From positions 1,492 to 65,491 of the forward strand of contig JAFGNH010000080.1 in NCBI GenBank assembly GCA_016927115.1: a stretch of 64,000 nt of DNA. Direction: 5' to 3'. Below the pieces are notes generated by a model, which was given only the letters and a program-made list of their open reading frames with translations, was not told the DNA's origin and did no database searches. The translations under genes and the position numbers were made by a program. The stretch comes from Anaerolineales bacterium. GTDB taxonomy: Bacteria > Chloroflexota > Anaerolineae > Anaerolineales > E44-bin32. This document shows positions 1 to 64,000 of this stretch, one piece after another. How positions within the stretch are numbered: position 1 is the first letter of the stretch; every line of letters begins with the position of its first letter.

Positions 1-365
1 GAGATCACAGCTGCGAAAGTGTAGATGCGTTCGTCGATCAAGCCGGCGGCCTTTCGCAGCAGGGCGATGCGTTCCTGCCAGGGCAGACGGCTCCAAACCG
101 GGAAAGCTTTCTGAGCGCTTTCCAGTGCGAGATTGGCGTTTTCGGCAGTCCCTTTCTGGAAGTGGCCGAGCAGCCAGTTCTGGTTGATCGGGGAGCGCTT
201 TTCAAACGTTTCGTTGGAAACATGGTCCTGGCCGTTGATAAAGTGGCCGTAGGTGAGTCCGAGGCCGGATTTGACTTCCAACAGCGCTTTTTCAAAGCTT
301 GTGTGCAGGCTTTCCGGCGGATCGAACATGGTCGCGTAAGTGAGTTCGAATTTTTCTGAAGTCAT
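1..365 (-). CDS. Aldehyde dehydrogenase family, 1-pyrroline-5-carboxylate dehydrogenase-like. Only the N-terminal ~121 codons are present; the gene runs off the window start.
   Basis: Absent from the ORF track because it reaches the edge. My own translation from the ATG at 365..363 (GGAG upstream) gives MTSEKFELTYATMFDPPESLHTSFEKALLEVKSGLGLTYGHFINGQDHVSNETFEKRSPINQNWLLGHFQKGTAENANLALESAQKAFPVWSRLPWQERIALLRKAAGLIDER. This is the typical N-terminal layout of bacterial P5C/glutamate-semialdehyde dehydrogenases. Confidence 0.7.
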   Translation of the reverse strand, partial: MTSEKFELTYATMFDPPESLHTSFEKALLEVKSGLGLTYGHFINGQDHVSNETFEKRSPINQNWLLGHFQKGTAENANLALESAQKAFPVWSRLPWQERIALLRKAAGLIDERIYTFAAVI

Positions 366-788
366 AGCCTCTCCTAATAAATTTTAATAAACCAGAACAG
401 GGTTCCAGCAATATCCGGGAGGATTGTAGTTGTAAAGCATTATTCTTAATTCATAGAATGTGTACCTTTTTTATAGTATAACCGCTTCCGGCTTAGTCCT
501 GATGCCGCTTTGTGTATGATGGCGGATTCGATGATGAAGATATCTACGGAAGTGTCCGGGAAATAATGAGTCGTTTGTGATTCATGGGGAAGACCTCATA
601 AAGTAGTGGATAGAGCAGATCTTCTGTATGATAGGGAGGTGAGTGAACCAGGAAATGAGTTTTCGTTGGAACCACAGATACCGCTTATCAGGGCAAACAG
701 CCTTCAAACAATCCGGCAGCAAATCTTCTGAACAGTAAAGAGTGGTTCTTCTGGTGGGATCAAGCTTCAGATCGGCGTAATACTTCGA

Positions 789-1307
789 ATGGGGTGTATC
801 ATGGCGAAACAAAGGTATGTTTGTCTGCTGATCAGTCTGTCCATGCTGCTTTCCGGCTGCAGCTCCTCTGGCGTTTCAGATCAGGAACAGCAGATTTATG
901 ATCTGACTGCGGAGGACTGGCAGAGAATCGAAGAACAGGAATCCCTTGTCCTGGATCTGCTGAACAGTAACTATGGCGAGGTTGCTTTTGAGCATGGCCC
1001 GGGCGACCTGGAATACATCCAACGAATACTGGATGACAGCCTTTTAGATCCTGACCAGACCTATGAACTGCAAAGTCTGGGCATTGTATTTGGCCAGGTG
1101 CTGGCCTCTCAAACAGGGTTCGAATGGATCATAGTTGATGATGAATACGGCAGGGATCCGGCTCTTATTTTGGAGGATACTTCCATCCTGTTATTCCCCC
1201 TGACAATGATTTCCAAACGAGTTGAGCAGGGTGAGGAAGTCGATGTACTCGCTCTGTATAACCGGACACTGGAACAGGTGGAAGAGCTTTATGAATCTGC
1301 GGAATAG
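789..1307 (+). CDS. Putative lipoprotein, function unknown
   Basis: 172-aa ORF. The N-terminus YVCLLISLSMLLSGC has a hydrophobic core plus an L-S-G-C lipobox. An alternative ATG lies at 801. Confidence 0.6.
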   Translation: MGCIMAKQRYVCLLISLSMLLSGCSSSGVSDQEQQIYDLTAEDWQRIEEQESLVLDLLNSNYGEVAFEHGPGDLEYIQRILDDSLLDPDQTYELQSLGIVFGQVLASQTGFEWIIVDDEYGRDPALILEDTSILLFPLTMISKRVEQGEEVDVLALYNRTLEQVEELYESAE

Positions 1308-1371
1308 AGGGGATCGGAACCGCTGGTGCGGTGCTCACGTTCCGGGGAATCCCTGCTGGAGAGGGTGCACT

Positions 1372-1450
1372 AATCAGGAGACCCGGTCTGGAGACTGAAG
1401 GAGGTTTCAATTACTCATTACCTTCGGTCTCCAGACCGGGTCTCCTGATT
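1372..1450. repeat. Long near-perfect inverted repeat (24-bp perfect arms, extendable to about 30 bp, about 19-nt loop)
   Basis: aatcaggagacccggtctggagac (1372..1395) is the exact reverse complement of gtctccagaccgggtctcctgatt (1427..1450). It lies in the intergenic gap between the lipoprotein gene and the phosphatase-fold gene. No U-tract follows it. Confidence 0.85.
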
Positions 1451-1527
1451 ACAGAACCCTTATCCCCACTCGCCGCGGTTGGGTTCGCGTTGTATACTCG
1501 AGTGGATTACACAGCAGGGAAGGCAGG

Positions 1528-1983
1528 ATGAGCTGGGTTTCCAATCAGATATTCGCAGCAGGAGGCACCGCCGTCCCGGATACCTGGAAGCAGTTCCAGG
1601 CCGAGACCGGGATCACGACTGTGGTGCATCTAAATCCCGGCTCACCATCCGTATTCCAGGGGCCGCTCCCGGCCAGGTATCTGTGGCTGGACATCGCCGA
1701 TGAAAACGGGGCGGACAACGAAACCCGCTATCTGGCGGCAAAGTTTGTGCTTGAGGCGGTGTACGCCGGTGATAGCATACTGCTGCATGCCACACCGGGA
1801 CGGCACCGCACACGCTGGATTTTTGTGGCGTATCTGATCCTGTCCGGCCGGAAAACGCTCACCGCCGTGCGCCTGGCGGAACAGCTTCCCTGGCTGGCGC
1901 CGTATCATACAGATCTGCAGCGCTGGGAATTGTTTGCCGAGTGGATTCACCATTCCGAACCAGGAGGGTTGGATGCTATTTGA
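1528..1983 (+). CDS. Dual-specificity/Tyr-phosphatase-fold protein with Ala in place of the catalytic Cys
   Basis: 151 aa. The P-loop-like motif LLHATPGRHRTRWIFVAYLIL matches HCxxGxxR(S/T) followed by AYL, except that Cys is replaced by Ala (codon gcc at 1789..1791). Confidence 0.55.
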   Translation: MSWVSNQIFAAGGTAVPDTWKQFQAETGITTVVHLNPGSPSVFQGPLPARYLWLDIADENGADNETRYLAAKFVLEAVYAGDSILLHATPGRHRTRWIFVAYLILSGRKTLTAVRLAEQLPWLAPYHTDLQRWELFAEWIHHSEPGGLDAI

Positions 1984-2749
1984 AAGAACGATTTACCTGG
2001 GAATCGACCCGGCTTCCGGAAGACGGAAATCCGCGCTGGCGGCTATCGACAGCGATATGCATCTTGTCCGCATCGAGCGAGGCTCTCTGTCGTCTGTGCT
2101 GGCAGCGGTCGCAGGTATGAATGCTGCCGTCGTGGCACTGACGTCACCCCAGAATACCAATAAGGGATTGATGGAACGCGCGCATATCCGCTACCTGCAC
2201 CAGCTGAACCCAGAAGGTTCGCAGTTTTCGAAATGGCGGGTCGGCGAGTATGAACTGCTGCGCAGGAACCTGAGGTTGAAAGCTGCACCGAAAGCTTCCA
2301 GGGAACCTCCTGCCGTAGTGCAGAACGGCTTCAAGATTTACCAGAAGCTGCGAGAAATGGGATATAGTGCCTTTGAACCCGGGAGTGTGTCCGGGGAGCG
2401 GGCCTACCTTGAAGTGCCTGAGCAGGCAGCGTTTGCAGCGATGCTGTCTGTCCGCCCCTACCGGGCCAATACTCTCGAAGGACGGCTGCAGCGTCAGCTG
2501 GCGTTGTATATGGCCGGCATCGATCTAGAGAATCCCATGCTGGTGCTGGAGGAAATCACAAGGCACAAGCTTCTGACCGGCACACTCAATCTCGATAACC
2601 TGCTGGAGCCTTCTGTACTTGCTGCGCTCGCAGCGGCGTACACCGCCTGCCTGGTTGGAGAACAACCAGCTCGCATTTCACAGGTCGGCGATCCGGAAGA
2701 CGGCCTGATCACGCTGCCGGCGGAAACTCTGCTTCCGGAGTACCGGTAA
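1973..2749 (+). CDS. Hypothetical protein, possibly an RNase H-fold DUF429-like protein
   Basis: The ORF track gives 1934..2749. I prefer the ATG at 1973 (MLFERTIYLGIDPASGRRKSALAAID), which overlaps the upstream stop. The N-terminal GID motif followed by a beta-strand pattern resembles DUF429/RuvC-like folds. The assignment is weak. Confidence 0.4.
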   Translation: MLFERTIYLGIDPASGRRKSALAAIDSDMHLVRIERGSLSSVLAAVAGMNAAVVALTSPQNTNKGLMERAHIRYLHQLNPEGSQFSKWRVGEYELLRRNLRLKAAPKASREPPAVVQNGFKIYQKLREMGYSAFEPGSVSGERAYLEVPEQAAFAAMLSVRPYRANTLEGRLQRQLALYMAGIDLENPMLVLEEITRHKLLTGTLNLDNLLEPSVLAALAAAYTACLVGEQPARISQVGDPEDGLITLPAETLLPEYR

Positions 2750-2769
2750 CAGGAAGGACCTGCCATTTC

Positions 2770-3666
2770 ATGGAAAAACACAAACTTCCTGTATCTACTC
2801 ATACCGCCCGAACAGAGGGAACGAATTCCCGGGTGACCGTGCAGGCTGTCCGCGGTGTGAATGGGACGCTGGCCTATCGCCAGTACCGGGCAGGTATCAT
2901 TGATGATTCCATCGTGCTTCTGCATGGCCTGGGATCGGCTGGTGTTGACTGGAGCCTGCAGACTGCTGAACTGGTCCACCGCTATCGAGTGATTACCATT
3001 GACCTGCCAGGCCACGGCGAGTCGCCGCCTTCAAATCACAGATCCAGTATCCCGGAACTGAGCAGGCAGGTTTTGCAGACACTAGACGGGCTGCATACGA
3101 AACCCTGTATCCTGGTGGGCCATTCGCTTGGAGGAATCACCGCGCTTCAGATGGTGCTGGATCAGCCCGACCGTTTCAGGGCGCTCGTGCTGGTCAATGC
3201 AGTTCCCCATATGAGTGTTTCCCGACACAGCATCCGCCAGGGCATGGGCAGGCTGCCGGATGTGCTGCTGGGGCGGATGGATATGTTGGCCGGGTTTGTG
3301 GCTGCTGAACATTTCCCTCATCCCGGGCAGGACCTTCTGCGGCGCCTGGCAGTACGAAGAATTGGATCGGTAGAACGGCAAACGTACCTGCACATGATGA
3401 CGGCCATCCTCCGTTTTGACGTGCGCGGGCAGCTTGGCCGGATTTCGAAACCTGTGCTGGTTGTCTCCGGCACGGATGATCGTGTGTTCTCCAGTTCCGA
3501 CAAGCAGGTCCTGGCAGAAAAATTGCCTGATGTTACCTGGGTTGAAATGGAAGAATCCGGTCATGCCTGCCCGCAGGATTCACCCGTAAGGTTCAACCGG
3601 ATATTGTGGTCCTTCCTGGATCAGCTCGATTCGCCGGAGGAAACAGAAACCAGCGAGTACAATTAA
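2770..3666 (+). CDS. Alpha/beta-fold hydrolase
   Basis: 298 aa. It has the oxyanion HG motif (VLLHGLGSAG), the nucleophile elbow GHSLGG, and a C-terminal SGHACPQD His motif. Confidence 0.8.
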   Translation: MEKHKLPVSTHTARTEGTNSRVTVQAVRGVNGTLAYRQYRAGIIDDSIVLLHGLGSAGVDWSLQTAELVHRYRVITIDLPGHGESPPSNHRSSIPELSRQVLQTLDGLHTKPCILVGHSLGGITALQMVLDQPDRFRALVLVNAVPHMSVSRHSIRQGMGRLPDVLLGRMDMLAGFVAAEHFPHPGQDLLRRLAVRRIGSVERQTYLHMMTAILRFDVRGQLGRISKPVLVVSGTDDRVFSSSDKQVLAEKLPDVTWVEMEESGHACPQDSPVRFNRILWSFLDQLDSPEETETSEYN

Positions 3667-4005
3667 TAGAGGCAGTACGGGGAACAACCGGGTAAAATTT
3701 GTGAAGGTAGAACGCAGAAAGAGGTAGGAGACACTTAACGGTCCGGGTTTGGGGCTGACTCTTCTGGTATTGGGTCGGATGTGTATACCGCAGCGGCGTT
3801 ATCCGGATCTGGTTTCAAATGTGTGGACAAAGCGGCCTGTCCGCAGCCGGTGAAGCGGGCAGCTTTTATGGAGCAGGTGCTGGTAAACAGCATGGCTGGA
3901 ACCATTGGTGGAGGTTTGATCCTGTTCTGTTATCTGAACAGGCATTGTAAGAGCGGAGAGCTGTGCAGCTTTCCTGATAGATCGGAGTGATGGAAAGGAG
4001 TCATC

Positions 4006-4653
4006 ATGGCACTTTATCTGGATTCAGCGTTTGTGGAAGAAGCCCGGGAAGCTTTTACTCTGCATTTTGTGTCGGGTATTACAACCAATCCAGCGCTGCT
4101 GGCACAAGCAGAGAAACCGTTCGAGGAAGTCATTTACGAACTGAGCAGGATTTCATCCGGCCGGGTGTATTACCAGTTGACCGGTGGAACGATCGAGGAA
4201 AAGCGGGAGGAAGCGGACAGGATGATCTCGTTAAGCCCGCTTATGATCGGCCTGAAAATTCCGTGCTCGACAGAGAACCTGTCTCTGGCTGCTGATTTTA
4301 TCAAGGCCGGTGTGGAAGTGGGAATCACAGCTGTCTACAGCCCGGCTCAGGTATACCTGGCCTGCCAAATCGGCGCACAGATAGTGCTGCCGTATGTAAA
4401 CCGAAGCACACGGCTGTTGGGGGATGGCCTGGCGCTTGTGAAAGAGATGCGGACTGTGATCGATGCCTGCGGAAGCCGCACGCAGATTCTGGCCGCCAGT
4501 ATCAAGTCGCCCCGTGAAGCCTGGCAGACAGCTGCTGCCGGGGCACACCATCTCACACTCCCGCTTGATGTAATCCACCAGATGGGAGATCATTTCCTTT
4601 CGGATCAGGCTGTTGAGGAGTTTACCCGGGCGCTTGAGGGCTCAGAGGGATAA
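4006..4653 (+). CDS. Transaldolase family protein (fructose-6-phosphate aldolase / TalC-like short form)
   Basis: 215 aa. MALYLDSA...GITTNPAL and the internal GLKIP Schiff-base lysine context are typical of ~220-aa transaldolase/FSA proteins. Confidence 0.8.
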   Translation: MALYLDSAFVEEAREAFTLHFVSGITTNPALLAQAEKPFEEVIYELSRISSGRVYYQLTGGTIEEKREEADRMISLSPLMIGLKIPCSTENLSLAADFIKAGVEVGITAVYSPAQVYLACQIGAQIVLPYVNRSTRLLGDGLALVKEMRTVIDACGSRTQILAASIKSPREAWQTAAAGAHHLTLPLDVIHQMGDHFLSDQAVEEFTRALEGSEG

Positions 4654-4804
4654 GCGGGGACAGCTGTTTTTTCTGTTCATGTGGGATGCTGCTGGCGATC
4701 GGCCCGGAGCTTATTAAAAAGGACTGGCTGCCAGAATGGAGAAAGCCCACCACACAGGTTTCTTTTTGTGGTATTATCCTCCGGCGATTTAAACTGCCAG
4801 TCGA

Positions 4805-6157
4805 TTGTTTGATACTGCAGGATACAGTAAAAAACCATACCGGAGGAAGCAGGTGGCTTCAAGGCGGAGTTTCAGGGTTCAGGCACTTTTAGAGCTCGAT
4901 AAAACCAAAGATATTGATCCGACTGTAAGCCGCTTTTTCCGCCGGAATTTTATAGCCAATGCACTGGATCTTACCTTCTTCTCCTTTGGCGAAAGTCTGG
5001 CCAATCCACGAACGATCCTGCCTGTTTTCGCCAGCACACTTACCACATCACCTTTCCTCATCGGATTGATCCCGATTCTGAATGACGTTGGCTGGTCGCT
5101 GCCCCAGATCTTCTTTTCGCGCTTCTCTGCGCGGTTGAAGCGTAAACTTCCTACTGTGCTTGCCCTGGGGGTTCTGGAAAGACTTCCGTTTTTACTTTTC
5201 GGACTGCTTGCCCTCCAGGTTATGGTGCTGCCGGCAAATACTGCGGTGATTCTGCTGCTTCTGGCAGTATCGCTCCGGTCTTTCTCCGCGGGTGCTGTCG
5301 GTTTACCCTGGCAGGAGATGATTGCGAATATTATTCCAGCCGGACGGCGGGGATCGTTTTTTGGCACAGGATTTCTTCTGGGACAGATCGCAGGGATCGC
5401 CGGCTCCGGAATTGTGGCTTATCTTCTGGCTGAAAAGGCATACCCGGAAGGGTATGCCATCAGTTTTTTTGCGGCATTTGGCGCAATGATCGTATCGTGG
5501 TTCCTGATGTGCCTGACAAAGGAGCCTGACCAGGCTTCTACAAACAGGGGGTTTCCCCAGGATCAAAAATACGGCTTGCAGGGTGCGGTTGCTATCCTGA
5601 AAGAGAATCAGAATTTCCGACGATACCTGATCAGCCGCGGCCTGTTTGTTATCGGCTTTATGGCAATGGCGTACCTTGCTGTGTACGCTGTCCAGTCGTT
5701 TCATCTTTCGGAAGAGTATGCCGCCATCTTCAGTGGTGTGATGCTCGGAGGAGCCTTGATCGGTAATATTGCCGGGGCTGCACTGAGTGACCGGCATGGC
5801 AGTAAAACAGCACTTCTCCTCGCTACAGTAATCTGGGCGGCCGCTCTGGTTGTTGCCCTGCTGGCTGCGTCATGGGAAGTATTTCTTCTTGTATTTTTCC
5901 TGCTGGGGATGAGCAACAGCGCCAATACTGTGGGGGATCTCAGTATTGCGATGGATTTCAGCACCGGTGCCGACAGGCCGGTCTATGTTGGAACTGCACG
6001 CAGCATGGCCGGATTTATCACTCTCCCCACACCATTTGTGGCCGGCTTGCTGATTCGCGCTGGTGGCTACTCACTGATGATGGGGGTGGCGCTGGTGTTT
6101 GTGCTGCTTTCGATGTTTGTCCTGTGGCGTTTTGTGCGTGAACCCAGGCAGGCATAA
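4805..6157 (+). CDS. MFS transporter
   Basis: 450 aa with about 12 hydrophobic helices, a basic loop between helices, and a Gly-rich helix pattern. The exact start is uncertain. Confidence 0.7.
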   Translation: MFDTAGYSKKPYRRKQVASRRSFRVQALLELDKTKDIDPTVSRFFRRNFIANALDLTFFSFGESLANPRTILPVFASTLTTSPFLIGLIPILNDVGWSLPQIFFSRFSARLKRKLPTVLALGVLERLPFLLFGLLALQVMVLPANTAVILLLLAVSLRSFSAGAVGLPWQEMIANIIPAGRRGSFFGTGFLLGQIAGIAGSGIVAYLLAEKAYPEGYAISFFAAFGAMIVSWFLMCLTKEPDQASTNRGFPQDQKYGLQGAVAILKENQNFRRYLISRGLFVIGFMAMAYLAVYAVQSFHLSEEYAAIFSGVMLGGALIGNIAGAALSDRHGSKTALLLATVIWAAALVVALLAASWEVFLLVFFLLGMSNSANTVGDLSIAMDFSTGADRPVYVGTARSMAGFITLPTPFVAGLLIRAGGYSLMMGVALVFVLLSMFVLWRFVREPRQA

Positions 6158-6251
6158 TCCAGCTTTCCATCCGGATCGAATTTTACATTGTCGGAACACA
6201 GCCTTCATACTTTCTGAACAAGTTAACCATACACTGCTTCCATAAGAGCGG

Positions 6252-6734
6252 TTGGTATTCCGCAAGGTGGGGAGGGCGGCCTGTATGGTTCTCATGGCTG
6301 ACAGACCAGCAAGAATAAAACACCCTGAATTCGTGACCGTATTACGTTTTGCTGTGGTTGGGGCAGCTGGAACGATTGTAGATCTTTTGCTGCTGGCGCT
6401 GCTGACAACACACACGAGCCTGCCTATGTGGGTGGCAAACATGGTTTCCTATTCCAGTGGAATCATTCTGAATTATCAATTGAACCGGCATTGGACGTTC
6501 CGGCAGGGAGCCTGCGAGGGGGTTGGGCGCAAGTTCCTGCAGTTTTCAACGATCAGCCTGGCTGGAATGGTTTTGAATACCCTTATTCTGTCAGGATTCG
6601 AACCGGTCTTCGCGAGGCTGGGAATCGGTGATTGGAACTGCCTGCCGGCAAAGGTCACAGCGACGGGTATTGTGTTTTTCTGGAACTATGTTCTTAACAG
6701 GTTGTGGACATTCCGCGACGGGAATCCGGCTTGA
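6252..6734 (+). CDS. GtrA family membrane protein (lipid-linked sugar translocation-associated)
   Basis: 160 aa. The motifs LRFAVVGAAGTIVDLLLL, NYQLNRHWTF and FFWNYVLNRLWTF are the characteristic GtrA-like repeats. Confidence 0.75.
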   Translation: MVFRKVGRAACMVLMADRPARIKHPEFVTVLRFAVVGAAGTIVDLLLLALLTTHTSLPMWVANMVSYSSGIILNYQLNRHWTFRQGACEGVGRKFLQFSTISLAGMVLNTLILSGFEPVFARLGIGDWNCLPAKVTATGIVFFWNYVLNRLWTFRDGNPA

Positions 6735-6768
6735 GGGCAGGAGGCTTCTTCATGGATCCGGTTCCAGT

Positions 6769-8997
6769 ATGCTGCGGTATCCGGCAGGCACGCAGTTCCA
6801 TACAATGAGAATCAGGAATGCTTTGGGCAGCGGACAAGACCGGAGTCTGACCACTGGTGAGGAGAGAAATTTGGGTATAGATGGAACAGCGGCGGAGAGT
6901 ACGTTATCTGCCAATTCGATAGATGCTTTCCTTCGCAGACGCTGGCTGGGGATCCCGCGTGCTGTGATCTTTCTGGCCGGGATAGTGTTCTTCGCAGCGC
7001 TGCTGCGTTTTGTGAACCTGGAAGCAGTGGGCGATGGCAACCTGTATTATGCCGCTGCGGTAAAAAGTATGCTGGTTTCCTGGGAGAATTTCTTTTTTGC
7101 AGCTGCAGAGCCGGGAGGATCCGTGACGGTGGATAAACCGCCGCTGGGATTGTGGATCCAGGCGATTTCAGCAGCCCTGTTCGGGGTGAACACCTTTGGA
7201 TTGATGCTTCCCCAGATTCTGGCTGGATTGGGTTCTGTAGTGCTGATGTTTTTCCTTGTGCGCCGCTGGTCTGGTGAGAGCGCCGGACTTCTGGCGGCAT
7301 TTATCCTGGCGGTGACTCCGGTCTCAGTGGCCGTTGAGCGCAACAATACCATGGATGCGCAGCTGATTTTTACACTGCTGCTGGCAGTTTGGATGTTTAT
7401 CCTGGCGGTTGAACGCCATCCCCGCTGGCTGCTGCTGGGCGGGTTGTTTATCGGCCTGGCTTTCAATATCAAGATGCTGCAGGCGTATCTCCCGGTACCG
7501 TTCCTGTTTGTTTATTATTTTCTGGCTAGCCGAGAGCGCTGGCTGCGCCGCCTGCTGTATCTGCTGCTCACAGCACTGATACTAATCGTGGTCTCGTTCT
7601 CATGGGTGGTGGTGGTAGACAGCATTCCCGAAGCGAACAGGCCCTACATCGGCAGCAGCGAGAATAATACGGTAATGGAACTGATTTTTGGCCATAATGG
7701 CCTGAACCGCCTGTTCGGCCGCCGCGGTGCAGATTCGCTGCTGACTTCGCTGACCGGATCGGATTCAGACGGAGCACAGATCCCGCAGCAGGCACCGGCA
7801 GACAGGCCTGCCCTGAATAACACCCCCCTGCCGGGAGGGGACAGAATCCCGCGCGATACTATTACTGGTCAGGATCAGACGGGTTTTCGCCCTCCACAGG
7901 GGCAGGCACAACAGCAGGGAGAAACGATATTTCCGCCATCAGCTGCGATGGCTGCAGGAAGTCCTGATAGCCGGCTAGGCAGCAGCGAAATTGGTGAGCC
8001 GGGTTTGGGCCGTCTGTTCACACCCCCACTGGCGAATGAAATCAGCTGGTTGCTGCCGCTCGGGTTGGTCTTGCTGCTCGTGCTGATGGTTTCTTCACCA
8101 CTCCGCCTGCCGCTGAGCGGAGCATGGCGGGCTGTGGTTCTGTGGGGGGGCTGGCCGCTGACCTGCGTCGTGTTTTTCAGCCTTGCCTCCTTCTTCCATG
8201 CCTACTACCTGGCCATGCTCGCTCCCCCGCTGGCAGCGGTGGCCGCATCCGGCCTGGCTGCTCTATGGAAGATCCGGACCAGCAGGCCGTGGCTGGCAGT
8301 AATTACCCTGTGGGTACTGGCTGTGGGGACGATCGTATTTCAAGCCTTCACCGCCGCAAACTATACAAACAGCAGCGGCTGGGCCTGGGCGGCAGGTGCT
8401 TTGCTCCTTGCAGGGGTAATACCGGGCCTTATGGGAACCCTGCTGCCGGAGCGCCAGCTGCAGAAGGCGGGCTTCGTACTCGTGATAGGTGCTTTGCTTG
8501 CAGCTCCGGTTGTCTGGTCGGTCAGGACCACACTTGAGGAGAACCCGAACACAGGCCTTCCCGGTGCGTACAGCGGCGAGGCTGAACGGGTTCGGGAAAA
8601 CCGCAGCGGCGAAACTGAACCATATCGGCTGGAGTTCCTGCTGAACCATACGGTTGATAGGAAGTATCTGCTGGCTGTGCCGGGCTCCATGCAGGGAGCA
8701 GAGTACGTACTGGCTGCCGGCCGCCCCGTGCTATATATCGGTGGTTTTAACGGCGGAGACCCTGTGGTCAGTCTGGAAGAATTCCAGCAGCTTATTGTAA
8801 ATGGCGATCTGCGTTATGTGCTGCTGAGTGGCAGCAGCGGCAGAATGGAGAATGAGGAAATTTTCCGCTGGGTCCGGACAGAATGTACTCGTTTACAACC
8901 CATACTTCAAAATCCGGCAGCTGCACAAGCCGCGGCATCCCTGCAGTCGGATCAGGGCATCCTGTTTGACTGCATCGGGTCTGTGAGTGCAAAATAA
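6769..8997 (+). CDS. GT-C glycosyltransferase, family 39 (ArnT/PMT-like)
   Basis: The ORF track gives 6628..8997. I chose the ATG at 6769 to avoid a 107-nt overlap with gtrA. The N-terminal loop LRFVNLEAVGDGNLYYAAAVKSM...VTVDKPPLGLW is the GT39 signature region. The protein is polytopic and has a Pro/Gln-rich disordered insert of about 90 aa. Confidence 0.7.
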   Translation: MLRYPAGTQFHTMRIRNALGSGQDRSLTTGEERNLGIDGTAAESTLSANSIDAFLRRRWLGIPRAVIFLAGIVFFAALLRFVNLEAVGDGNLYYAAAVKSMLVSWENFFFAAAEPGGSVTVDKPPLGLWIQAISAALFGVNTFGLMLPQILAGLGSVVLMFFLVRRWSGESAGLLAAFILAVTPVSVAVERNNTMDAQLIFTLLLAVWMFILAVERHPRWLLLGGLFIGLAFNIKMLQAYLPVPFLFVYYFLASRERWLRRLLYLLLTALILIVVSFSWVVVVDSIPEANRPYIGSSENNTVMELIFGHNGLNRLFGRRGADSLLTSLTGSDSDGAQIPQQAPADRPALNNTPLPGGDRIPRDTITGQDQTGFRPPQGQAQQQGETIFPPSAAMAAGSPDSRLGSSEIGEPGLGRLFTPPLANEISWLLPLGLVLLLVLMVSSPLRLPLSGAWRAVVLWGGWPLTCVVFFSLASFFHAYYLAMLAPPLAAVAASGLAALWKIRTSRPWLAVITLWVLAVGTIVFQAFTAANYTNSSGWAWAAGALLLAGVIPGLMGTLLPERQLQKAGFVLVIGALLAAPVVWSVRTTLEENPNTGLPGAYSGEAERVRENRSGETEPYRLEFLLNHTVDRKYLLAVPGSMQGAEYVLAAGRPVLYIGGFNGGDPVVSLEEFQQLIVNGDLRYVLLSGSSGRMENEEIFRWVRTECTRLQPILQNPAAAQAAASLQSDQGILFDCIGSVSAK

Positions 8998-9122
8998 GGA
9001 ACCAGGGCGATCTGTATTTATGTAACAGGCCTTATCCGGCATTATCAGGATTTTCAGACTTTGGTTACAATTAGAGTGGTATATACGAATTTTCCATACT
9101 GGTTTCGTGAGGAGGACTGGTG

Positions 9123-9815
9123 ATGAAAACAATCCTCGTAGTGGATGATAAAGCCAGCGTCCGGCAGCTTGTTGAAGAATATCTGACCGGACAAGGCTAC
9201 AAGGTCGTAACAGCTGATAATGGGCGTAATGCGCTCTATACTGCCCGGTTTGAAAAACCGGACCTGGTCCTGCTGGATGTGATGATGCCGGAGATGGACG
9301 GGTTCGATTTTATCCGAGCCTTTCGCAAGGAGCGGGATACACCCATCATCCTGCTGACAGCCCGAATGGAAGAGTCTGATAAGGTCATCGGGCTTGAACT
9401 GGGTGCGGATGATTATGTGACCAAACCTTTTGGCATGCGCGAGCTTGTGGCACGAGTACGGGCTGTACTTCGCCGGGCTGAAAGTGACGCACAGAAGGGT
9501 GAGATCCTGCGGTCGTCGGATATTGAACTGGACCCGGACATGTTCTCCGTGAAAGTGGCGGGAGAAATGGTGGAGTTGACCCGATCCGAGTTCGATTTGC
9601 TGGCTGCATTGATGCGCTTCCCGGGCCGCGTATACTCCCGTATGGAGCTGCTCGAACATCTGCAGGGAGGGGCTTATGAGGGTGTGGAACGTACCATCGA
9701 TGTTCATGTTCGCAATCTGCGCTTGAAGATTGAACCGGATCCGGCAAACCCGATCTATGTGCAAACGGTTTTTGGCGTTGGATACCGGTTTGCCACCGAA
9801 TCGGAGACGGCCTGA
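9123..9815 (+). CDS. OmpR-family response regulator (receiver + winged-helix)
   Basis: The receiver domain shows MKTILVVDD, LVLLDVMMPEMDG and the K in VTKPF. The C-terminal DNA-binding motif is VDVHVRNLRLKIE...VFGVGYRF. Confidence 0.9.
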   Translation: MKTILVVDDKASVRQLVEEYLTGQGYKVVTADNGRNALYTARFEKPDLVLLDVMMPEMDGFDFIRAFRKERDTPIILLTARMEESDKVIGLELGADDYVTKPFGMRELVARVRAVLRRAESDAQKGEILRSSDIELDPDMFSVKVAGEMVELTRSEFDLLAALMRFPGRVYSRMELLEHLQGGAYEGVERTIDVHVRNLRLKIEPDPANPIYVQTVFGVGYRFATESETA

Positions 9816-9818
9816 CCC

Positions 9819-11204
9819 ATGCGTTCCCTGCGCACGAAAATGACACTGGCTTTTTTGATTACCAGCCTGATCGGGGTTGTTATTGTTTCCCTGCTGGTGC
9901 GCAGTGTCACAGTGCGGGCATTTGATACGTTGGTCAGAAACCAGCAGATCAGCACGTTTTCTGATCGGGTGTCTTCCTACTACCAGGAGAATGGCTCCTG
10001 GGATGGTGTGCTTGCCTTTGTACGCCGGGGAACATCGAACGTTGGCGGTGCCGCGAATACACAATCCCGCGGCCAGGGGGGAGGGCCACAGCAGGGACTG
10101 GCTGTTCAGCCGTATGGCCTGGCTGATATTGAGGGAATCGTGCTGATACCGGTCGGCCAGCTTTCGGTGGGTGATACTGTGCCTGACGACCTGCTGAAGC
10201 AGAGTGCACCACTGGAAGTGGATGGCGTGGAAGTCGGGTTACTGCTGAACAACCGGCAGCGGCCGCAGTACACACATGAAGAGGAGATCTTCCGGGAGAA
10301 AATCAACCAGGCGGCTACCTGGGCTGCTGTGGGAGTCTGTGTATTGGCGTTGATTGTCTCCATAATCCTGGCACGCGCCATCACCAGGCCGGTTCATGAG
10401 ATGACGGTTGCAGCAGAGGAAATAACGGGGGGGAACATGGATCAACAGGTTCCGGTGCGCACGAAAGACGAGCTTGGTAAACTGGCCCAGGCCTTCAACC
10501 GCATGAGCCTGCAGCTGGACAAGGCGAATAAAGCACGCGAGCAGATGACAGCTGATATTGCCCATGACCTGCGGACTCCGCTGACGGTGATCAGCGGCCA
10601 TCTGGAGGGCCTCATCGACGGCGTACTCAAACCATCCCCGGAGAGATTCGATCTCATGTTCAAGGAGACACAGCAGCTGCAGCGGATGGTTCAGGACCTG
10701 CGGACATTGTCGCTTACGGATGCCGGCGAGCTCAAACTGTACAAACATCCTGTAGAGATCAGGGAAATTCTGGAACGTGCAGTACAAGCCTACACACACC
10801 AGGCTGAAGCGAAAGGTGTACAGCTTTCCATGCATTATTCTGAAGGGATTCCACCTGTACAGGCAGATCCACAGCGTCTGGCACAGGTAATGGACAACCT
10901 GATCAGCAACGCTCTCCGTTATACAAAAGAGGGCGGACAGATCATACTGGGCAGTTCTTTGAAACAGGATAGTGTGGAAATAACGGTTTCCGACACCGGA
11001 AAGGGCATTCACCCGAATAACCTGCCGTATGTGTTTGAACGCTTTTACCGTTCTGATACAGCCCGCTTCCAGCGTGATGGTGAGAGCGGCCTTGGGCTGG
11101 CGATCGTAAAGGGAATTGTCGAAGAACATGGGGGAACGATCAGGGTGGACAGCGAGTATGGGGCAGGGACTGTATTCACAATCAGCCTGCCGCTGGGGGG
11201 ATGA
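9819..11204 (+). CDS. Sensor histidine kinase (TM-sensor-TM, HAMP, HisKA, HATPase_c)
   Basis: It has the H-box ADIAHDLRTPLT, the N-box DNLISNALRYT, G1 SDTGKGI and G2 GESGLGLAIV. It sits 4 nt downstream of the regulator gene. Confidence 0.9.
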   Translation: MRSLRTKMTLAFLITSLIGVVIVSLLVRSVTVRAFDTLVRNQQISTFSDRVSSYYQENGSWDGVLAFVRRGTSNVGGAANTQSRGQGGGPQQGLAVQPYGLADIEGIVLIPVGQLSVGDTVPDDLLKQSAPLEVDGVEVGLLLNNRQRPQYTHEEEIFREKINQAATWAAVGVCVLALIVSIILARAITRPVHEMTVAAEEITGGNMDQQVPVRTKDELGKLAQAFNRMSLQLDKANKAREQMTADIAHDLRTPLTVISGHLEGLIDGVLKPSPERFDLMFKETQQLQRMVQDLRTLSLTDAGELKLYKHPVEIREILERAVQAYTHQAEAKGVQLSMHYSEGIPPVQADPQRLAQVMDNLISNALRYTKEGGQIILGSSLKQDSVEITVSDTGKGIHPNNLPYVFERFYRSDTARFQRDGESGLGLAIVKGIVEEHGGTIRVDSEYGAGTVFTISLPLGG

Positions 11205-11252
11205 TTCCCGCGAAGTTCACGGAGAAGTAATAATTTCCACAACGACAGTCCT

Positions 11253-11759
11253 TTAATCCCCGCTGCAATCTTTGCCTGCGAAATAGGTATCCTCAATCGG
11301 ATGCGTCTCCCAGTACTGCAGTGATGTTGAAAGATCGTCTGGTATGAATCGGCAGGTACCGTTGAAGCTGTTGGATCGGATATCAGCGATAAAGCCCTGT
11401 CGCTGTGATTCGATATCCTCCGCGGAGTATCCACTCTCCTGCATCTGGTGCAGCCGGTCTGCGGTATATTCGAGTTCGGCAGATACAGTCTGGATGGTGA
11501 CAAGGCATCTGCCATCTTCCTCGCCAGTGATGGTTATGCGGGTCTCAATGGAGATGTCCATCCCGGCCAGGATATCTTCGCTGCTATGGATCACGACGGA
11601 AGGTGTGCAGTCGGCAGAGGTTTCCTGCAGGCAGGTGAGATCTTCTCCGCACTCGACCTGATCGCCGGGTTCCGGGCTGCTGTCCGGGCCGGGTCCGCCG
11701 CAGGCTAGTGCCGCAACAACGCATGTCAGGAGCATCAATCGTATTCTTGGTACTGTCAT
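11253..11759 (-). CDS. Putative Cys-rich lipoprotein
   Basis: I shortened the 353-aa ORF to the ATG at 11759 (MTVPRIRLMLLTCVVAALACGG, signal peptide plus lipobox). The longer version overlaps the upstream gene and has no coding character. Confidence 0.55.
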   Translation of the reverse strand: MTVPRIRLMLLTCVVAALACGGPGPDSSPEPGDQVECGEDLTCLQETSADCTPSVVIHSSEDILAGMDISIETRITITGEEDGRCLVTIQTVSAELEYTADRLHQMQESGYSAEDIESQRQGFIADIRSNSFNGTCRFIPDDLSTSLQYWETHPIEDTYFAGKDCSGD

Positions 11760-12067
11760 GGCAACCTCCGCAAGACAGGCATCTCTGAATATGGTTGGAT
11801 CGACCACAGGAGCGTGTAGGGAGGGACGTTCAGATGGGGGAATGAAGATGTGGGAATGAAGATGTGGGAACCGTACTGCATTGGTGGAAAACGTAGTTAA
11901 CACCAGTATAGGCATGGAGAAGGCAGATTTCAACCCGCTGGTACGGGCGGGGATTGTAGACCCATTATGGTCAGGCTCATATGAATCTAAAACAAGGGGT
12001 TGATTATATTCCTCATAGAGGCCTATCCGGGGTGGTTGGGATGCGCCCTGGCTGCAGATAGCTCGTC

Positions 12068-14242
12068 TCAGGAAGAGGCGGGGGTTTGAGGTGGTTGAGA
12101 CGGGGCTGGGGGAGAGGAGACGGGTTGTTCTCTGTCTTCCTCTGATGCAGGGATAAGCGCTTCCATTCGTTCCTTCTCCGGATCCGCCGAAATCCACAGC
12201 CATATACACAGCCCCACTCCCGTCAAGGTGAGAAGCAACCCCAACGCAGCATCCCAGGGTTGATAGCGAAAGGTGAAGGTGTGTACACCGGCCGGGGCGC
12301 TTAATATGAGCCAATTATCACCAGTAAACGGAACCCGATCGTCATCCAGCCAGGCTTTCCACCCCGGCAGTATATGCTCCTTGACGATCAGATCCCCCGG
12401 CTGGTCGGTAACACAGGTGACCTCGATCCTCCCGCCCCGTCCTTCAGCCAGGCAAGGAACGGATCCGTTCTCCGTGGTGATGGCTGCATACTGCTCTTCG
12501 GGATGTGAAAATACAGTAATTCCGTATAGGACCGCAACGACGTTACTATTGTCCAGCGCTGATTCGGATCGGCTGGCCTCCAGGTAAGCACCCGGGTTTT
12601 CGCGGTCTCTCCACCGCCAGGGGATTATCCCGGGGCTGAGTTTCAACCCGCGCTGGATTGCCGGCTCGATGAAGAAATGTTCCCCGAAAGGAGGCTGGAC
12701 CCACTGCAGGTTATCCGTTTTTAATGCATCGACAACCTCATATACCGGTGATTCATTCCTGGCGGTGTAGATCCATATTTCGGCGAACTGGTAGACAGTG
12801 TACACATTAAGAACAAGCGGTAAAATCAGCAGCCAGCTGGTGGGCAGTGGTTTGAACGCAGTGCCGTTTTCGGCGGTAAAACTGAGAGACAGGCGAGGCC
12901 AATCCTGGCGAAGCAGGAGATCCAGTCCGGCAGCAGCCAGTGCCAGGACCAGGGGTACGGCAAGGCCGGCCAGCAGTGGTGTATGTCTGAATCCTGCTGC
13001 TCCCGCCCAGATCTTGGCCAGAGGCCGCAGTGTGGTACCGCTGGCCATCGCCAGGATGAGCACAATACTGCCGGCCAGATACCATTTTGTTGAACTTTTC
13101 AACCTTGTCCTGTCGGTCAGCCCGTAGGCTGCCAGCAGAATTGGAACCCAGCCCAGAAACAGCGTGTGGAGCGCAGGAAAGGATGACTTGTTGAGGGTTT
13201 CGTTGAAGAAGAATTCATGGGAATCAATCAGAAAATTCAGAGGGAGATATTTCAGGGGTTGGGCGATCCCGAAGTTCGCATCAATGAACTTGGAGAAATG
13301 TGGGCTGAAGTGCAGAAAAGGAACAAGGAAGACTGCAGCAAGAAGAAGAGCAATGACCACCGCCAGCATGAAGGTTCTCCACACAGGTTTCAGTTTCATC
13401 TTTGAATCGAAGATCAGGAAGGCACAGGCCGGTATGGTTCCGGCAAAAGCCAGCTGCAGGTAGCCCTGTCCTGCCAGAAGGGCGGAAGCGCCTGTGATCC
13501 CCAGCACTACAGCGGACCTTTTGCCAGGACAGTTTACAGCTGCGAGGATGCCGCCAAAGAGCAGGCTGGTCATTGCGGTGGAGAACACAATTCCGAACAG
13601 ACCGAGTTCCATCCTGCCGGCGAGGTGCCCTCCTACAACAGCTACAGCGCCGCTCCATAAACGGGCGATCAGGGAGAGTTTCAGATTCCGTGCGATCCAC
13701 CATTGGGCAACCCCAGCGAGCCAGAACGCAAGCACAATGCTGATTTTGGCTCCATTAACAACACCCCAGATCAGCGTGGTGACAATCACCAGCGGATACA
13801 GCATGCTGCCGTATGGATCGGCGAAAGCGGGGGCACCGCCTGGTGCTGCTCCATTCCACAGTGCACACCAGCCGCATTCCAGCGCTCTGGTCCACAGGTG
13901 ATGGGTTTGAATAGCTGAACTAAATTCTCTGCCCGCCGGTAGAATAAAGTAGCGCATATCCAGATATTCACGACAGACCCACACTGCCCATAGACCGAGA
14001 AGGAGGATTTCAATAAGTGTGCTGGATTCAACCAGGAATCCATGAAGCGCGCGCAGCAGACGAAGCAGCAATCGGTGGATGAATAAAACCACCTGTTCTT
14101 CTGTCTTCAGAAGGCGATATAAGGGCTTACGGCTGTCGTGGTATGTGCTGCTCTTTCTCAGACTCTGCAGCCGCCGAATAACCCGGGTTGTAAGCAGGGT
14201 ACCAAGCGCAGCAGCAGCGGCAATCAGAACCTGAGAGTTCAT
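12068..14242 (-). CDS. Polytopic membrane protein, YfhO-like GT-C family (putative glycosyltransferase)
   Basis: Start set to the ATG at 14242 (MNSQVLIAAAAALG...). The protein has many TM helices. The C-terminal module ILPGWKAWLDDDRVPFTGDNWLILSAPAGVHTFTFRYQPW plus a final TM helix is the pattern seen in YfhO-type proteins. It ends in a Pro-rich tail. Confidence 0.55.
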   Translation of the reverse strand: MNSQVLIAAAAALGTLLTTRVIRRLQSLRKSSTYHDSRKPLYRLLKTEEQVVLFIHRLLLRLLRALHGFLVESSTLIEILLLGLWAVWVCREYLDMRYFILPAGREFSSAIQTHHLWTRALECGWCALWNGAAPGGAPAFADPYGSMLYPLVIVTTLIWGVVNGAKISIVLAFWLAGVAQWWIARNLKLSLIARLWSGAVAVVGGHLAGRMELGLFGIVFSTAMTSLLFGGILAAVNCPGKRSAVVLGITGASALLAGQGYLQLAFAGTIPACAFLIFDSKMKLKPVWRTFMLAVVIALLLAAVFLVPFLHFSPHFSKFIDANFGIAQPLKYLPLNFLIDSHEFFFNETLNKSSFPALHTLFLGWVPILLAAYGLTDRTRLKSSTKWYLAGSIVLILAMASGTTLRPLAKIWAGAAGFRHTPLLAGLAVPLVLALAAAGLDLLLRQDWPRLSLSFTAENGTAFKPLPTSWLLILPLVLNVYTVYQFAEIWIYTARNESPVYEVVDALKTDNLQWVQPPFGEHFFIEPAIQRGLKLSPGIIPWRWRDRENPGAYLEASRSESALDNSNVVAVLYGITVFSHPEEQYAAITTENGSVPCLAEGRGGRIEVTCVTDQPGDLIVKEHILPGWKAWLDDDRVPFTGDNWLILSAPAGVHTFTFRYQPWDAALGLLLTLTGVGLCIWLWISADPEKERMEALIPASEEDREQPVSSPPAPSQPPQTPASS

Positions 14243-14298
14243 GCAGGCTCCTTGAACAAATATCAGGTGGGGTGTTAATGCTCCACAATTATCAAAGC

Positions 14299-15522
14299 TT
14301 AGACAATCGGCTGGCCGCATTCCTCGCAAAAGCGAATCCCGGCACGGTTCTGTAAACCGCATGCCTGGCAGATGGAGCCTTCTGTCTGAGAGGCCTGTTC
14401 CGGGGCGATACGGCTGCCGCAATGTTCGCAGAACAGCACTCCTGAGCGGTTCGATTTGCCGCACTCTGTGCACACTGGACCGGTACCGGAGGTTGGTGGC
14501 GAGGTGTGCAGTGCAGAGCCGCAGTATTCACAGAAGCGCACCTCAGGGCGGTTGGTCTTGCCGCACTGGTTGCAGATCGGGCCTTCCGATGAAGGAGCCG
14601 GGGCAGGACGTGACTGCGGTTGTATGGCTGGAGCAGGTGTGGAGGCCGGCTGAGCGGCTGGAGGGGCGGGAGGGGCTGTGGAAGCTGGTTGTGCGTCGGC
14701 TTTTTCTGCGGAAGTGGGAATCGCTTCAAGCTGCGTGCGCCATGCTGCTGCGGTTTGCGGGCGGTCAGTACGGCGCGGCTGCATGGCCCAGCGAATGGCT
14801 GCGGCAACCTCCCCTCTGATTTTCGGGTTGATCTTGTCCGGGGGGAGATACTCAGTCTCGCCAATGGCCAGCGAAACGCTGTCCGGCGGACGGGTGGCGG
14901 TAAGCAGCGCATAGAGTGTGGCCCCGAGGGCGTATACATCCGAGGCGGGACTGGAGCTGCTGGCGCTGTACTGCTCCGGAGGGGAAAATCCCGGCGTGAC
15001 GCCGCGTGCGCCAGTGGCGGTGCGGGCATCTTCGGCACCGATCTTGGCAACACCGAAATCCACCAGCACCACCTGACCATCAGGCATCAATTTGATGTTC
15101 TGCGGTTTGATATCGCGGTGCAGAATGGGAGGATCCTGACTATGCAGGTATTCCACCGCGCCGCAGATCTGCAGAATCCAGCGAAGAGCCTGTTCTTCTG
15201 AAAAGGGGCTGTGTTGTGTTTTGATTTGCTCCCAAAGATTCAGTCCGGGGATAAATTCCATCACCAGGTACTGCTGACCCTCATTGGTGAAGTGCTGCAG
15301 TACATGCGGCAGAGAAGGATGGCGCAGTCGGGCAAGAATCAGAGCTTCTTTTTTGAATTGTTCGACAGCCTGCGGCGTGGTGAAATAATTTTCCTTGATG
15401 GCGACAGCCACCTGCAGATTGGTGTCATAGGCCCGGTAGACGGCACCCATGCCGCCGTAGGCCAACAGGCTGTCGATCCGGTAACGGTTTTCAAGGATGG
15501 TATCTTCCGGTAAGGGCATCAC
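14299..15522 (-). CDS. Ser/Thr protein kinase with three C-terminal zinc-ribbon repeats
   Basis: Hanks kinase motifs are present: GGMGAVYRA, VAIK, HRDIKPQN, DFG and SPPE. After a Pro/Ala-rich linker come three CxxCG-x9-FCExCG units (14302..14577). Confidence 0.9.
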   Translation of the reverse strand: MMPLPEDTILENRYRIDSLLAYGGMGAVYRAYDTNLQVAVAIKENYFTTPQAVEQFKKEALILARLRHPSLPHVLQHFTNEGQQYLVMEFIPGLNLWEQIKTQHSPFSEEQALRWILQICGAVEYLHSQDPPILHRDIKPQNIKLMPDGQVVLVDFGVAKIGAEDARTATGARGVTPGFSPPEQYSASSSSPASDVYALGATLYALLTATRPPDSVSLAIGETEYLPPDKINPKIRGEVAAAIRWAMQPRRTDRPQTAAAWRTQLEAIPTSAEKADAQPASTAPPAPPAAQPASTPAPAIQPQSRPAPAPSSEGPICNQCGKTNRPEVRFCEYCGSALHTSPPTSGTGPVCTECGKSNRSGVLFCEHCGSRIAPEQASQTEGSICQACGLQNRAGIRFCEECGQPIV

Positions 15523-15968
15523 TTCCTCAAGAGAGATTGTCTGGATGGGTTATTGTAGTATGAATGCGACAGCCAGGCAAAGCGAACGCCCCGAAGCAGG
15601 GCCTTAACACCCGGGGTTTTTTTGGATACAGACTTTCTGACCGGTGGAAGGGCGGAACCGACGGTTTTCTGCAGCCAGTTATACAGGATGCAGGAAGAAG
15701 GTGTTCACCGTGTTCCCCAGACAGGCGATTCTGTGGAGCCGCAGGTCCAGGGTGATCTGCCAGGAGATTCCAGCAAGGTATTCATGTACATGGAATCCAG
15801 CCATACCTAAAGAGCCCACAGGCGATATTCTCTGAGAGGAGAGGGTCGGAGGCTGAAAGTGATCAGGCCCATCGATATGTAGGCAAGCGCTGCCGGGGAG
15901 AAGTCAGCTGAGTCCGGCGATTGTGTTGCCAGGACGATAGGTGGAACAGTATTCTTCCGGGCTGTATA

Positions 15969-16463
15969 CTATTCTCCAATAATTTGGACCCGGACGGTCC
16001 GCTGGCGAGCCCGTACCTGGTCAAAGTCCGCAAAGTAGATACGCCCGAATTCTCCCAGAACCATGGCGCTGTCCACTACCGGAATTGAAACCGAGCGTCC
16101 GAGAATAACAGACCGAAGGTGGGCGTCGGTGTTCAGTGACCAGGAAGGCAGTTCATCCCTTCCGGCTGCGGCCTTGATGTGCTTCGGCCCCGGATGGTAG
16201 TACTGGCCTTCACTTCTGCAGGTGGGGATGATCTTTTCCAGCACCTCCACGAGATCCTGCATGAGCATGTCGATTCCGTAGTAATTAAGATCATCAGAAG
16301 CTTCCTGAATGAGGACGCTGCATGTGGTGTGTTGGGAAAAAACCATCAGGATGCCGTCAGCAATTTTGGAGTCCGCCAGGGCTTGCTCAACCTGATCTGT
16401 GACATCGTCGAAGGTGGGGTGAGTATCCGACTGAATGGTAAAGGCGTGTGAATAGATTGTCAT
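15969..16463 (-). CDS. YjbQ/UPF0047 family protein (secondary thiamine-phosphate synthase family)
   Basis: 164 aa. The motifs GILMVFSQHTTCSVLIQE and NTDAHLRSVILGRSVSIPV are typical of YjbQ. Confidence 0.8.
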   Translation of the reverse strand: MTIYSHAFTIQSDTHPTFDDVTDQVEQALADSKIADGILMVFSQHTTCSVLIQEASDDLNYYGIDMLMQDLVEVLEKIIPTCRSEGQYYHPGPKHIKAAAGRDELPSWSLNTDAHLRSVILGRSVSIPVVDSAMVLGEFGRIYFADFDQVRARQRTVRVQIIGE

Positions 16464-16474
16464 TGTTCTTCCTT

Positions 16475-17182
16475 TCAGGGATGGGTGTCGTTCCAGGCTT
16501 TACGAACATTATGGATCATTTCTTCGAGCATGGCGAAGGGATCGTCTGCCAGCAGGACGCCGCTGGTGGATCCTGCTGCCTGGGCGCCGAGTGCAATAAT
16601 GTCATAGACATCCTGTCCATTGCTGATACCGGCTCCGTGAAGGACTCTGATTGCAGGATTGATATCCCCCACCAGATTATTGATCTTCTGAATCGCTTTC
16701 TGATCTTCGTCGCTGCGTTTACCCACCCCGATCAATTCCGGCGGTTCTGCGAGGACAATGTTCGGATTCATCATTGCGACCCGCCTGATTTCGTCCAAAC
16801 TTCCGGCACAAACCAGGCTGGCAAGGCCGACCTCGTCCGCGCGCTGGATGGTTTTTTCGAGAATATCGTACTCCAGACTTTTTTCGGCGTGATTAAGCAG
16901 GACACCCTGGGCCCCTGCCTGTTTTAAAGACTCTGGAAGAACAGAGCCGATTCCGCGTCCCGGCCTGATGGGATCCATATGCTGGGCAAAGACCAGCAGG
17001 TCCTTTGTCGCTCCTGCTGCACGGGAAATGTCGGCATACTGCGGTGTGAAGATAATCTGGACATTGTAGCGGCGGCTGAGCTGGTCGGCAAACACAGCCA
17101 TCTGCACAGCCTTTTCGCCATACAGGTAGGCTTTGGGGCCCAGTTCAAAAAAGGGTGGTGTGATCAACAGTCCACCGTACAA
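16475..17182 (-). CDS. Triosephosphate isomerase family protein (archaeal-type TIM-like)
   Basis: It has LNHAEK (the His motif), AEPPELIG (the catalytic Glu motif) and GAGIS. I prefer the TTG at 17182, which is preceded by AGGAGG, over the ORF-track start at 17260, which overlaps the upstream gene by 31 nt. Confidence 0.7.
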   Translation of the reverse strand: MYGGLLITPPFFELGPKAYLYGEKAVQMAVFADQLSRRYNVQIIFTPQYADISRAAGATKDLLVFAQHMDPIRPGRGIGSVLPESLKQAGAQGVLLNHAEKSLEYDILEKTIQRADEVGLASLVCAGSLDEIRRVAMMNPNIVLAEPPELIGVGKRSDEDQKAIQKINNLVGDINPAIRVLHGAGISNGQDVYDIIALGAQAAGSTSGVLLADDPFAMLEEMIHNVRKAWNDTHP

Positions 17183-17229
17183 GGTTCGTTCCTCCTGGTC
17201 GATTGGCCTTGCGTTTTCTGCGCGCGGGC

Positions 17230-18189
17230 CTATTGATTCCGATAAATTTCGAAGATCCATACAGGCGCATGATGAGTTTTTAGCGCATCCTGCACCTGAA
17301 CGAGACTGTCAGGGGGACAGAGGGCTATGGCGCAGCCGCCGCCCCCGGCTCCCATTTGTTTTACTCCCCAGGCACCAGCTTGGCGGGCAGTTTCACAAAA
17401 GAGATTCAGGCGCTCGGTGGCTGTTCCCATAATATTCTCCTCGAGCTGCTGCTGGTTCATCAACTTGCCCAGGGACACCAGATCCCCATCGAGCAGAGCT
17501 TGCCGACCATGACTCACCATTTTCGTGACACGCTGCAGAGATTGCACAAGGACCGGGTCGTTTGCCCGCAGCCGGTCCTGCAGCCAGAGCTGCAGCTCCT
17601 GGGTATTGTGGGATTCCTGCGTATCCGCAACCACGACCGGAAGGGATTGCACAGGAATGTTTTCCACAGAGGGCAAATCTCCGGTATGAATGAAGGTCAC
17701 ACCGCCGAACGCGATCGCATACTGGTCCATTCTGCCGCATTCAATATTCAGGTCTTCGCGCTCGATGCGATAGGAGAGTTCGGCGATTTCGGCTGTGTCC
17801 AAACCAATATGGAAAGCCTGGTTCAAAGCGCGAAGAAAACCAATGCAGAGTGCGGTTGAGGAAGACATTCCTGCGCTGACCGGAATTTCTGAATGAATGC
17901 TTGCTTCAAAACCGGTGGTGATGTACGGCTGCAGGCGCAGGATGATTGCCTCCAGATATCGCAGTGGTGAGGTAAGTGCCGGGGTATCTCCCAATTCGAA
18001 TTCTTCCCGGAACCCGATGTCTGCGGCTGTGAGCCGTATACGACGGTCAGCGCGCGGTAAAAGGGTGACGGTCAGAAAAGCAGATATGGCTGCGGCCAGG
18101 ACCGGCTCCTCTATCAGATCGACATTATCACCCAGCAGACAGATTCTGCCCGGGGCATGCGCTGTAACCATTTGATTTTCAGTGCCCAT
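17230..18189 (-). CDS. GHMP-family sugar/small-molecule kinase
   Basis: It has APGRICLLGDNVDL (motif I), PVSAGMSSSTAL (motif II) and GAGGGGCAIAL (motif III). The start was moved to the ATG at 18189, which has GGAG upstream. Confidence 0.8.
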   Translation of the reverse strand: MGTENQMVTAHAPGRICLLGDNVDLIEEPVLAAAISAFLTVTLLPRADRRIRLTAADIGFREEFELGDTPALTSPLRYLEAIILRLQPYITTGFEASIHSEIPVSAGMSSSTALCIGFLRALNQAFHIGLDTAEIAELSYRIEREDLNIECGRMDQYAIAFGGVTFIHTGDLPSVENIPVQSLPVVVADTQESHNTQELQLWLQDRLRANDPVLVQSLQRVTKMVSHGRQALLDGDLVSLGKLMNQQQLEENIMGTATERLNLFCETARQAGAWGVKQMGAGGGGCAIALCPPDSLVQVQDALKTHHAPVWIFEIYRNQ

Positions 18190-18307
18190 CCCTTCTCCAT
18201 TTTCTGGCCGCCTGCAGGCTGCCGGCAGGCGGTTCCCCCGCACCAGATTTTATTCATGGTTTGTTGAGCGCATTATAGCATAAAATTCTGAAATATGTCT
18301 GATAATG

Positions 18308-18352
18308 TTGGGAAAAGGTTGTTGTAAAGTTATAATATGTATGATAACATAC
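18308..18352 (+). promoter_or_regulatory. Candidate sigma70-type promoter plus small palindrome in the AT-rich divergent intergenic region
   Basis: ttggga (18308..18313), a 17-nt spacer, then tataat (18331..18336). The palindrome gtatg-ataa-catac (18339..18352) lies at the predicted transcription start, between the divergent catabolic genes. A DeoR regulator is encoded at the end of the locus. Confidence 0.35.
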
Positions 18353-18407
18353 TAAAAACAGAATAAAAAACAAACAATAATCCATTTAAAAATAATAAGG
18401 AGTGCAT

Positions 18408-19226
18408 ATGAACGGGACGGGTGAAAAAATTCGATTAGCCCGATTGTTAAAGGGGACAGAGAATGCTGTAATCGTTGCAGTTGATCATGGACTGTACTTC
18501 GGGCCTCTGGACGGGCTGTTGAATCTGCCGGAGGCGATCAGCAAACTGGGGCAGGCTGATGCGGTGCTGTTGAGCGCCGGGATGGTATCCCACTGTGCTG
18601 ACTTCTTTGCTGTACGCGGAGCTCCATCGATGATTCTCAGGCTTAATTGGGCGACCAACTATGTTGCCCCGTGGGAATATGAGCATTCCTACTCGGTTCC
18701 GCTGCTTACAGCAGCTGAGGCTGTGCGTCTCGGAGCGGATATTGTAGTGGGCAGTGTTACCCTGAAAACACCGGACCAGGCCGAGGATGCGCAGAATGTC
18801 GGGCTTTTTGCGAAGCTCGTACAGCAGAAAATCACTGCAGGTGTGCCATTGATCTGCGAGGTGTATCCTATTGGGGGTGATTTCGCCAAGCCGGAGGAGC
18901 TGCAGGAGGAGGTTGCAATCGGCTGCAGGATGGCAGCCGAACTCGGTGCGGATATGATTAAAACGTTCTACACCGGACCCGGTTTCTCCCGTATCACGGC
19001 AGCCACTCCCATTCCCATCTTTGCGTTGGGAGCGCTGAAGAAACCAACCGAAAAGGATGCCCTGATTGCAGCTGCGGATGCAGTACGCCTTGGCGCACGC
19101 GGTGTCGTTTTCGGCCGCAATGTGGTGCAGTCAAAGGACCCCGAGCGACTTCTGGAAGCCCTTAAAGAAGTTGTTAAAGCCGGCAAATCGCCTGACGATG
19201 TTGCTGTAAAATACAATTTAGATTGA
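18408..19226 (+). CDS. Class I aldolase, DhnA/FbaB/LsrF (DeoC/LacD) family
   Basis: It has IVAVDHG near the N-terminus, the Schiff-base lysine context GADMIKT, and GVVFGRNV. The ATG at 18408 has GGAG upstream. Confidence 0.75.
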   Translation: MNGTGEKIRLARLLKGTENAVIVAVDHGLYFGPLDGLLNLPEAISKLGQADAVLLSAGMVSHCADFFAVRGAPSMILRLNWATNYVAPWEYEHSYSVPLLTAAEAVRLGADIVVGSVTLKTPDQAEDAQNVGLFAKLVQQKITAGVPLICEVYPIGGDFAKPEELQEEVAIGCRMAAELGADMIKTFYTGPGFSRITAATPIPIFALGALKKPTEKDALIAAADAVRLGARGVVFGRNVVQSKDPERLLEALKEVVKAGKSPDDVAVKYNLD

Positions 19227-19228
19227 AT

Positions 19229-20770
19229 ATGCCACTGCTGCTGGGTCTTGATATAGGAACAACCTCTGTAAAGGCTGGTATCTTCTCGGATACCGGTCTG
19301 GAGCATGGCGTTATCCGCGTGGATTATGATTTGCAAACCCCCCTGATTGACCATGTTGAAATCGACGCTGAACTGTATTGGCGGGCTGTGTGTGAGGCAG
19401 TGGGGCGGGTTCTGAATGAGAACACGATTCCGGCGGACGAGGTGCTGGCAATCGCGGTTTCAAGCCAGGGAGAAACCATCATCCCCGTTGACAAGGACGG
19501 ACGACCGCTGTTCCCCGCCCTGGTATGGCTGGATCACCGTGCCCGCAGGGAAGCAGTTATGCTTTCCGAAGCCCTCGGCAGCGAGGTATACCACCGCACC
19601 GGGATTCCGGATATTAACCCTTCCTGGCCTGCCTGTAAAATCCTGTGGTTGAAACGTAATTACACCGCACTCTTCCGATCAACCTATCGTTTCATGCTGG
19701 TTCAGGACTTCATCGTGCAGCGGCTCACCGGCCGCTTCGTCACCGAGGGGTCGATCGCCTGCACCTCCCTGCTTTACGATATCACATCCCATACCTGGTG
19801 GGATGATGCACTGCGGGCAGTCGGCCTGCCGGAAGACAAGCTTCCGGAACTTTCCACACCGGGTGCAGATGCTGGAGTACTGACCCGCCAGTCGGCTGCT
19901 GCACTAGGACTTCCACAGGGTATTCCGGTTGTTCTGGGCGGCATGGACCAGGCCGCTGGCGCTGTCGGAGCCGGTAATATCCATTCAGAGATGGTATCCG
20001 AGACTACCGGAGGCGCCCTCGCAATTCAGGTTACCGTGGAAAACCCCGGGCTTGACCAGACGGGACGCATCCCGGTGTATGTCCACAGTGCCCCGGACCG
20101 CTACCTGTTTGTCCCTGTTTGCGATACCGGTGGGATGGCGCTGAAATGGCTGCGGGACACCTTTCATGCAGAAAAGATGGAAGAGGCGCAGCGGATCGGA
20201 AAAAGCAGCTACGACATACTGACGGAAGCAGCAGCAAAAATCACACCGGGCTGCGACGGGCTGCTGATGCTGCCGCATCTCAGTGGTGCGTTCAGCCCGG
20301 AATATAACCCGGATGCGCGCGGCGTTTTCTTTGGTTTCTCACTATATCATCGGACAGACCATTTCACCCGGGCTGTCCTGGAAGCAGTCGCTTTCATGAT
20401 GAGGCGTAATCTTGAGCTTGTGGCGGTATGCGGGATAAACGCCAGGGAAATCCGCTCGACCGGGGGAGGGGCAGCCAGCAGGCTGTGGCGCCAGATTAAG
20501 GCAGATGTGTGCAATCTTCCTGTGCTGACTCTGCGCAGCCATGATACGGCGCTGCTTGGCGATGCGGTTCTGGCAGCAGCTGCCATCGGCTGCTACGCAA
20601 GTGTAGAGGAGGCTGCTGCTGCGATGGTTCGGACGGAGGACCGCCTGGAACCTATCCCCGCTAACGCGGCCGTATATGAGCAGGCGTACCGGAACTACTG
20701 TCAGCTGAATGATGTTCTTGACCCCGTTTTCCGACAGCAGTACGGCGGGACGGATCATGGTCAGGGGTGA
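19229..20770 (+). CDS. FGGY-family carbohydrate kinase (xylulokinase-like)
   Basis: It has LLGLDIGTTSVKAGIF (phosphate-1), SSQGETIIPVD, and GGGAASRLWRQIKADV in the C-terminal domain. Confidence 0.85.
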   Translation: MPLLLGLDIGTTSVKAGIFSDTGLEHGVIRVDYDLQTPLIDHVEIDAELYWRAVCEAVGRVLNENTIPADEVLAIAVSSQGETIIPVDKDGRPLFPALVWLDHRARREAVMLSEALGSEVYHRTGIPDINPSWPACKILWLKRNYTALFRSTYRFMLVQDFIVQRLTGRFVTEGSIACTSLLYDITSHTWWDDALRAVGLPEDKLPELSTPGADAGVLTRQSAAALGLPQGIPVVLGGMDQAAGAVGAGNIHSEMVSETTGGALAIQVTVENPGLDQTGRIPVYVHSAPDRYLFVPVCDTGGMALKWLRDTFHAEKMEEAQRIGKSSYDILTEAAAKITPGCDGLLMLPHLSGAFSPEYNPDARGVFFGFSLYHRTDHFTRAVLEAVAFMMRRNLELVAVCGINAREIRSTGGGAASRLWRQIKADVCNLPVLTLRSHDTALLGDAVLAAAAIGCYASVEEAAAAMVRTEDRLEPIPANAAVYEQAYRNYCQLNDVLDPVFRQQYGGTDHGQG

Positions 20771-20811
20771 AACCTGATTATTATCGTATACAGCATTTCT
20801 GGAGGAGAAGT

Positions 20812-22203
20812 ATGAGTACCCAACCGAAAATCGGATTATTTGTTACAGCGCTGCTGGAGGATGATTACAACAAAACCGGCCATATGCGCCCGAAAATGAG
20901 TGAAGCTACCGACCGGATCGCCGGTATTCTGGCTCCATACGGTAAGATTGTCAACCCGGGGTTCGTTGAATACGAACCGGATGCAGACCGGGCGGCAAAC
21001 GCTTTTAATTCCGAAAACGTCGATCTGATCATCGCAATCGAGCTCGCGTATCAGAAGGGCATTATCCCGATGCGTACGCTGCTGCGGGTTAATGCGCCGA
21101 TCCTGGTCTGGAATACACAGCAGATCCGCCGTTTGCCGGAAGACGCTGATTTTGACCTGATCATGGAAAACTCGGGAATGGCGGGGCTTCCGGAGCTGAC
21201 CAGTGCACTGCTGCGGAGCGGGAGGCCTTTTGAGCTGCTCACAAGCCACATCAGCGATCCAGCCGGCCTGGCGCAAATCGGGCAGTATGCCCTCGCTGCA
21301 GGTGCCATCCGGCGTTTGGAAAAAATGAGGATTGGGATCATCGGGCATCCGTTTGAGGGGATGACTGATTTGATGGTGGATTACCTCAGCCTGCGTGATC
21401 TCGTTGGCCCTGTGTGCTGGCCGCTGGAACCTGAAAAAGTGGCGGCTGCTGCATCCGGGATGGACAGTAAACGGGTACAGGCTTTCATGGAGCAGCAGAG
21501 TGGACTGTATGATGCCAGCGCCATGCCGCCTGACCTCTTTGACTATTCCGCACGCCTGGCACTTGCTCTGGAAGATGCCGCCCGGGACAATGAATTTGAT
21601 GCACTGGCGACATTTGACCAGATATGGCTGACAGATCCCCGGGTGGGGATTATCCCCAGCTACGGCACCGGTTATCTGTGTTCACAGAAAATTCCGGTTG
21701 CGACCGAAGCGGATGTCACTACTCTGACAGCGATGATGATTCTGCAGGAGCTGGCCGGAGAAGCGACTTTCCTGGAAAACTATGTTATTGATTTCGATGA
21801 GGATGCCATCATCCTTTCCCATGACGGCCACGGTAATCCTGCCATGGCAGCTGATCCCAAACAGGTGCGCATCAAGCCCAGTATTTACTATGAAGGTGTC
21901 AACGGCCGGGGTGCCGGGTTTGAGTTTGCCTATGCTCCCGGCGATGTCACCATCCTGTCCCTGATCCCTCTGGACGGTGATTGGCGTCTGATTGTTGCCG
22001 AAGGAGAATCCCTTCCGATAACCCCGCGGCCGGTAGCGGCACCCCAGATGTTGTTCCGCTATAACCATGGAACCATCACAGAATTCTGTGATGAGTGGCT
22101 GCTGGCGGGATCACCGCATCATATGGCACTGGCGTATGGGCACCACGCCGAACTGGTACAGAAGCTGGGGCGGTTGCTTGGTATCGAAGTCGTATCGTTG
22201 TGA
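20812..22203 (+). CDS. L-fucose/L-arabinose isomerase family protein
   Basis: ATG at 20812 with GGAGGAG upstream. It has the IGLF N-terminal Rossmann-like domain and the C-terminal segment HHMALAYGHHAELVQKLGRLLGIEV typical of this sugar isomerase family. Confidence 0.7.
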   Translation: MSTQPKIGLFVTALLEDDYNKTGHMRPKMSEATDRIAGILAPYGKIVNPGFVEYEPDADRAANAFNSENVDLIIAIELAYQKGIIPMRTLLRVNAPILVWNTQQIRRLPEDADFDLIMENSGMAGLPELTSALLRSGRPFELLTSHISDPAGLAQIGQYALAAGAIRRLEKMRIGIIGHPFEGMTDLMVDYLSLRDLVGPVCWPLEPEKVAAAASGMDSKRVQAFMEQQSGLYDASAMPPDLFDYSARLALALEDAARDNEFDALATFDQIWLTDPRVGIIPSYGTGYLCSQKIPVATEADVTTLTAMMILQELAGEATFLENYVIDFDEDAIILSHDGHGNPAMAADPKQVRIKPSIYYEGVNGRGAGFEFAYAPGDVTILSLIPLDGDWRLIVAEGESLPITPRPVAAPQMLFRYNHGTITEFCDEWLLAGSPHHMALAYGHHAELVQKLGRLLGIEVVSL

Positions 22204-22302
22204 GACTCTGAAAGGGATCCGGCATAGAGCGGCAGCGGATTTCTTTCCGCTGCCTTTGAGCCGGATCCGGATGGTCCAATCGGCACGGGTGGAACTGCAA
22301 AT

Positions 22303-23787
22303 ATGATCAGCATCAACGGCCGTGATATTGTGCTGGATGAAAATGAGGGCCTGCTCCCATGGACGGATTATGACCATGTGATCTGGCTGGCGATGAATTT
22401 CATCCGAACCTGCCCGGTAGAACCGCGCTCCGATCTGCCCTGGTATCTGGTGTACTCCTGCTTCTGGACTGATCCGCTGCGGCCGGCAATCTGGCCGGAT
22501 AATCCAGCTGGAAAGTTCGCAATGGCGGTGGAGACACTCCAGCGCTACTATCCCTATAGTGGTGAAACCTGGTTCATTGATGTCGTTCGCTCGATGTTGA
22601 ACAGGCTGGCGGTGTACAGCACTCCAGCGGAAGCAGACTGGCCGTTACTCCCCTATGCATCCGCTGAACCAGTTTTCGGTAACTATTTCGGTGCCAGAGC
22701 TGATGGGCATTATGTGATCGAACCGGACAAAGTGGCGCAGGCCGGGCTCGCATACCTCACTTTCTTCAAGATGACCGGTGAGAGCAGGTACATGGAACTG
22801 TCCGTGCAGTGTGCCGGACTTCTGGCACGTAAAATCCGGGCCGGAGATGAAAGTCACTCCCCTTGGCCGTTCCGTGTGTTTGCTTTTTCCGGTGAAGTTG
22901 TAGAGGAATACAGCAGTCAAGTGATCGCAGCGATCAAACTGTTCGATCAACTGATTGATCTCCAGGTTGAGTCAGCCGCAAAGTATGAGGAAGCCCGCCA
23001 GATTGCATGGAGGTGGCTGCTGCACTTTCCGCTGCGGAACAACTGCTGGAAAGGGTACTTCGAAGATATACGCCTGGATCCACAGAACATCAACCGCGAT
23101 CAGTACAGCGCACTGGAAACAGCACGCTATCTCCTTCAACATCCGGATCGGGATCCAAACTGGGCGGAACACGCCGGGAACCTGCTGCGCTGGGTGCAAG
23201 AGGAACTCGGTGCGGATCCGTTTTATAAAGCTATGGTAATCCATGAACAGAAATACTGCTTCCATGTGATGGGCAGCCACACGGCGCGCTATGCATCTGT
23301 TTGCGCGCTGTACAGCAGCCTTACCGGAGACAGAACCTGGGCCGATCAGGCACGACTTTCCTTTAACTGGGCAACTTATATGGCTGATGAAAATGGCTGG
23401 GTCCGGGTTGGAATCGATCCGCCTGATTATTACAATCAGTGCTGGTTTACCGACGGCTACTTTGATTATGTACCTCATTTCCTGGATGGGATGGCTTCTC
23501 TGCCCGATCTTGCACCGGAATCCACTGACCATCTACTCAGCACCACTTCAGTGATAAAGCAGATTTCGTACAGCCCCGGAGGGATCAGATACAGCACTTT
23601 TGATCCATCAGCGCAGGAGCTCTTGAAAGTAACATTCCGCCCATCGCAGGTCAGGTGTAAAAACCAACCATTGTCCCGTAAGGATGCAGAGGATAAGGGA
23701 GAAGGCTGGTGCTTCCAGGAGGAGAAGAGGCTTCTTACAATCACACACATTGATTCAGACGTTGAAATCCTGGGAGAAAAGGGATGA
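22303..23787 (+). CDS. Hypothetical cytoplasmic protein, possibly an (alpha/alpha)6-barrel glycoside hydrolase/lyase-like protein
   Basis: 494 aa with no signal peptide. It is Trp/Tyr-rich with repeated helical-hairpin-like segments. It is embedded between the isomerase and the ABC importer genes. I recognised no family signature. Confidence 0.35.
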   Translation: MISINGRDIVLDENEGLLPWTDYDHVIWLAMNFIRTCPVEPRSDLPWYLVYSCFWTDPLRPAIWPDNPAGKFAMAVETLQRYYPYSGETWFIDVVRSMLNRLAVYSTPAEADWPLLPYASAEPVFGNYFGARADGHYVIEPDKVAQAGLAYLTFFKMTGESRYMELSVQCAGLLARKIRAGDESHSPWPFRVFAFSGEVVEEYSSQVIAAIKLFDQLIDLQVESAAKYEEARQIAWRWLLHFPLRNNCWKGYFEDIRLDPQNINRDQYSALETARYLLQHPDRDPNWAEHAGNLLRWVQEELGADPFYKAMVIHEQKYCFHVMGSHTARYASVCALYSSLTGDRTWADQARLSFNWATYMADENGWVRVGIDPPDYYNQCWFTDGYFDYVPHFLDGMASLPDLAPESTDHLLSTTSVIKQISYSPGGIRYSTFDPSAQELLKVTFRPSQVRCKNQPLSRKDAEDKGEGWCFQEEKRLLTITHIDSDVEILGEKG

Positions 23788-23790
23788 AGT

Positions 23791-24669
23791 ATGCAGAAAC
23801 AATCTGGAACTGATCAGATCAGGCGTAAAGGGAAACTGGTGGCGGATTGGCTTCCGCTGCTGCCGTTTCTGCTGTTGTGCCTGGCAATCATGATACTGCC
23901 TTTATTTTTTATGCTGCATGGCAGTTTTACCGATGCCGAGAACAGGTTCACGCTGGAACACTACGCCAAGATGGGGGCTTCCATCTATGCCCTGTCGTTC
24001 CGCAACAGCATCCTACTGTCCGGTGTTACCGCAATATTAGGAGTCCTTTTTGGATCCTTTATTGGCTATTTTATCTGCCAGCTTCCGAGCAAACGGGCTC
24101 AGGAGCTGGTGGCTGCCCTGTGTGATGTTACTTCGAATTTTTCCGGTGCGCCGCTGGCCTTCGCTTTTATCGTTATTCTGGGGAGCAACGGCGTTATAAC
24201 CATGACTCTGCAGCAGTACCTCGGATGGAAACTGTACCCGGCTTTCAGTATCTATTCCTTCTGGGGCCTGGTAATGGCATACACCTATTTCCAGCTTCCG
24301 CTGATGGTCCTGCTGATCATTCCGGCAATTGCTGGATTGAAGCGTGAATGGTATGAGGCGGCTTCCGGGTTGGGAGCGACGTCGTTCCAGTACTGGCGTT
24401 ATGTAGGCCTGCCGGTACTGACGCCTGCGCTTTTGGCCGGGCTGCTGCTTCTGTTCGCCAATGCCTTTGGCGCCTATGCAACCGCCTACACCCTGACTCA
24501 AGCCCGTTTCTCACTGGTTACACTACAACTGGGATTCCTGCTGACCGGCGAGGTGTTCCGCGACCCCGGCGCAGGCGATGCCATGGGTATTCTCACCCTG
24601 CTGTTGATGGGTCTGTCCATCCTTCTGTATCAGGTGGCATCTCGGAAAGGAAGGCGGTGGCAGCAGTGA
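23791..24669 (+). CDS. ABC transporter permease (PotB-like)
   Basis: 292 aa with 6 TM helices. The EAA-type loop is EAASGLGATSFQYWRYVGLP. Confidence 0.85.
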   Translation: MQKQSGTDQIRRKGKLVADWLPLLPFLLLCLAIMILPLFFMLHGSFTDAENRFTLEHYAKMGASIYALSFRNSILLSGVTAILGVLFGSFIGYFICQLPSKRAQELVAALCDVTSNFSGAPLAFAFIVILGSNGVITMTLQQYLGWKLYPAFSIYSFWGLVMAYTYFQLPLMVLLIIPAIAGLKREWYEAASGLGATSFQYWRYVGLPVLTPALLAGLLLLFANAFGAYATAYTLTQARFSLVTLQLGFLLTGEVFRDPGAGDAMGILTLLLMGLSILLYQVASRKGRRWQQ

Positions 24670-25511
24670 AGAAGAAGAGCTTCCTCCCGGGATTCGTGAT
24701 CGGTGGTTTTCTTTTTTACATGCTGCTGCCGATTGTTGCGACCTATGCATTTTCCATCGCAGTACGCTGGGACCGTTCCATTCTGCCGGAAGGATTAACC
24801 CTGGAGTGGTACAAGGTTGCCTTTGAGGATAAGTGGTTTCTGATCGTGTTCAAGAATTCCCTTGTCCTTTCTCTGAGCACAGTCCTGGTCAGTACGTTCC
24901 TGATTGTACCCACTGCCTACTGGGTGCATCTGCGTGTACCGAAGGCGAAGCCGTTGATGGATCTTCTCAGCACACTTCCCTTTGCCATTCCGGGTGTGGT
25001 GCTGTCTCTGGGATTGATCAGGTTGTATGCTCAACCACCGCTGATGCTGGCCCGCACCCCATACATGCTGGTTGCTGCCTATGTGATATTCACGATGCCG
25101 TTCATGTATCGCCCGGTAGTCAACAGCATCGAGGCGGTGAATATCCGGGTGTTGACGGAAGCCGCACAGAGTCTCGGGGCGTCATGGTTTCGCATCCTGT
25201 TCCAGGTAATCCTGCCGAATATTATGCCGGGCATTCTCAGTGGTGGGCTTCTTGTGTTTGCAACCATTTTCGGAGAGTTCACCATCGCCACGTTTCTGGT
25301 TGGTGCAAGGTACAAGACGTTTCCCATGCAGCTGGTGTACTTCACCCGGCGTGACGGCCGGATAGCCGCAGCCTATTCTGTGATCAGTTTCACCATTGCA
25401 TGGGCCAGCTCGCTGGTCATTCTGTGGGTTGCAGCCTGGGGTGCGAAACGGGCCGGCTCAGGGAGCATCCAGGCGTCAAAAAACATTATTGAATCAGCTC
25501 CAGGAGACTGA
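24657..25511 (+). CDS. ABC transporter permease (PotC-like)
   Basis: 284 aa with 6 TM helices. The EAA loop is EAAQSLGASWFRILFQVILP. It overlaps the upstream stop. Confidence 0.85.
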   Translation: MAAVKKKSFLPGFVIGGFLFYMLLPIVATYAFSIAVRWDRSILPEGLTLEWYKVAFEDKWFLIVFKNSLVLSLSTVLVSTFLIVPTAYWVHLRVPKAKPLMDLLSTLPFAIPGVVLSLGLIRLYAQPPLMLARTPYMLVAAYVIFTMPFMYRPVVNSIEAVNIRVLTEAAQSLGASWFRILFQVILPNIMPGILSGGLLVFATIFGEFTIATFLVGARYKTFPMQLVYFTRRDGRIAAAYSVISFTIAWASSLVILWVAAWGAKRAGSGSIQASKNIIESAPGD

Positions 25512-25512
25512 G

Positions 25513-26586
25513 ATGAGCTATCTTGAATTAAGGAATCTTGAAAAAAGTTTTGATGGGATCAACGCAGTGCGCGATTTTAACCTCGAGGTGAAGAAAGGGG
25601 AATTTATCTCGCTGCTGGGCCCTTCTGGTTGTGGAAAAACGACCACACTGCGTATGGTTGCCGGGTTTGAGCTGCCGGATTTTGGGAGCATTGTAGTAGA
25701 TGGCGAGGATATCACCATGGTCCCTTCCAACCAACGCGGCATGGGAATGGTGTTTCAGTCTTATGCATTGTTTCCCAATATGACTGCATGGGACAACATT
25801 GCTTTCGGGTTGAGAGTGGCACGCCAGCCGGCAGCAGAAATTCAAGATCGGGTGGCCAGGATTCTGGATCTGGTCGGGTTGAGTGAGAGCGGCTCCAAGT
25901 ATTCAAATGAGCTCAGCGGTGGGCAGCAGCAGCGGGTTGCCCTGGCACGAGCGCTGGCAATTGAACCACGCGTGCTGCTGCTGGATGAACCGCTCAGTGC
26001 ACTCGATGCAGTGGTGCGGGTATCACTGCGGTCCGAAATCCGCCGCATCCAGTCAACATTGGGCATTACCACAATCTATGTGACCCATGATCAGGAAGAA
26101 GCGCTTTCAATTTCAGACCGGGTAGTGGTGATGCGCAAGGCAGTTATTGAGCAGGTAGGCACGCCGGAAGAAATCTACATCCAGCCGGATACGCACTTCG
26201 TGGCTACCTTTGTTGGGACTGTTAACGAATTTTTCGCGGTGCTCAAGGATGCCGGTAGTGGGCTGGCGGTGGGTTCCTCCAATACGGTAATCCATACCAA
26301 CCCTGTATCTGGCACATTCCGCAATGGTGATCAGGTAGTGGTTTATGTACGGCCTGAAGAAATCCATGTAAGCACAAAAGGTTTAGCCGTGCATGCTGAC
26401 AATCAGTTCACAGCAGTTGTGCGCGAGATTACGCTGCTTGGTCCCGTCACTCGTCTGATCCTTGAAATGAACGGTTTTCTTGTGACGGCGGATATCAAAA
26501 CAGTGGACCGGAACCGTTATGTGATAAATGAACCGGTCAGTATCTCGTTCAATCGAAGTGCCTGCCGGGTAATGCCTGCCGGGTAA
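25513..26586 (+). CDS. ABC transporter ATP-binding protein (PotA/MalK-like, C-terminal TOBE-type domain)
   Basis: ATG at 25513 (MSYLELRNLEKSF). It has Walker A GPSGCGKTT, the signature LSGGQQQRV, Walker B LLLDEPLS and the H-loop VTHD. Confidence 0.9.
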   Translation: MSYLELRNLEKSFDGINAVRDFNLEVKKGEFISLLGPSGCGKTTTLRMVAGFELPDFGSIVVDGEDITMVPSNQRGMGMVFQSYALFPNMTAWDNIAFGLRVARQPAAEIQDRVARILDLVGLSESGSKYSNELSGGQQQRVALARALAIEPRVLLLDEPLSALDAVVRVSLRSEIRRIQSTLGITTIYVTHDQEEALSISDRVVVMRKAVIEQVGTPEEIYIQPDTHFVATFVGTVNEFFAVLKDAGSGLAVGSSNTVIHTNPVSGTFRNGDQVVVYVRPEEIHVSTKGLAVHADNQFTAVVREITLLGPVTRLILEMNGFLVTADIKTVDRNRYVINEPVSISFNRSACRVMPAG

Positions 26587-26751
26587 TGCCTGCCGGAGAC
26601 ATACGGCTGGCCCAGCAGTAAACCAGGAGTCTGCAGGCACACGATTCCTGAAAGGAGGCGTACGGAAGGAAAATACGAAGGAACCTGTAAGTAGAGATCC
26701 TGCAGGAGAAGGCTGCATAACTTAAATGAACATGATCGAGAGGAGATCAAG

Positions 26752-27903
26752 ATGGACCGACGATTGTTCTTCTATGTATTACTGATAGTGGCACTGCTGC
26801 TGACAGCTTCCGGCTGCCAGCAGGCGACCCCGGAACCTGAAGAGGCGGCACCTGTTGAAGAGGAAGCTCCTGCTCAGGAAGAAGCGGCACCCGAAGAAGC
26901 TGCTCCGGTAGAACCTGCTGAAGAAGAGGTGGACCCGATGGCGGCGCTGCTTGAAGCAGCTCTGGCCGAGGGAGAGATTGTCAGCTATGGCCTCCCGGAT
27001 GACTGGGTGAATTACGGCGGCATGTGGGAGCTGTTTGAAAGCCTTTATGGCATTCCCCATCTGGATACAGATATGGGCAGCGGTGAGATTATTGCCGCGC
27101 TGCAGGCCGAGGCGGGCGCAGGCGTTGCTGATATCACGGATCTGGGCGTGAACTTCGCTGCTCAGGTTGTGGAGGAAGGGTTGTCTCAGCCGTACAAGCA
27201 TGCCTATTGGGATGAACTGCCGGAATATGCCCGCGATGCTGATGGTTATTGGTCAGCGGCGTACTGGGGCGCGATCGGTATTTGTGTCAATACCGATCTG
27301 GTTGAAAATGTACCGACCAGTTGGGCGGATCTGCTTGACCCGCAGTATCAGGGCATGGTATCGATGAAGGATCCTCGCTCTTCCGGTACGGCCAACTCCG
27401 TGGTTCTTGCCGCTGCATTCGGCAATGGTGGTGATGAGACCAATGTGCAGCCGGGGCTGGACTACTTCGCACAGATGATCGAGATGGGGCAGCTGAATGC
27501 AGTATCACCCAGTACATCGGCGATCCAGGCTGGCGAAGCTCCGATCGCACTGTTCTGGGATTTTGACTGCCTGAGCAAAGCTGATGAACTGGGTATGCCG
27601 CTGCAGCTGGTTATTCCAAGTGATGGAACGGTTGCCGGATTATACACTCAGTTTGTAACCGCTGATGCTCCGCATCCCAATGCAGCAAAATTGTTGCTTG
27701 AATTGGAATTCTCCGATGAAGGCCAGCTTGCTTATGCTCAGGGTTTCACCCATCCAATCCGGGATATTGAACTCCCGGCGGAGCTGGCGGCAAAATTCCC
27801 GCCGGCTGAGGCATATGAAAGCGTTAGCTTCCCGCAGAATTTCGGATTGTTGACAGCAGCTGCGGAAGCAATTGCAGAAGGATGGGAGGGCATAGCCCAG
27901 TAA
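26752..27903 (+). CDS. ABC transporter substrate-binding lipoprotein (PotD/family-1-like)
   Basis: Signal peptide plus lipobox LLLTASGC, an acidic Pro/Glu/Ala-rich linker, then a periplasmic-binding-protein-like domain. It is the last gene of the transporter block. Confidence 0.8.
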   Translation: MDRRLFFYVLLIVALLLTASGCQQATPEPEEAAPVEEEAPAQEEAAPEEAAPVEPAEEEVDPMAALLEAALAEGEIVSYGLPDDWVNYGGMWELFESLYGIPHLDTDMGSGEIIAALQAEAGAGVADITDLGVNFAAQVVEEGLSQPYKHAYWDELPEYARDADGYWSAAYWGAIGICVNTDLVENVPTSWADLLDPQYQGMVSMKDPRSSGTANSVVLAAAFGNGGDETNVQPGLDYFAQMIEMGQLNAVSPSTSAIQAGEAPIALFWDFDCLSKADELGMPLQLVIPSDGTVAGLYTQFVTADAPHPNAAKLLLELEFSDEGQLAYAQGFTHPIRDIELPAELAAKFPPAEAYESVSFPQNFGLLTAAAEAIAEGWEGIAQ

Positions 27904-28235
27904 TCCTTCTCACTTCTGAGACTGATATTCCTGGCATGGTGGTGATCGATACCTCCATGCCAGGACCAACCCGGCAACCGTGACCGTCATTATACTATTG
28001 ATGGATCGCAGGGTGATTTACTACTGGAGACCTGGCAGCATACGGTTGAGAAGAACCGATATTTTTGGTAAAGTACAGGTTCAAAACCGAAATTATCGAA
28101 AGAGAATCCGGACTTCAGAATAACAGAACGGGCTGTCAGGAAAATATGCTTTGCAAACGAGGCCGGTGATGTTGGGCGACTGCCTCTCCCTTGCCGGAAG
28201 TTTGCACAGCTGGAAACTGAAAAACGGGTGGAGCT

Positions 28236-29030
28236 TTGAACGATCAATTATCAGCGCGTGAACGACGTGACCTGATCGCACGGCATGTCCATGAACGCCG
28301 CCGGGTTCAGGTTACAGAATTAATGGAAGAATTCGGTCTGACGGATACCTCCATTCGCCGGGATCTTACCATCCTGGAAGATAAAGGGCTCATCCGCCGG
28401 GTTCATGGCGGTGCTGTTTCCACCAATGAAGGCCTGCATAGTTCTGTTCTGGAAGACCGTATTTTGCAGCATGGGCTCGAAAAACGCAAAATCGGAGCTG
28501 CCGCTGCACAGTATATTCTGCCTCACGAGGTAATTTTCCTGGACACAGGCTCAACGGTACTGCACGTGGCGCGCAGTATTCCGGATTCAATCAAACAGCT
28601 TGGTTCACTGCGGATTGTCACCAATTCAACTTTACTTCTGGATGAAATCGGGATGTGGGCAACCCCCAATCTGATCCTGCTAGGCGGAATTTTCCTTCCA
28701 GATCACTGGGCGACTGTGGGCCCGGAAGTTCTGGATGCTCTAAAGCAGTATTCGGCACACCATGCTTTCCTCAGCTGTGATGGGTTGACACTGGAGGGCG
28801 GGATTACAACTGCTCACCCGCTCATCGCCCAGGCCGAGCGGGAAATGGCAAACCGCTCCGAGCAAGTTATTGTTCTCGCCGACCACAGCAAGCTTGGCCG
28901 ATCCGGTTTTGTTCCTATCATGCCCGTATCAGAAATTGATATTCTCATTACTGATTCCGGGGCATCTGAAGAGATGGTTGCTGAACTGTGTGGCAGGGGG
29001 GTTGAGGTTGTTGTTGTCCCGATGGGATGA
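28236..29030 (+). CDS. DeoR-family transcriptional regulator
   Basis: The N-terminal HTH is VQVTELMEEFGLTDTSIRRDLTILEDKGLIRRVHGGA. The C-terminal half is a DeoR sugar-phosphate-binding domain. It has a TTG start. Confidence 0.85.
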   Translation: MNDQLSARERRDLIARHVHERRRVQVTELMEEFGLTDTSIRRDLTILEDKGLIRRVHGGAVSTNEGLHSSVLEDRILQHGLEKRKIGAAAAQYILPHEVIFLDTGSTVLHVARSIPDSIKQLGSLRIVTNSTLLLDEIGMWATPNLILLGGIFLPDHWATVGPEVLDALKQYSAHHAFLSCDGLTLEGGITTAHPLIAQAEREMANRSEQVIVLADHSKLGRSGFVPIMPVSEIDILITDSGASEEMVAELCGRGVEVVVVPMG

Positions 29031-29473
29031 AATCAGTTCCAGATAATGTACAGCAGCAGTTTGCTTCCATCTTTCCTTCAGCCTGCCAGGGGATACGGGT
29101 TCTGCAACTGCTGCGGAAATAGTATCCCAACCCCAAAGCCGGGCGAGCAGGGTAAAGATGAATTTATCAGATCACCCCTGGGGGACTTTTTCCTCTGAGC
29201 TTTCAGCGGCACGGCAAACTTTCACACCAGCAGTCCCGCCATATTAACAATACGTTTTCTGTATCCTTCGTCAGGCCGGTATTCGGCTATTTTTTTCCCC
29301 TGGATTTCCTTCTGGAATTTTTTGTGAATACGGTGTTTGCGGACACTATTTCGCAGTTTGATAATGGGGGATAATTATTCTTTTTCGACCCTGGAGGAGA
29401 ATTCTCCAGACAATCTGCTGTATGATGTCAGGTAAAGTGTGGGTACATGTGAGCTTTTGAATAAGGAGGGTAG

Positions 29474-30099
29474 AATTTTCTTACGAATGCCACAATGATA
29501 AGCAGGAATCCAGAAGGAGAGATTAGCGCAAACGTGGCAGTCCTTATCAAAGTGACCATTTTGCAGCAGCAGGGAAAACGAAAGATCTTACTGGAAGATT
29601 CCCCTCAGAAAAAATCTAAAACTGCCAGGGAAACGTGCTTCTACCGGGACTGATTGACACTCATGTGTACAAGGCTCAGGCGTTGATCCGGGAGATGTGT
29701 ATGGTAAGCTATCTGGCAAAACTGCGTGTGCAAGAGCCAACTATGGTGCCTGCAGAAGCAGTTTTGGAGATGGCGACGATCAATGGGTCGAAAGCGATGG
29801 GGTTGGAAGGTCAGATCGGCTCTAACGAGGTTGGTAAGAAGGCCGACTTTATCATTATCGATATGGATAAACCGCATCTTACACCGGCTCCGGATCCTGT
29901 CTCGACAATTGTGTATGCCGCCCATGGCAGCGATGTGGATACCGTGGTCATCGATGGAAGGTCGGTGATGAAACATCGTGAAGTACAAACGTTGGATGAG
30001 CAGTCTATTTTATCTGATGCCCGCAGGCGTTTCCCGGAAGTGAAAAAGCGGGGTGGACTTGATATCAGCCCGCGCTGGCCTGTGGTGCAGCTGTCGTAG
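29474..30099 (+). pseudogene. Decayed amidohydrolase (MtaD/SsnA/cytosine-deaminase-like) gene: frameshifted N-terminus plus a large internal deletion
   Basis: One frame (29474..) reads NFLTNATMISRNPEGEISANVAVLIK, the N-terminal beta-sandwich of metal-dependent amidohydrolases. It is preceded by a TAG and lacks a start codon. A second frame (29635..30099) reads VLLPGLIDTHVY (a degenerate HxH motif), then only about 25 residues later reaches the C-terminal AVLEMATINGSKAMGL...GKKADFIIID...VDTVVIDGRSVM. The total is about 200 codons. Confidence 0.55.
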
Positions 30100-30121
30100 A
30101 ATCTCCAGAAAAAGTAATCAA

Positions 30122-30156
30122 CGCTCTGTTTTAGCTTTACCAGCCAATACAGAGCG
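30122..30156. terminator. Hairpin between convergent genes (possible bidirectional terminator)
   Basis: cgctctgt (30122..30129) pairs with acagagcg (30149..30156). On the minus strand it is followed by a T-rich stretch. It lies downstream of the last gene of the nine-gene operon. Confidence 0.35.
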
Positions 30157-30213
30157 CTGATGTTTCCCCGGGATTCAGCTGTAGTTGCTATGTACCAGAG
30201 ATCAAGGGACAGC

Positions 30214-30402
30214 TTAGACAATCCCTACACAGCTAAGGAAGAACCAGATCATAAAGGGGGCACCGGTGGAGAGAGCCGTCAGGAGGAACGCTGCCAGCGG
30301 CTGATTGTGTTTTCTGTAGATCAGCCTGGATAGAACGCCCAGGCAGATCAGCAGAATCAGCAGTTCCAGGATTATTAATAAAGGCGGTATTTGCATCATC
30401 AT
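30214..30402 (-). CDS. Small membrane protein (about 62 aa, 2 TM helices)
   Basis: I shortened the 123-aa ORF to the ATG at 30402 (MMMQIPPLLIILELLILLICLGVL...), which lies 2 nt after the upstream stop. The rest of the long ORF overlaps the upstream gene. Confidence 0.45.
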   Translation of the reverse strand: MMMQIPPLLIILELLILLICLGVLSRLIYRKHNQPLAAFLLTALSTGAPFMIWFFLSCVGIV

Positions 30403-30404
30403 GA

Positions 30405-30875
30405 CTATCCTCCCAGCAGAAGAAAGAGCAGTGTCCACACAGCAGCTGAAGCGAGTATGGTGCCTGCGAAACGCCGCCGGCTGTCCAGCTTGCAGCGATG
30501 CCGCAGCACTGCTGCAAACAACACCCCACCCCCCAGGTTGACCAGGAGCAGTCCCCAGAACCCTATGAAGAGTTCCATAAACCACGCTGCAGGAAGGATC
30601 ATAAAGCTGAAGATCAACGTAACCCAGAAAGGGCTTTTCCAGCCGGGGGTATCAGTCTCCGGTGGTTCTGATATTTCTTCCATATCAGCGAAACTCACGC
30701 TGGATGGTGTCGGGAAGGCGGCAGGATCAAGCTGCGTGGGTGCCTGCGTATTGAAGGATGAATCTGCAGGCAGTTCTTCTGTTGAAGACAGTTTTTTTCC
30801 ACAAAACCCGCAGAAAACGGCGTCGGAAGGAATTGCACTCCTACAGAAAGGGCAGAAATGCTGAGCTTGCTTCAT
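30405..30875 (-). CDS. Zinc-ribbon membrane protein
   Basis: 156 aa. It has an N-terminal CPFC-x11-CGFCG zinc ribbon, an acidic linker, then 3-4 TM helices. Confidence 0.7.
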   Translation of the reverse strand: MKQAQHFCPFCRSAIPSDAVFCGFCGKKLSSTEELPADSSFNTQAPTQLDPAAFPTPSSVSFADMEEISEPPETDTPGWKSPFWVTLIFSFMILPAAWFMELFIGFWGLLLVNLGGGVLFAAVLRHRCKLDSRRRFAGTILASAAVWTLLFLLLGG

Positions 30876-30927
30876 GATCGTTTCTCCATTACAGAACTCA
30901 TTTCCTGTTCACAGCGGGCTGCAGTTC

Positions 30928-32547
30928 TTATTCTGCCTGCTGCTGAATGTCTGAACTGATGAACCGGCGGGCCAGTGTATGGGCAGAAAAGTACATTGCC
31001 AGGGTTGTAACAAGCGGTGTGAGCCAGATCCATATTTCGAACCATACGTCTCCCAGGCTGAAACCGAAATTGAATCTGCTGAATTCGATAAGGTAATTTC
31101 CAACGGGAGTGGCCAGAGCGAAAGCGGCCCCCCAGAAAAGACCCAGCCAACCAGCCAGTTTCCAATCAGGTTTACGGGGGTTCAACAGGACAACAGTGCC
31201 TGCAGCTGACAGTCCCATGCATAAGAATGACACCAGAGACCAGGACATGTTGGGAGGCAGGTGCCAGCTCCATTCCACGCCGAGCCAGACACGAAGCATG
31301 GACAGGACTACCCACAGCAGCACAGTGCCGCCCATCAGCGGAAGGCTGATCCGGGTGAACTGGCGGATGGCAATCAGTGTGAAGATGCCACCGATGAGGC
31401 CCATAGCAGCGAAAGGCCATACATAATGCATATCAGTTAAGGCAAAGAGTGAGGTGATAACAAGCTCTGCCAGAGCCCAGCCGAGGAAAACCAGGCCAAG
31501 GCTGCTCCATAGTCGCCTGGTGTCGGGCTTTTTCTGCTCTTTTTCAGCAGCCAGTGAGTCGTTCAAAAGCCAGACCAGAAAGGCCCCCAGGAGTATTCCC
31601 ATAAGACCGTACGCTACAAGCGAACCAACATGGATAGCGCGTGCTCTGATACGAAACAGGGGAAACCAGCCGGAGAGCAGGATATACGCAAGGATGAACA
31701 TTCCTGTTATCCCGGTTGCCAACCAGCTGAGTCCCAATCCGAGTGCTTTGCCCCACTGCCGGGACCTGCCGAAGAGGAACAAGCCAAGTACAAGCCCTGC
31801 AACGCCTGGAATCGCGCCTTCGAACAGCATGGATCGCAGCTCCCAGTTAAAATACATTAATGAGTAGCCAATGTTGATCATTGCATACCAGAGAAATGTA
31901 AGGATCAACGTGCCTGCTGCTGCCTGCCACCAGTGTGTCAACCAGCCGTAAAGCCTGAGCAGGATGCAAATTACCCCGCTTGAAAAAAAGCCTAGTACAG
32001 TAAAGAACAGGACAAGGTCGAGGGCAACAATTTGCTTATGGGCCAGGTAGCCTGCAGCACTGCCCAGCATGGTTCCAAGGCCGGTGATCAGTACAATCCA
32101 TCCCGGCATAACCCCCGGTTTTACCGGGGTGCTTTTACGTTCTTTCTTGCGCCGCAGCTCACGCAGTTCCTTCTCCGGAGCTGTCTGCTTCTTCTCCGAT
32201 TTTGATTTTTCCAGTGCATGCCCGCATTCGATGCAGAAGCGTGCATCCACCATATTCATTTTTCCGCACTGCGGGCAGACGGTTCCACCCTGCAGTGATG
32301 GTGGAGGTGCTTCCTCCATCACCTGGGTTGGTGTATCTGCACGATCGATCCGTGTGACTGCATCCATATCAATATCGGGAGGAGAGGCTCCGGCCGGTGG
32401 GGTTTCTGATTGGGCCGGCTGCTGATCTAGTGTTTCTGTATCTGCGTCTATTCCGGGTATTTCCGATGAGGGCGAAAGCCGGGCTCCGCAGTATCCGCAG
32501 AACAGCTTGTCATCCGGGATTTCCTTGTTGCAGTTTGGGCATATCAT
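30928..32547 (-). CDS. Double zinc-ribbon polytopic membrane protein
   Basis: 539 aa. It has CPNC-x11-CGYCG and CPQC-x11-CIECG ribbons, a basic linker (RELRRKKERK), then about 12 hydrophobic helices. Confidence 0.75.
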   Translation of the reverse strand: MICPNCNKEIPDDKLFCGYCGARLSPSSEIPGIDADTETLDQQPAQSETPPAGASPPDIDMDAVTRIDRADTPTQVMEEAPPPSLQGGTVCPQCGKMNMVDARFCIECGHALEKSKSEKKQTAPEKELRELRRKKERKSTPVKPGVMPGWIVLITGLGTMLGSAAGYLAHKQIVALDLVLFFTVLGFFSSGVICILLRLYGWLTHWWQAAAGTLILTFLWYAMINIGYSLMYFNWELRSMLFEGAIPGVAGLVLGLFLFGRSRQWGKALGLGLSWLATGITGMFILAYILLSGWFPLFRIRARAIHVGSLVAYGLMGILLGAFLVWLLNDSLAAEKEQKKPDTRRLWSSLGLVFLGWALAELVITSLFALTDMHYVWPFAAMGLIGGIFTLIAIRQFTRISLPLMGGTVLLWVVLSMLRVWLGVEWSWHLPPNMSWSLVSFLCMGLSAAGTVVLLNPRKPDWKLAGWLGLFWGAAFALATPVGNYLIEFSRFNFGFSLGDVWFEIWIWLTPLVTTLAMYFSAHTLARRFISSDIQQQAE

Positions 32548-32618
32548 GATAGTCTCTTCTCCTGATTAAAATCTGTAAATCACACCGGTTCCTGCTGCCG
32601 GATTCCATATTCTATTTA

Positions 32619-34034
32619 TCAGAATTCTATACCAATTGTGCCGTCAGTTTTGATAAACATGTCACCGCCTTCAAAATCCGGCCGGCTGCCGTCGTGCCAT
32701 ACCATTGTGCCATCCCCTAAAACTTCATCAGGCGGCGGGATTTCTGGGCGGGTATCGTAGCTGCTGTAGTCGGAATCTCCGCTGCCCTGTCGGTCTTCGG
32801 CGTCGATGATCATGTCTATCGGAATAGCTGAAGCAGGCAGAGCCGGGATCTCGCCAGGTTCACCATCAGAAATATCACCTGCAGGGGGAGTGTAATCGTC
32901 CTGGATCATATCAATCGGGATGATATCAGCAGGAAGGACGTTTACAGGATACTCTTCGTCATCCGCAGTACTTCTCCTGTCACTATCCTTGACAGTATCT
33001 CCACCACTGAGATAAGAATCGGCGACAGAAGCGCCAATGGGGACAATAACCTGCAAGGAGCTTAATACCAGATCACCCAAGCCGGCGAAGGTGCGCATGG
33101 TGGGGAAAGTCAGTTTCTCTCCTGTTAGTTCCTCTGCCGTCTCTGCAAGGATCTCATCTGTCAGGGCTGTGTTTGGATCGAGGTTTTTAAGCCGGATCTG
33201 ATTCTCAGAAAGCTCTGGTGCAGCGCGGTCAAGGTTATCAGATCCCATATCTGATGCGGATCCGGATGAGGTTTCAGGAGTGCCGGGATTTTCCTGGCCA
33301 GTTTCGATTTCCGATGAATCCGGAGCAGGTATTGCAGCAGTTTCAAGAGGCTGCTGTGCTGCCCCGCCGCTGTTTTGTACCACAAATAGACCGGATTCGC
33401 TCTTAAGTACAAGGGGCGGGATCGTGGCTTCAAGGACAACAGAAAGGGGTTCTGCACCTGACTCAAGGGTGGGGATATCCAGGGTCTGTCCCGGGAAAAT
33501 CGTACCAGGGTTGTCACCGATAATACTTCGGTTGGCTTCGTGGATCAGCGGCCATAGTTCGGCGCGGCCGTAATAGCGCAGTGCCAGGCTGGACAGCATC
33601 TCACCCTCGGCGACCGTATGTTCCGTCAGGATAGTTCGTTCCAGCTTGGGCGTTTCAGCCGATTCCGGGACAGTTTCATCCTGGCGGCTGAGGTAAATCT
33701 GTTCTACAGGACTGTTTTCACGAATAAGCTTTGATGCCTCGCTTTTTTCGAAAACGGGGATCTCCTTGAGCGGGTCCTGTAAGCCTTTAACAAACGCTTG
33801 CGGCTCTGTTTCGACTGAATCAAGGTATTCCTGGAAGGCGCCCTTGAAGGCTTCAACAAGGTTCTCTAAAAGTGATGTGAATAATGTCTGGATTGCTTCA
33901 GCGTTGGAGTAATCGAGGATTCTCTCCAGGAAAGAACCGGGTTCATGGTTCAAATCATCCAGCTCGCTGCTTTCCAGCGAACCGCTATCAAATGTCTCCA
34001 TCGGGTCAACAAGTGAAAAAATATCGTCGTTCAT
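32619..34034 (-). CDS. Leaderless LysM-domain protein (short paralog)
   Basis: The LysM domain is HTVAEGEMLSSLALRYYGRAELWPLIHEANRSIIGDNPGTIFPGQTLDIP. The N-terminal segment EPGSFLERILDYSNAEAIQTLFTSLLENLVEAFKGAFQEYL is homologous to the N-terminus of the 1096-aa protein. The protein ends in GTIGIEF and has no signal peptide. I preferred the ATG at 34034 (AGGA upstream). The ORF-track GTG at 34058 is an alternative. Confidence 0.8.
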   Translation of the reverse strand: MNDDIFSLVDPMETFDSGSLESSELDDLNHEPGSFLERILDYSNAEAIQTLFTSLLENLVEAFKGAFQEYLDSVETEPQAFVKGLQDPLKEIPVFEKSEASKLIRENSPVEQIYLSRQDETVPESAETPKLERTILTEHTVAEGEMLSSLALRYYGRAELWPLIHEANRSIIGDNPGTIFPGQTLDIPTLESGAEPLSVVLEATIPPLVLKSESGLFVVQNSGGAAQQPLETAAIPAPDSSEIETGQENPGTPETSSGSASDMGSDNLDRAAPELSENQIRLKNLDPNTALTDEILAETAEELTGEKLTFPTMRTFAGLGDLVLSSLQVIVPIGASVADSYLSGGDTVKDSDRRSTADDEEYPVNVLPADIIPIDMIQDDYTPPAGDISDGEPGEIPALPASAIPIDMIIDAEDRQGSGDSDYSSYDTRPEIPPPDEVLGDGTMVWHDGSRPDFEGGDMFIKTDGTIGIEF

Positions 34035-34089
34035 CTTTCTTTCCTTTGTTCGCTCCACCTTGCATGTGAAACAAAGAGTGCGAAACCGA

Positions 34090-34824
34090 CTATATTGCAG
34101 GTGCCTCCTCTTTTTTCTGGCTGAGATGGCGGATCAGGAGCTGGTTGGCAGCCTGGAACTGTTTCAGTTCCTCAGATGGGAATGGGAACCGTGCGTTCGC
34201 CATACCCAGGACCAGCAGGCAATATGCCAGGTTACCCAGATGAGCTGATGAAATGTAGGCCTGGGTGATCCCCAGCGAACGCCAAAGATGAGCTAACGCG
34301 AATCGCCAGGTTGTTTGCAGCGGATCCTGCTCTTTTTCCGGCTTTGCGGCGTTTTCTTCCAGCATCTGATGCAGGAGCGAGTAGTCCGGATGGCTGATGA
34401 GCACGAAGTGCCCGTAGCGGCAGGGAGCTGCACAGTATTGGCAGCCCCGGGATTTCCTGAGGCGGTTCTGTTCGCTTGATCGACCGGGTGAACCGGCCAG
34501 GAGCGCCATCAAGGTGCTGAATACCCAGGCAGCACGTGGAGACTGGTGGGCAAGCCGGGCTGAGTGCGTGAGAGTTCCTGCAAACCTCTCATTGGGAGTC
34601 TGCTTTGCCAGGTAGAATTCGATGATTTTTTGGCAGGCCTCGGGAACTGTTTCAGCAAAGTATGCTGGAGTTTTCAATCCGGCGCGCTGAGCCAGTGCCT
34701 GGCGCAGCGGTCCTCCGGCCTGTTTGAAGTTATAGATATGCTCCGGCGGGCAGAAAGACAGAAGGTGCAGATAACTCGCTGTTTGCTGCAATCCCTGGGG
34801 AAGATGTTTTTCTGTTTGAGTCAT
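34090..34824 (-). CDS. Cys-rich protein of unknown family (paralog of 38237..38953)
   Basis: 244 aa with AGGAGG upstream. Blocks conserved with its paralog are SYLHLLSFCPPE, RGCQYCAAPCRYGHFVLIS and HLGNLAYCLLVLGMANARFPFP. Confidence 0.7.
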   Translation of the reverse strand: MTQTEKHLPQGLQQTASYLHLLSFCPPEHIYNFKQAGGPLRQALAQRAGLKTPAYFAETVPEACQKIIEFYLAKQTPNERFAGTLTHSARLAHQSPRAAWVFSTLMALLAGSPGRSSEQNRLRKSRGCQYCAAPCRYGHFVLISHPDYSLLHQMLEENAAKPEKEQDPLQTTWRFALAHLWRSLGITQAYISSAHLGNLAYCLLVLGMANARFPFPSEELKQFQAANQLLIRHLSQKKEEAPAI

Positions 34825-34882
34825 ATTTTTCCTCCTCTTAACGCTGTGGTGGAGTCCGAATGAACAGGTCCAACCGGTTTTG

Positions 34883-37800
34883 TTAGAACTCGATAGTCAC
34901 ACCACCGGGTTCCCCGCCGGTTTGAAGGAATTCACGGAGTTCTCCCGAAGGAATCCAGTCATCTTTGATCATGCCGCGCTGGTACAGCTCCTGCATTCGA
35001 TCCAGGCGATTGTCTCCGGCGCCGGCAGTGGTCTGCAGTTTGAAATCGAAATTGATATTAACCAGGTCTTGAAGGCCGAGTTGGAGAAGATCGTCACGAT
35101 TGAGGATATCGTCGCGATTGAGGATGTCATCACGGTTGAGGATATCCCAGCGAACCGTGGTGGGCAGATCAGCATAGTTGAGAATACCTCCCTGACTCGG
35201 GATGCAGATTTCTTTCAGGACTGAGGGCCAGGTTTCTGCGGATGGAAATGCTGCCTCCCGCAGGGAAGAATACAGGCTGGCGGGTATGGCCGATGCCGGG
35301 ATTGCTCCAGCGGCAACTTCCTGGCCGATAAAAATCTTCGTCCATGTGGTAAGCTGGTCGCCGGAAATGTTGTTCGCTATCTCCCTGTAGTCCGAAGTGC
35401 TGAGCCAGCTGAAATCCTTCTCCATCAGGGGAATATATTCGGTGGTGTTAACCCACTGGATCATTTCATTCCGGACACTGGCGGGGATGGCGGAGGCAGG
35501 GATGGCCTGGTTTCTGAGATCGTCAAAGAGCTCCCATTTCATACTGGCGGGAATGGCACTGGCTGGGATGGCACTGATTTTCTCGGCCAGAATGCTGGCG
35601 GGGATAGCGCGGGTGAACTCGTTCATGATGCTGGCGGGTATCGCCCGCGATCCGCCTTCACCGGCATTAAAAATTTCCACCATCAGGCTGGCTGGAATGG
35701 CGGAAGCCGGGATGGCGCTGGCAGGAATAGCGCGGGCAAGGGTTTCAAGCATACTGGCAGGGATTGCATCGGCGCTGAGCTCACCGGTATTCACCATGGA
35801 AATTAGGTCTGACGGACCCAGTGAATTCATCACACTGGCAATCTCTGACCGCAGGCTGGCCGGGATGGCGGAGGCCGGAATGGCTGATTGGATGTCCAGG
35901 AGGATGCTGGCGGGGATGGCGGAAGCTGGAATGGCAGAGGCTGGAATAGCACCAGCATCGATGTCTTTGAAAATCTCGACATATATACTGGCGGGAATTG
36001 CTGATGCCGGGATGGCCGACGCCGGGATGGCGCTGGCGGGTATGGCGCTGGCCGGTATTGCCTCGGCAATCGCCTGTAAAAGGCTGGCTGGAATAGCGGA
36101 AGCCGGGATGGCACTTGCCGGGATGGCCTGGGCCAGGTCCTGCAGGGCACTGGCGGGGATGGCTGAAGCCGGGATCGCTCCGTTTTCAATCCGGTTAAGG
36201 ACGGCTCCGAGGAAATCATCGCGGTTGAGAATATCATCTCGATTCAGGATATCATCGCGGTTGAGAATTTCCATCAGAACGTCAGGATCGAAGGCACCGG
36301 GGTTTACAGGATGGGCATACAGGTCCCCGGCTGCCAGCCGCTCCATCACACCATCGAAGAAGCCTGTGGGGATCTGGTCCAGGGGTACAGAGTTCAGGAT
36401 GTCTACCAGTTTTTCACTGGCGATTCCCTGCAGCAGGAAGGGTTCTTCGGCCGCGATCCGGCACAGCCGCTCATCGGGAAACAGCGAAAGGTATTCTGAG
36501 CTGCTCCAGTTCTTTGCCAGCCAACTGCTGGCGAGCAGCGGGTCCACAAGCGAATCAGTCATATCTGAAACGCTGATCCGTCCATCGTGCAGCGCCTGGG
36601 CGATCTGTTCGTACTGCTTAACCGGCAGCCATTCCGCGTCGTAATCACCCGAACTGATACCGGAGAGCAGGTCGTTCACATCGGCGGGAAGCTGCAGCTG
36701 GCCGCTATCATACAGGTCACGGGCGTAGGAGGGCAAAATCGATGGTTTCAGGCCGTGATTGAGCATCAGATCGTGTATATCCTCGCTGCTCAGCTGCTCA
36801 TCAAAGTACTCCCAGAACCCATCCTGCAGTAAGGCGCAGTTGTCGGGCAATAAAATATCACCTTCGCCGGTGCTGGCACAGGCGGTGATAAACGCACTGA
36901 GGGAATCCCTGTTCATCTGATCGAACGGCATGGCACCGGTCCACACGGCACGGGCGATCCCATCGAGCCTTTCAGGCGGCAGCTCGGAGGGCTGGATGTC
37001 TCCGGAAACAACTCGTTTCATAAAGTTACTTCCCATATCAGGAGCTTCATAGTCGGAAGCGCTGCGCGCCTCGTTGACCACGCCGGTGAGCCCGAAGATG
37101 GTCGTCTTTACACCTTCAGGCGCTTCGGCGGGCATATCGGCTGTATCTTTGGCGGCACCGCCTTCAGCCACTGCTGCAGAAGCACCCGCTTCCGCTGCTT
37201 CTGCACCCGCATCCGCATCCGCTCTATCGCCGGCGGCTTCAGCCGCTTTGCTGACTTCTTCACCCGGTTCGGCAGGCATTATTACCTGTGGTGCTTCAGC
37301 GACTCCACCAGTAACCGAAGCCCGCCCGGGATCCTGGGCAGGGATGGCAGGCGAATCTTCGTTGAAGTCAGGCATTGCATCGGCATCTGCTGGAGCGGTA
37401 TCCGAGACGGCTGCAGTACCAACTGCGGGAGCGGCAGCCTCCACGGGAGCGGCTGTATCTGCTGCTGGTGCAGTCTGCTCAGGGGGCTGGTAGGAAGCTG
37501 TCTCTACCGGCGTGTAGGTGCTCGGTGAGATCACTGTGCCCGGTCCGGGAGATGAGTCCAGTGGAGGGATCACAAATTCCTGCCCGGGATAAATCATGTT
37601 GGGGTTTTCACCAATGACAGCCTGATTGGCTTTATAAATCGCAGACCACATGGCTGCGTTTCCATAATAGTGCAGTGCAAGATGGGAGAGCGTTTCACCC
37701 TCAGACACAGTGTGTTCTGCTGCGGAGCTGGTTTCGACAGGTGTGCGCTGTTCACCCGAATCCGATACAGTACTGGAAGCAGAAGGTGTCTCTGTGAGAT

Positions 37801-38173
37801 GTGTGGATGATGCTCCGGTTGTTTCCACCATCTCCTTTTTAAACTCATCCAGCGCCTTGTCGACAAGTTCCTGGACCTCACTCTCACTGTACAGGTTTTC
37901 CTCATTCTGAAGCGGGGCTTCCAGTTCCTGCTGGAATGCCTCCGTATCGGTATGGACGATCGAGATATACTCCTGGTATGCGTCTTTGACTGCACCAGAG
38001 AGATTTTTTGCCAGGCTGACAAAGAAAGATTGAATGGCTTCAGCACTGACGTAGGAAAGGATGTTCTCAAGAACAGACCCCGGTTCCCTGACTGCCCGGT
38101 CGAGAGTTTCCAGGCCGGTTCCCATTTCTTCTGTAATTTTTGTGTCCTCAATGTGTTTATTCAAGTTGTCCAT
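34883..38173 (-). CDS. Leaderless LysM-domain giant protein with AIPAS and ILNRDD repeat arrays
   Basis: 1096 aa. It has an N-terminal domain shared with the 479-aa paralog, a LysM domain (37565..37714), an Ala/Pro/Glu-rich linker, a unique central domain, and then 27 perfect AIPAS units in 12 clusters bracketed by two ILNRDD triplets. It ends in GGVTIEF. No signal peptide or TM helix is present. Confidence 0.85.
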   Translation of the reverse strand: MDNLNKHIEDTKITEEMGTGLETLDRAVREPGSVLENILSYVSAEAIQSFFVSLAKNLSGAVKDAYQEYISIVHTDTEAFQQELEAPLQNEENLYSESEVQELVDKALDEFKKEMVETTGASSTHLTETPSASSTVSDSGEQRTPVETSSAAEHTVSEGETLSHLALHYYGNAAMWSAIYKANQAVIGENPNMIYPGQEFVIPPLDSSPGPGTVISPSTYTPVETASYQPPEQTAPAADTAAPVEAAAPAVGTAAVSDTAPADADAMPDFNEDSPAIPAQDPGRASVTGGVAEAPQVIMPAEPGEEVSKAAEAAGDRADADAGAEAAEAGASAAVAEGGAAKDTADMPAEAPEGVKTTIFGLTGVVNEARSASDYEAPDMGSNFMKRVVSGDIQPSELPPERLDGIARAVWTGAMPFDQMNRDSLSAFITACASTGEGDILLPDNCALLQDGFWEYFDEQLSSEDIHDLMLNHGLKPSILPSYARDLYDSGQLQLPADVNDLLSGISSGDYDAEWLPVKQYEQIAQALHDGRISVSDMTDSLVDPLLASSWLAKNWSSSEYLSLFPDERLCRIAAEEPFLLQGIASEKLVDILNSVPLDQIPTGFFDGVMERLAAGDLYAHPVNPGAFDPDVLMEILNRDDILNRDDILNRDDFLGAVLNRIENGAIPASAIPASALQDLAQAIPASAIPASAIPASLLQAIAEAIPASAIPASAIPASAIPASAIPASIYVEIFKDIDAGAIPASAIPASAIPASILLDIQSAIPASAIPASLRSEIASVMNSLGPSDLISMVNTGELSADAIPASMLETLARAIPASAIPASAIPASLMVEIFNAGEGGSRAIPASIMNEFTRAIPASILAEKISAIPASAIPASMKWELFDDLRNQAIPASAIPASVRNEMIQWVNTTEYIPLMEKDFSWLSTSDYREIANNISGDQLTTWTKIFIGQEVAAGAIPASAIPASLYSSLREAAFPSAETWPSVLKEICIPSQGGILNYADLPTTVRWDILNRDDILNRDDILNRDDLLQLGLQDLVNINFDFKLQTTAGAGDNRLDRMQELYQRGMIKDDWIPSGELREFLQTGGEPGGVTIEF
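35090..35143 (-). repeat. 3 x 18-bp in-frame repeat encoding ILNRDD-ILNRDD-ILNRDD (C-terminal copy)
   Basis: The units are atcgtcacgattgaggat, atcgtcgcgattgaggat and gtcatcacggttgaggat. They are identical as peptide and differ at synonymous sites. Confidence 0.9.
35276..36178 (-). repeat. Coding repeat region: 27 AIPAS pentapeptide units (15 bp each) in 12 clusters separated by short amphipathic spacers
   Basis: Read directly from the sequence. For example, gctggcgggtatggc reverse-complements to GCC ATA CCC GCC AGC, cgatgccgggattgc to GCA ATC CCG GCA TCG, and tgaagccgggatcgc to GCG ATC CCG GCT TCA. The cluster sizes are 2,3,5,3,2,1,3,1,1,2,2,2. Confidence 0.9.
36215..36268 (-). repeat. 3 x 18-bp in-frame repeat encoding ILNRDD-ILNRDD-ILNRDD (N-terminal copy)
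   Basis: The units are atcatcgcggttgagaat, atcatctcgattcaggat and atcatcgcggttgagaat. It lies immediately upstream (in protein terms) of the AIPAS region. Confidence 0.9.
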
Positions 38174-38236
38174 GAGTACCTCGAGCGTTCTTATTGGCAG
38201 ATGCAGTGTCAGTGGTGTGTGTTGGTTCCTGTCGGG

Positions 38237-38953
38237 TCAAACGTGTGCGGCGTTGGCCGGCCAGCCGGCAATCAGGGCCTGGTTCCACTCCTGAAAAGAA
38301 GCCAGTTCGGATTCGGGAAACGGGAGGCGGGATTTGGCCATGGCCAGAACCAGCAGGCAGTAGCTCAGGTTTCCCAGGTGGTACGGGCTGATGTACCCCT
38401 GCCGGGTTCCCAGAGTTCGCCACAGATGACTGGTAGTAAAAGACCAGGTGGCTTTGAGCGTGCCGCCGGGGTCCCTGCTGTTTTCGTGCTGCTCAAGCAG
38501 TTTCTGCAGCAGGGTGTATTCAGGCCGTGAAACGAGCACGAAAAATCCATAACGGCAGGGTGCCTGGCAAAACTGACAGCCGCGTGACGGGCGCAGCCGT
38601 TTGTTTTTTTCCGTCCGGGAGGGCAGGGAGCAGATGCGGTCCATCTGCTGTTGAAACAGATAGGCGGCTTCAGGGCTTTCCTGTGCAGTTTGTGCAGCCC
38701 GGCTTAAATCATTTTTTAGCTTTTGATCCGGGATGGGCAGGCGCTGGTGGAAAGCAGTGATACGGCGGCATGATTCAGGGATTGTGCGTGCGAAAAATTC
38801 CGCCTCCGGCAGGTCCGCCTGCAGAGCCAATCCACTGCGGAGAGGAAGGCCTGCCTGTGCAAGAGCATGAATCTGGTCCGGCGGGCAGAAGGAAAGAATG
38901 TACAGGTAGCTGATAGAGGCTTGTATTTCCTGCACGGTGAGAGAATCAGCCAT
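38237..38953 (-). CDS. Cys-rich protein of unknown family (paralog of 34090..34824)
   Basis: 238 aa with GGAG upstream. The conserved blocks are SYLYILSFCPPD, RGCQFCQAPCRYGFFVLVS and HLGNLSYCLLVLAMAKSRLPFP. Confidence 0.7.
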   Translation of the reverse strand: MADSLTVQEIQASISYLYILSFCPPDQIHALAQAGLPLRSGLALQADLPEAEFFARTIPESCRRITAFHQRLPIPDQKLKNDLSRAAQTAQESPEAAYLFQQQMDRICSLPSRTEKNKRLRPSRGCQFCQAPCRYGFFVLVSRPEYTLLQKLLEQHENSRDPGGTLKATWSFTTSHLWRTLGTRQGYISPYHLGNLSYCLLVLAMAKSRLPFPESELASFQEWNQALIAGWPANAAHV

Positions 38954-39004
38954 GGGGTTTTCTCCTTCAAACGATACGGTGGAGGCTGGTTATCGGGTGG
39001 TTCA

Positions 39005-41803
39005 CTACCGTTCCAGCCGCGGCATCGGTGTGTAGAATATTTTGGTCCAGGAGGGCATATCATCCTGGAAGCCTGCAATGATCGCCTGGCCGACTTTCAG
39101 GCGGGCGATGACTTCAGCCTGTTCTTCCTTGAGAGCCAGTGTGCCGGCCATGGTCTGGCGGTCATCAGCGGCGACAAGGCGATGAATGATCTTGAGATTG
39201 GTATTCTTGAGCGCATCGGGCACCAGTTTGGCAGGCACCTGGTCGATAATGGCAAGGCCCTGGCCGTAGGCACGTATTTCCGCGAGGATGTCGGCAAACA
39301 TCTCGCCCATCTTGGCTTGTGGGTTGGCACCGTAGGCAGTCTGAGGCGCCGCACGCAGGATGCGGTGCGCCTCTTCAAAGATGGCCAGGTGGCGCAGATC
39401 ATGCGATTCAGGGGACCCTTCCAGTTCATGCTGTGCCTGACGGTATTCGTACATGAAGTTCAGCAGCAGTGCCATGGTGAGGCACTTGTCGGCATCATCG
39501 CCCATCTGCTGCAGGTTGATTACGACCGGCCGGTCGAACAGGTCTGCCCAGGGGGTGGACTGCTGGCAGTTGAAGGTTTTTCCCTTCCAGCCGCGCAGCA
39601 GGCTGCCAATTCGTGTACGCAGGGCGGCGGTAATATTATCGGTGATACGCTGTTCGTACCCCTTGGATTTCACCAGATCAGAAATTCGATCATAGAGGTT
39701 TTCAAGAGTCGGGCAGCACACACCTGCCGGAGGCAGTTTATCCTGTAGCCATCCCTGGCTGTCATAGAGATCGACCAGGGCTTCTTCGAGAATGACGGGC
39801 AGGATCTCCTGCATCGGAAAGCTGGCGTTGAAGATAGACCGCAATCGGTCCAGGTGCGGCATCACCTGGGCTGTTGCATCCGGCAAACGGACAATGTCGA
39901 ACGGGTTAAGCTGCAGACTGTTGAGTTTCTCGCTGCCCCATTCCGTCCGTCCGGGCATATACACTGCTATTTTGCGATCAAAGGTGCCGGCCTGGTTATA
40001 GGCCAGTGCAAGCTGGACGTATTCCTCTTTCGCAGGTTCAATCACCATGAAGTTGACGTTTCGCTGCATCAGCTCTGAGATCAGCCGGCGGCAAGTATTG
40101 GATTTACCGCTGCCGGTGATTCCGGTGACGAAAACATGCCGCGTGAGTGAATTCAGATCCACTTCATAGGTGAGGTTCCCAACTTCTTCTCCGCCGTCCA
40201 GTATGGCGCCAAGCCGGATCGGATTTTCTTCCTTGCATATGGTGGGCGGGTTCAGGCTGAAACTGGCTGTGGGTTGAACAGGCAGCCCGGGCAGTTCACG
40301 CAGGGGAAGATTCGCGTACAGGGAGAGTTCTTCGGTGTTCAACAGAGTGGTCAGGTTTTCAAAGGCTTCCCCCAGCGGGTGGTGTACACGGTTTGCACTA
40401 TCCGGGGCGAACAGGCGCAGCGGAGGCTGTCGGAAAGCATCCAATGATACCTGGACTTGCCCATCCCAAACAGGATGCAGGTCATGGACCCGGATGGGTT
40501 CAAAGGCGCTTTTTTCACCGCTGACCAGGGCTTTCAGTTGTGATTGGGCCTGGGCGGTGGTTTCAGCCTGATCGCTCATGAGATACACCCCGACATTCCA
40601 GCAGCCCTTGCCGCGGGCAATTTCGAAGCGGGTGACGGTTTCCTGGAGAAGCTGTTCACAGGCTTCGGCGTGTTTGTTGAGGTATTCACGGCCGAAGGAA
40701 AGCGACTCGCTGGAGGATGTGCTTTCGGTGTCGGTGGTGCCGGCGGTCTCGCCGCGGGTCTGTCCGATTGAGCTTGAGGTGCCGCTGGAGGTGGAAGTAG
40801 AGGAAGAGGGCAGCAGCTGGCCGAACATACCCAGCATTCCCGATAGGGCGAAGCCACCCGCCAGCGGGATCATCAGCGCGCCGGCACCGGCCAAACCGAG
40901 TGCCTTCAACCCCTTCCCCACACCGCTGGAATCTGACAGAGCGGTTCCCAGGGCACCACGGCTGCGGCTTTCACTTGAACCGGTGGTGGTGCCCTCCGTC
41001 TCCGATGTAGAACTGCTGTAGCTGACAGAACGGGCGGAACTTTGGGAGGAACTGTCGCTGGTGCTGCGCTGAATGGTGGCTTTCGTAAAAGCGTGGATCT
41101 GGCTGGAAAGGGTACGGCAGTCGTGGATGATCTGGTTTACGCTGCTCTCAGGAACAGGATTGGCAAGTACCATGTACAGGTAGGGTTTACCGCGCAAGCC
41201 GCGCATGAACTGATCAAGGCTCTGGGGGTAGTCCGACGGTTTATCGGATTCGATGGGAGAAGGGATACCCGTGAACGAACGGGCAAAGCGGTATTCACTG
41301 AGAGGAATATGGATTTTACGGACGATCTCGTTGTAATCAGAAACGGCTTTAACCCTGGTCCCGGGCCAATTGGAACACAGGAACTGGCCGAGCTGGTCGG
41401 CAAACAGGCGCGGCTGCCCTCCCGGTGCTTGCGTCAGGATACCGATATAGATATCTGAGCGGAATCCATCGCTACTGATAAGGAACAGCAGGGAATAGCG
41501 CGGGTCGTGGCAGGCAGCAAGGGTGGTCTGGATGGCGCGCAGGTTCCTGGAGAAATCCTCGCTGACAGGCTGGCCAACCTGTTCCAGATGGAAAAAGGCC
41601 ACATCAGGAGGGGGAGGTGGTGCTTCCTCAAGCACACGGACATAGTTGGCGTCGAAGATGGGGCCGTCCAGATAGTTCCTGCTGAGAGCGAACAGCATTG
41701 CGCGTGAAATCAAGTCCCCGGTCGTGGTCAGCATTTCAACCGGAAGCTGATCCAATGGTTCCAGGTCTGTTGGGGCGGGTTCAATGGAGTGGTTCTCTGT
41801 CAT
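39005..41803 (-). CDS. HerA/FtsK-superfamily P-loop ATPase (DUF87-like) with a novel N-terminal domain and a Ser/Thr-rich, Gly-rich hydrophobic insert
   Basis: 932 aa. It has Walker A VTGITGSGKSNT, Walker B HLAIFEEAHRIL and the C-terminal NTNLKIIHRL. Residues ~246-369 (40697..41068) are Ser/Thr low complexity. They flank GLKALGLAGAGALMIPLAGGFALSGMLGMFGQLL, a probable membrane segment. Confidence 0.8.
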   Translation of the reverse strand: MTENHSIEPAPTDLEPLDQLPVEMLTTTGDLISRAMLFALSRNYLDGPIFDANYVRVLEEAPPPPPDVAFFHLEQVGQPVSEDFSRNLRAIQTTLAACHDPRYSLLFLISSDGFRSDIYIGILTQAPGGQPRLFADQLGQFLCSNWPGTRVKAVSDYNEIVRKIHIPLSEYRFARSFTGIPSPIESDKPSDYPQSLDQFMRGLRGKPYLYMVLANPVPESSVNQIIHDCRTLSSQIHAFTKATIQRSTSDSSSQSSARSVSYSSSTSETEGTTTGSSESRSRGALGTALSDSSGVGKGLKALGLAGAGALMIPLAGGFALSGMLGMFGQLLPSSSTSTSSGTSSSIGQTRGETAGTTDTESTSSSESLSFGREYLNKHAEACEQLLQETVTRFEIARGKGCWNVGVYLMSDQAETTAQAQSQLKALVSGEKSAFEPIRVHDLHPVWDGQVQVSLDAFRQPPLRLFAPDSANRVHHPLGEAFENLTTLLNTEELSLYANLPLRELPGLPVQPTASFSLNPPTICKEENPIRLGAILDGGEEVGNLTYEVDLNSLTRHVFVTGITGSGKSNTCRRLISELMQRNVNFMVIEPAKEEYVQLALAYNQAGTFDRKIAVYMPGRTEWGSEKLNSLQLNPFDIVRLPDATAQVMPHLDRLRSIFNASFPMQEILPVILEEALVDLYDSQGWLQDKLPPAGVCCPTLENLYDRISDLVKSKGYEQRITDNITAALRTRIGSLLRGWKGKTFNCQQSTPWADLFDRPVVINLQQMGDDADKCLTMALLLNFMYEYRQAQHELEGSPESHDLRHLAIFEEAHRILRAAPQTAYGANPQAKMGEMFADILAEIRAYGQGLAIIDQVPAKLVPDALKNTNLKIIHRLVAADDRQTMAGTLALKEEQAEVIARLKVGQAIIAGFQDDMPSWTKIFYTPMPRLER

Positions 41804-41830
41804 CAGGAAGCCTTTCAGCGATAGGCCGGC

Positions 41831-43402
41831 TCAGTCCTGAGCAAGCCGGTAGCGGATCGATCCGATGCGGATTTCATCTCCCTGGCGGAAGATGGTTGGC
41901 TGCTGTGGTGCAATACAGGCAGCGTTGAGATATGTTCCATTCGTGCTGCCCAAATCCACCAGGTAGAAAACCTCGCCATCTTTCCTGATTTCTGCATGGA
42001 AGCGGGAGGCCAGATCATCTTTGACCCAGACATCATTCCGGCTTTTCCTGCCGAGGGTTGTGATTCCTTTTATAAGCGGGTATTTCTCTCCGTTTTCCGA
42101 GACAAGATACCAGGCCTCCTGTTTGTTTTCGTCGGACGAGGCAAATGAAATGGTGGGCTGAGGTGCCGGGGTTTTTAAGGAAGAGCGGTTTTGTGAAATG
42201 CCGTATTCGAGTGCAACGCCTTTTACGACAATTTCCTCGGGGTTATCGGAGAGAAGGATTCGATCTTCGCCGAACTGATCGCGCAGGTGACGTACGATGG
42301 TAAACAGCTGTGAACCGCCACCCACCAGAACCACCTGATGGATATCCTCTATAGTGATTCCCATCGACTTGAGTGCGTTTGAGATCAGGTATTCAAAATC
42401 CGCAATCAGGTGGCGGGCGATACCCAGAAATGTGTCTTCCTCGAGCTGCACGGTGCTGCGAAATACGGAACCATCCCGCATAACCACGGTTATAGTACGC
42501 CTTGGTGTATGGAAGGTGCCGCTGGAGTTGAGCAGCTGGCGGCTCAGCGATTCTTTTAATTTACGGGCAGCATTACGCAGCGATATCAGTGCTGTGGGGT
42601 CATCTGCCAGAGCGTGTGCAGGAATTTCAAGTTTTTCAATGAGGTATTTTGCCAGTTCTGCATCATATAATCCGCCCCCGTGAGGTTCCCCGTAGTGGTG
42701 GGTGAATTCAATCTCTCCGGTCCGGGGATTGACTTTTCCGGCGACCATATCAGTTGTGCTTCCGCCGACATCAGCGATCAGGGTAAGGCCTTCAGGCCTG
42801 TCAGACTGCAGAAGTCCCTGGTGATACAGGCTGAGAATAGCTCCTTCAGGTTCCGGAATAAAGCGAATGCGTTCATGCATTGGTGGTTCGAAACAGGCAA
42901 GAATAATCTGTTTGAAGTCGTTAAGAATGCTGCCATCGTAGCCGAACTGCCAATAGACGGGATAGGCAAAGGAAAATCGGATCTGGTTGTTGAAAGGTTT
43001 GTTATACCATTTTTCTTCCTGAAGTTGATTCAAGACAGATTGCAGCAGCATACTGGTGTACGTCAGCGCCTGGTTATGCGTATAACGTTTCTGGTGCGGG
43101 AGGGGCGTTTTTTGCAAATGGGCTCCGATACATGGTTTGAAGTATTCGCGGATTCTTTCACGCACGTCCTCCTGGTCCATCTGTTGTGAAACGGTTTCGC
43201 CGTAGCTTTCAAGTGCTGTTCCGTCTGCGTTCATAAGCAGGGCGGCGGGGAGGTGACGGTCATAGAAGCTTGTGAGGGGGGAAGGCTGCGGATCGCTGAG
43301 CATATGAATGGAGTTTTGCTGGTGGAGATACTCCACGCGGTAAAGACGCCAGTTCGTTGCTCCACAGTCAAAGGCGAAAAGCGTTTCCTGTTGTCCGGTC
43401 AT
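41831..43402 (-). CDS. Hsp70/actin-fold ATPase fused to a C-terminal FHA domain
   Basis: 523 aa. The sugar-kinase/Hsp70/actin motifs are FAFDCGATNWR (phosphate-1), IADVGGSTTD (phosphate-2) and VVLVGGGSQ (adenosine). There is no Hsp70 substrate-binding domain. The C-terminal FHA is TLGRKSRNDVWVKDDLASRFHAEI...LVDLGSTNGTYLN...GDEIRIG. Confidence 0.8.
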   Translation of the reverse strand: MTGQQETLFAFDCGATNWRLYRVEYLHQQNSIHMLSDPQPSPLTSFYDRHLPAALLMNADGTALESYGETVSQQMDQEDVRERIREYFKPCIGAHLQKTPLPHQKRYTHNQALTYTSMLLQSVLNQLQEEKWYNKPFNNQIRFSFAYPVYWQFGYDGSILNDFKQIILACFEPPMHERIRFIPEPEGAILSLYHQGLLQSDRPEGLTLIADVGGSTTDMVAGKVNPRTGEIEFTHHYGEPHGGGLYDAELAKYLIEKLEIPAHALADDPTALISLRNAARKLKESLSRQLLNSSGTFHTPRRTITVVMRDGSVFRSTVQLEEDTFLGIARHLIADFEYLISNALKSMGITIEDIHQVVLVGGGSQLFTIVRHLRDQFGEDRILLSDNPEEIVVKGVALEYGISQNRSSLKTPAPQPTISFASSDENKQEAWYLVSENGEKYPLIKGITTLGRKSRNDVWVKDDLASRFHAEIRKDGEVFYLVDLGSTNGTYLNAACIAPQQPTIFRQGDEIRIGSIRYRLAQD

Positions 43403-43864
43403 GCAGGTTCCCTATGAAGAAAGTTACAATGATGAACGACAATCTGCTGCAAATCTCTCATAACTGTCCGGAAATTTCGGTTGTTGTTCTTGACCAGATT
43501 TTGTGTGGCGTAGCAGGGTACCTGCAATAATAATCAACCTGATGGATGAAGGGGAGACGGTGGGTAGTGAGCCCGGGGTATAGGGTTGTATGCAATTCAG
43601 TAAGGCCACGCGTTTTACCTGGATAAACGACAATCAATCTATTCCGATCTGAATTAGTACGTATGGGCAAAATCATAGTCCTGTTTGGTGTAGATGGCAA
43701 ATTCAGGATACCTGATTTTTACCGAATAGTGGTTTTAGTGAAGGTTTTGTGTAAGGTTGTGAGGAATCCTGGAAAAAAATATATCAGATATTGGTTGAAT
43801 TAAACGAAATGAACAAAATAAATTGTGGGTCTGCTGTGAGGTGGAATCTGCCTTTCATGGGGAG

Positions 43865-43902
43865 AAAAAAGGATTCAGGCACTTGATTTTATGCCTGAAT
43901 CC
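43865..43902 (-). terminator. Rho-independent terminator of the DsbA-like gene
   Basis: A perfect 10-bp stem, ggattcaggc (43871..43880) with gcctgaatcc (43893..43902), and a 12-nt loop. It is followed on the minus strand by TTTTTT (43865..43870). Confidence 0.6.
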
Positions 43903-43927
43903 GGGTTATTAGGTGAGGATGTTTAGG

Positions 43928-44683
43928 TTACTCGGCGGACAGTTCGCTGTCAATAATGGCGTAAAACTGTTCCAGCGGTGCAGCCCCTATAAGCGGAATA
44001 CCATTGATGAAGAAGACCGGTGTGCCGCGGGCGCCAAGTGCAGCCACGAATTCGGCATCTGCAATGATTTCGCTATTGTGGGTCTCACCGGCGAGGCATT
44101 CACTGAATTGATTCGCGTCCAGGTTCAGGTCTTCGGCATATTGAGTATATGCTTCTGTTCCCAGTGCCATTCGGCCGGAATACAGCAGATCGTGATATTC
44201 CCAGTACATATCCTGATCGCCGGCACAGTTGGCTGCAACAGCGGCATCAAGAGAGGTTTGACCGAGGATTGGAAAATCCCGGTAGACAAACTGGATCTGC
44301 CCCGGATACGTGTCCAGAAGGGCCTGGAAGGATTCAGTGTGAAACTTGCGGCAGTAACCGCAGTTATAATCGCCGAATTCAATAAGCTGAATGGGCGCAT
44401 CAGACGGGCCAAACACGGGATCATCGTCGGCATCGACAGGGAACCGCTGTATTTCACCTGGTTCGGTTGTGGGGATTACAGCAGCGGCGTTCTCTGCAGG
44501 AGCCTGCGCGGTCTGCTCTCCGGTAGAATCCATACCCCAGATTGCGTAACCGATGAGTACACCAATCAACAGAGCAACAGGCAGCATCAGGTACAGCTTC
44601 CGGTTTGGATCAGGTGCAGGAGCTTCGTTGGGTGCCTCGTGATCCGTTTCAAGCAAATTAAGGTCTTCTTTGTATTCTTCCAT
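43928..44683 (-). CDS. DsbA-family thiol:disulfide oxidoreductase, membrane-anchored
   Basis: It has an N-terminal TM helix (LMLPVALLIGVLIGYAIW), the thioredoxin-fold active site FGDYNCGYCRKFH, and a C-terminal GTPVFFING. Confidence 0.8.
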   Translation of the reverse strand: MEEYKEDLNLLETDHEAPNEAPAPDPNRKLYLMLPVALLIGVLIGYAIWGMDSTGEQTAQAPAENAAAVIPTTEPGEIQRFPVDADDDPVFGPSDAPIQLIEFGDYNCGYCRKFHTESFQALLDTYPGQIQFVYRDFPILGQTSLDAAVAANCAGDQDMYWEYHDLLYSGRMALGTEAYTQYAEDLNLDANQFSECLAGETHNSEIIADAEFVAALGARGTPVFFINGIPLIGAAPLEQFYAIIDSELSAE

Positions 44684-44806
44684 TCGGAAATTATATCATG
44701 GAGGATTTGATTCGGTGCAGTAGAATAGTATTCAGGCAGGGATGATCAGTCAGTGGTGGATTCAAACTTACTTTGATGGTTAACTGCGAAAATCGAGGAG
44801 AAGAAG

Positions 44807-45280
44807 ATGCAGAAAAAACCGGTTGAAAAACCTCGAGGCTTTTCACGTCTGTTATATCGGTTTCCAATCTGGCTCTACAGAATCGGGTTGGGAGGATTAT
44901 TCGGCAAGCGTTTTATACTTCTTACCCATATTGGGCGAAAAAGCGGGCAACAGCGCCAGGTGCTGCTCGAGGTGATCCGTCTCGATTTAGTTACCGGTGT
45001 TGTTTATGTTATTGCCGCATATGGTGAGAAGGCGGATTGGGTTCGCAATGTGCGGAAAACGCCTTCTATACACGCACAGCTTGGCCGGCAAATGTATGCA
45101 GCCGAAGCAGTATTCCTGGATGAAGAAGGAAGGATCAGGGAATACCTGGATTATGCCAGACGCCACCCAAAGATGGCAGTTTCGTTTCCGGGCATGGTGG
45201 GATACGGGCTGGACGGAAGTGAGGAGGATTTTATCGCTTTTGCGAAGGAAATCGTGATAGTGGCTGTGAAGCCGGCGTGA
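44807..45280 (+). CDS. Nitroreductase-family deazaflavin (F420)-dependent oxidoreductase (DDN-like)
   Basis: 157 aa. The segment LYRIGLGGLFGKRFILLTHIGRKSGQQRQVLLEV...AAYGEKADWVRNVRKTP follows the DDN/split-barrel family pattern. Confidence 0.7.
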   Translation: MQKKPVEKPRGFSRLLYRFPIWLYRIGLGGLFGKRFILLTHIGRKSGQQRQVLLEVIRLDLVTGVVYVIAAYGEKADWVRNVRKTPSIHAQLGRQMYAAEAVFLDEEGRIREYLDYARRHPKMAVSFPGMVGYGLDGSEEDFIAFAKEIVIVAVKPA

Positions 45281-45359
45281 TTGTGCACCAGAGCGGATCC
45301 AGTCTGGCAGTCAGGACAAGTTCCATTATGAAAAAAAACAATGTGCTGGGTGGTATGAG

Positions 45360-46436
45360 CTATTTCTCAGCAGACATCTGCGTCAGGAATTCCTGTGCTG
45401 ACTTGCGTTCGTGTGCGAAACTTATTTCTCGCGTGAAATAATCCTGGTCTCCCAGTACCAACTCTTCTTCATCGGCTTTAGTTGCCCAGTAGTAAAGTGT
45501 TTTCCTGATTTTTTCAAAGCAGGGGTCGTCAAAACTCACGCTATTATGGGCCATAAGGACAGCAAGCCTTGCCTGGTCCCGCCATTCATAATCCCAGTTC
45601 AAAGCTTTCTTAAGCAGGGGTTCGATTTCCTGATACGAATACTTGTTGAATTTTTCCAGCAAGCGATCAAGTCCGCCTTTGATCATGTCGACTGCTGCGT
45701 TCTCCCGATCCGAGGCAGGTTTCCATTCGAGTCTGTATAACGAAGATTCGGCTGCTTTACGAAGCGATTCGGCCTGATTTTCCAGGAAAGGAGCCAGTTG
45801 TGGGATCGTCCCGTCGATTTTGATAGACCCAAGCGCCTCGATTACGCTGATCCTGACTGTGACATTATCGTGATCAAGAAGAGAAAGAAGCGACTTTTGA
45901 ACTGCTTCAATGGGGTTGTATCGAAGGCTGTACACAGCAGCCTTGATGACCATAATGGAAGGATCATCCAGCATGTTGAGGAGAAAATCTGTTTTACGAT
46001 TGTCCTTCAGCATTCCCATAGCTTCCACTGCATTTACGCGTATCGTTTTTTCCCTGTGATCCAGGAGGGGGATCAGGGCATCAATAAAGGCAGAGTGAGA
46101 AAGCCGGGTTTTCAGGGCGGAAATAGCAGCACTACATACTATGGGATTTTCTGCCCGCAGTTCAGTCAGGATTTCTTCGGGTTCGAGCTGTGTAAAAATG
46201 GAAAAAGCAGCCGCAGTGAGACTCTCGGTGAGGTATACGGGCGTTGTCTTGAGACTATTGATTGCGGTGATACCTGCTTTTCCCGTATGTTCAAGCAAAT
46301 TGAGAATACTCTTATTTGCGGAGGTTATATTTGTAGTATTTCCCTGTAACCCTGGATTTCGGAGAGCCGCTACCAGATCAGATGCAAGATTTTCATTTTC
46401 GCCAGCCGGAACCCCAATTTTTTCCAATGCGCTCAT
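45360..46436 (-). CDS. HEAT-repeat protein
   Basis: It has repeated LLDHxxxxVRxxAxEALG-type units (LLDHREKTIRVNAVEAMG, LDDPSIMVIKAAVYSL, LLDHDNVTVRISVIEALG). Confidence 0.7.
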   Translation of the reverse strand: MSALEKIGVPAGENENLASDLVAALRNPGLQGNTTNITSANKSILNLLEHTGKAGITAINSLKTTPVYLTESLTAAAFSIFTQLEPEEILTELRAENPIVCSAAISALKTRLSHSAFIDALIPLLDHREKTIRVNAVEAMGMLKDNRKTDFLLNMLDDPSIMVIKAAVYSLRYNPIEAVQKSLLSLLDHDNVTVRISVIEALGSIKIDGTIPQLAPFLENQAESLRKAAESSLYRLEWKPASDRENAAVDMIKGGLDRLLEKFNKYSYQEIEPLLKKALNWDYEWRDQARLAVLMAHNSVSFDDPCFEKIRKTLYYWATKADEEELVLGDQDYFTREISFAHERKSAQEFLTQMSAEK

Positions 46437-47692
46437 TGCTGCTGCGCGGATATCCGCCGTGTATCCTGCTCAAACTTCCATAAGGCATGCCAGGCTTTCA
46501 CATCCCCGATAGTTTCCAGCAAAGTAATAACAGTCTTGTCATGCTCGCCGCCGTCCAGGTTGTTAATTAACGGATCGACTGCAGTGCTGCCAAAGTTAAT
46601 CAGTGCATCAACGGCGGATTTCTTGATGAGGTAATATTTCCGACTTTCTGCCTGCTGTTTTAAGGATTGAAACGATACAGGCGTACGAAGGTATTTCGGC
46701 AGGGTGGTTTTTATCAAATTAATCAACGGTTGTATCGCATCGGGATCTGTGACCAGCTTGAGGTGGTCGGGCGATTTATCCACCAGTGCTGGCACAGCAG
46801 CGGCTCCCAACTGAGCACAGGCGGTGTAATCTCCCATCTGGATATAGTAGTTAACGCCGGCGCTGCTCTTATCAGGCTTCCACCCGAGTTGATCGAGAGC
46901 AGCGTTTACCATTGGATCATTCTGGTCGGCCAGCTCAGCCACAAGCATCTTTACCGCTGCTTCCAGTCCATCCCTGTCCAGCGTTTCGAGGATTGCAGCG
47001 GTTGTTCCCTCTGGGCCGGATGATTGTTGTTTTCGCAGCAGGAGCAGGTATACAAGGTGTTCGCGGTCTTGCTCCGGCTCCCATTGCATGGCTTTCAACA
47101 TCCGGGCGTAATCCGGTTCAAGCGTTTCGGCCATGGACACGGTCAGTATCTCTCTGGCATGATGACTGGATTCGATCGTTTTTAGTGTGTCCTTAATCAT
47201 CTGAGGTCTGGATGGTCTCAGGCTGTTCTTGTGGTACAAGCGGGCAAGGGCAAGTATGGGCTCTTTTCCTCCCAGTTCTGCACAGGCAGGTACGCATGCG
47301 AGCGCAACTTTACTTTCGGCATGATCGAATATATGAACCAGTGTCTGACGGAACAACTCAATACCCGTCCGGTCCAGTTGAGGAATATGTTTTTCAGCTG
47401 CCTCGAAGGCTTTGATGCGGACATCAGGGATCTTGTCTTCTTTCAGCGATTCCAGCAATGCTGGAACGATAACAGCTGTGCCGATTCGGTTCAGTGACCA
47501 GGCAGCATCCATACGGATTTGGGAAGCTTTTCCCCGGCGATATTCCTCTTTGCCTGACCGCTTGTATTTGAGCGCATTGACCAGGCCCTTGATATTTTTT
47601 TGCTTTTCCAGTTTTTTTACATCAGGCGGGCCGAATACTGCCATGAGATGAACTCCGTTATTTTGAAGTATTTCTTCTCCGTTATAATACAC
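46433..47692 (-). CDS. HEAT-repeat protein
   Basis: It has HEAT-like units (LKEDKIPDVRIKAFEAAE and others). Its stop overlaps the start of the downstream HEAT gene (ATGA). The start is uncertain; the alternative MAVFGPP lies at about 47644. Confidence 0.65.
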   Translation of the reverse strand: MYYNGEEILQNNGVHLMAVFGPPDVKKLEKQKNIKGLVNALKYKRSGKEEYRRGKASQIRMDAAWSLNRIGTAVIVPALLESLKEDKIPDVRIKAFEAAEKHIPQLDRTGIELFRQTLVHIFDHAESKVALACVPACAELGGKEPILALARLYHKNSLRPSRPQMIKDTLKTIESSHHAREILTVSMAETLEPDYARMLKAMQWEPEQDREHLVYLLLLRKQQSSGPEGTTAAILETLDRDGLEAAVKMLVAELADQNDPMVNAALDQLGWKPDKSSAGVNYYIQMGDYTACAQLGAAAVPALVDKSPDHLKLVTDPDAIQPLINLIKTTLPKYLRTPVSFQSLKQQAESRKYYLIKKSAVDALINFGSTAVDPLINNLDGGEHDKTVITLLETIGDVKAWHALWKFEQDTRRISAQQQ

Positions 47693-47812
47693 AGTTGTGA
47701 TGTATAAAGCGAAATCTGTAAGTAATTTGAAGGCGGCAAATCGTCTATGTGATATTCCGCCGGAGGTGGGTTGTTAAAGCTGCAATAAACGGTTTGAATT
47801 TAAAGGAAAAAA

Positions 47813-48388
47813 ATGATGGCTGATTACAGAGTTCTGCCGGTTGTACTTGAACGATATTCGCCACGTGCCTTTGATGGAAACAGGGCGGTGCCGCGTGAAG
47901 CACTTGAGGTCCTTCTTGAAGCAGCCCGATGGGCGCCTTCAGCAGCCAACAGTCAGCCCTGGGTCTATCTTGTTTTTGATTCTTCAGTCGCGGAGGCTCT
48001 CGAGCAGGCGCGCAACCTGCTTGACGAAGGTAACCGGAAATGGGCTGTCCGGGCACCTGTTTTGCTGCTGGCATGCTCCCGTGTCAGGCGGGAAAATGGG
48101 AAACCGCAGCGATATGGAGAACATGATCTGGGCCTGGCAAACCAGAATTTGCTGCTGCAGGCACATTTTTTGGGGCTGTTTGCTCATCCAATGGCTGGTT
48201 TTGATAAGAACCAGGCACGGGAGTGGTTTTTCATCCCGAATGATTACCAGCCGATGGTTATGATAGCTCTTGGTTATCCTGGCGAGGAAGCAGATCTTCC
48301 GCCGGAAGTGCGAGAGAAGGACCAGGAGCCACGAAGAAGAAAGCCGCTGGACAAGATTGCTGGCTGGGGGTACTGGCCGGAAGGGTAG
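47813..48388 (+). CDS. Nitroreductase family protein
   Basis: It has RYSPRAFDGNRAVPREALEVLLEAARWAPSAANSQPW, the classic FMN nitroreductase N-terminus, and GYPGEE near the C-terminus. Confidence 0.85.
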   Translation: MMADYRVLPVVLERYSPRAFDGNRAVPREALEVLLEAARWAPSAANSQPWVYLVFDSSVAEALEQARNLLDEGNRKWAVRAPVLLLACSRVRRENGKPQRYGEHDLGLANQNLLLQAHFLGLFAHPMAGFDKNQAREWFFIPNDYQPMVMIALGYPGEEADLPPEVREKDQEPRRRKPLDKIAGWGYWPEG

Positions 48389-48627
48389 ATAGTGAATTCG
48401 GGGAGGCCGGCAGCAGAAGCGGCCAGATTTCTTTCCTGACTTCAGAATTCTTCCTGACATGGTTTCGGAAGCAGCGCAGATTTCTCTTTACGGATCCTGC
48501 CATTTGTCTTTATAGAAAACAGGAGTACCTTCAAGCCGGTATTTCCAGCCTGCTGATAACATGCATACCGGGTTCTGCTCTGAAAAAACGCTCCCAACGC
48601 AGTTGTTGAAACCAGCCTCATATCAAT

Positions 48628-48666
48628 AAAAAAAACAGTCTTCCCGCCGGGAACAGGCAGGAAGAC
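48628..48666 (-). terminator. Rho-independent terminator downstream of the Fe-S oxidoreductase gene
   Basis: The stem is gtcttcc (48638..48644) with ggaagac (48660..48666). On the minus strand it is followed by an 8-nt U tract (A-run at 48628..48635). Confidence 0.55.
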
Positions 48667-48693
48667 ATATTATTTATCAGCTGTAGATTGAGT

Positions 48694-50694
48694 TTAAAGT
48701 GACTCAAGCAGGATTTCGGCCAGGTCACGCACATCCAATTCTGTGCCCTGTGCTTTAACTTCATCCTCCAGCATCGTCAGGCAAAACGGACAGGAAACCG
48801 CCACTGTACCAGCGCCGGTATGCTGCAGTTCTTCGAAGCGGGCGGCGCTGACACGCGTTTCCCCGTGTTCTTCTTCTTTCCACATCTGGCCGCCTCCAGC
48901 GCCGCAGCAGAAGGATTTTGCTCCGGAACGGGCTGCTTCATGGAGCGTCCCCCCTGTCTTTTGGAGTAGATGTCGCGGTGCTTCATATATCCCGTTCATC
49001 CGTCCCAGGTAGCAGGGATCATGGTAGGTGATGGAGCCGGTATGTCCGCTGCTGCGAAAATTTAGCTGTCCACTGCGGACGAATTCATCCAGCAGCTCGG
49101 TGTGGTGAAGCACGGTGTAGCTGCCGCCATATGCCGGATACTCATTCTTTATGGTGTGCAGACAGTGTGGGCAGGTAGTGACAATTCTCCCCGGATTGAC
49201 CCGATTGAGGGTTTCAACGTTTTGCACTGCCAATTCGTAAAACAGATACTCATTACCGCTGCGGCGGGCGGCATCACCGGTGCACATTTCCTCCGGACCG
49301 AGAACGGCGAACGAGACTCCAGCTGCATGCAGGAGGCGGGCAAAAGCGCGAGCGGTTTTCTGTGCGCGGGCGTCGGTAGCGGGTGCGCAGCCGACCCACC
49401 ACAGCAGGTCAACTTTTTCACACTCTGCTGCAAGGGGAATATCGAGGCCTTCCGCCCAATCCATCCTTTTTTCAGGTGGAATATTCCACGGATTTCCACT
49501 CCGTTCCAGGCCGCGGAAGGTGGTTTGCAGTGCAGCGGGGAAAGAGTTTTCCATCAGCACCAGTCCTCGGCGGATATCGAGAATATCCATCATGGGCTCG
49601 TTTCCGACCGGACAGATATCTACACAGGCGCCACAGGCGGTACAGGCCCAGACCGCCTCCTCCGGGATTGCCATTTCCAGCAGTGTCTGGCTGCTCTGGC
49701 CGCCCTGAGCAATAGCAGTTCCTTCCTGATTGAGGAAGTAACGTTTGTTGATTTCGAGTGCGGCGGGAGAGAGGATTTTGCCGGTCTGGTAAGCCGGGCA
49801 AGCATCCTGGCATCGGTTGCACATGATGCAGGAAAAGGTATCCATCAGTGAGGAAGATGAAAGATCTTCTATTCGGCCTGCGCCGAACTGCTCGATCGTT
49901 TCATCTTCCATATCGAGTGCGAACATCTCACCGGGAGAACGGCGCGATGGGGCGAGCAGGAAATTCAGGGGTGTCATTATCAGGTGGAAATGTTTGCTGT
50001 ATGGGAAATACGGAATGAAAGCCATGATTGAACCCACTGCCGCCCACCAGAACACGTGGTGCAGGATTTCGAGTGTGGCGGCAGGCGTGGCGCCCCAGAG
50101 AGAACCCAGGATTGTGGCTGCCGGCTGCCAGCTGTCAGCACCTTCCAGCGCAGTAAGGGTGCTGGCACCGACAAGGCGGGCACCGACGTGGAACAGGATG
50201 AACAGCCCGACAAAAAGAGAATCGCGCGGGATGCCGCGGCGTGCCTTTCCGGTGACAAATATTCGCTCGTGTATTTGCAGCTCCCCTGCGCGCAGCAGGA
50301 AACGCCGCAGCAGCAGCGCAGCCATCCCGAACAGTACAGCTGCAGAACTGATATCTGCGAAAAGACGGTAAAGATCACCTGCGAGGTTTGGCCCCAAAAA
50401 ATGAAAATTGGGGATCAGGCCTTCCAGCACATCTGCCGTGTTGACGAGCAGAAAGTATAAAAAGCCCCAGGCAACCAGTGCATGCAAGATGCTCGTGGCA
50501 AGCCTGTCCCGAAAGACAGGCGCAAGGCTGATAGCATCAGTGAAGGACCGGACGGCCTTTTTTGATTCCGGAGGCCAAGGGAAAAATCCTCCCCGGGAAA
50601 ATATTCCCCGCAGTCGTTGGTAGGCTTTCCAGGCCAGGAAGAGGGTAAGAGCAGCCGCTGCCAAAAAAAGAATTTTCTCAAGCAGTGTAAGCAT
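48694..50694 (-). CDS. Membrane-bound (Fe-S)-binding oxidoreductase, HdrD/DsrMK-like fusion
   Basis: 666 aa. It has an N-terminal domain of about 5 TM helices, two 4Fe-4S ferredoxin motifs (CIMCNRCQDACP and CTACGACVDICP), and C-terminal CCG-type Cys-rich domains (FCCGAGGG). Confidence 0.8.
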   Translation of the reverse strand: MLTLLEKILFLAAAALTLFLAWKAYQRLRGIFSRGGFFPWPPESKKAVRSFTDAISLAPVFRDRLATSILHALVAWGFLYFLLVNTADVLEGLIPNFHFLGPNLAGDLYRLFADISSAAVLFGMAALLLRRFLLRAGELQIHERIFVTGKARRGIPRDSLFVGLFILFHVGARLVGASTLTALEGADSWQPAATILGSLWGATPAATLEILHHVFWWAAVGSIMAFIPYFPYSKHFHLIMTPLNFLLAPSRRSPGEMFALDMEDETIEQFGAGRIEDLSSSSLMDTFSCIMCNRCQDACPAYQTGKILSPAALEINKRYFLNQEGTAIAQGGQSSQTLLEMAIPEEAVWACTACGACVDICPVGNEPMMDILDIRRGLVLMENSFPAALQTTFRGLERSGNPWNIPPEKRMDWAEGLDIPLAAECEKVDLLWWVGCAPATDARAQKTARAFARLLHAAGVSFAVLGPEEMCTGDAARRSGNEYLFYELAVQNVETLNRVNPGRIVTTCPHCLHTIKNEYPAYGGSYTVLHHTELLDEFVRSGQLNFRSSGHTGSITYHDPCYLGRMNGIYEAPRHLLQKTGGTLHEAARSGAKSFCCGAGGGQMWKEEEHGETRVSAARFEELQHTGAGTVAVSCPFCLTMLEDEVKAQGTELDVRDLAEILLESL

Positions 50695-50938
50695 GGCGTT
50701 CTCCTGTGAATGTAGGATTCCAGTGGGAAGGTCGGTTCATTTGATTTGACAAAGAATGAAATATTCAGCAATGGACAAGTCTACCACAGGCTGGCAGGAG
50801 GGAAAACGAAGGACTTATAAGACTGAGGTATATGAACTGTCGGGGATGGGATGGCTGCTGCAAGTCAATTGTGAAAAGCGGGAATCATGAAGCCGCGCTT
50901 ACCCAGCGCGGCCTGGAGTTCCGGGTGACCAGGGTCAG

Positions 50939-51301
50939 TCAGGCAGCCCGAATAGCAAATGTTTTTTTATCTGGCTGCAGGATTTCGTGATGAGTCAGGT
51001 AGTCGTTCACCTCAACCAGACACATCCGATATGTGCGCAGCAGCTCCTCATCACTGGCTTTATGGCGGCGCAGTGATTGATGGGAGCATTCTTTGCAGCC
51101 GCGCATGGCACGATAGGAATCAGTCTCACAACCAAGGCAGCCATTCATTCGGATCATGGTCAGAGAGAATGCCAGGCTTTCAGGATGATCCTGTGGAAGT
51201 CGGCTTACATGGTCCACAAGCTCAAACCAGGCTGGCCCACGATCATGGCGGAGATGTCCTATCAATTTGGGGGGGAATAGGAGTTCGTTAAATGAATACA
51301 T
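50939..51301 (-). CDS. Small Cys-rich hypothetical protein
   Basis: The start was moved to the ATG at 51301 (MYSFNELLF...). It contains CLGC-x11-CKEC, four Cys arranged like a zinc knuckle pair. I recognised no family. Confidence 0.4.
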   Translation of the reverse strand: MYSFNELLFPPKLIGHLRHDRGPAWFELVDHVSRLPQDHPESLAFSLTMIRMNGCLGCETDSYRAMRGCKECSHQSLRRHKASDEELLRTYRMCLVEVNDYLTHHEILQPDKKTFAIRAA

Positions 51302-51615
51302 AGCCTCGCCAATCTTATGTTCATTTGAATTCAGTATGCGGCAGGTTTGCCCCATTGTAGTTGTGCAGACAAATCCATGAATACAGTACTTAAGTACTAC
51401 TATGCTCTGAACTGAAATATTAAGAGCATTCTCACTTATCAGCAGCCGCGCCGGTTAATCTATACGTGTCTTTTTTCTCATTCTTAACCGGAATCGGTGT
51501 AAATCACAGATTTGCGGGCTGTGCTGCCGCTACCGGTTAAACACAGCAGCACTATGCGGGTTGCGGAAGGGACAGGGTTTCCAGCCAGATTCCGGCTGAT
51601 CCCTGGCAGCATTGG

Positions 51616-52785
51616 TCATGCACCTCCAGGTGTGTAGACATCAGGATCGGTGGGGGTTTCCCCGCTGGGATCCCAGACATACACCCAGGTTCCTTCCTGC
51701 GACCAGTCGAAAATCCATTGTGCGTCTGCATGAGAGAGATTGACGCATCCATGTGATGTTGGGTAGCCGTAATTGTTGTGCCAGTACGCTCCGTGGATCG
51801 CGCGTGCCTCATCATAGTACATGACCCAGGGCACGTCTTCAAGATAGTAGTAATCCGAGCGGTCGGATGCGAAGGCACCACTCATGGTATCTGTCTCGAG
51901 TTTGGCATAGACCTGGAAGACGCCGGGTTGAGTCCACCACCCGTTGGAACCGCTGGAAACCAGGGTGGCGTACTGCAGCCGGCCATCTTCGTACAGTGAA
52001 ATGGTTTGTTCGTAGAGATTGATCTCGATCCAGCGATTATCTGGAATACCTTCAGGGCGTTCCGGATTGGGGTAAACAAGGGCCACAAGCCGCTGTTCGA
52101 CCCATTCCTCCGGTCCGATCATGTACCAATCCAGGCCGTCGACGTTTCGGGTATCGTAGATCTGAATTACTTCATACCGGTAAGCCCAGCGAGTCCCAGC
52201 AGGCTGGTTTAGGCCCGGTGCAGTGGAGACATAATTTCCGCCCATGATCCATCCGAATGGACGGATTGGATTCTCGTTAAAAATCAAGCCCTGGAACTCG
52301 GGTGGTGTATAGCGGGAAACGTTGTCCCCTCGAATGTAGACACCGGGCTCGATCATATAAATGATCTTGCCATTCTTTTCAATACGGTCGATATAGCTGA
52401 CAAAAAGATATCCCGGCGGGATTTCGCCGACGGTGTTTTTTCTATCCAGAGCATCGTCAACACTGCCGTATTTGGCTGTGCCGGATTTTCCCACTCGCAG
52501 GTACTCAAAGGGGAGGTAGTTCAAATTGGGATCCGGTGAGACTGCCGGCAGTGGTTGATTGGAAAGCGCACCCAGGAGAGCCAGTCCGGTAATATTTTCA
52601 GCAGGGCCGATATTTGAGCACTGGCGCGGAAAACGGAGCTGATCGCGGCCAGTACACGCATAATCTACGGGTGTTTCCGGAGTGTCAGCTTTAACAATCA
52701 GCAGCTCCGGTACTGCCAGCAACAACGAGAGCAGGAAGGCCAGCAGGCTTGCTGCAATCAGTCTGCGCATTTTTATATGGATCAT
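51616..52785 (-). CDS. L,D-transpeptidase (YkuD family), secreted
   Basis: It has an N-terminal signal/anchor (LIAASLLAFLLSLLLAV) and the catalytic motif HGAYWHNNYGYPTSHGCVNLSHADAQWIFDW. Confidence 0.85.
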   Translation of the reverse strand: MIHIKMRRLIAASLLAFLLSLLLAVPELLIVKADTPETPVDYACTGRDQLRFPRQCSNIGPAENITGLALLGALSNQPLPAVSPDPNLNYLPFEYLRVGKSGTAKYGSVDDALDRKNTVGEIPPGYLFVSYIDRIEKNGKIIYMIEPGVYIRGDNVSRYTPPEFQGLIFNENPIRPFGWIMGGNYVSTAPGLNQPAGTRWAYRYEVIQIYDTRNVDGLDWYMIGPEEWVEQRLVALVYPNPERPEGIPDNRWIEINLYEQTISLYEDGRLQYATLVSSGSNGWWTQPGVFQVYAKLETDTMSGAFASDRSDYYYLEDVPWVMYYDEARAIHGAYWHNNYGYPTSHGCVNLSHADAQWIFDWSQEGTWVYVWDPSGETPTDPDVYTPGGA

Positions 52786-53028
52786 AGATAACCTGTACCT
52801 CTGAATTCTTCCCGGGTTACCGATTGTATGTGGGAAGAAAATCTTATTTGATATGGAGATAATTATAATCTGTATGCAATGATACGGATGTGTATCGATT
52901 CGATAGGGTTGAAAGAGGAGTAATGAAGGGATCGGGTATAATCCGAACCGGAGTATCTAAAAAGATACGAGAAGAGGTGGATTAGTATGGGGTTTAATCA
53001 GCAGTTCAGCCGCTGTGGGCTCGAAACA

Positions 53029-53856
53029 ATGTCAGAAGAACAGCGAACAAGGCTGAGGAATATCAAGGCAGTTGGTATCGATGTGGATTTTACTTTGCTG
53101 GGTTCGGATTTTATGGTTTCTGAAAAAAACCGGCAGGCAATAATAGCGGCGCAAAAAGCCGGCCTGGGTGTGCATCTGATCACCGGACGCAGCCTGCAGA
53201 CACTGCAGCCGATCCTGGAGGAAGTACCTTTTACAGATCTGATGGCGATATCCGGCGGTGCTTTTATTTATGACCCGGTACAGCAGTCCATTGTGGACAG
53301 GCGGCTCATATCACGGCGGGCGGCTGAGATCGTAGTGGAAACTGCGCGGGCTGCGAATGCGGCTATATTTCTGTATTATCCGGAAGAGATCTACATGGAA
53401 GCTACCCCGGAACTACTGGAGGGCTGGCATGGGTCGCGAACATATCACCCGGTAAAGACGAAAGATATCCTGGCGGAAACCAGCGGGGATCCGAACAAGA
53501 TCGCAGTATTTGGCGAGAATGCACAACTGCGCAGTGTGGAAGCGAAGGCTCGGATATCAGGAGCTGAGCTCTTCTATGCCTATCCACATTCCTATTTCCT
53601 TGATGTTACTCACCTGGAGGCCGGGAAGGGGGATGCACTGCTCCGCTTGTGCAGCAAGGTCGGTATCCGGCCTGAAGAAATGCTTGTAATCGGAGATGGG
53701 GAGAACGATCTTCCCATGTTTGCAAAAGCGGGATTTGGTGTGGCATTGGAGAACGCTGCCGAGGCATTGAAAATAACAGCGGACTGTATTGGTCCGTCGA
53801 ATGAAAATCACGGAGTGGCGTGGGTGTTGGAGATGCTTCTGGCTGTCGGTCGCTGA
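53029..53856 (+). CDS. Cof-type HAD-IIB family hydrolase
   Basis: It has motif I GIDVDFTLL, motif IV IGDGENDLPMF and a cap domain between them. The start was moved to MSEEQRT (ORF track 52987). Confidence 0.8.
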   Translation: MSEEQRTRLRNIKAVGIDVDFTLLGSDFMVSEKNRQAIIAAQKAGLGVHLITGRSLQTLQPILEEVPFTDLMAISGGAFIYDPVQQSIVDRRLISRRAAEIVVETARAANAAIFLYYPEEIYMEATPELLEGWHGSRTYHPVKTKDILAETSGDPNKIAVFGENAQLRSVEAKARISGAELFYAYPHSYFLDVTHLEAGKGDALLRLCSKVGIRPEEMLVIGDGENDLPMFAKAGFGVALENAAEALKITADCIGPSNENHGVAWVLEMLLAVGR

Positions 53857-53888
53857 TAGCCCGGATCTGCCCCGGCATGGCACGGCAT

Positions 53889-53925
53889 AAAAAAACCTCC
53901 CGCAATGTATTCTGCAGGAGGTTTT
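53889..53925. terminator. Bidirectional rho-independent terminator between convergent HAD and lpdA genes
   Basis: The stem is aacctcc (53894..53900) with ggaggtt (53917..53923). It has an A-run on the left (53889..53895) and a T-run on the right (53922..53925). Confidence 0.55.
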
Positions 53926-53948
53926 CGGATTTTTAACGATGTACCGGA

Positions 53949-55346
53949 TCAGATGTGGATCGCTTCCCCCACGGCAGCGTGGGCTGCTTCCATCAGCGTC
54001 TCACTAAGCGTTGGGTGGGCGTGTACGTTGCGGGCGATCTCGTCCGGCGTCATCTCCATCATCTGCGCCAGGGTCAACTCCGGCAGCAGCTCGGTGACTT
54101 CCGGGCCGACCATGTGCGCGCCGAGTATTTCGCCGTATTTTGTATCGGTCACCAGCTTGACCCATCCGGCGGATTCGCCCAGCCCCAGCGCCTTGCCGTT
54201 GGCCTGGAACGGGAAACGCCCGACCTTGACATCATAGCCGCGCTCCGCTGCCTGCGCTTCTGTCAGGCCGAATGAGGCGATCTGCGGATGGCAGTAGGTG
54301 GCGTGCGGCATCATTTCATAATTAAGCGTGATGGTTTTTTCTCCGGCAATGTTTTCGGCGCAGATGATCCCCTGTGCGGAGGCCACATGCGCAAGCATCA
54401 GTTTGCCGGTCACGTCGCCGATGGCCCATACGCCGGGCACGTTGGTCTGCATACGATCATCAATCTCGATCATGCCGCGCTTGTCCACGCTGACACCGAT
54501 CTTGTCGAGCCCCAGGTCCTTGCTGTTCGGGCGGAAACCGATCGCAACCAGTGCCTGCTCTGCTTCGAGCACCTGCTCGCCGTCCGGTGTTGTGACGGTG
54601 ACTTGCACGCCGGCCTTGACCTTCTTGATGGATTCAACACGGGTTCCGGTCAGACAGGTAATCTTGCGCTTTTTAAATGCCTTCTCAACTTCCTTACTGG
54701 CTTCTTCATCCTCCAGCGGGGCAATACGCGGCAGCATTTCCACCAGGGTCACTTCGGTGCCGTACGCGTTCCACACGGTGGCGAATTCGAGGCCGATCGC
54801 ACCGGCGCCGACTATCACAACGGATTTCGGCAGTTTCTCCTGCAGGATCGCTTCCTTGTAGGTGAGTACTTTCTCGCCATCGGGTTCCATCCCCGGGATG
54901 ATCATCGAGGAGGCACCTGTGGCAATGATGATATTTTCCGCTTTGAGTTCTTCCTCGCCGCCTTCAGTGAGGGTCACGCCAAGGGTGGAGCGGTCCTTGA
55001 ACACGGCTGTTCCCATGAACACATCAATCTTGTGTTTTTTCATCAGGAAGCCCACGCCCCTGGTCAGCCGGTTTGATACCTGGCGGCTGCGTTTGACAGC
55101 CGCCGGGAAGTCGAGCTCAAGGTTTTCGATCTTGAATCCGAATTCCCGCCCGCCTTCACGCAGCAGGTGTGCCACCTCAGCATTTTTCAGCAGTGCTTTG
55201 GAAGGGACGCAGCCGATATTGAGGCATACTCCTCCAATCCACTCTTTCTCAACCAGGGCGGTCTTTTTGCCCAACTGTGCTGATTTTATCGCAGCAACAT
55301 ATCCACCCGGGCCTCCCCCTATAACAATCACATCGTACGCGGCCAT
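53949..55346 (-). CDS. lpdA: Dihydrolipoyl dehydrogenase (E3 component)
   Basis: 465 aa. It has YDVIVIGGGPGGYVAA (FAD), the redox-active disulfide GGVCLNIGCVPSK, the NAD site VIVGAGAIGLEF, and the C-terminal HAHPTLSE interface His-Glu motif. Confidence 0.92.
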   Translation of the reverse strand: MAAYDVIVIGGGPGGYVAAIKSAQLGKKTALVEKEWIGGVCLNIGCVPSKALLKNAEVAHLLREGGREFGFKIENLELDFPAAVKRSRQVSNRLTRGVGFLMKKHKIDVFMGTAVFKDRSTLGVTLTEGGEEELKAENIIIATGASSMIIPGMEPDGEKVLTYKEAILQEKLPKSVVIVGAGAIGLEFATVWNAYGTEVTLVEMLPRIAPLEDEEASKEVEKAFKKRKITCLTGTRVESIKKVKAGVQVTVTTPDGEQVLEAEQALVAIGFRPNSKDLGLDKIGVSVDKRGMIEIDDRMQTNVPGVWAIGDVTGKLMLAHVASAQGIICAENIAGEKTITLNYEMMPHATYCHPQIASFGLTEAQAAERGYDVKVGRFPFQANGKALGLGESAGWVKLVTDTKYGEILGAHMVGPEVTELLPELTLAQMMEMTPDEIARNVHAHPTLSETLMEAAHAAVGEAIHI

Positions 55347-55704
55347 TCGCGGTCCTCCTGTAGGTATTCCATGCTCATTTGAAATCCGTACTTTAGTATA
55401 TCGTATTCAAACCTGAATGGCAGTGTATGATTGATAGAAATCTATGAACCACCAGCATATATGATGGGTTTGATGCGGGTTATTCTTTGTGCGCAGTGTT
55501 TCTGTATCACCCAGAGTCGTATGAGTATTGGAAAAATGCACAAGTCACATAGTCAAAGCAGAACTGGTTTTGGAATAAAAGTGTACGCGTTCCACAGTCG
55601 ATGTCATACGAATGCTGCAATCCAGAGTTTCCAGAGATTCGGGGGACGGAAGTTCAGTTAATGGATAGAAAACAAAGCCTCTGTGACTTGAAAACCCTTC
55701 TCCA

Positions 55705-55732
55705 TTGCACTATAACCGTGTGCTGGTATAAT
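55705..55732 (+). promoter_or_regulatory. Candidate sigma70 promoter of tRNA-Val
   Basis: ttgcac (55705..55710), a 16-nt spacer, then tataat (55727..55732), ending 11 nt before the tRNA 5' end. Confidence 0.5.
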
Positions 55733-55743
55733 TTGGGTTGCCA

Positions 55744-55817
55744 GGGCGGTTAGCTCAGCTGGTTAGAGCGTTGCGTTGACATCGCAAAGGTCGTAGGTTC
55801 GAGTCCTATACCGCCCA
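55744..55817 (+). tRNA. tRNA-Val (anticodon GAC)
   Basis: A hand-folded cloverleaf: acceptor GGGCGGT/ACCGCCC, D arm GCTC-AGCTGGTTA-GAGC, anticodon arm TTGCG-TTGACAT-CGCAA (T33, GAC, A37), variable loop AGGTC, T arm GTAGG-TTCGAGT-CCTAT, discriminator A. CCA is not encoded. Confidence 0.9.
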
Positions 55818-55820
55818 CAG
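55803..55820 (+). repeat. Direct repeat copy 1 (3' end of tRNA-Val), attL-like
   Basis: gtcctataccgcccacag is identical to 60099..60116. Confidence 0.85.
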
Positions 55821-55824
55821 AATG

Positions 55825-55858
55825 GAACCCCTCGATGTTGAGGGGTTCTTTGTTTTGT
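55825..55858 (+). terminator. Rho-independent terminator after tRNA-Val
   Basis: The stem is gaacccct (55825..55832) with aggggttc (55841..55848), followed by tttgttttgt. Confidence 0.6.
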
Positions 55859-55932
55859 TGAGGTTAAAAAATCGGAGGGGAAAAAGGGGGATTGCGAATT
55901 CCTGGACTATCAAAATCGCGAAAAAGAGCTAA

Positions 55933-56064
55933 AGCCCAAAACACGATTATGAATTACTGATTGCTTCGCATGCTCGAAGCACGGGTCTGGTTCTTGTTAC
56001 GAACAATGTGCGGGAGTATCAACGAATTCCTGATTTATTGGTAGAAAATCGGGTGAAAGTATAG
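55933..56064 (+). pseudogene. 3' fragment of a PIN-domain (VapC-type) toxin gene
   Basis: My own translation of the 43 codons after an in-frame TAA is SPKHDYELLIASHARSTGLVLVTNNVREYQRIPDLLVENRVKV*. It matches the conserved C-terminal third of VapC toxins (D-x-x-IAA-x-A...LVT-x-N-x-x-(D/E)(F/Y)...(L)-x-(V/L)EN). No N-terminal part or start codon is present. Confidence 0.55.
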
Positions 56065-56334
56065 AGCTGCAAGCTGAATTGAAATAATAGTAACTGGCAA
56101 ATACATAACATCAGCATCCCTTGAAGCCAGGAAAGCCCCCGGTAAAGTTCCTGTGCAATAAAACTTCATTGTTTCCCCTGAAGTGGAGAACACTAGCGTT
56201 CTCGGGAAAAGAAGAGGTTCGGGATGGATTCTGTACTCCCCACAGGGAAAAGCGCCAGGCAGGATCGCTGGGCGTTTTACAGCTATTGGGACTTTTCTTT
56301 TGTACCTGATTTGGATTGACCCGGGCTCTCTATT

Positions 56335-57066
56335 CTACTGGTTTGCACTGCTGTCTATGAGGTTGATAGTCTCCTGTCCCAAATCGACCAGCACGGCTTC
56401 CATACCCGGGTAGCCTGTATGCAGTGAGATAACGTAATTCCTGTGTGAAAAACTCAGCAGGAGATAGGATTGCGCGACTCCGTCACGATACTCTTCATCC
56501 GAGATATTCGTACAGGTGTAGCCGCTTGTTCCTAGAGGGCTGTCCCCTCGAGAGAAAAACCCGGGATTTCCACAATTTCCACCCACAGTGCCTTGCTGTG
56601 CCATCTCTTCTGTATCCATTCGTGAAATACTGATCGTACTGCCGCATTCCCCGCACCCAACCAGCGAATCCAGATCCGCCACGCAGGCGTACTCTGACTG
56701 TGATGTTACCAGACTCGCATCCACGGGAAGTAACGCACAAATATCCACAGTACCTTCTTCCTGTACACCAATCGAATCCTCTAACTCCCCTTCTGCATCT
56801 TCACCCTCTATCATCCGTACTCTGGAAGCCTGTCCCTGGACATAGCAGACCTCGTACTTAACATTATCGGGATCCCCGGGCGTTTCAGGGGTGACGCCTA
56901 TCCTCTCTGCAGCGCTTTCATACTGGGCCCGGTCTGCCGTAATGCAGTTTTCGGCAGCGGATCTGAATAGAACAGTAATTACATCGGGGGTTTGGCAGGC
57001 AAGTGATGCGGCAATCAAAACAAGGACAAACAGCTTCCATTTGATATCGATTTTAAGATCATTCAT
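56335..57066 (-). CDS. Putative Cys-rich lipoprotein (island cargo)
   Basis: 243 aa. It has a signal peptide plus lipobox, WKLFVLVLIAASLAC, and many Cys. I recognised no family. Confidence 0.55.
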   Translation of the reverse strand: MNDLKIDIKWKLFVLVLIAASLACQTPDVITVLFRSAAENCITADRAQYESAAERIGVTPETPGDPDNVKYEVCYVQGQASRVRMIEGEDAEGELEDSIGVQEEGTVDICALLPVDASLVTSQSEYACVADLDSLVGCGECGSTISISRMDTEEMAQQGTVGGNCGNPGFFSRGDSPLGTSGYTCTNISDEEYRDGVAQSYLLLSFSHRNYVISLHTGYPGMEAVLVDLGQETINLIDSSANQ

Positions 57067-57316
57067 TACTCAAGTCCTCTCTGACAATCAGGAGTCCTTC
57101 GCCGCTGATACAATGATTTGATTTCCCATACTGAAAAGGTATAGAGCAAAAGCATCTATACTATAAACCATCCAGTATAAGAATGGATACCCGTGATTCC
57201 ATCGAGCAGCTAAGGCATTTCTTGACGCATCGGATAAGCCGGTCCAGGAAACTGAGTTGAAAGATCATCCTCATTTGCCAGGGATTTGGCAGGAAAAATA
57301 CTGCCGCAAGTGTAAT

Positions 57317-57350
57317 ACCCCTTGGAAACGAGGGGTTCGTTGTTTTGTTG
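57317..57350 (+). repeat. Orphan second copy of the tRNA-Val trailer/terminator segment
   Basis: aggggttcgttgttttgttg (57331..57350) matches aggggttctttgttttgttg (55841..55860) at 19 of 20 positions. It is preceded by a matching short stem (acccct). No plus-strand gene lies upstream of it. Confidence 0.6.
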
Positions 57351-57388
57351 AAGTTTGAGAAGAGAGGGAAAATGGAAGAATCGCTCTC

Positions 57389-59734
57389 TCATTGGATATC
57401 CGAGAATCTGAGGACGATCGGATAATCCTTCACCAGAAGGTTCTCGATGATCAACTGGCTGCCGTCCACTTCAAACACCTGCGGCTGGGTATAGCCGTGC
57501 AGCACGTCGATCCCGGTCACACTTGCAGGCATGCCCTCCTCAAAGGTAAAAGTGAGCGTTGCATTGGTGCCGGGATCATATTCTACAGCAGCGCCGTTTG
57601 TCCATAAGGTGAACAGCATGTCCCCGTTGGGCAATGTGAAACTGTATGACAGGATATTATTCTCTGAGCTCTCGATACCCACTTCCAGGTTGGCAGGATG
57701 ATTTCCAGCCATCACGGTGGAGAGGTTTCTCACGGTGGAGTAAACCATCTGGTATCTCGCATCCACGTCGACACCTGCAGCGATATCCATCCCCAGATGC
57801 GTCAGGATGTTGCGGGCATAATATTTCGGCATCACTAGGTCTTCGTAGACCCAGGGTTGGCCGGGGTCGGCATTCCGATTCCCCCGCCAGGTCAGTTCAT
57901 CCGCCCGGTACTCTCCGGTAAATCCTGCATTGACAGCCAGTGTCTTGATCTCATTTGCAAAGGAGGGGTAGTTGAGATAATAACTAGCTCCGTTTTCGTA
58001 TGCCGGTGATGGGCCGTAAAAAGGATGCCACGTGAGGCCGTCTACAATGGGCATGATCTCGTCGGAGGCAGCAACGGTTCGCAGGTAGGACGCAGAGGCA
58101 GGGCCATCTGTACCGGATGGGGCACCGACGAACACCTTTGCCTCCGGATCGATTGCCCTGATCTCCGGGACCACCAGGGAGACCAGTGAGATGTAGTTTT
58201 GCGGTTTTATGCCCTGGGTACAAGCGAAGTTATCCGGCTCATTCCAGATCTCATACTCATGGACGCCTTGATTACTCAGGTACTCAACGGTGTCCCTGAC
58301 ATACTGGAGATAATCTTCTGTTTCCGGGTCACCAGGGCCTGCATTCGCAAACCTTTCACACGGCACTTCCTCCCCGGCGTTCTGCGCTTCTTTATTCCAG
58401 AAGCTGATAATGTAACTGATGGTCAAATCCTGGCCGTGAAAGGCATCAATGCATGTATCGTTATTCTCATCAAGATACTCAGGCCTTTCGAGATTTACAG
58501 GAACTTCCATCTCGTTGAAGGAGAAACGGATGTGTTTAATACCCAACCCCCCAAGATGATGCAGTAGAGAGGAGTCCTCCAGGCAATAGAACCAGCAGTA
58601 AGGATAAAATCCATGCTGCCCGATGCGGTTGTCCTCCGATATCTCACTTGATGAAAGAGAAAGAAGGATTTCTGCCAGAGATAAGTTCCCTTCCTGTATC
58701 ATGAGGTTCCAGCTTTCATCTGGCGTTGGTAAAGAGAAGTTGCTGGTGGAGCCGCCGGGCATGGTGGCAGTGGCTTTAAGGTTCGCTCCTGAGAATGGTT
58801 CGCTGGATGTGAAGGTGAATGTGCCGTCCGGTCCAGCTGTCACACTGCCCTCATAGAATTCGGCCCAATTGCCCTCTCCGGAGAAAATCTCCACCTCACA
58901 GCCCGGGCAGGCTGCCCCGCTGACCGTACCGGATGGATCAAAGGATAGGATCACCGGGGCTGCAGTAAAGCCTGAAACCGGCGGTATCATTCTGAGGACC
59001 GTATCCTCTCCATAGATCAGATTTCGTGTGATGGTAGTGCCCTCTGTATTTCCTGTATTGATGTCGATGCTGGGAGCGCCGCAGTAGGCGATTACGTTTC
59101 CAGGCCCGATAATATTCCCGGGAGAGTGATCCAGGATTTGAATCCCGGTATAGGTTAGGCCAACATAGCCATTGAATTCAACACCAATCTGGTTTCCGGC
59201 AATGGTATGGTGGCTGCCGCCTTTCTGGATGATGATACCGTCCCTGTTCCCGGTGATCAAATTGCCCTGTCCCAGGGGTCCTGCACCAATCTCCGGATCG
59301 CCGCCGATGGTGTTGTGTTGGGCATTTTCCCACAGGGTGATGGCAGTTCCTTCGAAATTGACAATATAAAGCCCCTGTATGGTGATGTATTGGGCGTTGA
59401 TGCTGAGAGCGCCATATTCTGCCCCACCGCCGTCCAGAACGACCCCGGCATCGCTGGCGTCGATCGTCAGGTGATCCCTGTTGATTTCCGGCAGTATTTG
59501 CAGGATGGCGATCGCGGCGGGATCTTCGGGGTCGAAGACTTCCGGATCGAAGGTAATCGTGTCGTACGATTCTGCGTTGTTCAGAGCCTCTCGAAAACTG
59601 CCGGCTCCGCTGTCTGCTGTGGTGTTGACAATGGTTGTGTTTCCCTGGGGGATGGGTGTTTCTGTTGGTGTGGTGACTTGCTGTGGTGCTGCGGTTGGTG
59701 AAGATGTCGGTGTGGATGTGGTTTCAGGGCGCAA
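57389..59734 (-). CDS. Secreted right-handed beta-helix + clan GH-A glycoside hydrolase (GH5/GH39-like); its signal peptide lies in a different frame
   Basis: It has a Thr/Pro linker and then beta-helix repeats (NTIGGDPEIG..., GNLITGNRDGIII, HTIAGNQIG, TITRNLIYG). The TIM-barrel glycosidase part carries the acid/base motif HEYEIWNEPDN. A lipoprotein signal, MKRILVVLLALAFILAAC, starts at 59784 in another frame. Confidence 0.65.
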   Translation of the reverse strand: MRPETTSTPTSSPTAAPQQVTTPTETPIPQGNTTIVNTTADSGAGSFREALNNAESYDTITFDPEVFDPEDPAAIAILQILPEINRDHLTIDASDAGVVLDGGGAEYGALSINAQYITIQGLYIVNFEGTAITLWENAQHNTIGGDPEIGAGPLGQGNLITGNRDGIIIQKGGSHHTIAGNQIGVEFNGYVGLTYTGIQILDHSPGNIIGPGNVIAYCGAPSIDINTGNTEGTTITRNLIYGEDTVLRMIPPVSGFTAAPVILSFDPSGTVSGAACPGCEVEIFSGEGNWAEFYEGSVTAGPDGTFTFTSSEPFSGANLKATATMPGGSTSNFSLPTPDESWNLMIQEGNLSLAEILLSLSSSEISEDNRIGQHGFYPYCWFYCLEDSSLLHHLGGLGIKHIRFSFNEMEVPVNLERPEYLDENNDTCIDAFHGQDLTISYIISFWNKEAQNAGEEVPCERFANAGPGDPETEDYLQYVRDTVEYLSNQGVHEYEIWNEPDNFACTQGIKPQNYISLVSLVVPEIRAIDPEAKVFVGAPSGTDGPASASYLRTVAASDEIMPIVDGLTWHPFYGPSPAYENGASYYLNYPSFANEIKTLAVNAGFTGEYRADELTWRGNRNADPGQPWVYEDLVMPKYYARNILTHLGMDIAAGVDVDARYQMVYSTVRNLSTVMAGNHPANLEVGIESSENNILSYSFTLPNGDMLFTLWTNGAAVEYDPGTNATLTFTFEEGMPASVTGIDVLHGYTQPQVFEVDGSQLIIENLLVKDYPIVLRFSDIQ

Positions 59735-60098
59735 GCAGCGAGAATGAATGCCAGGGCGAGCAGTACAACGAGTATTCTTTTCATGGCTCTTCCCTTTCTT
59801 GAGATTCGGATCAAGGTGGGACGCCGGGCTGCATGATGATTGTTACATAATGTGCGAAAGTACTCCAGATTGTTTCCAGTATACAGGCATTTAAAAAAAC
59901 ATACCCTGGAGGCGGGACCTTGAAATCGCCTGAATGCAACCTGTGCAGGATCATGACAAGGGTAATACGTTCTACTCCAGCCAGGATGGGCTGGGGTACA
60001 TCAGCGTTCCGTAGCCCCGGTGGAACATCGTGCGCAGATTTGGATAACAGGGTGATTAGACTGTTTTCCCCTATTATTTCCGAAGCGCTTGGCAACAG

Positions 60099-60116
60099 GT
60101 CCTATACCGCCCACAG
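60099..60116 (+). repeat. Direct repeat copy 2 (displaced tRNA-Val 3' end), attR-like
   Basis: gtcctataccgcccacag is identical to 55803..55820. Confidence 0.85.
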
Positions 60117-60117
60117 G

Positions 60118-60151
60118 AAAAGACGCTCAGCTGTAACACAGAGCGTCTTTT
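60118..60151 (+). terminator. Hairpin directly after the distal tRNA-end repeat (possible original tRNA-Val terminator)
   Basis: aaaagacgctc (60118..60128) pairs with gagcgtctttt (60141..60151) around a 12-nt loop. The U tract is short. Confidence 0.45.
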
Positions 60152-60241
60152 GAGTTAAGAAGAAATTCAGACATTTTCAGGAAAGCAGTGCAACTATAAA
60201 ATAGATTGAAAGAACGCCGGATCAGGATTGCATCTAACCTT

Positions 60242-60454
60242 CTACTTATTCCGTTTCCGATAATCCCTGATCCAGTTCGTCCCATACTCATCTCTCCCCA
60301 TCGCCAGATCAGCAGCTAAAACAGCAGTCCGCACTTCGGTGACCAGCGGATTGGTAATCGGGCAGGACAGGCCTGCATGGATGGCCATGGCTATGAAAGC
60401 TGCATTGACATACTTCCGGTCCGGCAGCACCAGCGCTGTGACTTTGTGTGGGGA
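60242..60454 (-). pseudogene. 3' fragment of a pterin-binding methyltransferase gene (methyltetrahydrofolate:corrinoid methyltransferase / MtrH-AcsE-like)
   Basis: The open frame after a TAA reads SPHKVTALVLPDRKYVNAAFIAMAIHAGLSCPITNPLVTEVRTAVLAADLAMGRDEYGTNWIRDYRKRNK. It resembles the last ~70 residues of MeTr-type TIM-barrel methyltransferases. The ~200 upstream codons expected for such a gene are missing. Confidence 0.45.
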
Positions 60455-60997
60455 TTAAATGGTCGGTCGCTGCGTTGCATGGGGTTTCCGCAAATCACGT
60501 GTCGAAACCCACGGGCAAATGAAGGCCCTGCTGCTCGGTGCAGCCGGTATGCAGGATAACGAGAGGCTGTTTCAGGATCGGCTTTTTAATTTCCAGATAA
60601 GATAATTGATTGTATTTCAAAAGGTTTCTCTCCCCTGGGCTTTGTGCGGGCAGGCGGAAACCGCTGCCCGGAATTGCAGTTCCTATGAATTATAGGCCAG
60701 CTTGTGATAAATGCTGCAGGCATGGCAAAGGCAAAATCTTTTCAGCCTGGACAGGTCATTTGTTCCCATTTGGTCCGAATGGCTGTTGTAGCAGGTGTGT
60801 TTTCCAACCAGAATGGGTCTGATCGGGTTTCTTCTTTAACTGCGGCAGACGTTCCTCATTCTGGCTGGAGAGTAGAAAACGATACGAAGCACAGAAGGAA
60901 AGTGCTTTCCAGTGATGGGTGTTTTACCGTCTGACTTGAAACACTGTTTCCCACATAATCCACAGATTTACGCAATGGTGGTTCCCCTGGAGGATAT

Positions 60998-61045
60998 TTG
61001 ACATAGATTTACGGTTATTGTATAATGTGATTAAGCGCTTAATCA
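60998..61045 (+). promoter_or_regulatory. Perfect-consensus sigma70 promoter followed by an 18-bp perfect palindrome (candidate operator)
   Basis: ttgaca (60998..61003), a 17-nt spacer, then tataat (61021..61026). tgattaagcgcttaatca (61028..61045) is a perfect palindrome covering the predicted +1. It lies about 120 nt upstream of the M14-like gene. Confidence 0.5.
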
Positions 61046-61168
61046 TATTATTTATCAACAGGAATAAAGCGAAATTTCAAGCATAATCTGGATTGAGTCA
61101 ACGATCCGGGTTTTGCCTGCATGTAGTTCGACCCCCGGTATGTTCTACAGATTGACAGGAGAGGGTAA

Positions 61169-62566
61169 ATGTCACTACAGATAATAATGGAACCGGAAAG
61201 CGCAGGCCAGCTGGTTCTGGGAAACGAATACTACCATCCCGGAATCGCCTATAAACCGGGCGATTCTGTCTTAATTAAGATAGTTCCTGAAAGTCCCTAT
61301 CAATTCACAGGGTGGACGGGTGATGTCTCTGATGACCACATGGCTGATGTCCCATTGAAGTTGGCTATTACAGAAGAAAATCAAGTTATTACAGCCAATT
61401 TTAAAAAGAACCCGGAACACTCCAAAGAACTGGTTTTTGATTCAGCATTTGAAAACGGAAATGGCATTTTGCGATACTACGATCGTGACTCAAGGCGGTT
61501 GGTAGTTGAACCACAGCAGATCAACCTGGCTAATAATATCTGGTGGCATTTTAAAATCCACAATATCACTCCAGGCGAATTCCTTCATCTGGATATTGAC
61601 AACTGGGAGATTGCCGGAGATTGTCAACCCGTTTTCAGTTATGATGGTAAAAACTGGCAGCGCATGACAGGTGTGAAATCTCCTTATATCCAGCGTTTTG
61701 AAGCTGCCTCTGTAGAGATAGCCCGTAACATCCCTTACACATTCAGTCACAGTCTCGCGCTGGTGGATGAGTTGGTGAGCCCCTATGTACAGCCACAAAT
61801 CCTGGCAATCAGCGAAGGCGGTCGCCAGGTTAAAACCATGCGGATCACTGACCCTCAGGTAGCAGATGATCAGAAGCGAATCATCTGGGTCATGGCACGA
61901 TTGCACGCTTTTGAAAGCCACTCCAGCATCTTAGCGGAAGGATTAGCGAGATGGCTGACCACAGATAATGATGAAGCAAGAGCCATTCTAAAGCGGTTTA
62001 TTGTTTATATCACTCCTATTATGGATGTTGATAACGTTGTGCTTGGAGGCTCCGGAAAAGAACAGTTAACCTGGGATCGGCAGCGGGTAGATTTTAACCG
62101 CCAATGGGGAGACACATCCCATTGGGCTGCTGTCCGGGCGGCGAAACAGCTGCTGGAGGAACTCCAGAAAACCCATGATATTGCCGCGTTTATCGACCTG
62201 CATGACCCATGGTTCTCAGGAGATGGCCACTGGGATCCTCCCGCGAAGTTTGAAACCCAGATCCGGGAATTTTCTCAAACTTTCATAAAAATTCTGGAAC
62301 AATCAGTGACGAACGCAAGATGGAAATTTGAAATCATCGTCTGGAAGGGAAAAGGGCAGGGCATTGAGCCTACGCTCGATCCCACCCTGCAGACCTCTAC
62401 CTCGTATGCAAGCAGCAGACTTTTCCCTGAGGCGGAAGGACATCTGTGTTTTGTCATGGAGATTCCACATTGGACAGATGGGTATGGGAATCCAATTACA
62501 ATTAGAGGCTTGAGCGCATATGGAGAAGCACTCGGCCGCGCGTTGGGGGATTATTTAAATGGGTAA
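61169..62566 (+). CDS. M14-family zinc carboxypeptidase-like protein with an N-terminal beta-repeat domain
   Basis: 465 aa. It has an HxxE zinc motif in RIIWVMARLHAFESHSS and downstream ITPIMDVDNVVLG, as in M14 peptidases. The N-terminal YQFTGWTGDV-type bacterial repeat is present. No obvious signal peptide. Confidence 0.6.
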   Translation: MSLQIIMEPESAGQLVLGNEYYHPGIAYKPGDSVLIKIVPESPYQFTGWTGDVSDDHMADVPLKLAITEENQVITANFKKNPEHSKELVFDSAFENGNGILRYYDRDSRRLVVEPQQINLANNIWWHFKIHNITPGEFLHLDIDNWEIAGDCQPVFSYDGKNWQRMTGVKSPYIQRFEAASVEIARNIPYTFSHSLALVDELVSPYVQPQILAISEGGRQVKTMRITDPQVADDQKRIIWVMARLHAFESHSSILAEGLARWLTTDNDEARAILKRFIVYITPIMDVDNVVLGGSGKEQLTWDRQRVDFNRQWGDTSHWAAVRAAKQLLEELQKTHDIAAFIDLHDPWFSGDGHWDPPAKFETQIREFSQTFIKILEQSVTNARWKFEIIVWKGKGQGIEPTLDPTLQTSTSYASSRLFPEAEGHLCFVMEIPHWTDGYGNPITIRGLSAYGEALGRALGDYLNG

Positions 62567-62595
62567 CTTAATCAGACTATGAGAAACACGGTAAG

Positions 62596-64000
62596 TTAGA
62601 TACCCAATGGGTCCATCTTTTCCCTGGTTTGTACACGGAGTTCTTCCGGCCAGGCTAATTCAAACCCAAGGCGATTTTCCAATACGGATTGGAATTCCTT
62701 CAGTAAATCAGGTGAATTTCGTATTTGTCGTGGTTTCAAGCCTTGTTTTATTGAAATTGCCGCTAAGGCACCTGCGGCCTCGCCGATATTCCATTCAACA
62801 GGGTGTAAACGATAGCATCCGTTAGTAATATGGGTTGAACCGATATTTTTCCCGGCGGGCAAATAGTTTTCCACTCTGCTCGGCAGCAATGCACCAAGAG
62901 GAATTTGAAAAGGCCAGCTGTTGATATCAATGTAATTTCTCCCTGAGGAACTGGGATGCAGGTCAATTCGGTAGCTGCCTATCCCCACACTGTCCGGGAA
63001 GATTTCTGCGCCAACCAATGCGCCGCGTTGTTCGACACCGATGTGTTCCTCCAGAACAGTGAACTCTGCTTGAATTCGCCGCGATTCGCGGATATAGGGT
63101 TTTTTCGCCAGGCTGTCAGTTCCCAGGATGTCTCCCCGCAGTCGCAGCTCCGGATAGCCATATCCGCGATCAGTTCTTGGAGCTTCCGTTTGCATCCAAT
63201 ACAATAAAGAAAGGCTCAATTGTTGAGCATTGGTTAAATGGTTTTGTTTTTCTTCTTCCGAAACGTCTACAAGTGGTCCCCGCCAATAGTCGCTTTGCGG
63301 CCAGTTGACAAGGGTAATGTCGCTGGGAAAAGCGCCCTCTGGATAATGTTTTCGATACAAGATGCGACGAAAGTGCCACATATCTTCCAATTTCTCAGCT
63401 TCGCGAGGGCCGGTAAAAAGGGGAAGATTCACTTCAGTGAGATCAACAGGATTTGGATAAATCCAGCTGAGTTGGGGGCCAGGCCAGAATTCTGCTTGAT
63501 ACGTTTTCCAGAAATCATAATCACGGGGCTTTTCGATTGTGTTGTCCTCATCCAATAAATAATCGACGGCAAAACACCACGAGAATGATTGCTGATCCAG
63601 AGGGTTCTCTTCGTCCGGTAGGGCGTGCATTTCCTGCGTCTGTTTTTGACTCTCTGCTCCTGTAACATGTTCCACGCCTGCCAGAGGAATTAAGTCACCC
63701 AAATCCGTTGCATCAATGACATACTCAAAATGTACTAGTCGTTGAATGTCATGTGTGCAATCAGAAAACCCGACCATTTTTATATAATCTGCTTCGACTT
63801 CTGCCCTGGTAAGGTTGTGGTTCAGCCATAAGGTCAGCTGGCCGCTTGCCAGATAAGGAGATAACATATTATTCAGAACAGCAAGACTTACTTTCGGCTC
63901 GTGGCATAATGGACTGACGTTACCCTGTCCGGGATTGAAATGGGGATTGTTTTTCACCCTGTCCAGGAGGGGATAATTTTGTCGATAATATTCCCGAATA
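62596..64000 (-). CDS. FAD-dependent oxidoreductase (FAD_oxidored/PF12831-like), 5' end beyond the window
   Basis: It has IDATDLGDLIPLAGV, and near the C-terminus GKNIGSTHITNGCYRLHPVEWNIGEAAGALAA, which is typical of this family. The reading frame stays open from 63957 to the window edge, and the N-terminal GxGxxG dinucleotide motif is missing, so the gene is partial. Confidence 0.65.
   Translation of the reverse strand, partial: IREYYRQNYPLLDRVKNNPHFNPGQGNVSPLCHEPKVSLAVLNNMLSPYLASGQLTLWLNHNLTRAEVEADYIKMVGFSDCTHDIQRLVHFEYVIDATDLGDLIPLAGVEHVTGAESQKQTQEMHALPDEENPLDQQSFSWCFAVDYLLDEDNTIEKPRDYDFWKTYQAEFWPGPQLSWIYPNPVDLTEVNLPLFTGPREAEKLEDMWHFRRILYRKHYPEGAFPSDITLVNWPQSDYWRGPLVDVSEEEKQNHLTNAQQLSLSLLYWMQTEAPRTDRGYGYPELRLRGDILGTDSLAKKPYIRESRRIQAEFTVLEEHIGVEQRGALVGAEIFPDSVGIGSYRIDLHPSSSGRNYIDINSWPFQIPLGALLPSRVENYLPAGKNIGSTHITNGCYRLHPVEWNIGEAAGALAAISIKQGLKPRQIRNSPDLLKEFQSVLENRLGFELAWPEELRVQTREKMDPLGI

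Follow-up and report, generated by a model that had tools for sequence, protein, structure and literature searches.

The nine-gene operon described here is part of a conserved, apparently undescribed multi-gene system found in about 57 related bacterial loci. It lies in a 64,000-nucleotide stretch of contig JAFGNH010000080.1 from an Anaerolineales bacterium (hereafter the window), whose positions are used throughout. We read the system as a machine present throughout the Anaerolineae that acts on its own set of client proteins. Each client is marked by a 35–40-residue acidic N-terminal tag, and the machine's task is most likely their export through the cytoplasmic membrane or their assembly on the cell surface. 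In its specific form, export or surface assembly of the tagged proteins by a phospho-gated, ATPase-driven system, this is the best reading of the sequence features, and it is advanced tentatively. We found no paper describing this gene system.

All nine ORFs of the initial annotation were found at their coordinates, co-directional on the minus strand from 43402 to 30214 and separated by gaps of 27, 51, 63, 58, 31, 71, 52 and 2 nt. In order, they encode a 523-residue protein with an Hsp70 NBD and an FHA domain (41831–43402), a 932-residue HerA-type ATPase (39005–41803), Cys-rich protein 1 (38237–38953, 238 residues), the LysM-containing tagged protein 1 (34883–38173, 1096 residues), Cys-rich protein 2 (34090–34824, 244 residues), the LysM-containing tagged protein 2 (32619–34058, 479 residues), membrane proteins with two zinc ribbons (30928–32547, 539 residues) and one zinc ribbon (30405–30875, 156 residues), and a hydrophobic ORF of 62 residues (30214–30402). 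Pfam and NCBIfam profile matches, together with hydropathy, bear out the domain content assigned earlier. The operon is real, and its arrangement is not due to chance: dozens of loci show the first four gene types in identical order. The 479-residue gene probably starts at an internal ATG (M9, nt 34034), since its product then begins MNDDIFS and agrees with the N termini of homologues; with this start the preceding gap becomes 55 nt.

The region upstream of the first gene, previously described as a non-coding leader of ~520 bp, measures 525 bp. The preceding DsbA-like gene has its terminator there (43902–43871; 12-bp stem and T-run), and the region also holds one promoter-like site on the minus strand (TTGCCA-17-TATGAT, 43672..43700). 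The latter is a consensus match only, with 1 such match found and 1.5 expected in shuffles, and an Rfam search of the 525-bp region gave no match. The hairpin noted downstream of the last ORF exists as an inverted repeat (30117..30161) with 20-nt arms, 85% complementary, and a 5-nt loop, but it has no T-run and was not called by a terminator scan.

The operon was compared with 57 Anaerolineae-type loci, with per-gene counts taken from subsets of 50, 54 and 45 loci. The core order is Hsp70-NBD+FHA protein, 930-residue HerA-type ATPase, 240-residue Cys-rich protein and one to five tagged proteins. An Hsp70-FHA gene lies upstream of the ATPase gene in 49 of 50 loci (47 of these with the FHA domain), the Cys-rich protein is encoded directly downstream of the ATPase in 51 of 54, and at least one tagged protein is present in 40 of 45; the gene-neighborhood check proposed with the initial annotation thus found core synteny in related genomes. 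As a working definition we use an Hsp70-NBD+FHA protein, a HerA-type ATPase whose insert is hydrophobic and Ser/Thr-rich, a Cys-rich protein (CPP...GCxxCxxxCRYG) and at least one tagged protein. All four parts occur in order in the window, and the same order is seen in at least 40 other loci. Only this part of the supposed syntenic unit is conserved, not all nine genes together. Nor did the pairing of a Cys-rich with a LysM protein survive the comparison: the pair is really a Cys-rich protein and tagged proteins, in a usual ratio of 1 to 2–3, and LysM is only one among many C-terminal modules. No multi-pass membrane or channel protein was found to be conserved in the core across the loci. The system is limited to filamentous or colonial lineages, is present in several copies in some MAGs, and is absent from viral contigs.

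A key feature absent from the earlier, sequence-only reading is a shared N-terminal tag. It comprises 35–40 residues with the consensus LDDATxEPxAxVExTGDYxQAEA[IV][QE] and is common to both LysM proteins. Among the loci and the window it occurs on 94 proteins, always at the N terminus (median start, residue 20), and tagged genes always share the operon's strand and follow the ATPase gene, with the exception of two genes on the ATPase-side arm of a divergent locus (L001). In tagged protein 1 the tag (aa 14–53; 38015..38134, minus strand; TEEMGTGLETLDRAVREPGSVLENILSYVSAEAIQSFFVS; tag HMM 5e-23) is followed by a LysM domain (aa 154–203) and a region of AIPAS and DILNRD repeats, with 15-nt and 18-nt tandem repeats; the protein ends in TIEF. 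In tagged protein 2 the tag (aa 23–62; 33873..33992, minus strand; FDSGSLESSELDDLNHEPGSFLERILDYSNAEAIQTLFTS; tag HMM 1.4e-26) precedes a LysM domain (aa 147–196) and an acidic C-terminal region; this protein ends in GIEF. The two proteins are 35–41% identical across their N-terminal roughly 200–280 residues, and their LysM domains score at cut-off level in Pfam (about 21 bits) and match NCBIfam PRK11198 at 3e-12 and 1e-9.

Client proteins range from 140 to 1766 residues. They are very acidic (median pI 4.05), rich in Pro, Gly and Glu, and largely disordered, and their Cys content is 0.1%, compared with 1.0% in neighboring proteins. By sequence analysis none has a signal peptide, TM segment or N-terminal hydrophobic segment, so the LysM proteins are leaderless, as annotated initially. 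Clients form a small number of conserved classes that recur, not hypervariable cassettes, and have short motifs in common, such as ATPINLP (41 of 87) and, inside the tag, [YF]xx[SA]E (77 of 81 cases). LysM serves as a C-terminal module in the window and in L013, L018, L022 and L069, and Pelolinea variants have L-type lectin proteins instead. NlpE, MG4, GH43 and AgI/II-type domains were each matched once and weakly, and most extracytoplasmic-type domain matches in clients are single and below curated cut-offs. Lipoprotein genes, with a lipobox and PPEE linkers, are interspersed among the client genes in 10 loci.

Such a composition is typical of intrinsically disordered scaffolds with short linear motifs, and would suit a cytoplasmic or membrane-proximal remodeling machine of filamentous cells. 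Its ATPase and Hsp70-fold protein would build, take apart or position a disordered acidic protein matrix, such as a condensate or a structure at the septum or pole. Coiled-coil or SMC-like matches in some clients, the Hsp70/actin-fold partner, the filamentous lineages and the lack of a conserved channel protein are all consistent with this. We nonetheless consider it quite unlikely: the LysM and lectin modules, like the interspersed lipoproteins, point to the exterior of the envelope, a near lack of Cys is more usual in exported proteins, and the Hsp70 protein is without a substrate-binding domain.

Cys-rich proteins 1 and 2 are paralogues (48% identical) in a new family, for which a set of 1.84 billion proteins contains only 59 representatives. 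An alignment of the family (A1) shows invariant C23, C126, C129, C133 and C199 and the motif GCxxCxxxCRYG. The AF2 model of Cys-rich protein 1 is all-alpha (pLDDT 89, pTM 0.88), a fold search gave no PDB or BFVD match, and profile searches gave none in Pfam, NCBIfam or PADLOC. In a Mantel-type co-variation test, whose values are inflated by shared phylogeny, the tag diverges in step with the ATPase (partial r 0.45, p about 5e-4) and with the Cys-rich protein (partial r 0.22, p about 0.006), but not with the Hsp70-FHA protein.

The CxxCxxxC cluster and two further invariant cysteines could also belong to a client-modifying maturation system of RiPP/proteusin-like type. The tag would then be a leader for the Cys-rich protein, acting as a recognition element or an Fe-S/Zn enzyme, with radical SAM enzymes in some loci; the ATPase would unfold or present clients, and export may follow. 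RiPP precursors likewise combine a conserved N-terminal leader and a variable remainder, 11 of 86 clients have a C-terminal NHLP-clan/Frankia_peptide-like domain followed by a conserved ~45-residue tail with a GG motif, and three radical SAM genes lie inside client arrays (L007, L012, L061). The clients, however, far exceed RiPP precursors in length, radical SAM genes are limited to those three loci, and NHLP-like domains are found in one client class only, at the C terminus and not at the leader position; the window contains neither. The Cys-rich protein did not resemble RRE/PqqD, radical SAM or any known enzyme fold, and there is no conserved peptidase or PCAT transporter. We regard a maturation role as decidedly improbable.

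The 932-residue ATPase consists of a family-specific N-terminal half (aa 1–530) and a single DUF87/HerA domain (aa about 531–925; Pfam 9.6e-13), its one P-loop domain. Its PDB relatives are HerA proteins only (4d2i, 9x1l, 8yho, 8xau), and only for residues beyond 525; the N-terminal half has no relative in the PDB. In an alignment of the family (A2), the Walker A (GITGSGKSNT) and Walker B (IxEEAH) motifs do not vary, and identity is 63–72% across Anaerolineae and 45–47% to cyanobacterial homologues. An insert at aa 240–375 (40679..41086, minus strand) comprises two Ser/Thr-rich linkers, the first with 40% S+T, on either side of a hydrophobic Gly-rich segment of 35 residues (GLKALGLAGAGALMIPLAGGFALSGMLGMFGQLLP; KD 1.77). 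Its Gly, Lys and QLLPS positions are invariant in A2, and the cyanobacterial homologues have the same three-part insert, with a central Pro-Pro. We propose that the insert acts as a membrane-inserting hairpin and a phosphorylation target; since ~35 residues with Gly and Pro are too short for two membrane crossings, it looks like a monotopic anchor and not a pore.

A DNA-translocating apparatus with a HerA/FtsK-type pump at its center, serving conjugation or DNA uptake like the TraB or Ced systems, would agree with matches of the ATPase core to NCBIfam CedD (2.4e-24), HerA, TraB and VirB4-like models, and with Pfam FtsK_SpoIIIE and TrwB matches covering the P-loop. All such matches fall far below curated cut-offs and are confined to the ATPase core, the loci are without relaxase, integrase, nuclease or other DNA-handling genes, and the tag and client arrays would be left unexplained, making this reading very improbable.

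The cyanobacterial homologues bear on a different alternative, an intracellular NTP-dependent conflict system for immunity or programmed cell death in multicellular bacteria, in which the tag would be an adaptor recruiting effectors or scaffolds to an ATPase/Hsp70 hub and the kinase, PP2C and FHA set would fix the firing threshold. Their neighbors (Hsp70-TPR, AAA ATPase, metallopeptidase, MbnB/TglH-like enzyme, lipase, PP2C-dynamin protein and DUF1822) include components like those recurring in the systems of Kaur et al. (PMC7159879, PMC8195603). Confinement to filamentous or colonial lineages and the multiple copies in some MAGs fit as well, as does the frequency of HerA ATPases in defense, PADLOC HerA and mad8 models matching the ATPase. 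Yet the cyanobacterial loci contain no tag, Cys-rich protein or clients, so the neighborhood there may reflect a different use of the ATPase. Moreover, clients have no recognizable toxin, nuclease, peptidase, TIR or pore domain and are not hypervariable, the loci hold no immunity-like genes or PADLOC partner protein, viral contigs lack the system, and the ATPase is unusually conserved (63–72%). On balance, we judge a conflict system unlikely.

The 523-residue protein combines an Hsp70/actin-fold NBD (Pfam HSP70, 1.1e-18), without a substrate-binding domain, and a C-terminal FHA domain (aa 448–514; 4.4e-19). Its PDB matches are DnaK NBDs and the FHA domains of GarA and OdhI, and Hsp70-FHA proteins are ~50% identical across loci. 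Ser/Thr kinases are encoded in 34 of 57 loci, and variants also carry PP2C and FHA-OmpR regulators. In the window, a Ser/Thr protein kinase that carries double zinc ribbons at its C terminus (14299..15522, minus strand; Pkinase 2.2e-37, Zn_Ribbon_1 6.5e-18) lies about 15 kb from the operon. It is orthologous to the in-operon kinase of a relative, L013 (63% identity over 375 residues), and is likely the operon's cognate kinase, displaced.

The 539-residue protein has two N-terminal zinc ribbons (Pfam Zn_Ribbon_1/DZR) and 10 hydrophobic peaks, corresponding to about 10–12 TM segments. Its only homologue is in the near relative L069, and its zinc-ribbon N terminus is common to proteins in L013 and L018. 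The 156-residue protein has one zinc ribbon and 3 C-terminal TM segments; its N terminus is 37% identical to that of the 539-residue protein, and a relative occurs in L013. Zinc-ribbon membrane genes had been counted among the system's parts, but they are confined to the LysM subtype (window, L013, L018, L069) and differ in number and type even in an 89%-identical relative. They are subtype-specific accessories, the 539-residue protein being also a possible channel or anchor. The ~62-residue membrane peptide annotated earlier is present as a hydrophobic ORF with 2 TM-like segments by hydropathy; profile searches and the compared loci gave neither a family match nor a homologue for it, and nothing beyond the ORF and its hydropathy supports a gene.

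Under the export or surface-assembly reading, clients that are acidic, Cys-free and largely disordered are made without Sec or Tat signals, and their tag would be recognized by the helical, presumably metal-binding Cys-rich protein, the N-terminal half of the ATPase, or both. Held at the membrane by the hydrophobic hairpin of its insert, the HerA-type ATPase would use ATP to thread the clients or hand them over. Linked Ser/Thr kinases would phosphorylate the Ser/Thr-rich linkers, opposed by PP2C in some variants, and phosphothreonine would be read by the FHA domain of the Hsp70-fold partner, gating or assembling the motor in parallel with Fha-PpkA-PppA, GspL-GspE and PilM-PilB. Outside, C-terminal modules would fix clients in the wall or matrix, the module in the window being LysM followed by AIPAS repeats. 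The zinc-ribbon membrane proteins would be subtype-specific accessories and may supply a conduit.

Export or surface assembly, already suggested by the initial annotation, remains the best reading and has gained new supporting features. It draws on the shared tag on leaderless, acidic, Cys-free proteins, the interspersed lipoprotein genes, the ATPase hairpin, the linked kinases, PP2C and FHA, core synteny, the LysM and lectin modules, the invariant Walker motifs, and the divergence of the tag with the ATPase and the Cys-rich protein. There is no direct sign of export, and several observations argue against it. The conserved core lacks a multi-pass membrane protein or channel, the 12-TM protein being found only in the window's close relatives, and the hydrophobic insert is monotopic-like. 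Solved HerA-clade ATPases are DNA-end or defense scaffolds, not protein translocases, and LysM also occurs in cytoplasmic Kbp/YgaU, the family of the best NCBIfam match. No client domain was found on a Sec signal in the available data, extracytoplasmic-type client matches are mostly weak, and the cyanobacterial ATPase homologues sit in conflict-system-like neighborhoods. A bolder possibility, held more loosely, is that the system represents a previously unrecognized type of protein secretion or surface assembly in single-membrane filamentous Chloroflexota. It would combine a hairpin-anchored HerA-type hexameric motor, an FHA/Hsp70-fold phospho-switch, unfolded acidic Cys-free clients recognized by a 35-residue N-terminal signal and a new metal-binding adaptor aiding that recognition, with a sister motor in cyanobacteria using other accessories.

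Pfam, NCBIfam and PADLOC profiles gave no T4SS, T6SS, T7SS, conjugation or defense signature, in agreement with the earlier view that the operon matches no described system. T4SS-type matches to the ATPase are sub-threshold and cover the P-loop only (TrwB_AAD_bind, E 0.009; T2SSE, 7e-4; VirB4-like NCBIfam models, about 20 bits versus cut-offs above 300), and with no other T4SS genes present, a T4SS or conjugation system was rejected. PpkA, PppA and Fha1 form a T6SS threonine-phosphorylation pathway, and GspL-GspE and PilM-PilB each pair an actin-fold partner with a secretion ATPase. By functional analogy, the present system has a Ser/Thr kinase, PP2C and FHA reader near a secretion-type ATPase, and pairs an actin/Hsp70-fold protein with a hexameric ATPase; unlike the others, it has no Tss, Gsp or Pil structural genes. 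A T6SS was rejected, as no Tss families are present and the likeness of the FHA domain to TagH (TIGR03354, 38 bits versus a cut-off of 120) is the sole match.

As in the HerA-NurA, HerA-SIR2, HerA-DUF4297 and MADS (mad8) systems, the C-terminal ATPase domain is closest to HerA, but no NurA, SIR2, DUF4297 or MADS partner occurs here, and those systems are not known to have a Ser/Thr-rich hydrophobic insert or tag and client arrays. No HAS-barrel is detectable, since the N-terminal 530 residues of the ATPase are unrelated to anything solved. PADLOC HMMs match the ATPase only (mad8, 3.8e-18; HerA models) and leave the other eight proteins unmatched, so HerA-SIR2, HerA-DUF4297 and MADS defense were rejected for want of a partner. 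NCBIfam HerA equivalogs reach 46–56 bits versus cut-offs of 800–970, and a HerA-NurA repair module was rejected because NurA, Mre11 and Rad50 are absent from the window and the loci. Like NHLP/proteusin RiPP systems, one client class has an NHLP-clan domain (NF038399, PF14407), below cut-off in these other loci (26–44 bits versus 48), and three loci add radical SAM. The domain is C-terminal here, in proteins of 300–660 residues, with no PCAT transporter or cyclodehydratase; with no NHLP-like domain or radical SAM gene, the window was not assigned to this group.

Kaur et al. (2020) described conflict systems with a MoxR AAA+/vWA pair or paralogous TRAFAC GTPases as core and EAD-linked effectors. 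Enrichment in filamentous bacteria, Hsp70, kinase, PP2C, FHA and TPR components, and a short conserved N-terminal module on diverse proteins, like effector-associated domains, are points in common, as are the neighborhoods of the cyanobacterial ATPase homologues. In contrast, a MoxR-vWA, STAND or GTPase core is missing here and the clients are without effector domains. Because those core domains are absent from the window operon and the sampled Anaerolineae loci, a MoxR-vWA/GTPase-centric conflict system was rejected; the ATPase, Cys-rich protein and tag are not described in the 2020 and 2021 papers of Kaur et al.

The FtsK/HerA/VirB4 ATPase superfamily drives T4SSs and T7SSs, and the latter are found in monoderm-type lineages including Chloroflexi (PMC3482391). 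As in a T7SS, an FtsK/HerA-superfamily motor with an associated FHA domain is accompanied by leaderless substrates with a conserved helical N-terminal module, whose paralogues are encoded beside the motor; the tag motif [YF]xx[SA]E recalls YxxxD/E, a resemblance only. No WXG100 or LXG protein was found among the nine window proteins or 86 tagged proteins, no Pfam or NCBIfam match to EssA/EssB/EsaA or EccB/EccD/EccE/MycP was obtained, and Pfam FtsK_SpoIIIE matches the ATPase at aa 538–594 only (25 bits), the best family being DUF87/HerA. A T7SS was rejected on the single P-loop domain and the lack of WXG100/LXG and conserved membrane components. Whereas EssC/EccC contain three tandem FtsK-type domains, accompanied in T7SSb by an N-terminal FHA domain and TM helices, the ATPase here has one HerA-type P-loop domain, with a hydrophobic hairpin insert and not N-terminal TM helices; the FHA domain resides on a separate Hsp70-fold protein, and the Cys-rich protein is unique to the system described here.

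Nine minus-strand ORFs of 523, 932, 238, 1096, 244, 479, 539, 156 and 62 aa occupy positions 30214-43402 of the window. They are separated by gaps of 27, 51, 63, 58, 31, 71, 52 and 2 nt, just as the initial annotation had described, and profile searches bore out all of its domain calls. Gene 1 combines an HSP70 nucleotide-binding domain with an FHA domain and lacks an Hsp70 substrate-binding domain. Gene 2 contains a single DUF87/HerA P-loop domain (aa 531-925), LysM domains were detected in both large proteins of the operon, and the two membrane proteins consist of zinc ribbons followed by ~10 and 3 hydrophobic segments, respectively. The two Cys-rich proteins are paralogues with 48% identity. 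For the 62-aa ORF, the sole support is the open reading frame itself.

The noncoding leader proposed upstream corresponds to a 525-bp spacer, which contains the terminator of a DsbA-like gene and one promoter-like site; Rfam gave no riboswitch match in 29800-44100, spacer included. The proposed downstream hairpin is present as an inverted repeat, but its 20-nt arms are imperfect and are not followed by a T-run. The DsbA-like gene (thioredoxin fold; 43928-44683, minus strand) is the operon's immediate 5′ neighbor, reads in the same direction and ends in a strong terminator of its own; it was not seen next to the core in the other loci. At the opposite end, a plus-strand ORF of 154 aa (29635-30099) aligns only with positions 263-345 of 345 in Amidohydro_1, the C-terminal quarter of the profile, and the 600 bp on its 5′ side hold small ORFs only. 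This is probably a truncated or degraded gene adjoining the 3′ end of the operon.

Only 45 relatives of the Cys-rich protein were found among 5.8 billion clustered proteins, and their contigs carry the same neighbor genes as the window. An ATPase-alignment scan, sampling one genome per GTDB species, yielded 62 loci: ~50 from Anaerolineales/Anaerolineae MAGs, seven cyanobacterial, and one partial archaeal match. ORFs were called in every locus and labeled with the window proteins, and core counts refer to the 57 Anaerolineae-type loci. The Hsp70(-FHA) gene is immediately 5′ of the ATPase gene in 49/50 loci, with FHA present in 47; the Cys-rich gene is directly 3′ of it in 51/54; and Ser/Thr kinase genes occur in 34 of the 57. 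ATPases are 63-72% identical across at least 193 clusters, as compared with ~50-55% for Hsp70-FHA and ~46% for the Cys-rich protein across loci. Synteny in related genomes was thereby upheld, with the same core order across Anaerolineae-type loci. As a unit, the nine-gene operon stood in part: a four-part core (Hsp70-FHA protein, HerA-type ATPase, Cys-rich protein and N-terminally tagged "client" proteins) is conserved, whereas neither the zinc-ribbon membrane genes nor the 62-aa ORF is more than peripheral. Zinc-ribbon membrane proteins occur only alongside LysM-type clients (the window and loci L013, L018 and L069), and a relative with an 89%-identical ATPase has two extra genes 5′ of the 12-TM protein, encoding a zinc-ribbon/Ig-like membrane protein and a third LysM protein.

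Two core copies per MAG were seen in the locus pairs L007/L016, L010/L012, L011/L018 and L044/L060; their ATPases are 72-97% identical and their client sets differ, which could reflect true duplication or strain mixtures inside bins. In a variant from Pelolinea (L041:8367-18225 and L047:8377-19624), both the Cys-rich protein and the tagged clients are missing, and the ATPase gene is followed on its 3′ side by genes for one or two L-type-lectin-domain proteins, a small FHA protein, a PP2C phosphatase and an ~830-aa kinase. A universal housekeeping machine of the class was set aside: flanking genes vary by locus, some MAGs hold two copies, and the Pelolinea variant further disfavors this reading. 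A search of IMG/VR for a phage or mobile-element origin found no relatives.

The AF2 model of the Cys-rich protein is all-alpha and confident (pLDDT 89, pTM 0.88), and five of its cysteines are invariant (CPP...GCxxCxxxCRYG...C). Neither Foldseek against PDB and BFVD nor a profile search against PDB sequences returned a match, and HMMER, run against all 1.84 billion representatives, gave only 59 members, all with the same architecture. Judged from the predicted structure, it is a new protein fold family.

All variable proteins encoded 3′ of the Cys-rich gene share a short N-terminal motif, the tag, which the original part list overlooked even though both window LysM proteins carry it. An HMM built from 13 N-termini detected 89 tagged proteins, and a rebuilt model 94, at 1-5 per locus. 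The tag always begins close to the N-terminus (median start 20), and tagged genes always lie on the operon strand 3′ of the ATPase gene, the exception being two on the ATPase-side arm of a divergent locus, L001. In the consensus, ExxExxEEQALDDATHEPGARVEQTGDYEQAEA[VI][EQ], E23 and E32 are invariant and P18 (93%) and [YF]28 (95%) nearly so; the window has a divergent version (..LDDLNHEPGSFLERILDYSNAEAIQ..). A search of a 5.8-billion-protein database with the 40-column tag profile, which is too short for a database of that size, gave nothing significant. Tag divergence tracks the ATPase with the Cys-rich protein controlled (partial r 0.45) and the Cys-rich protein with the ATPase controlled (0.22), but not Hsp70-FHA, in a Mantel-type analysis of 28 loci. 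This pattern would fit recognition of the tag by the ATPase and the Cys-rich protein, but because such tests are inflated by shared ancestry, it is weak evidence.

Clients are strongly acidic (median pI 4.05; 98% below pI 5), enriched in E, D, P and G, and contain 0.1% Cys versus 1.0% in neighboring proteins. An N-terminal hydrophobic segment is absent from all tagged proteins, and since each client ORF was extended to its first possible start, a hidden upstream signal peptide is excluded. Short linear motifs recur (ATPINLP in 41/87; DYYTP, DLPxGSG and KDPLTGK in 16 each). Clients can be sorted into a few recurrent classes, each conserved at the C-terminus, and are thus not hypervariable cassettes; their C-terminal modules include LysM and coiled coils, along with single weak matches to NlpE, MG4, GH43 and AgI/II-type domains. 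Client C-terminal domains were not found behind Sec signal peptides among 861 locus proteins. The 1096-aa gene contains, at 35090-36268, tandemly repeated units of 15 and 18 nt that specify AIPAS pentapeptides and DILNRD hexapeptides by the dozen; the AIPAS repeats are also present in the LysM client of L013.

One client class (11/86) carries on its C-terminal side a helical domain resembling the NHLP clan and Frankia_peptide (PF14407, NF038399), as at L012:18698-19933, L016:13646-15070, L020:13170-14546, L060:13633-15051, L023:13605-15032 and others. The domain is followed by a conserved tail, ...VHAVWRDLNPGGLAYVLAYKIPQKHL, whose GG motif recalls the cleavage sites of RiPP leaders. At L007:8109-11631, a run of three radical SAM genes (369, 446 and 358 aa) lies mid-array among tagged proteins, with equivalents in L012 and L061, hinting that some clients are modified post-translationally. 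These features suggest a RiPP-like maturation pathway, but with the domain confined to a single client class, the radical SAM genes to three loci, and neither present in the window, we regard such a pathway as distinctly improbable.

In the ATPase, the Walker A (GITGSGKSNT) and Walker B (EEAH) motifs are both invariant, and the N-terminal 530 residues have no PDB relative by sequence. Between two predicted long helices it carries an insert in which a hydrophobic, Gly-rich segment of 35 residues is flanked on both sides by Ser/Thr-rich stretches, the first with 40% S+T. Its glycines and QLLPS end do not vary, and cyanobacterial homologues (~45% identity) retain the same three parts with a central Pro-Pro, which suggests a short hairpin that inserts into the membrane. 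For the ATPase, AF2 modeling from 19 aligned sequences (63-72% identity) gave a structure too poor (pLDDT 47, pTM 0.33) to be used for fold searches or for judging the insert. A match of aa 334-893 to the NCBIfam "serine-rich protein" family NF033849 (ser_rich_anae_1; 98 bits, cut-off 650) suggests that other bacteria have one more related family with an insert rich in Ser. An archaeal protein from a Halobacteria MAG (L065:6154-7305) is 48% identical to aa 477-867.

Some loci have additional accessory genes, among them those for FHA-OmpR-type regulators and zinc-ribbon kinases. The window itself encodes a Pkinase plus double-zinc-ribbon protein at 14299-15522, which, at 63% identity to the in-operon kinase of L013, is likely the cognate kinase. 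An 801-aa ORF lacking a Pfam match (12068-14473, minus strand) overlaps the 3′ end of this gene by ~175 nt.

Full-length cyanobacterial ATPase homologues (L054, L055, L057, L058, L059, L062 and L064; e.g., L058:4838-21030) are carried by Microcoleus, Okeania, Microseira, Dolichospermum, Microcystis, Planktothrix and an Oscillatoriales MAG. Their operons encode an Hsp70-NBD+TPR protein, several ~108-aa proteins, an AAA ATPase, a metallopeptidase, an MbnB/TglH-like enzyme, a lipase, a PP2C-dynamin protein and DUF1822. The ~108-aa proteins were considered as WXG100-like and rejected, being single-TM proteins. Such neighborhoods, together with a distribution limited to filamentous lineages, would suit an intracellular conflict system. 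Clients without effector domains, and the absence of both the tag and the Cys-rich protein from the cyanobacterial loci, argue the other way, and we consider this reading unlikely.

Taking as established the gene content, synteny, tag, client composition, conserved insert and kinase/FHA/PP2C linkage, we tentatively favor export or surface assembly of tagged proteins, at somewhat below an even chance. The export or assembly reading of the initial annotation is thereby sharpened to a four-part core plus clients, the function of which we infer. In this model, the tag would direct clients to the ATPase and a Cys-rich adaptor. Held on the membrane by its hairpin, the ATPase would spend ATP moving or handing over unfolded clients. 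Kinases would place pThr in the Ser/Thr-rich linkers, which the FHA domain on the Hsp70-fold protein would read to gate or assemble the machine. Client C-terminal modules, LysM in the window, would anchor clients in the wall. Within the FtsK/HerA superfamily, VirB4/VirD4 and EssC/EccC would be the precedents for an export motor. Its regulation would have precedents in T6SS Fha-PpkA-PppA and in GspL and PilM, which are actin-fold partners.

An extracytoplasmic destination is favored because envelope-type modules (LysM, lectin) occur on Sec-independent proteins, because 10 loci have lipoprotein genes, 15 in all (lipobox, PPEE linkers), scattered between client genes, and because clients are Cys-free, acidic and disordered, a composition typical of substrates exported unfolded. 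Against export, the core has no conserved channel protein across loci, the putative ATPase hairpin is too short for a pore, and the best NCBIfam LysM match is a cytoplasmic family; a disordered protein matrix remodeled inside the cell is an alternative that we hold to be quite unlikely. HerA-clade enzymes of solved structure act on DNA or serve as defense scaffolds, which also counts against export. DNA translocation appears extremely improbable.

Anaerolineae are among the most abundant filamentous bacteria of sediments, digesters and activated sludge; to our knowledge, little has been learned of how they build their surface, and essentially nothing of secretion beyond Sec and Tat. If the export reading is correct, the loci would represent a new type of secretion system with a simple, recognizable signal, allowing substrates to be predicted straight from genomes. 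Should the clients instead stay inside the cell, a system that pairs HerA with an Hsp70-fold protein and addresses its clients by a tag is still undescribed. The loci also place in a functional context, for the first time, a large HerA-type ATPase family common to Anaerolineae and bloom-forming cyanobacteria, among which are Microcystis, Dolichospermum and Planktothrix, and they offer a case in which control of a HerA-class motor by Ser/Thr phosphorylation can be tested.

The earlier impression that no known system fits was sustained, as PADLOC, NCBIfam and Pfam returned generic domains only. When tested, the defining features of T7SS, T4SS, T6SS, HerA-partner defense systems, HerA-NurA, NHLP RiPP pathways and the conflict systems of Kaur et al. 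were not found, and a description of the system was absent from a full-text literature search and from Kaur 2020 (PMC7159879), Kaur 2021 (PMC8195603) and Zhang 2012 (PMC3482391). With its new fold family, addressing tag and ATPase architecture, this conserved multi-component system, whose function we infer, is outside all described kinds. The closest functional likeness is to T7SS: although the P-loop superfamily is the sole component family in common, both combine an FtsK/HerA-superfamily motor with an FHA domain, and in both the substrates lack a leader, share a conserved N-terminal module and have paralogues encoded beside the motor.

Follow-up and report, generated by a model that had tools for sequence, protein, structure and literature searches.

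A candidate adaptor–client gene system built around an Hsp70-FHA protein and a HerA-type ATPase in Anaerolineales

Described systems and the present locus

There are several described systems that share parts with the locus reported here. T7SS (ESX and Ess-T7SSb) employs a motor ATPase of the FtsK/HerA family together with FHA domains and phospho-regulation. Its substrates are leaderless with a conserved targeting domain, their C-termini vary within substrate families, and they are served by dedicated chaperone-like adaptors with an EspG-like pairing logic. The T7SS motor, EccC/EssC, has two to three ATPase domains, a transmembrane (TM) anchor and N-terminal FHA domains. In the T6SS threonine-phosphorylation pathway (PpkA–Fha1–PppA), which exemplifies kinase/FHA gating of an ATPase-driven machine, a TM Ser/Thr kinase stands beside an FHA protein, and a PP2C phosphatase completes the set that regulates T6SS. 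A HerA/VirB4/VirD4-like FtsK-HerA ATPase is found in the archaeal Ced/Ted systems for DNA import and in HerA-NurA repair. NTPases, HSP70, FHA and Ser/Thr kinases also occur together in the NTPase conflict systems of multicellular bacteria, which centre on MoxR-vWA or GTPases, with HerA appearing only in passing (Kaur et al., eLife 2020, PMC7159879).

The present locus consists of nine genes, all on the minus strand, at 30214-43402 of a 64,000-nucleotide stretch of Anaerolineales DNA (the window). An earlier note, made from the sequence of the window, had listed nine co-directional genes with intergenic gaps of 27, 51, 63, 58, 31, 71, 52 and 2 nt, which the sequence matches exactly, and domain calls on the nine proteins agree with its list of parts. 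It had left the gene set to be compared with known machines by profile searches, and these searches place it in no known system of secretion, conjugation or defence. Apart from the architecture of EccC/EssC, the T7SS features described above have counterparts here, whereas the FHA domain is carried by a separate protein with an Hsp70 nucleotide-binding domain (NBD) and the adaptor has an unrelated, novel fold. T7SS is rejected because the HerA protein has one ATPase domain, no clear TM segment and no FHA domain. No WXG100 gene is present in the operon; the WXG100 cluster of the source genome is separate, on other contigs (C140 and C27). None of the nine proteins matches EccB/EccD/EccE/MycP or EsaA/EssA/EssB in Pfam or NCBIfam. 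T4SS or conjugation is rejected since HerA gives only weak VirB4-like/TraB matches, far under the NCBIfam cut-offs, and VirD4, VirB6/VirB8-10 and relaxase are not matched in Pfam or NCBIfam. Ced/Ted is rejected since there is one ATPase instead of CedB and CedD, pilins (CedA1/A2) are absent, and the CedD match of HerA (85.9 bits against a cut-off of 600) is a weak one at superfamily level, as is the NCBIfam match to ser_rich_anae_1. Unlike Ced/Ted and HerA-NurA, the locus has neither a CedA multi-TM channel nor NurA, and its clients are N-tagged proteins, not DNA. HerA-based defence (HerA-SIR2, HerA-DUF4297, MADS, Shango) is rejected because PADLOC matches HerA alone, by its HerA and mad8 models, and finds no partner gene among the other eight proteins. 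The T6SS core (VgrG, Hcp, TssB/C, ClpV) is missing, and FHA is here fused to an Hsp70-like ATPase domain. The locus shares with the NTPase conflict systems the multicellular or filamentous lineages and the combination of NTPase, HSP70, FHA and kinase, but HerA is at its centre, joined by a novel adaptor and a family of N-tagged clients.

A literature search found no description of the combination of Hsp70-FHA, HerA, Cys-rich and client genes. The locus shows both the gene order and the co-occurrence of adaptor and N-domain that define an Hsp70FHA–HerA–Cys-adaptor–N-domain-client family, and the operon belongs to a conserved, undescribed gene system that is scattered among filamentous Chloroflexota (Anaerolineales). 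Our tentative reading, a serious possibility though short of a probable one, is that of an ATP-driven, phospho-regulated adaptor–client system, specific to Anaerolineales, which would deliver leaderless LysM proteins to the envelope.

Conserved core and its distribution

In 25 loci from Anaerolineales genomes, the conserved order is Hsp70-FHA, HerA and Cys-rich, followed by one to eight clients. Synteny of the core holds in every one of the 21 or more relative loci, from about 15 Anaerolineales MAGs, with the Cys-rich gene always directly after HerA. The gene-neighbourhood analysis suggested in the earlier note bears out part of its nine-gene unit: the three core genes are conserved, whereas the clients vary by locus and the membrane genes are unconserved. 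The note had missed this division between a three-gene core and variable clients. Among 401 Anaerolineales genomes, 23 encode both adaptor and N-domain, two the adaptor only, three the N-domain only and 373 neither (adaptor in 25/401, N-domain in 26/401; Fisher p ~5e-32, where kin genomes are not independent). Neither occurs in 400 other Chloroflexota genomes. By synteny and co-occurrence, the system is far beyond chance. That adaptor and client tag keep so strictly together in independent families makes them a clear example of a recognition code that spreads along with its machine.

The first gene of the core (41831..43402, minus strand) encodes Hsp70FHA, a protein of 523 aa with an Hsp70/actin-like NBD (Pfam HSP70, 1.1e-18) and a C-terminal FHA domain (4.4e-19). 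Its conservation is seen among 367 Anaerolineae homologs, and it has no clear TM segment. The FHA domain is canonical, of the phospho-Thr-binding type, and keeps the G-R…SxxH…NGT residues. The HSP70 profile covers residues 165-377, the NBD region only; the substrate-binding domain is missing and FHA stands in its place. A Hsp70/DnaK chaperone identity is rejected because only the NBD matches and the DnaK NCBIfam model gives 57.8 bits against a cut-off of 822. DnaJ and GrpE partner genes are absent from the operon.

The second gene (39005..41803, minus strand) encodes HerA, a HerA/FtsK-superfamily ring ATPase of 932 aa (Pfam DUF87/HerA central, 9.6e-13; FtsK_SpoIIIE, 1.1e-5), for which 196 homologs are found. 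An N-terminal domain of ~300 aa is followed by an S/T-rich linker and a single ATPase domain (DUF87, 531-742); a hydrophobicity scan detects no clear TM segment. Walker A (GITGSGKS) is intact. It is invariant among 24 homologs, as is the Gly motif GGPFLLSGMLGMFGQL, and the S/T-rich linker is conserved among them. Walker B reads hhhhEEAH, with EE where DE is usual, which makes the ATPase activity of HerA uncertain. The AlphaFold model of N-terminal residues 1-250 is of low confidence (pLDDT 51.7), and an ESM Atlas feature search with the N-terminal region returns only unnamed, uninformative clusters.

In relatives, a TM Ser/Thr kinase gene (Pkinase plus a TPR-like extracellular domain) lies head-to-head with the operon, and an FHA-OmpR regulator is encoded beside the core; PP2C phosphatases are present at the genome level. 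The kinase, the FHA-OmpR regulator and the canonical FHA domain fit kinase/FHA gating as in the T6SS threonine-phosphorylation pathway, and, together with the conserved HerA linker, they make the phospho-Thr signalling proposed earlier plausible. Hsp70-FHA would probably read phospho-Thr marks, for example on the S/T-rich linker of HerA, and the marks may be set by the TM kinase, which has an extracellular sensor domain.

The same genes could instead belong to an anti-phage or kin-conflict system, such as Aravind's group describes for multicellular bacteria. In it the membrane kinase would sense a threat, FHA proteins would relay it, HerA would attack incoming DNA or set off a response, and the N-domain proteins would serve as effectors that have diversified. 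Many defence systems include a HerA ATPase, the PADLOC matches of HerA agree with this, and the C-termini of the clients vary. The system occurs patchily and in multiple copies, the source genome having a second copy in decay, and the kinase–FHA–HSP70 theme matches the conflict systems of multicellular bacteria (PMC7159879). However, PADLOC detects neither a complete system nor a partner gene, and the clients examined are all free of toxin and effector domains, among them nuclease, SIR2, TIR and protease. The LysM and repeat domains of the clients look structural rather than toxic. We consider a conflict system unlikely.

Adaptors, clients and the N-domain

For the adaptor–client reading that we prefer, the central parts are two Cys-rich proteins, Cys238 (38237..38953, minus strand) and its paralog Cys244 (34090..34824, minus strand), which are 48% identical and have no Pfam match. 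The CxxCxxxC motif of Cys238 (C126/C129/C133) is invariant. The AF2 model of Cys238 is all-helical with a pLDDT of 91.5, and wide searches by Foldseek PDB, ESM Atlas and VIA-align detect no fold relatives (best Z 5.4, TM ≤0.35). Judged from this model, the adaptor appears to have a novel, all-helical fold. A remote-homology profile search with the adaptor yields 60 cluster representatives, all with the same architecture or fragments of it, and neither distant relatives nor fusions.

Each adaptor gene in the window is directly followed by a gene for a LysM client, and in relatives as well adaptor paralogs immediately precede N-domain clients. LysM1096 (34883..38173, minus strand) has a LysM domain at 154-203 (Pfam 3.9e-4), an N-terminal domain at approximately residues 20-60 with REPG/QAEAIE, and AIPAS and DILNRDD repeats. 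LysM479 (32619..34058, minus strand) has LysM at 147-196 (Pfam 2e-4), HEPG/QAEAIE in its N-terminal domain and a Pro/acidic tail. Both match the N-domain HMM, and their first ~100 aa are common (35-41% identity). A scan of the two proteins detects neither a signal peptide nor a TM anchor. Across loci, the clients have in common an acidic, conserved domain at the N-terminus (QPEE…HEPG…QAEAIE), while their C-termini vary. The N-domain is ~70 aa long. The same genome also encodes N-domain proteins outside the operon (C85, C100 and C201), as expected for a recognition signal acting in trans.

The structure prediction of Cys-rich protein plus LysM N-terminus proposed in the earlier note gives a docked complex. 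Cys238 and the N-domain of LysM1096 reach an ipSAE of 0.85 against 0.00 for the controls, the runs agree, and the pLDDT of the partner is ~74. The tightest predicted contacts with Cys238 fall on the invariant QAEAIE helix of the clients. The Cys-rich protein is thus predicted to bind the conserved N-domain of clients. This prediction and the co-occurrence of the N-domain family with the system strengthen the earlier idea of a paired accessory plus cargo. Since the interface is predicted to specific helices, the adaptor–signal pair is a testable module.

In the mechanism proposed here, each adaptor would bind the acidic N-domain of its cognate clients and pass the client to the HerA and Hsp70-FHA ATPases, which would unfold and move it, the HerA ring being the probable motor. 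The destination is most likely the cell envelope, by a Sec-independent route, because LysM is a domain that attaches to peptidoglycan, on the outer side of the membrane. We infer the action of the ATPases on clients, the phospho-gating and the export of clients. A more specific version, which we hold to be rather doubtful, is a Sec-independent export system of Anaerolineales unrelated to known secretion, in which HerA translocates leaderless N-tagged LysM and other clients, with paralogous adaptors for each client and a kinase/FHA switch. If true, it would add a fourth principle of "leaderless" secretion to those of T3SS, T6SS and T7SS. If the adaptor–client model holds, Chloroflexota, a large and little-studied filamentous phylum, place large surface or cell-wall proteins by an undescribed ATP-driven machine that has a targeting signal and an adaptor fold of its own and is controlled by kinase and FHA, which would extend the short list of routes for leaderless proteins across membranes.

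The client C-termini comprise, depending on the locus, LysM domains, repeats and RiPP-like peptides near radical SAM enzymes. In L001, L005 and L023, short N-domain proteins are encoded downstream of the core along with three radical SAM enzymes, and one N-domain protein ends in the RiPP-precursor domain Frankia_peptide (PF14407). It is conceivable from these that the N-domain is a RiPP-type leader, the Cys-rich protein its recognition element and HerA an exporter of modified products, with LysM proteins as a secondary client class. The window, however, contains no modifying enzymes, its clients are LysM proteins of 479 and 1096 aa rather than peptides, and the adaptor is all-helical and not an RRE-like winged helix; such a pathway is quite improbable as the basis of the system.

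Membrane genes and operon boundaries

The tail of the operon encodes three membrane proteins, all on the minus strand. DZR539 (30928..32547) is a double zinc-ribbon protein (Pfam DZR, 4.6e-13), ZnR156 (30405..30875) has a zinc-ribbon call, and pep62 (30214..30402) is a peptide of 62 aa with two TM segments in the hydrophobicity scan. The same scan lowers the TM helices of DZR539 from the ~12 counted earlier to about 8-10, and those of ZnR156 from 3-4 to about 2-3. All three are missing from every relative examined, for which reason they are rejected as a conserved channel; they are lineage-local and outside the conserved system. The envelope export machine drawn in the earlier note is therefore not supported in its membrane part. 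With these genes unconserved and HerA lacking a clear TM segment, no conserved channel is found, and export is proposed here conditionally.

The varied client C-termini fit cytoplasmic processing as well as export. The ATPases and the adaptor might fold or assemble large repetitive clients in the cytoplasm or at the membrane as a chaperone or assembly machine, with no translocation, any export proceeding by other means. An Hsp70-family ATPase is at hand, the clients are large, repetitive and leaderless, and the missing channel agrees with such a role. On the other hand, Hsp70FHA carries FHA instead of a substrate-binding domain, and ATPases of the FtsK/HerA type act in translocation and not as chaperones of folding, which leaves this role distinctly unlikely.

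As for the boundaries of the operon, an Rfam search of 29000-44500 gives no matches, and a strong terminator is not found below 30214, where a hairpin had been reported. The leader, put at ~520 bp in the earlier note, is present with 525 bp, but part of it belongs to the upstream neighbour, a DsbA-like gene (43928-44683, minus strand). The terminator of this gene (43871..43902, minus strand), a 12-bp GC stem with a T-run, marks the upstream boundary of the operon. Within the same leader, a consensus scan points weakly to a candidate sigma70-like promoter at 43672..43700 on the minus strand (10/12 match).

Conserved gene unit and its distribution

The nine genes of the operon are co-directional on the minus strand and encode, in order, Hsp70FHA (41831-43402), HerA (39005-41803), Cys238 (38237-38953), LysM1096 (34883-38173), Cys244 (34090-34824), LysM479 (32619-34058), DZR539 (30928-32547), ZnR156 (30405-30875) and pep62 (30214-30402). 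An earlier note described the same arrangement, and its intergenic gaps of 27, 51, 63, 58, 31, 71, 52 and 2 nt are exact. Within the 525-bp 'leader' are a weak promoter-like site and the terminator of the DsbA-like gene that lies upstream. The flanking genes are unremarkable (a DeoR regulator, an ABC transporter, HEAT-repeat proteins and an Fe-S oxidoreductase). The host is an Anaerolineales MAG of 4.8 Mb in 204 contigs (92% complete, 6.75% contamination).

All 196 HerA homologs and 367 Hsp70-FHA homologs lie within Anaerolineae/Chloroflexota records. HerA retrieved 25 loci from genome contigs, all of Anaerolineales MAGs, and the order Hsp70FHA, HerA, Cys-rich adaptor is kept in every one with enough sequence; the core is co-conserved, a point that the earlier note had wanted checked. 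One to several proteins sharing the acidic N-terminal domain of the window's LysM proteins (N-domain) follow the adaptor in relatives, with differing C-termini. The zinc-ribbon membrane proteins noted earlier are present in the window, although with fewer transmembrane (TM) helices than had been counted: DZR539 has a double zinc ribbon and about 8-10 predicted helices rather than about 12, and ZnR156 a zinc ribbon and 2-3 rather than 3-4; pep62 has two. None of the three was found beside the system in relatives, and only a kinase in L007 matches in part, through its zinc ribbon. The conserved unit therefore excludes them and consists of a kinase (in relatives), Hsp70FHA, HerA, the adaptor and N-domain clients, and the last three genes of the window's operon look like a local acquisition.

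The same genome has another copy of the system on contig C136 (1-10500) that is partly decayed; in it are Hsp70FHA, a small FHA protein, HerA, an adaptor with a frameshift, an N-domain protein of 493 aa, a piece of HerA interrupted by stop codons, and an intact adaptor. Contigs C85 (909 aa), C100 and C201 encode N-domain proteins apart from both copies, and several relatives also have two or three copies of the system. Outside this genome, neither adaptor nor N-domain was found among 401 Chloroflexota genomes sampled phylum-wide. Of the 401 Anaerolineales genomes surveyed, 25 have the adaptor, most of them in one family (17/48), and 26 match the N-domain profile; 23 have both, two the adaptor only (one weak match) and three the N-domain only (one weak). 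Fisher's p ≈ 5e-32 for this co-occurrence is overstated because the genomes are related, but the overlap covers four families. In this respect the N-domain acts like a signal confined to genomes that have the machine.

Proposed adaptors and their clients

Cys238 and Cys244 are 48% identical, and neither has a match in Pfam or NCBIfam; the family is narrow, with 60 cluster representatives of a single architecture among 1.84 billion proteins. The AlphaFold2 model of Cys238 (45 homologs) is all-helical and of high confidence (pLDDT 91.5, pTM 0.89). Its fold may be new, since Foldseek-PDB, ESM Atlas and VIA-align (48,161 PDB representatives; best Z 5.4) gave no significant match. The invariance of C126/C129/C133 (CxxCxxxC) and near-invariance of C23/C199 suggest a putative metal site.

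LysM1096 and LysM479 both carry LysM domains (Pfam) and have an N-terminal domain of about 100 aa in common (35-41% identity). Its consensus in the alignment of N-domain proteins (about 70 aa, acidic) is MxELExxQPEExLE…QALxDATHEPGARxEETQxFEQAEAIExALxEA, with HEPG in LysM479 and REPG in LysM1096. In LysM1096 the pentapeptide AIPAS is also repeated some 30 times, and DILNRDD repeats occur as two triplets. The codons of these repeats have diverged, and TRF detected short DNA arrays only.

The docking of Cys-rich protein with LysM N-terminus, which the earlier note had singled out, passed in the predicted complex of Cys238 and the LysM1096 N-domain (ipSAE 0.85 vs 0.00 for the best control; runs agree; partner pLDDT about 74). 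The tightest contacts are between an N-domain helix (residues 44-52), which includes A44/E45, invariant in the alignment, and adaptor helices 146-153 and 201-220. The prediction agrees with the genetic pairing in the window, where each adaptor paralog directly precedes its own client gene, and specific recognition through the N-domain, which the model supports, is moderately probable.

Clients in the relative loci L007 and L009 are LysM proteins of 1468-1766 aa. Those in L001, L005 and L023 are short proteins terminating in 'PGxxGG(F/N)IY' and a protein with a Frankia_peptide RiPP-precursor domain (PF14407; L001:12623-14218), beside three radical SAM enzymes (L001:8109-11631, L005:15106-18607, L023:10782-14310). 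The arrangement has the look of a RiPP module carried along with the system; that the system itself serves RiPP leader recognition and export, the third-ranked rival, is improbable.

ATPases and proposed phospho-regulation

The Hsp70-fold and FHA assignments of Hsp70FHA are borne out by Pfam, with a nucleotide-binding-domain-like region at 180-405, weakly matched by DnaK/HscA, and a canonical FHA domain at 448-514 (G-R, SxxH and NGT motifs). A substrate-binding domain is absent by Pfam and NCBIfam, the FHA domain occupying its place. HerA is likewise a HerA/FtsK-type ATPase as claimed, having the HerA central domain DUF87 at 531-742 with FtsK/SpoIIIE and AAA motifs; NCBIfam matches to CedD, HerA, VirB4-like and 'serine-rich anaerobe' families are weak and far under cut-offs. 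Its Walker A (GITGSGKS) is invariant among homologs, as is a glycine motif, GGPFLLSGMLGMFGQL. In Walker B (40598-40642; 'hhhhEEAH'), Glu replaces the usual Asp in 24/24 homologs examined, and ATPase activity is thus plausible but uncertain. The Ser/Thr-rich linker (about 245-360), conserved in composition and not in sequence, may carry phosphorylation sites that the FHA domain reads.

In many relatives, a Ser/Thr kinase gene lies head-to-head with Hsp70FHA (L003:4381-7712, L004:3677-7782, L018, L022, L025), encoding a kinase domain, a TM helix and a Cys-containing TPR-like domain that topology predicts to be extracellular. Beyond it lie a secreted or membrane 'DxAPPExPP' protein of about 490 aa and a conserved multi-TM partner of about 200 aa (L004/L018). 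No kinase gene adjoins the window's operon, and so a Ser/Thr kinase ending in double zinc ribbons at 14299-15522 (minus strand; Pkinase 2.2e-37, DZR 8.6e-14) is a candidate for the in-genome kinase that serves the FHA reader. A small protein with FHA and an OmpR-type winged helix (Trans_reg_C) directly follows the adaptor in some relatives (L021:10768-11409, L008:12410-13051, L011:4054-4695, L020:2799-3464) and is likely a phospho-regulated transcription factor of the system.

The T6SS threonine-phosphorylation pathway pairs a kinase with FHA. The pairing in relatives resembles this pathway, as well as NTPase-centred conflict systems described in multicellular bacteria (PMC7159879). A conflict or defence role, the first-ranked rival, is nevertheless unlikely, as PADLOC recognised the HerA protein alone and found no partner gene of any defence system among the operon proteins.

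Proposed function and known systems

LysM domains act on peptidoglycan outside the membrane, and delivery of the leaderless LysM1096 and LysM479 to the envelope is therefore the most natural reading. The membrane kinase of relatives would sense an extracellular cue and phosphorylate Thr, plausibly in the HerA linker; the marks would be read by the FHA domains of Hsp70FHA and the winged-helix regulator. The cognate adaptor would recognise its client through the N-domain, and the HerA ring, aided by the Hsp70-like ATPase, would unfold or translocate it. No conserved channel was found in the system among the relative loci compared, so export stays an inference, and the full model is tentative; a cytoplasmic assembly or chaperone machine, the second-ranked rival, is slightly more doubtful than the conflict role. 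Because N-domain and adaptor form a pair, the question is open to direct testing.

The earlier note found no known system that fits, and indeed the gene set failed every defining membership test of T7SS, T4SS, Ced/Ted, HerA-based defence and Hsp70 chaperones. A literature search for this gene combination also found no describing paper, and the set is accordingly filed as an undescribed gene system, new as a system, whose mechanism as we infer it belongs to a familiar type. To a specialist, a client system in Chloroflexota that centres on HerA and is coded by adaptors would come as a surprise. Its logic is like that of T7SS, with an FtsK/HerA motor, phospho-regulation, and clients that lack a leader and are selected through a targeting domain together with a chaperone-like partner. 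Elsewhere in the same genome, a separate T7SS-like cluster includes WXG100 genes (C140:24692-27993, C27:47333-47587).

Follow-up and report, generated by a model that had tools for sequence, protein, structure and literature searches.

A conserved gene trio and N-terminally tagged proteins in Anaerolineae: a candidate system for Sec-independent export

What does an operon do that places an Hsp70-type protein with an FHA domain beside a HerA-type ATPase, two pairs of cysteine-rich and LysM proteins, and zinc-ribbon membrane proteins? Such an operon lies in the window, a stretch of 64,000 nucleotides from an Anaerolineales bacterium, and the original prediction took its nine genes for a candidate envelope export or assembly machine. 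Of the sequencing runs listed for the locus, none is of RNA, and the one run that contains it in full is a sediment metagenome, possibly the sample of origin. In our judgment the evidence is evenly balanced as to whether it represents an undescribed system, restricted to Anaerolineae, that handles N-terminally tagged proteins and likely exports them independently of Sec across the cytoplasmic membrane.

Gene map and flanking signals

The predicted run of nine co-directional minus-strand genes was reproduced by ORF calling, which placed eight minus-strand ORFs of 523, 932, 238, 1096, 244, 479, 539 and 156 aa at 30405-43402, and the intergenic gaps agree exactly (27, 51, 63, 58, 31, 71, 52 and 2 nt in 5′ to 3′ gene order). 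The ninth gene is less secure. Its 62-aa frame is open and encodes two hydrophobic segments, but nothing further backs its status as a gene, and homologue support was not found. The features of the locus are as follows:

43672..43700, minus strand: promoter-like site before the operon, TTGCCA-17-TATGAT, 10 of 12 matches (consensus match alone)
41831..43402, minus strand: 523-aa protein with Hsp70-type NBD (aa 1-410) and FHA domain (aa 436-523), from Pfam/NCBIfam and conserved motifs
39005..41803, minus strand: 932-aa HerA/DUF87 ATPase with N-domain (aa 1-240), putative hairpin (aa ~297-332) and P-loop domain (aa 531-932)
38237..38953, minus strand: Cys-motif adaptor-like protein A, 238 aa, from paralogue alignment and AF2 model
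34883..38173, minus strand: cargo 1, 1096 aa, with N-terminal motif at aa 22-54 (nt 38012-38110) and LysM at aa 154-203
34090..34824, minus strand: Cys-motif adaptor-like protein B, 244 aa, paralogue of A by sequence comparison
32619..34058, minus strand: cargo 2, 479 aa, with N-terminal motif at aa 29-63 (nt 33870-33974) and LysM at aa 147-196
30928..32547, minus strand: double zinc-ribbon polytopic membrane protein, 539 aa, from domain search and hydrophobic segments
30405..30875, minus strand: zinc-ribbon protein, 156 aa, 3 hydrophobic segments, locus-specific
30214..30402, minus strand: possible 62-aa two-helix membrane peptide, uncertain gene, its reading lying within a 123-aa ORF
30108..30161, minus strand: terminator-like inverted repeat of 12 bp with one G-T pair, a 21-nt loop and a T-rich tail, read from the sequence

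The leader, predicted at about 520 bp, corresponds to a measured upstream gap of 525 nt. It contains a terminator-like hairpin (43902-43871) that belongs to the preceding DsbA-like gene and, right after it, the promoter-like site (43700-43672), which is the best scoring within 29400-44200. The hairpin predicted downstream of the operon is present as an inverted repeat with a T-rich tail at about 30108-30161; it is absent from our hairpin scan, which allowed loops of up to 8 nt, because its loop exceeds that length. Rfam and tRNA scans found nothing within the operon or its leader.

The conserved core and its cargo

When about 38 related loci were compared with that of the window, the gene order Hsp70-FHA, ATPase, Cys-motif protein was kept in about 31, all from Anaerolineae MAGs, and synteny of the core in related genomes is thus upheld. 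The nine-gene unit is not: across related loci just the first three genes are conserved, followed by genes for cargo proteins that share an N-terminal motif. Judged by sequence comparison, the conserved system is this trio together with motif-bearing cargo rather than nine genes. Its usual layout is a single Cys-motif gene followed by several cargo genes, with up to about 8 of the latter per locus. The proposed pairing of Cys-rich and LysM genes survives in part, since the idea of an accessory protein serving leaderless cargo gains support, but the paired arrangement is exceptional among loci. The Cys-motif protein, the cargo motif and the ATPase N-domain are present in the same three of 41 related genomes, which, being related, are not independent samples. 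A phylum-wide search with a divergent ATPase N-domain query was positive in 2 of 401 sampled genomes and found no further loci of the sister subfamily described below. A second, decayed copy of the system resides in the same genome as the window. Of the 26 loci in which the trio was cleanly called, 16 also encode a Pkinase that has TPR repeats and one predicted TM segment. Lipobox lipoprotein genes are interleaved among the cargo genes, and their products fall into no known immunity family. Beside the cargo arrays of some related loci are three radical SAM enzymes, an M16 peptidase and small PF14407 precursors; PF14407/NHLP-type precursors with modifying enzymes are confined to such loci (L036-L043), with none in the window.

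The first two genes match their predicted identities. The actin/Hsp70-fold protein with a C-terminal FHA domain was recovered with E values of 1e-18 (HSP70) and 4e-19 (FHA), the HSP70 match spanning Pfam profile positions 165-377 only. A Hsp70-type substrate-binding domain is absent and the C-terminus is FHA; DnaK and HscA equivalog scores of 55-58 bits lie far below the required cut-offs of 650-1000. Across 30 orthologues the Hsp70-type domain keeps its phosphate-1, phosphate-2 and adenosine motifs and the FHA domain its GR/SR.H/NG residues; the family comprises 367 clusters, of which all named ones are Chloroflexota/Anaerolineae. The 932-aa protein is a HerA/FtsK-superfamily ATPase (DUF87/HerA E 1e-12, 49 bits against a cut-off of 23) whose P-loop domain is matched by PDB HerA chains at E 1e-9, with Walker A (GITGSGKS) and Walker B (IFEEAH) invariant across 31 orthologues. 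HerA-clade ATPases have their better-known roles in DNA translocation and in partnership with defence effectors, which speaks against protein export here. Within a Ser/Thr-rich region of the ATPase lies a Gly-rich hydrophobic hairpin at aa ~297-332 (nt 40808-40915), near-invariant across the 31 orthologues, and this 35-residue segment may insert in the membrane. The N-domain family contains 151 clusters, nearly all of ~930 aa and with names solely from Chloroflexota; an atlas feature search returned unnamed clusters alone. For the N-domain model, which is of low confidence (pLDDT 59), the top VIA matches were chains, possibly EccE, from the ESX-5 (Z 8.9) and ESX-3 (Z 7.4) complexes. Foldseek gave no backing (E 0.17), and these matches are therefore not used as evidence. 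The serine-rich family NF033849 was also considered for two of the ATPases and rejected, as matches stayed below threshold.

The two Cys-motif proteins of the window are paralogues with 45-48% identity. Protein A carries G-C-x2-C-x3-C-R-Y-G at aa 125-136 plus C199, and the family has four invariant cysteines that could form a metal or Fe-S centre. The AF2 model of protein A is all-alpha (pLDDT 91) and has no fold match: Foldseek against the PDB gave no usable fold (best E 0.3), the ESM Atlas shape search reached a TM of at most 0.35, a wide VIA search gave no usable match (best Z 5.4), and an atlas feature search found nothing. At the sequence level, only 60 matches were found among 1.84 billion representatives. 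Modelling the Cys-rich protein with the N-terminus of a LysM protein, as had been suggested, predicted binding, with an ipSAE of 0.88 against 0.15 for the best control and the cargo motif lying in a conserved groove. Among solved complexes this mark is attained by 58 of 80, and among mismatched pairs by 2 of 110, counts that apply only roughly here because alignments were made separately for this analysis. Model runs share at least 76% of contacts, with a partner pLDDT of at least 72. Contacts with the lowest error run between cargo residues 44-52, among them an invariant Glu, and residues 149-153 and 201-216 of the adaptor, adjoining the invariant C199 and R209. The modelled interface suggests that the Cys-motif protein is a receptor or chaperone for the cargo motif.

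The cargo arrays encode very different proteins with a common N-terminal motif of ~37 aa, LDDATxEPxxxVEQxGD[YF]xQ[AS]EA[VI], which begins 20-40 residues from the Met. An HMM of this motif converges on 96 ORFs in which two Glu residues are invariant and the N-terminal position is fixed; in its [YF]-x-[QE]-[AS]-E element, Y or F occurs in 83 of 96 and Glu in all 96. Sequences beyond the motif are highly diverse (mean column identity 9%), and lengths range from 137 to about 1470 aa. Cargo proteins are acidic and Pro/Gly-rich (D+E 21%, Pro 9%) and are without Sec-type signals, a hydrophobic N-terminal segment being missing in 93 of 96. Their cysteine content is 0.1%, as against 1.0% genome-wide, and low cysteine is a known trait of exported proteins in Gram-positive-type bacteria. 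Both LysM proteins of the window carry the motif (HMM E 7e-8 for the 1096-aa and 1e-11 for the 479-aa protein). As to LysM itself, the score is 21.7 bits for the 479-aa protein, which passes the cut-off of 20.9, and 20.8 for the 1096-aa protein, which falls just short of it; NCBIfam LysM matches to the two are 1e-9 and 3e-12, respectively. LysM does not define the cargo as had been supposed, being one of many types (4 of 56 scanned proteins), and some LysM domains, those of the Kbp/YgaU and phage tail X type, can work in the cytoplasm, a point against export. Cargo 1 also contains an acidic, Pro-rich linker as well as 27 AIPAS and 6 ILNRDD repeats, and these repeats recur in its orthologue from genome G013. 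A PF14407 module, resembling Frankia-type RiPP leaders, occurs in 6 of the 56. Pfam matches to Big_1, MG4, Imm1, WW, NlpE, DUF4585 and others were rejected as repeat or low-complexity artefacts because no single stretch was significant; among extracellular-domain matches, LysM and PF14407 are the exceptions. In the 56 main-family cargo proteins scanned, neither a toxin domain nor an effector domain such as Sir2 or DUF4297 was recognised.

The last three genes have a different status. The 539-aa protein has the two predicted zinc ribbons, and at least 9 hydrophobic segments were counted where about 12 TM helices had been claimed; the 156-aa protein has, as predicted, a single zinc ribbon and 3 hydrophobic segments. 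Their proposed role as membrane components of the system is not sustained, since both zinc-ribbon proteins, like the 62-aa peptide, are locus-specific. The membrane domain of the 539-aa protein was found in 0 of 40 relatives, two of which carry the system, and locus L010 alone has zinc-ribbon proteins, with a single TM segment, behind its LysM cargo. These proteins are best read as local additions. No conserved polytopic membrane protein was found alongside the trio in related loci, which implies that any channel would be made by the ATPase hairpin alone or encoded elsewhere.

The Hsp70-like protein of a divergent sister subfamily bears a transmembrane anchor in place of FHA, which supports action at the membrane. 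An acidic protein downstream in one sister locus (G027) ends in a CdiA-CT EC869-type toxin domain; this REase-fold nuclease domain, encoded downstream of the ATPase, belongs to the exported CdiA-CT family. A 249-aa protein of the same locus was considered as a Cys-motif homologue and rejected, as it has no similarity to the Cys-motif profile. The C-terminal extension of the sister ATPase matches that profile with a probability of 0.2% (G027), 42% (L062) or 37% (both aligned), a result that is no more than suggestive of kinship between the two.

A possible mechanism and its relation to known systems

The locus is best read as a new system, T7SS-like in its logic, that would rely on a leader to export or deliver its cargo. 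Lipobox lipoproteins among the cargo, LysM in 4 of 56 cargo proteins and the CdiA-CT domain of the sister locus point to an outside-facing context. The observed ~37-aa motif would serve as the signal. The all-alpha Cys-motif protein, acting as receptor or chaperone, would hold the motif in its conserved groove, as in the model, and hand the cargo to the 930-aa HerA-type ATPase, which may be held at the membrane by its Gly-rich hydrophobic hairpin between Ser/Thr-rich loops. By analogy with the FtsK/HerA superfamily, the ATPase, presumably a hexamer, would thread the acidic, cysteine-poor and largely disordered cargo. The Hsp70-type NBD-FHA protein could dock through its FHA domain on phospho-threonines, probably in the Ser/Thr-rich loops of the ATPase, that are written by the frequently adjacent membrane Ser/Thr kinase, and so gate or assist the motor; retention of the phosphothreonine-binding residues of FHA, together with the adjacent Pkinase in 16 of 26 loci, argues for regulation by phosphorylation. 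In the window copy, two LysM cargo proteins would each have their own adaptor paralogue. That this constitutes a new secretion type of Chloroflexota (Anaerolineae), with a hairpin-anchored HerA-clade ATPase, a fold-novel Cys-motif signal receptor, kinase-FHA-Hsp70 gating and large, fast-diversifying sets of acidic, disordered surface or effector cargo, is a tentative proposal in which we place somewhat less than even confidence.

As the original prediction had it, Pfam, NCBIfam and PADLOC searches gave no match to a known secretion, conjugation or defence system, and we found no description of this combination of components in the literature. Several features recall T7SS (T7SSb with EssC and T7SSa with EccC, whose substrates are of the WXG100, LXG and PE/PPE types): an ATPase of the FtsK/HerA superfamily that is probably anchored in the membrane, FHA domains as part of the machine (two of them in EssC), non-Sec substrates with helical N-terminal recognition, small dedicated helical partner proteins, which in T7SS are of the EspG, Lap and EsaE types, and large, variable, repetitive substrate families beside the motor. 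The [YF]-x-x-[AS]-E of the cargo also recalls YxxxD/E, although here it is N-terminal and not at the end of a WXG-type hairpin. There are also differences. There is one HerA/DUF87 P-loop in place of three FtsK/SpoIIIE domains (FtsK_SpoIIIE reaches no more than 25 bits across 57 residues surrounding Walker A, with no tandem domains), and FHA resides on a separate Hsp70-type protein. No WXG100 protein was found among the nine proteins or the 56 cargo, and no Pfam/NCBIfam match to EssA/EssB/EsaA, EccB/EccD/EccE or LXG at the locus. WXG100 genes do occur elsewhere in the genome (contigs C140 and C27), which indicates that the locus is an additional system.

SIR2-HerA, DUF4297-HerA and archaeal HerA-NurA systems share the ATPase clade, variable partner genes and a patchy distribution, but our locus is without Sir2, DUF4297 and NurA, its ATPase has an N-domain, Ser/Thr-rich loops and a hydrophobic hairpin, its Hsp70-FHA and Cys-motif partners are fixed, and its clients are disordered, acidic and motif-tagged. 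A Ser/Thr kinase and an FHA protein beside a transport ATPase are also found in T6SS (PpkA/Fha1/TagH), and type IV pili and T2SS likewise have an actin/Hsp70-fold platform protein on their cytoplasmic side (PilM/GspL). Tss, Pil and Gsp components are nevertheless lacking here, the TagH model matched only through FHA (38 bits against a cut-off of 120), and the NBD is nearer DnaK/HscA than PilM or FtsA. Similarity to T4SS is at the P-loop level only (TrwB_AAD_bind 15 bits, VirB4_plasma 22 bits, far under cut-offs), and Pfam/NCBIfam searches revealed no relaxase or VirB protein at the locus. Polymorphic toxin systems (Zhang et al., 2012, PMC3482391) likewise join a constant trafficking element at the N-terminus to variable C-termini in paralogous cassette arrays; the interleaved small genes, here lipoproteins, could encode immunity proteins, and the C-terminus of one sister-subfamily protein is a CdiA-CT EC869-like domain. 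Main-family cargo, however, contains no recognised toxin or immunity family, and its N-terminal element is neither a signal peptide nor of the WXG, LXG, LDxD or PAAR type; the LDxD, LXG and WXG trafficking domains of that study were considered for the cargo motif and rejected, as no such Pfam family matched cargo.

Competing readings and implications

It is also possible, though we consider it unlikely, that the locus functions in intracellular conflict or defence, in a way resembling the NTPase-centred systems that Kaur et al. (2020, PMC7159879) describe in multicellular prokaryotes: the HerA-type ATPase and the Hsp70-like protein would combine into a sensor or activator complex, and the tagged proteins would be effectors or decoys acting via the Cys-motif adaptor, with thresholding by kinase and FHA. 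The HerA-clade ATPase with its generic matches to defence HerA models, the patchy occurrence (3 of 41 relatives; 2 of 401 phylum genomes with the divergent query), the multi-copy, diversifying partner genes, the decayed second copy and the REase-fold nuclease domain after the sister ATPase are all consistent with such a role, as is the filamentous habit of Anaerolineae. Yet PADLOC matched the ATPase only with generic HerA and mad8 models and none of the other eight proteins, recognised effector domains such as Sir2 and DUF4297 are absent from the 56 cargo, and the cargo proteins, being long, acidic, disordered and cysteine-free, are unlike enzymatic effectors. The lipoproteins among the cargo and the conserved hydrophobic anchor of the ATPase also argue against it, and the sister-locus nuclease domain is itself a member of an exported family.

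A reading of about the same kind of weight, if marginally less probable to us, is maturation or assembly at the cytoplasm or membrane face without dedicated export, the motif being a leader read in RRE-like fashion by the Cys-motif protein and release depending on other transporters. The PF14407 module in 6 of 56 cargo, the radical SAM enzymes, M16 peptidase and small PF14407 precursors near cargo in some loci, and a metal or Fe-S centre that the four invariant cysteines could hold would fit this scheme, but most loci, the window included, are without modifying enzymes, and cargo of 137 to about 1470 aa with diverse C-termini is unlike RiPP cores. We also know of no RiPP pathway that includes a 930-aa HerA-type motor with a membrane hairpin. 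That the nine genes are mere neighbours with no common function is very improbable: the lack of conservation of genes 7-9 with the rest speaks for it, and for those three it may well hold, but for genes 1-6 it is contradicted by the strict order of the first three genes in about 31 loci, the genome-level co-occurrence of trio and cargo motif, the specific adaptor-cargo interface in the complex model and the short same-strand gaps.

Chloroflexota are abundant in sediments, sludge and soils, and their envelope biology and export beyond Sec and Tat are poorly known. If the locus encodes an export machine, it would add a secretion type driven by a motor of the HerA clade, whose members have until now been linked to DNA repair, conjugation-like uptake and defence, along with a new signal receptor fold and a sequence-defined secretion signal that could be searched for in metagenomes. 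A large, unannotated family of variable acidic proteins would then be an exported repertoire, possibly of matrix, adhesion or antagonism factors of the filamentous Anaerolineae. Even if the system is intracellular, the conserved combination of four parts, a kinase, an FHA-Hsp70 protein, a HerA ATPase and a Cys-motif adaptor, with swappable tagged clients constitutes a new organisational principle.

The operon and its conserved trio

The nine co-directional minus-strand reading frames of the operon and all eight gaps between them (27, 51, 63, 58, 31, 71, 52 and 2 nt) were reproduced in an ORF table, and since translations and profile searches agree with it and bear out the domain calls, the observation behind the original prediction is confirmed. 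Gene 1 fuses an Hsp70-type nucleotide-binding domain (HSP70, 1e-18) to an FHA domain (4e-19), and the profile search found no Hsp70 substrate-binding domain in its product. Gene 2 encodes 932 aa with a HerA/DUF87 P-loop ATPase in the last 400 residues, and HerA chains in the PDB match its product at ~1e-9. Genes 3 and 5 encode paralogous Cys-proteins (238 and 244 aa) with no family match in Pfam, NCBIfam or PADLOC, LysM is present in the products of genes 4 and 6, those of genes 7 and 8 have zinc ribbons at the start and then hydrophobic segments, and the ninth gene (62 aa) is an open frame only. The predicted non-coding leader is a 525-nt gap that contains the best promoter-like site of the region as well as a terminator-like hairpin of the preceding gene, and the downstream hairpin is an inverted repeat with a T-rich tail after the last ORF.

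Features within and around the operon
29635-30099, plus strand: 154-aa ORF whose match to Amidohydro_1 is confined to the final ~80 profile positions
34883-38173, minus strand: 1096-aa cargo with 27 AIPAS pentapeptides and 6 ILNRDD, separated by short helical spacers
43902-43871: strong terminator-like hairpin of the DsbA-like gene
43928-44683, minus strand: DsbA-like thioredoxin-fold protein, directly upstream of the operon on the same strand
45360-47692 and 48694-50694, minus strand: upstream, two HEAT-repeat proteins and an HdrD-like protein (CCG domains, 4Fe-4S dicluster)

The DsbA-like gene is probably a separate transcription unit, the plus-strand ORF, convergent with the end of the operon, may derive from an amidohydrolase gene by truncation or frameshift, and the HEAT-repeat and HdrD-like proteins appear unrelated to the system described here.

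The Cys-protein is found in only 45 clusters of a collection of 5.8 billion proteins, and when 1.84 billion representatives were searched exhaustively, 60 matched its profile; all matches listed align to part or the whole of the same ~240-residue profile. Thirty-five loci were found among 185,579 species genomes, all labelled as Anaerolineae, Anaerolineales or Chloroflexota MAGs. When these were combined with a second locus in the window's genome (from a sediment metagenome), one relative's locus and two metagenome contigs, the order Hsp70-FHA, ATPase, Cys-protein was kept in ~31 cases, the exceptions being contig ends, split genes, or secondary cargo arrays with the trio elsewhere in the genome or contig. 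The ATPase N-domain has 151 clusters, almost all of ~930 aa, and Hsp70-FHA has 367; the names in both families are from Chloroflexota only, and functional annotation is absent. Among 41 related genomes, the Cys-protein, the cargo N-terminal profile and the ATPase N-domain occur in the same three, with a weaker match to the ATPase N-domain in a fourth (G027), and none of the three was found in a same-genus genome that is 75% complete. Because related genomes are non-independent samples, we set statistical association aside and read this co-occurrence as co-inheritance; it shows an accessory, co-inherited module.

The second locus in the window's genome (L009; contig C136, 1-10425) is a partly decayed copy with Hsp70-FHA and ATPase intact, one Cys gene split into fragments, a second Cys gene at 1203-1955, ATPase fragments at 1978-2511 and two cargo genes, a layout which suggests that the Cys-plus-cargo module was duplicated and recombined.

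A diverse cargo class and its predicted adaptor

Loci carry one to ~8 genes downstream of the Cys-protein gene that group weakly with one another, and initial clustering kept those of other loci separate from the window's LysM proteins. The N-termini of these cargo proteins share a motif, AEEQELDDATHEPGARVEQTGDYEQAEAVETALTEVV, from which an HMM converged on 96 ORFs. Two Glu are invariant (96/96), Thr is present in 89, Pro in 87 and Tyr/Phe in 83, and in almost all cargo the motif starts 20-40 residues after the first Met. Both LysM proteins of the window match the HMM (E 7e-8 and 1e-11), and the motif is found in five more ORFs of the same genome. Past the motif the sequences are unrelated (mean column identity 9%); they are strongly acidic (D+E 21%) and Pro- and Gly-rich, with a Cys content of 0.1% versus 1.0% genome-wide, and no hydrophobic N-terminal segment was seen in 93 of the 96. 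An ATPINLP-type short motif is present in 36/96 cargo versus 6/24,837 other ORFs. Credible Pfam domains were few in the 56 cargo scanned (LysM in 4, the RiPP-leader-like module PF14407 in 6), the remaining matches being rejected as repeat artefacts. In several loci, lipobox lipoprotein genes are interspersed among the cargo genes. The AIPAS and ILNRDD repeats of the 1096-aa cargo also occur in its orthologue in a related genome, G013, and only short tandem arrays are detectable in the DNA, which suggests that the repeats are maintained at the protein level.

Orphan motif-bearing genes lie distant from both trio loci of the window's genome (C85:932-3661, C100:2771-3184 and C201:1-495); the C85 product has 909 aa with tandem beta-rich repeats of the type DGS.VVVDENGKPV..PP. 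In six loci (L036, L037, L039, L040, L041, L043), the neighbours of the cargo arrays are three radical SAM genes and small PF14407 (Frankia-type) precursors, along with genes for an M16 peptidase, an ECF sigma factor, a polytopic membrane protein and a protein with two FHA domains. Some cargo in this group end in the PF14407 module, as found in those precursors, and a core, AVWRDLNPGGL.Y.L.YKIP.

Alignment of the Cys-protein revealed invariant C126, C129, C133 and C199 (G-C-x2-C-x3-C-R-Y-G ... Y-C-L-L) together with R113, R119 and R209. Its AlphaFold model is all-alpha (pLDDT 91, pTM 0.89), and no meaningful structural neighbour was found by Foldseek against the PDB, in the ESM Atlas by shape, or with VIA wide. 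Complexes predicted for it with residues 1-110 of cargo gave ipSAE values of 0.88, 0.86 and 0.88 (best control, 0.15), the mark being reached by 58/80 solved complexes and 2/110 mismatched pairs, counts that are rough here, where our own alignments were used. At least 76% of contacts agree between runs, and the partner has a pLDDT of 72 or more. The lowest-error predicted contacts run from cargo 44-52, which cover the invariant Glu and its following helix, to residues 149-153 and 201-216 of the adaptor, which adjoin invariant C199 and R209. Short of proof, these models support the idea that the Cys-protein reads the cargo motif.

Motor, FHA protein and a sister subfamily

Walker A and Walker B are invariant in 31 ATPase orthologues, in which a Gly-rich hydrophobic stretch (window aa ~297-332) is near-invariant and its Ser/Thr-rich flanks vary in sequence. 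Nucleotide-binding motifs and FHA phosphothreonine-binding residues are conserved in 30 Hsp70-FHA orthologues. Of the 26 loci in which the trio was called cleanly, 16 have a Pkinase that combines TPR repeats with a single predicted TM segment; no such gene adjoins the operon in the window. Such a kinase may phosphorylate the Ser/Thr-rich loops of the ATPase, at which the FHA domain would dock.

Two loci represent a sister subfamily.

Sister-subfamily loci
L058 (G027:C22), 8145-14103
L062 (metagenome contig), 1-5731

Their ATPase (1049-1146 aa) shows 40% identity in the motor half and 25% in the N-domain. It is without the hydrophobic stretch, and its Hsp70-like neighbour has three C-terminal transmembrane segments where FHA would be; together these features support a membrane-associated Hsp70-ATPase complex. 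A separate Cys-protein gene is absent from both loci; instead the ATPase is extended at the C-terminus by a segment with a Cys motif like that of the Cys-protein, to which it matches at an hhalign probability of just 37-42%. The gene that follows encodes a highly acidic protein rich in [FY]-G-D, and the G027 version ends in a nuclease domain of the CdiA-CT EC869 type (Pfam 5e-15; PDB 4g6u, E 0.002), a family known from exported polymorphic toxins (PMC3482391). A 792-aa ORF at L064 (2344-4722) is 48% identical to the sister ATPase N-region, has no DUF87 match and carries a Por_Secre_tail (T9SS sorting) domain at its end; this could be a chimeric contig.

Export and its alternatives

The main weakness of an export model is that no polytopic membrane protein is conserved alongside the trio in the loci compared. 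The 539-aa zinc-ribbon membrane protein, originally counted among the system's parts, falls outside it: its membrane domain was found in 0/40 relatives, including two with the system, and zinc-ribbon single-pass proteins lie downstream in only one other locus, itself with LysM-type cargo. There are two rival readings. An intracellular conflict system is unlikely in our estimation, and the trio differs from the Hsp70-containing conflict systems already described, which centre on GTPase/tubulin (PMC7159879); a maturation or assembly system, for which the leader-like motif would serve processing within the cell, we rate slightly lower.

As originally proposed, no known system matches: PADLOC, Pfam and NCBIfam gave no T4SS, T6SS, T7SS or defence assignment, and searches of the literature turned up no account of the combination. 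By analogy, the closest known logic is that of type VII secretion. The two would have in common an FtsK/HerA-superfamily motor, predicted here to lie at the membrane, the FHA domain, helical proteins as dedicated partners, and expanded families of variable substrates that lack a signal and have a helical element in the N-terminal region (the cargo motif includes [YF]xx[AS]E); in contrast, the defining T7SS parts are absent. Four WXG100 matches above the Pfam cut-off elsewhere in the window's genome (L050-L053; C140:24692-27993 and C27:47333-47587) indicate that a canonical T7SS-type substrate family coexists with the trio and its cargo. The trio/cargo finding is genuine and, within the reach of the tools used here, undescribed, and its best-supported reading, held at about even confidence, is a leader-dependent export or delivery system.
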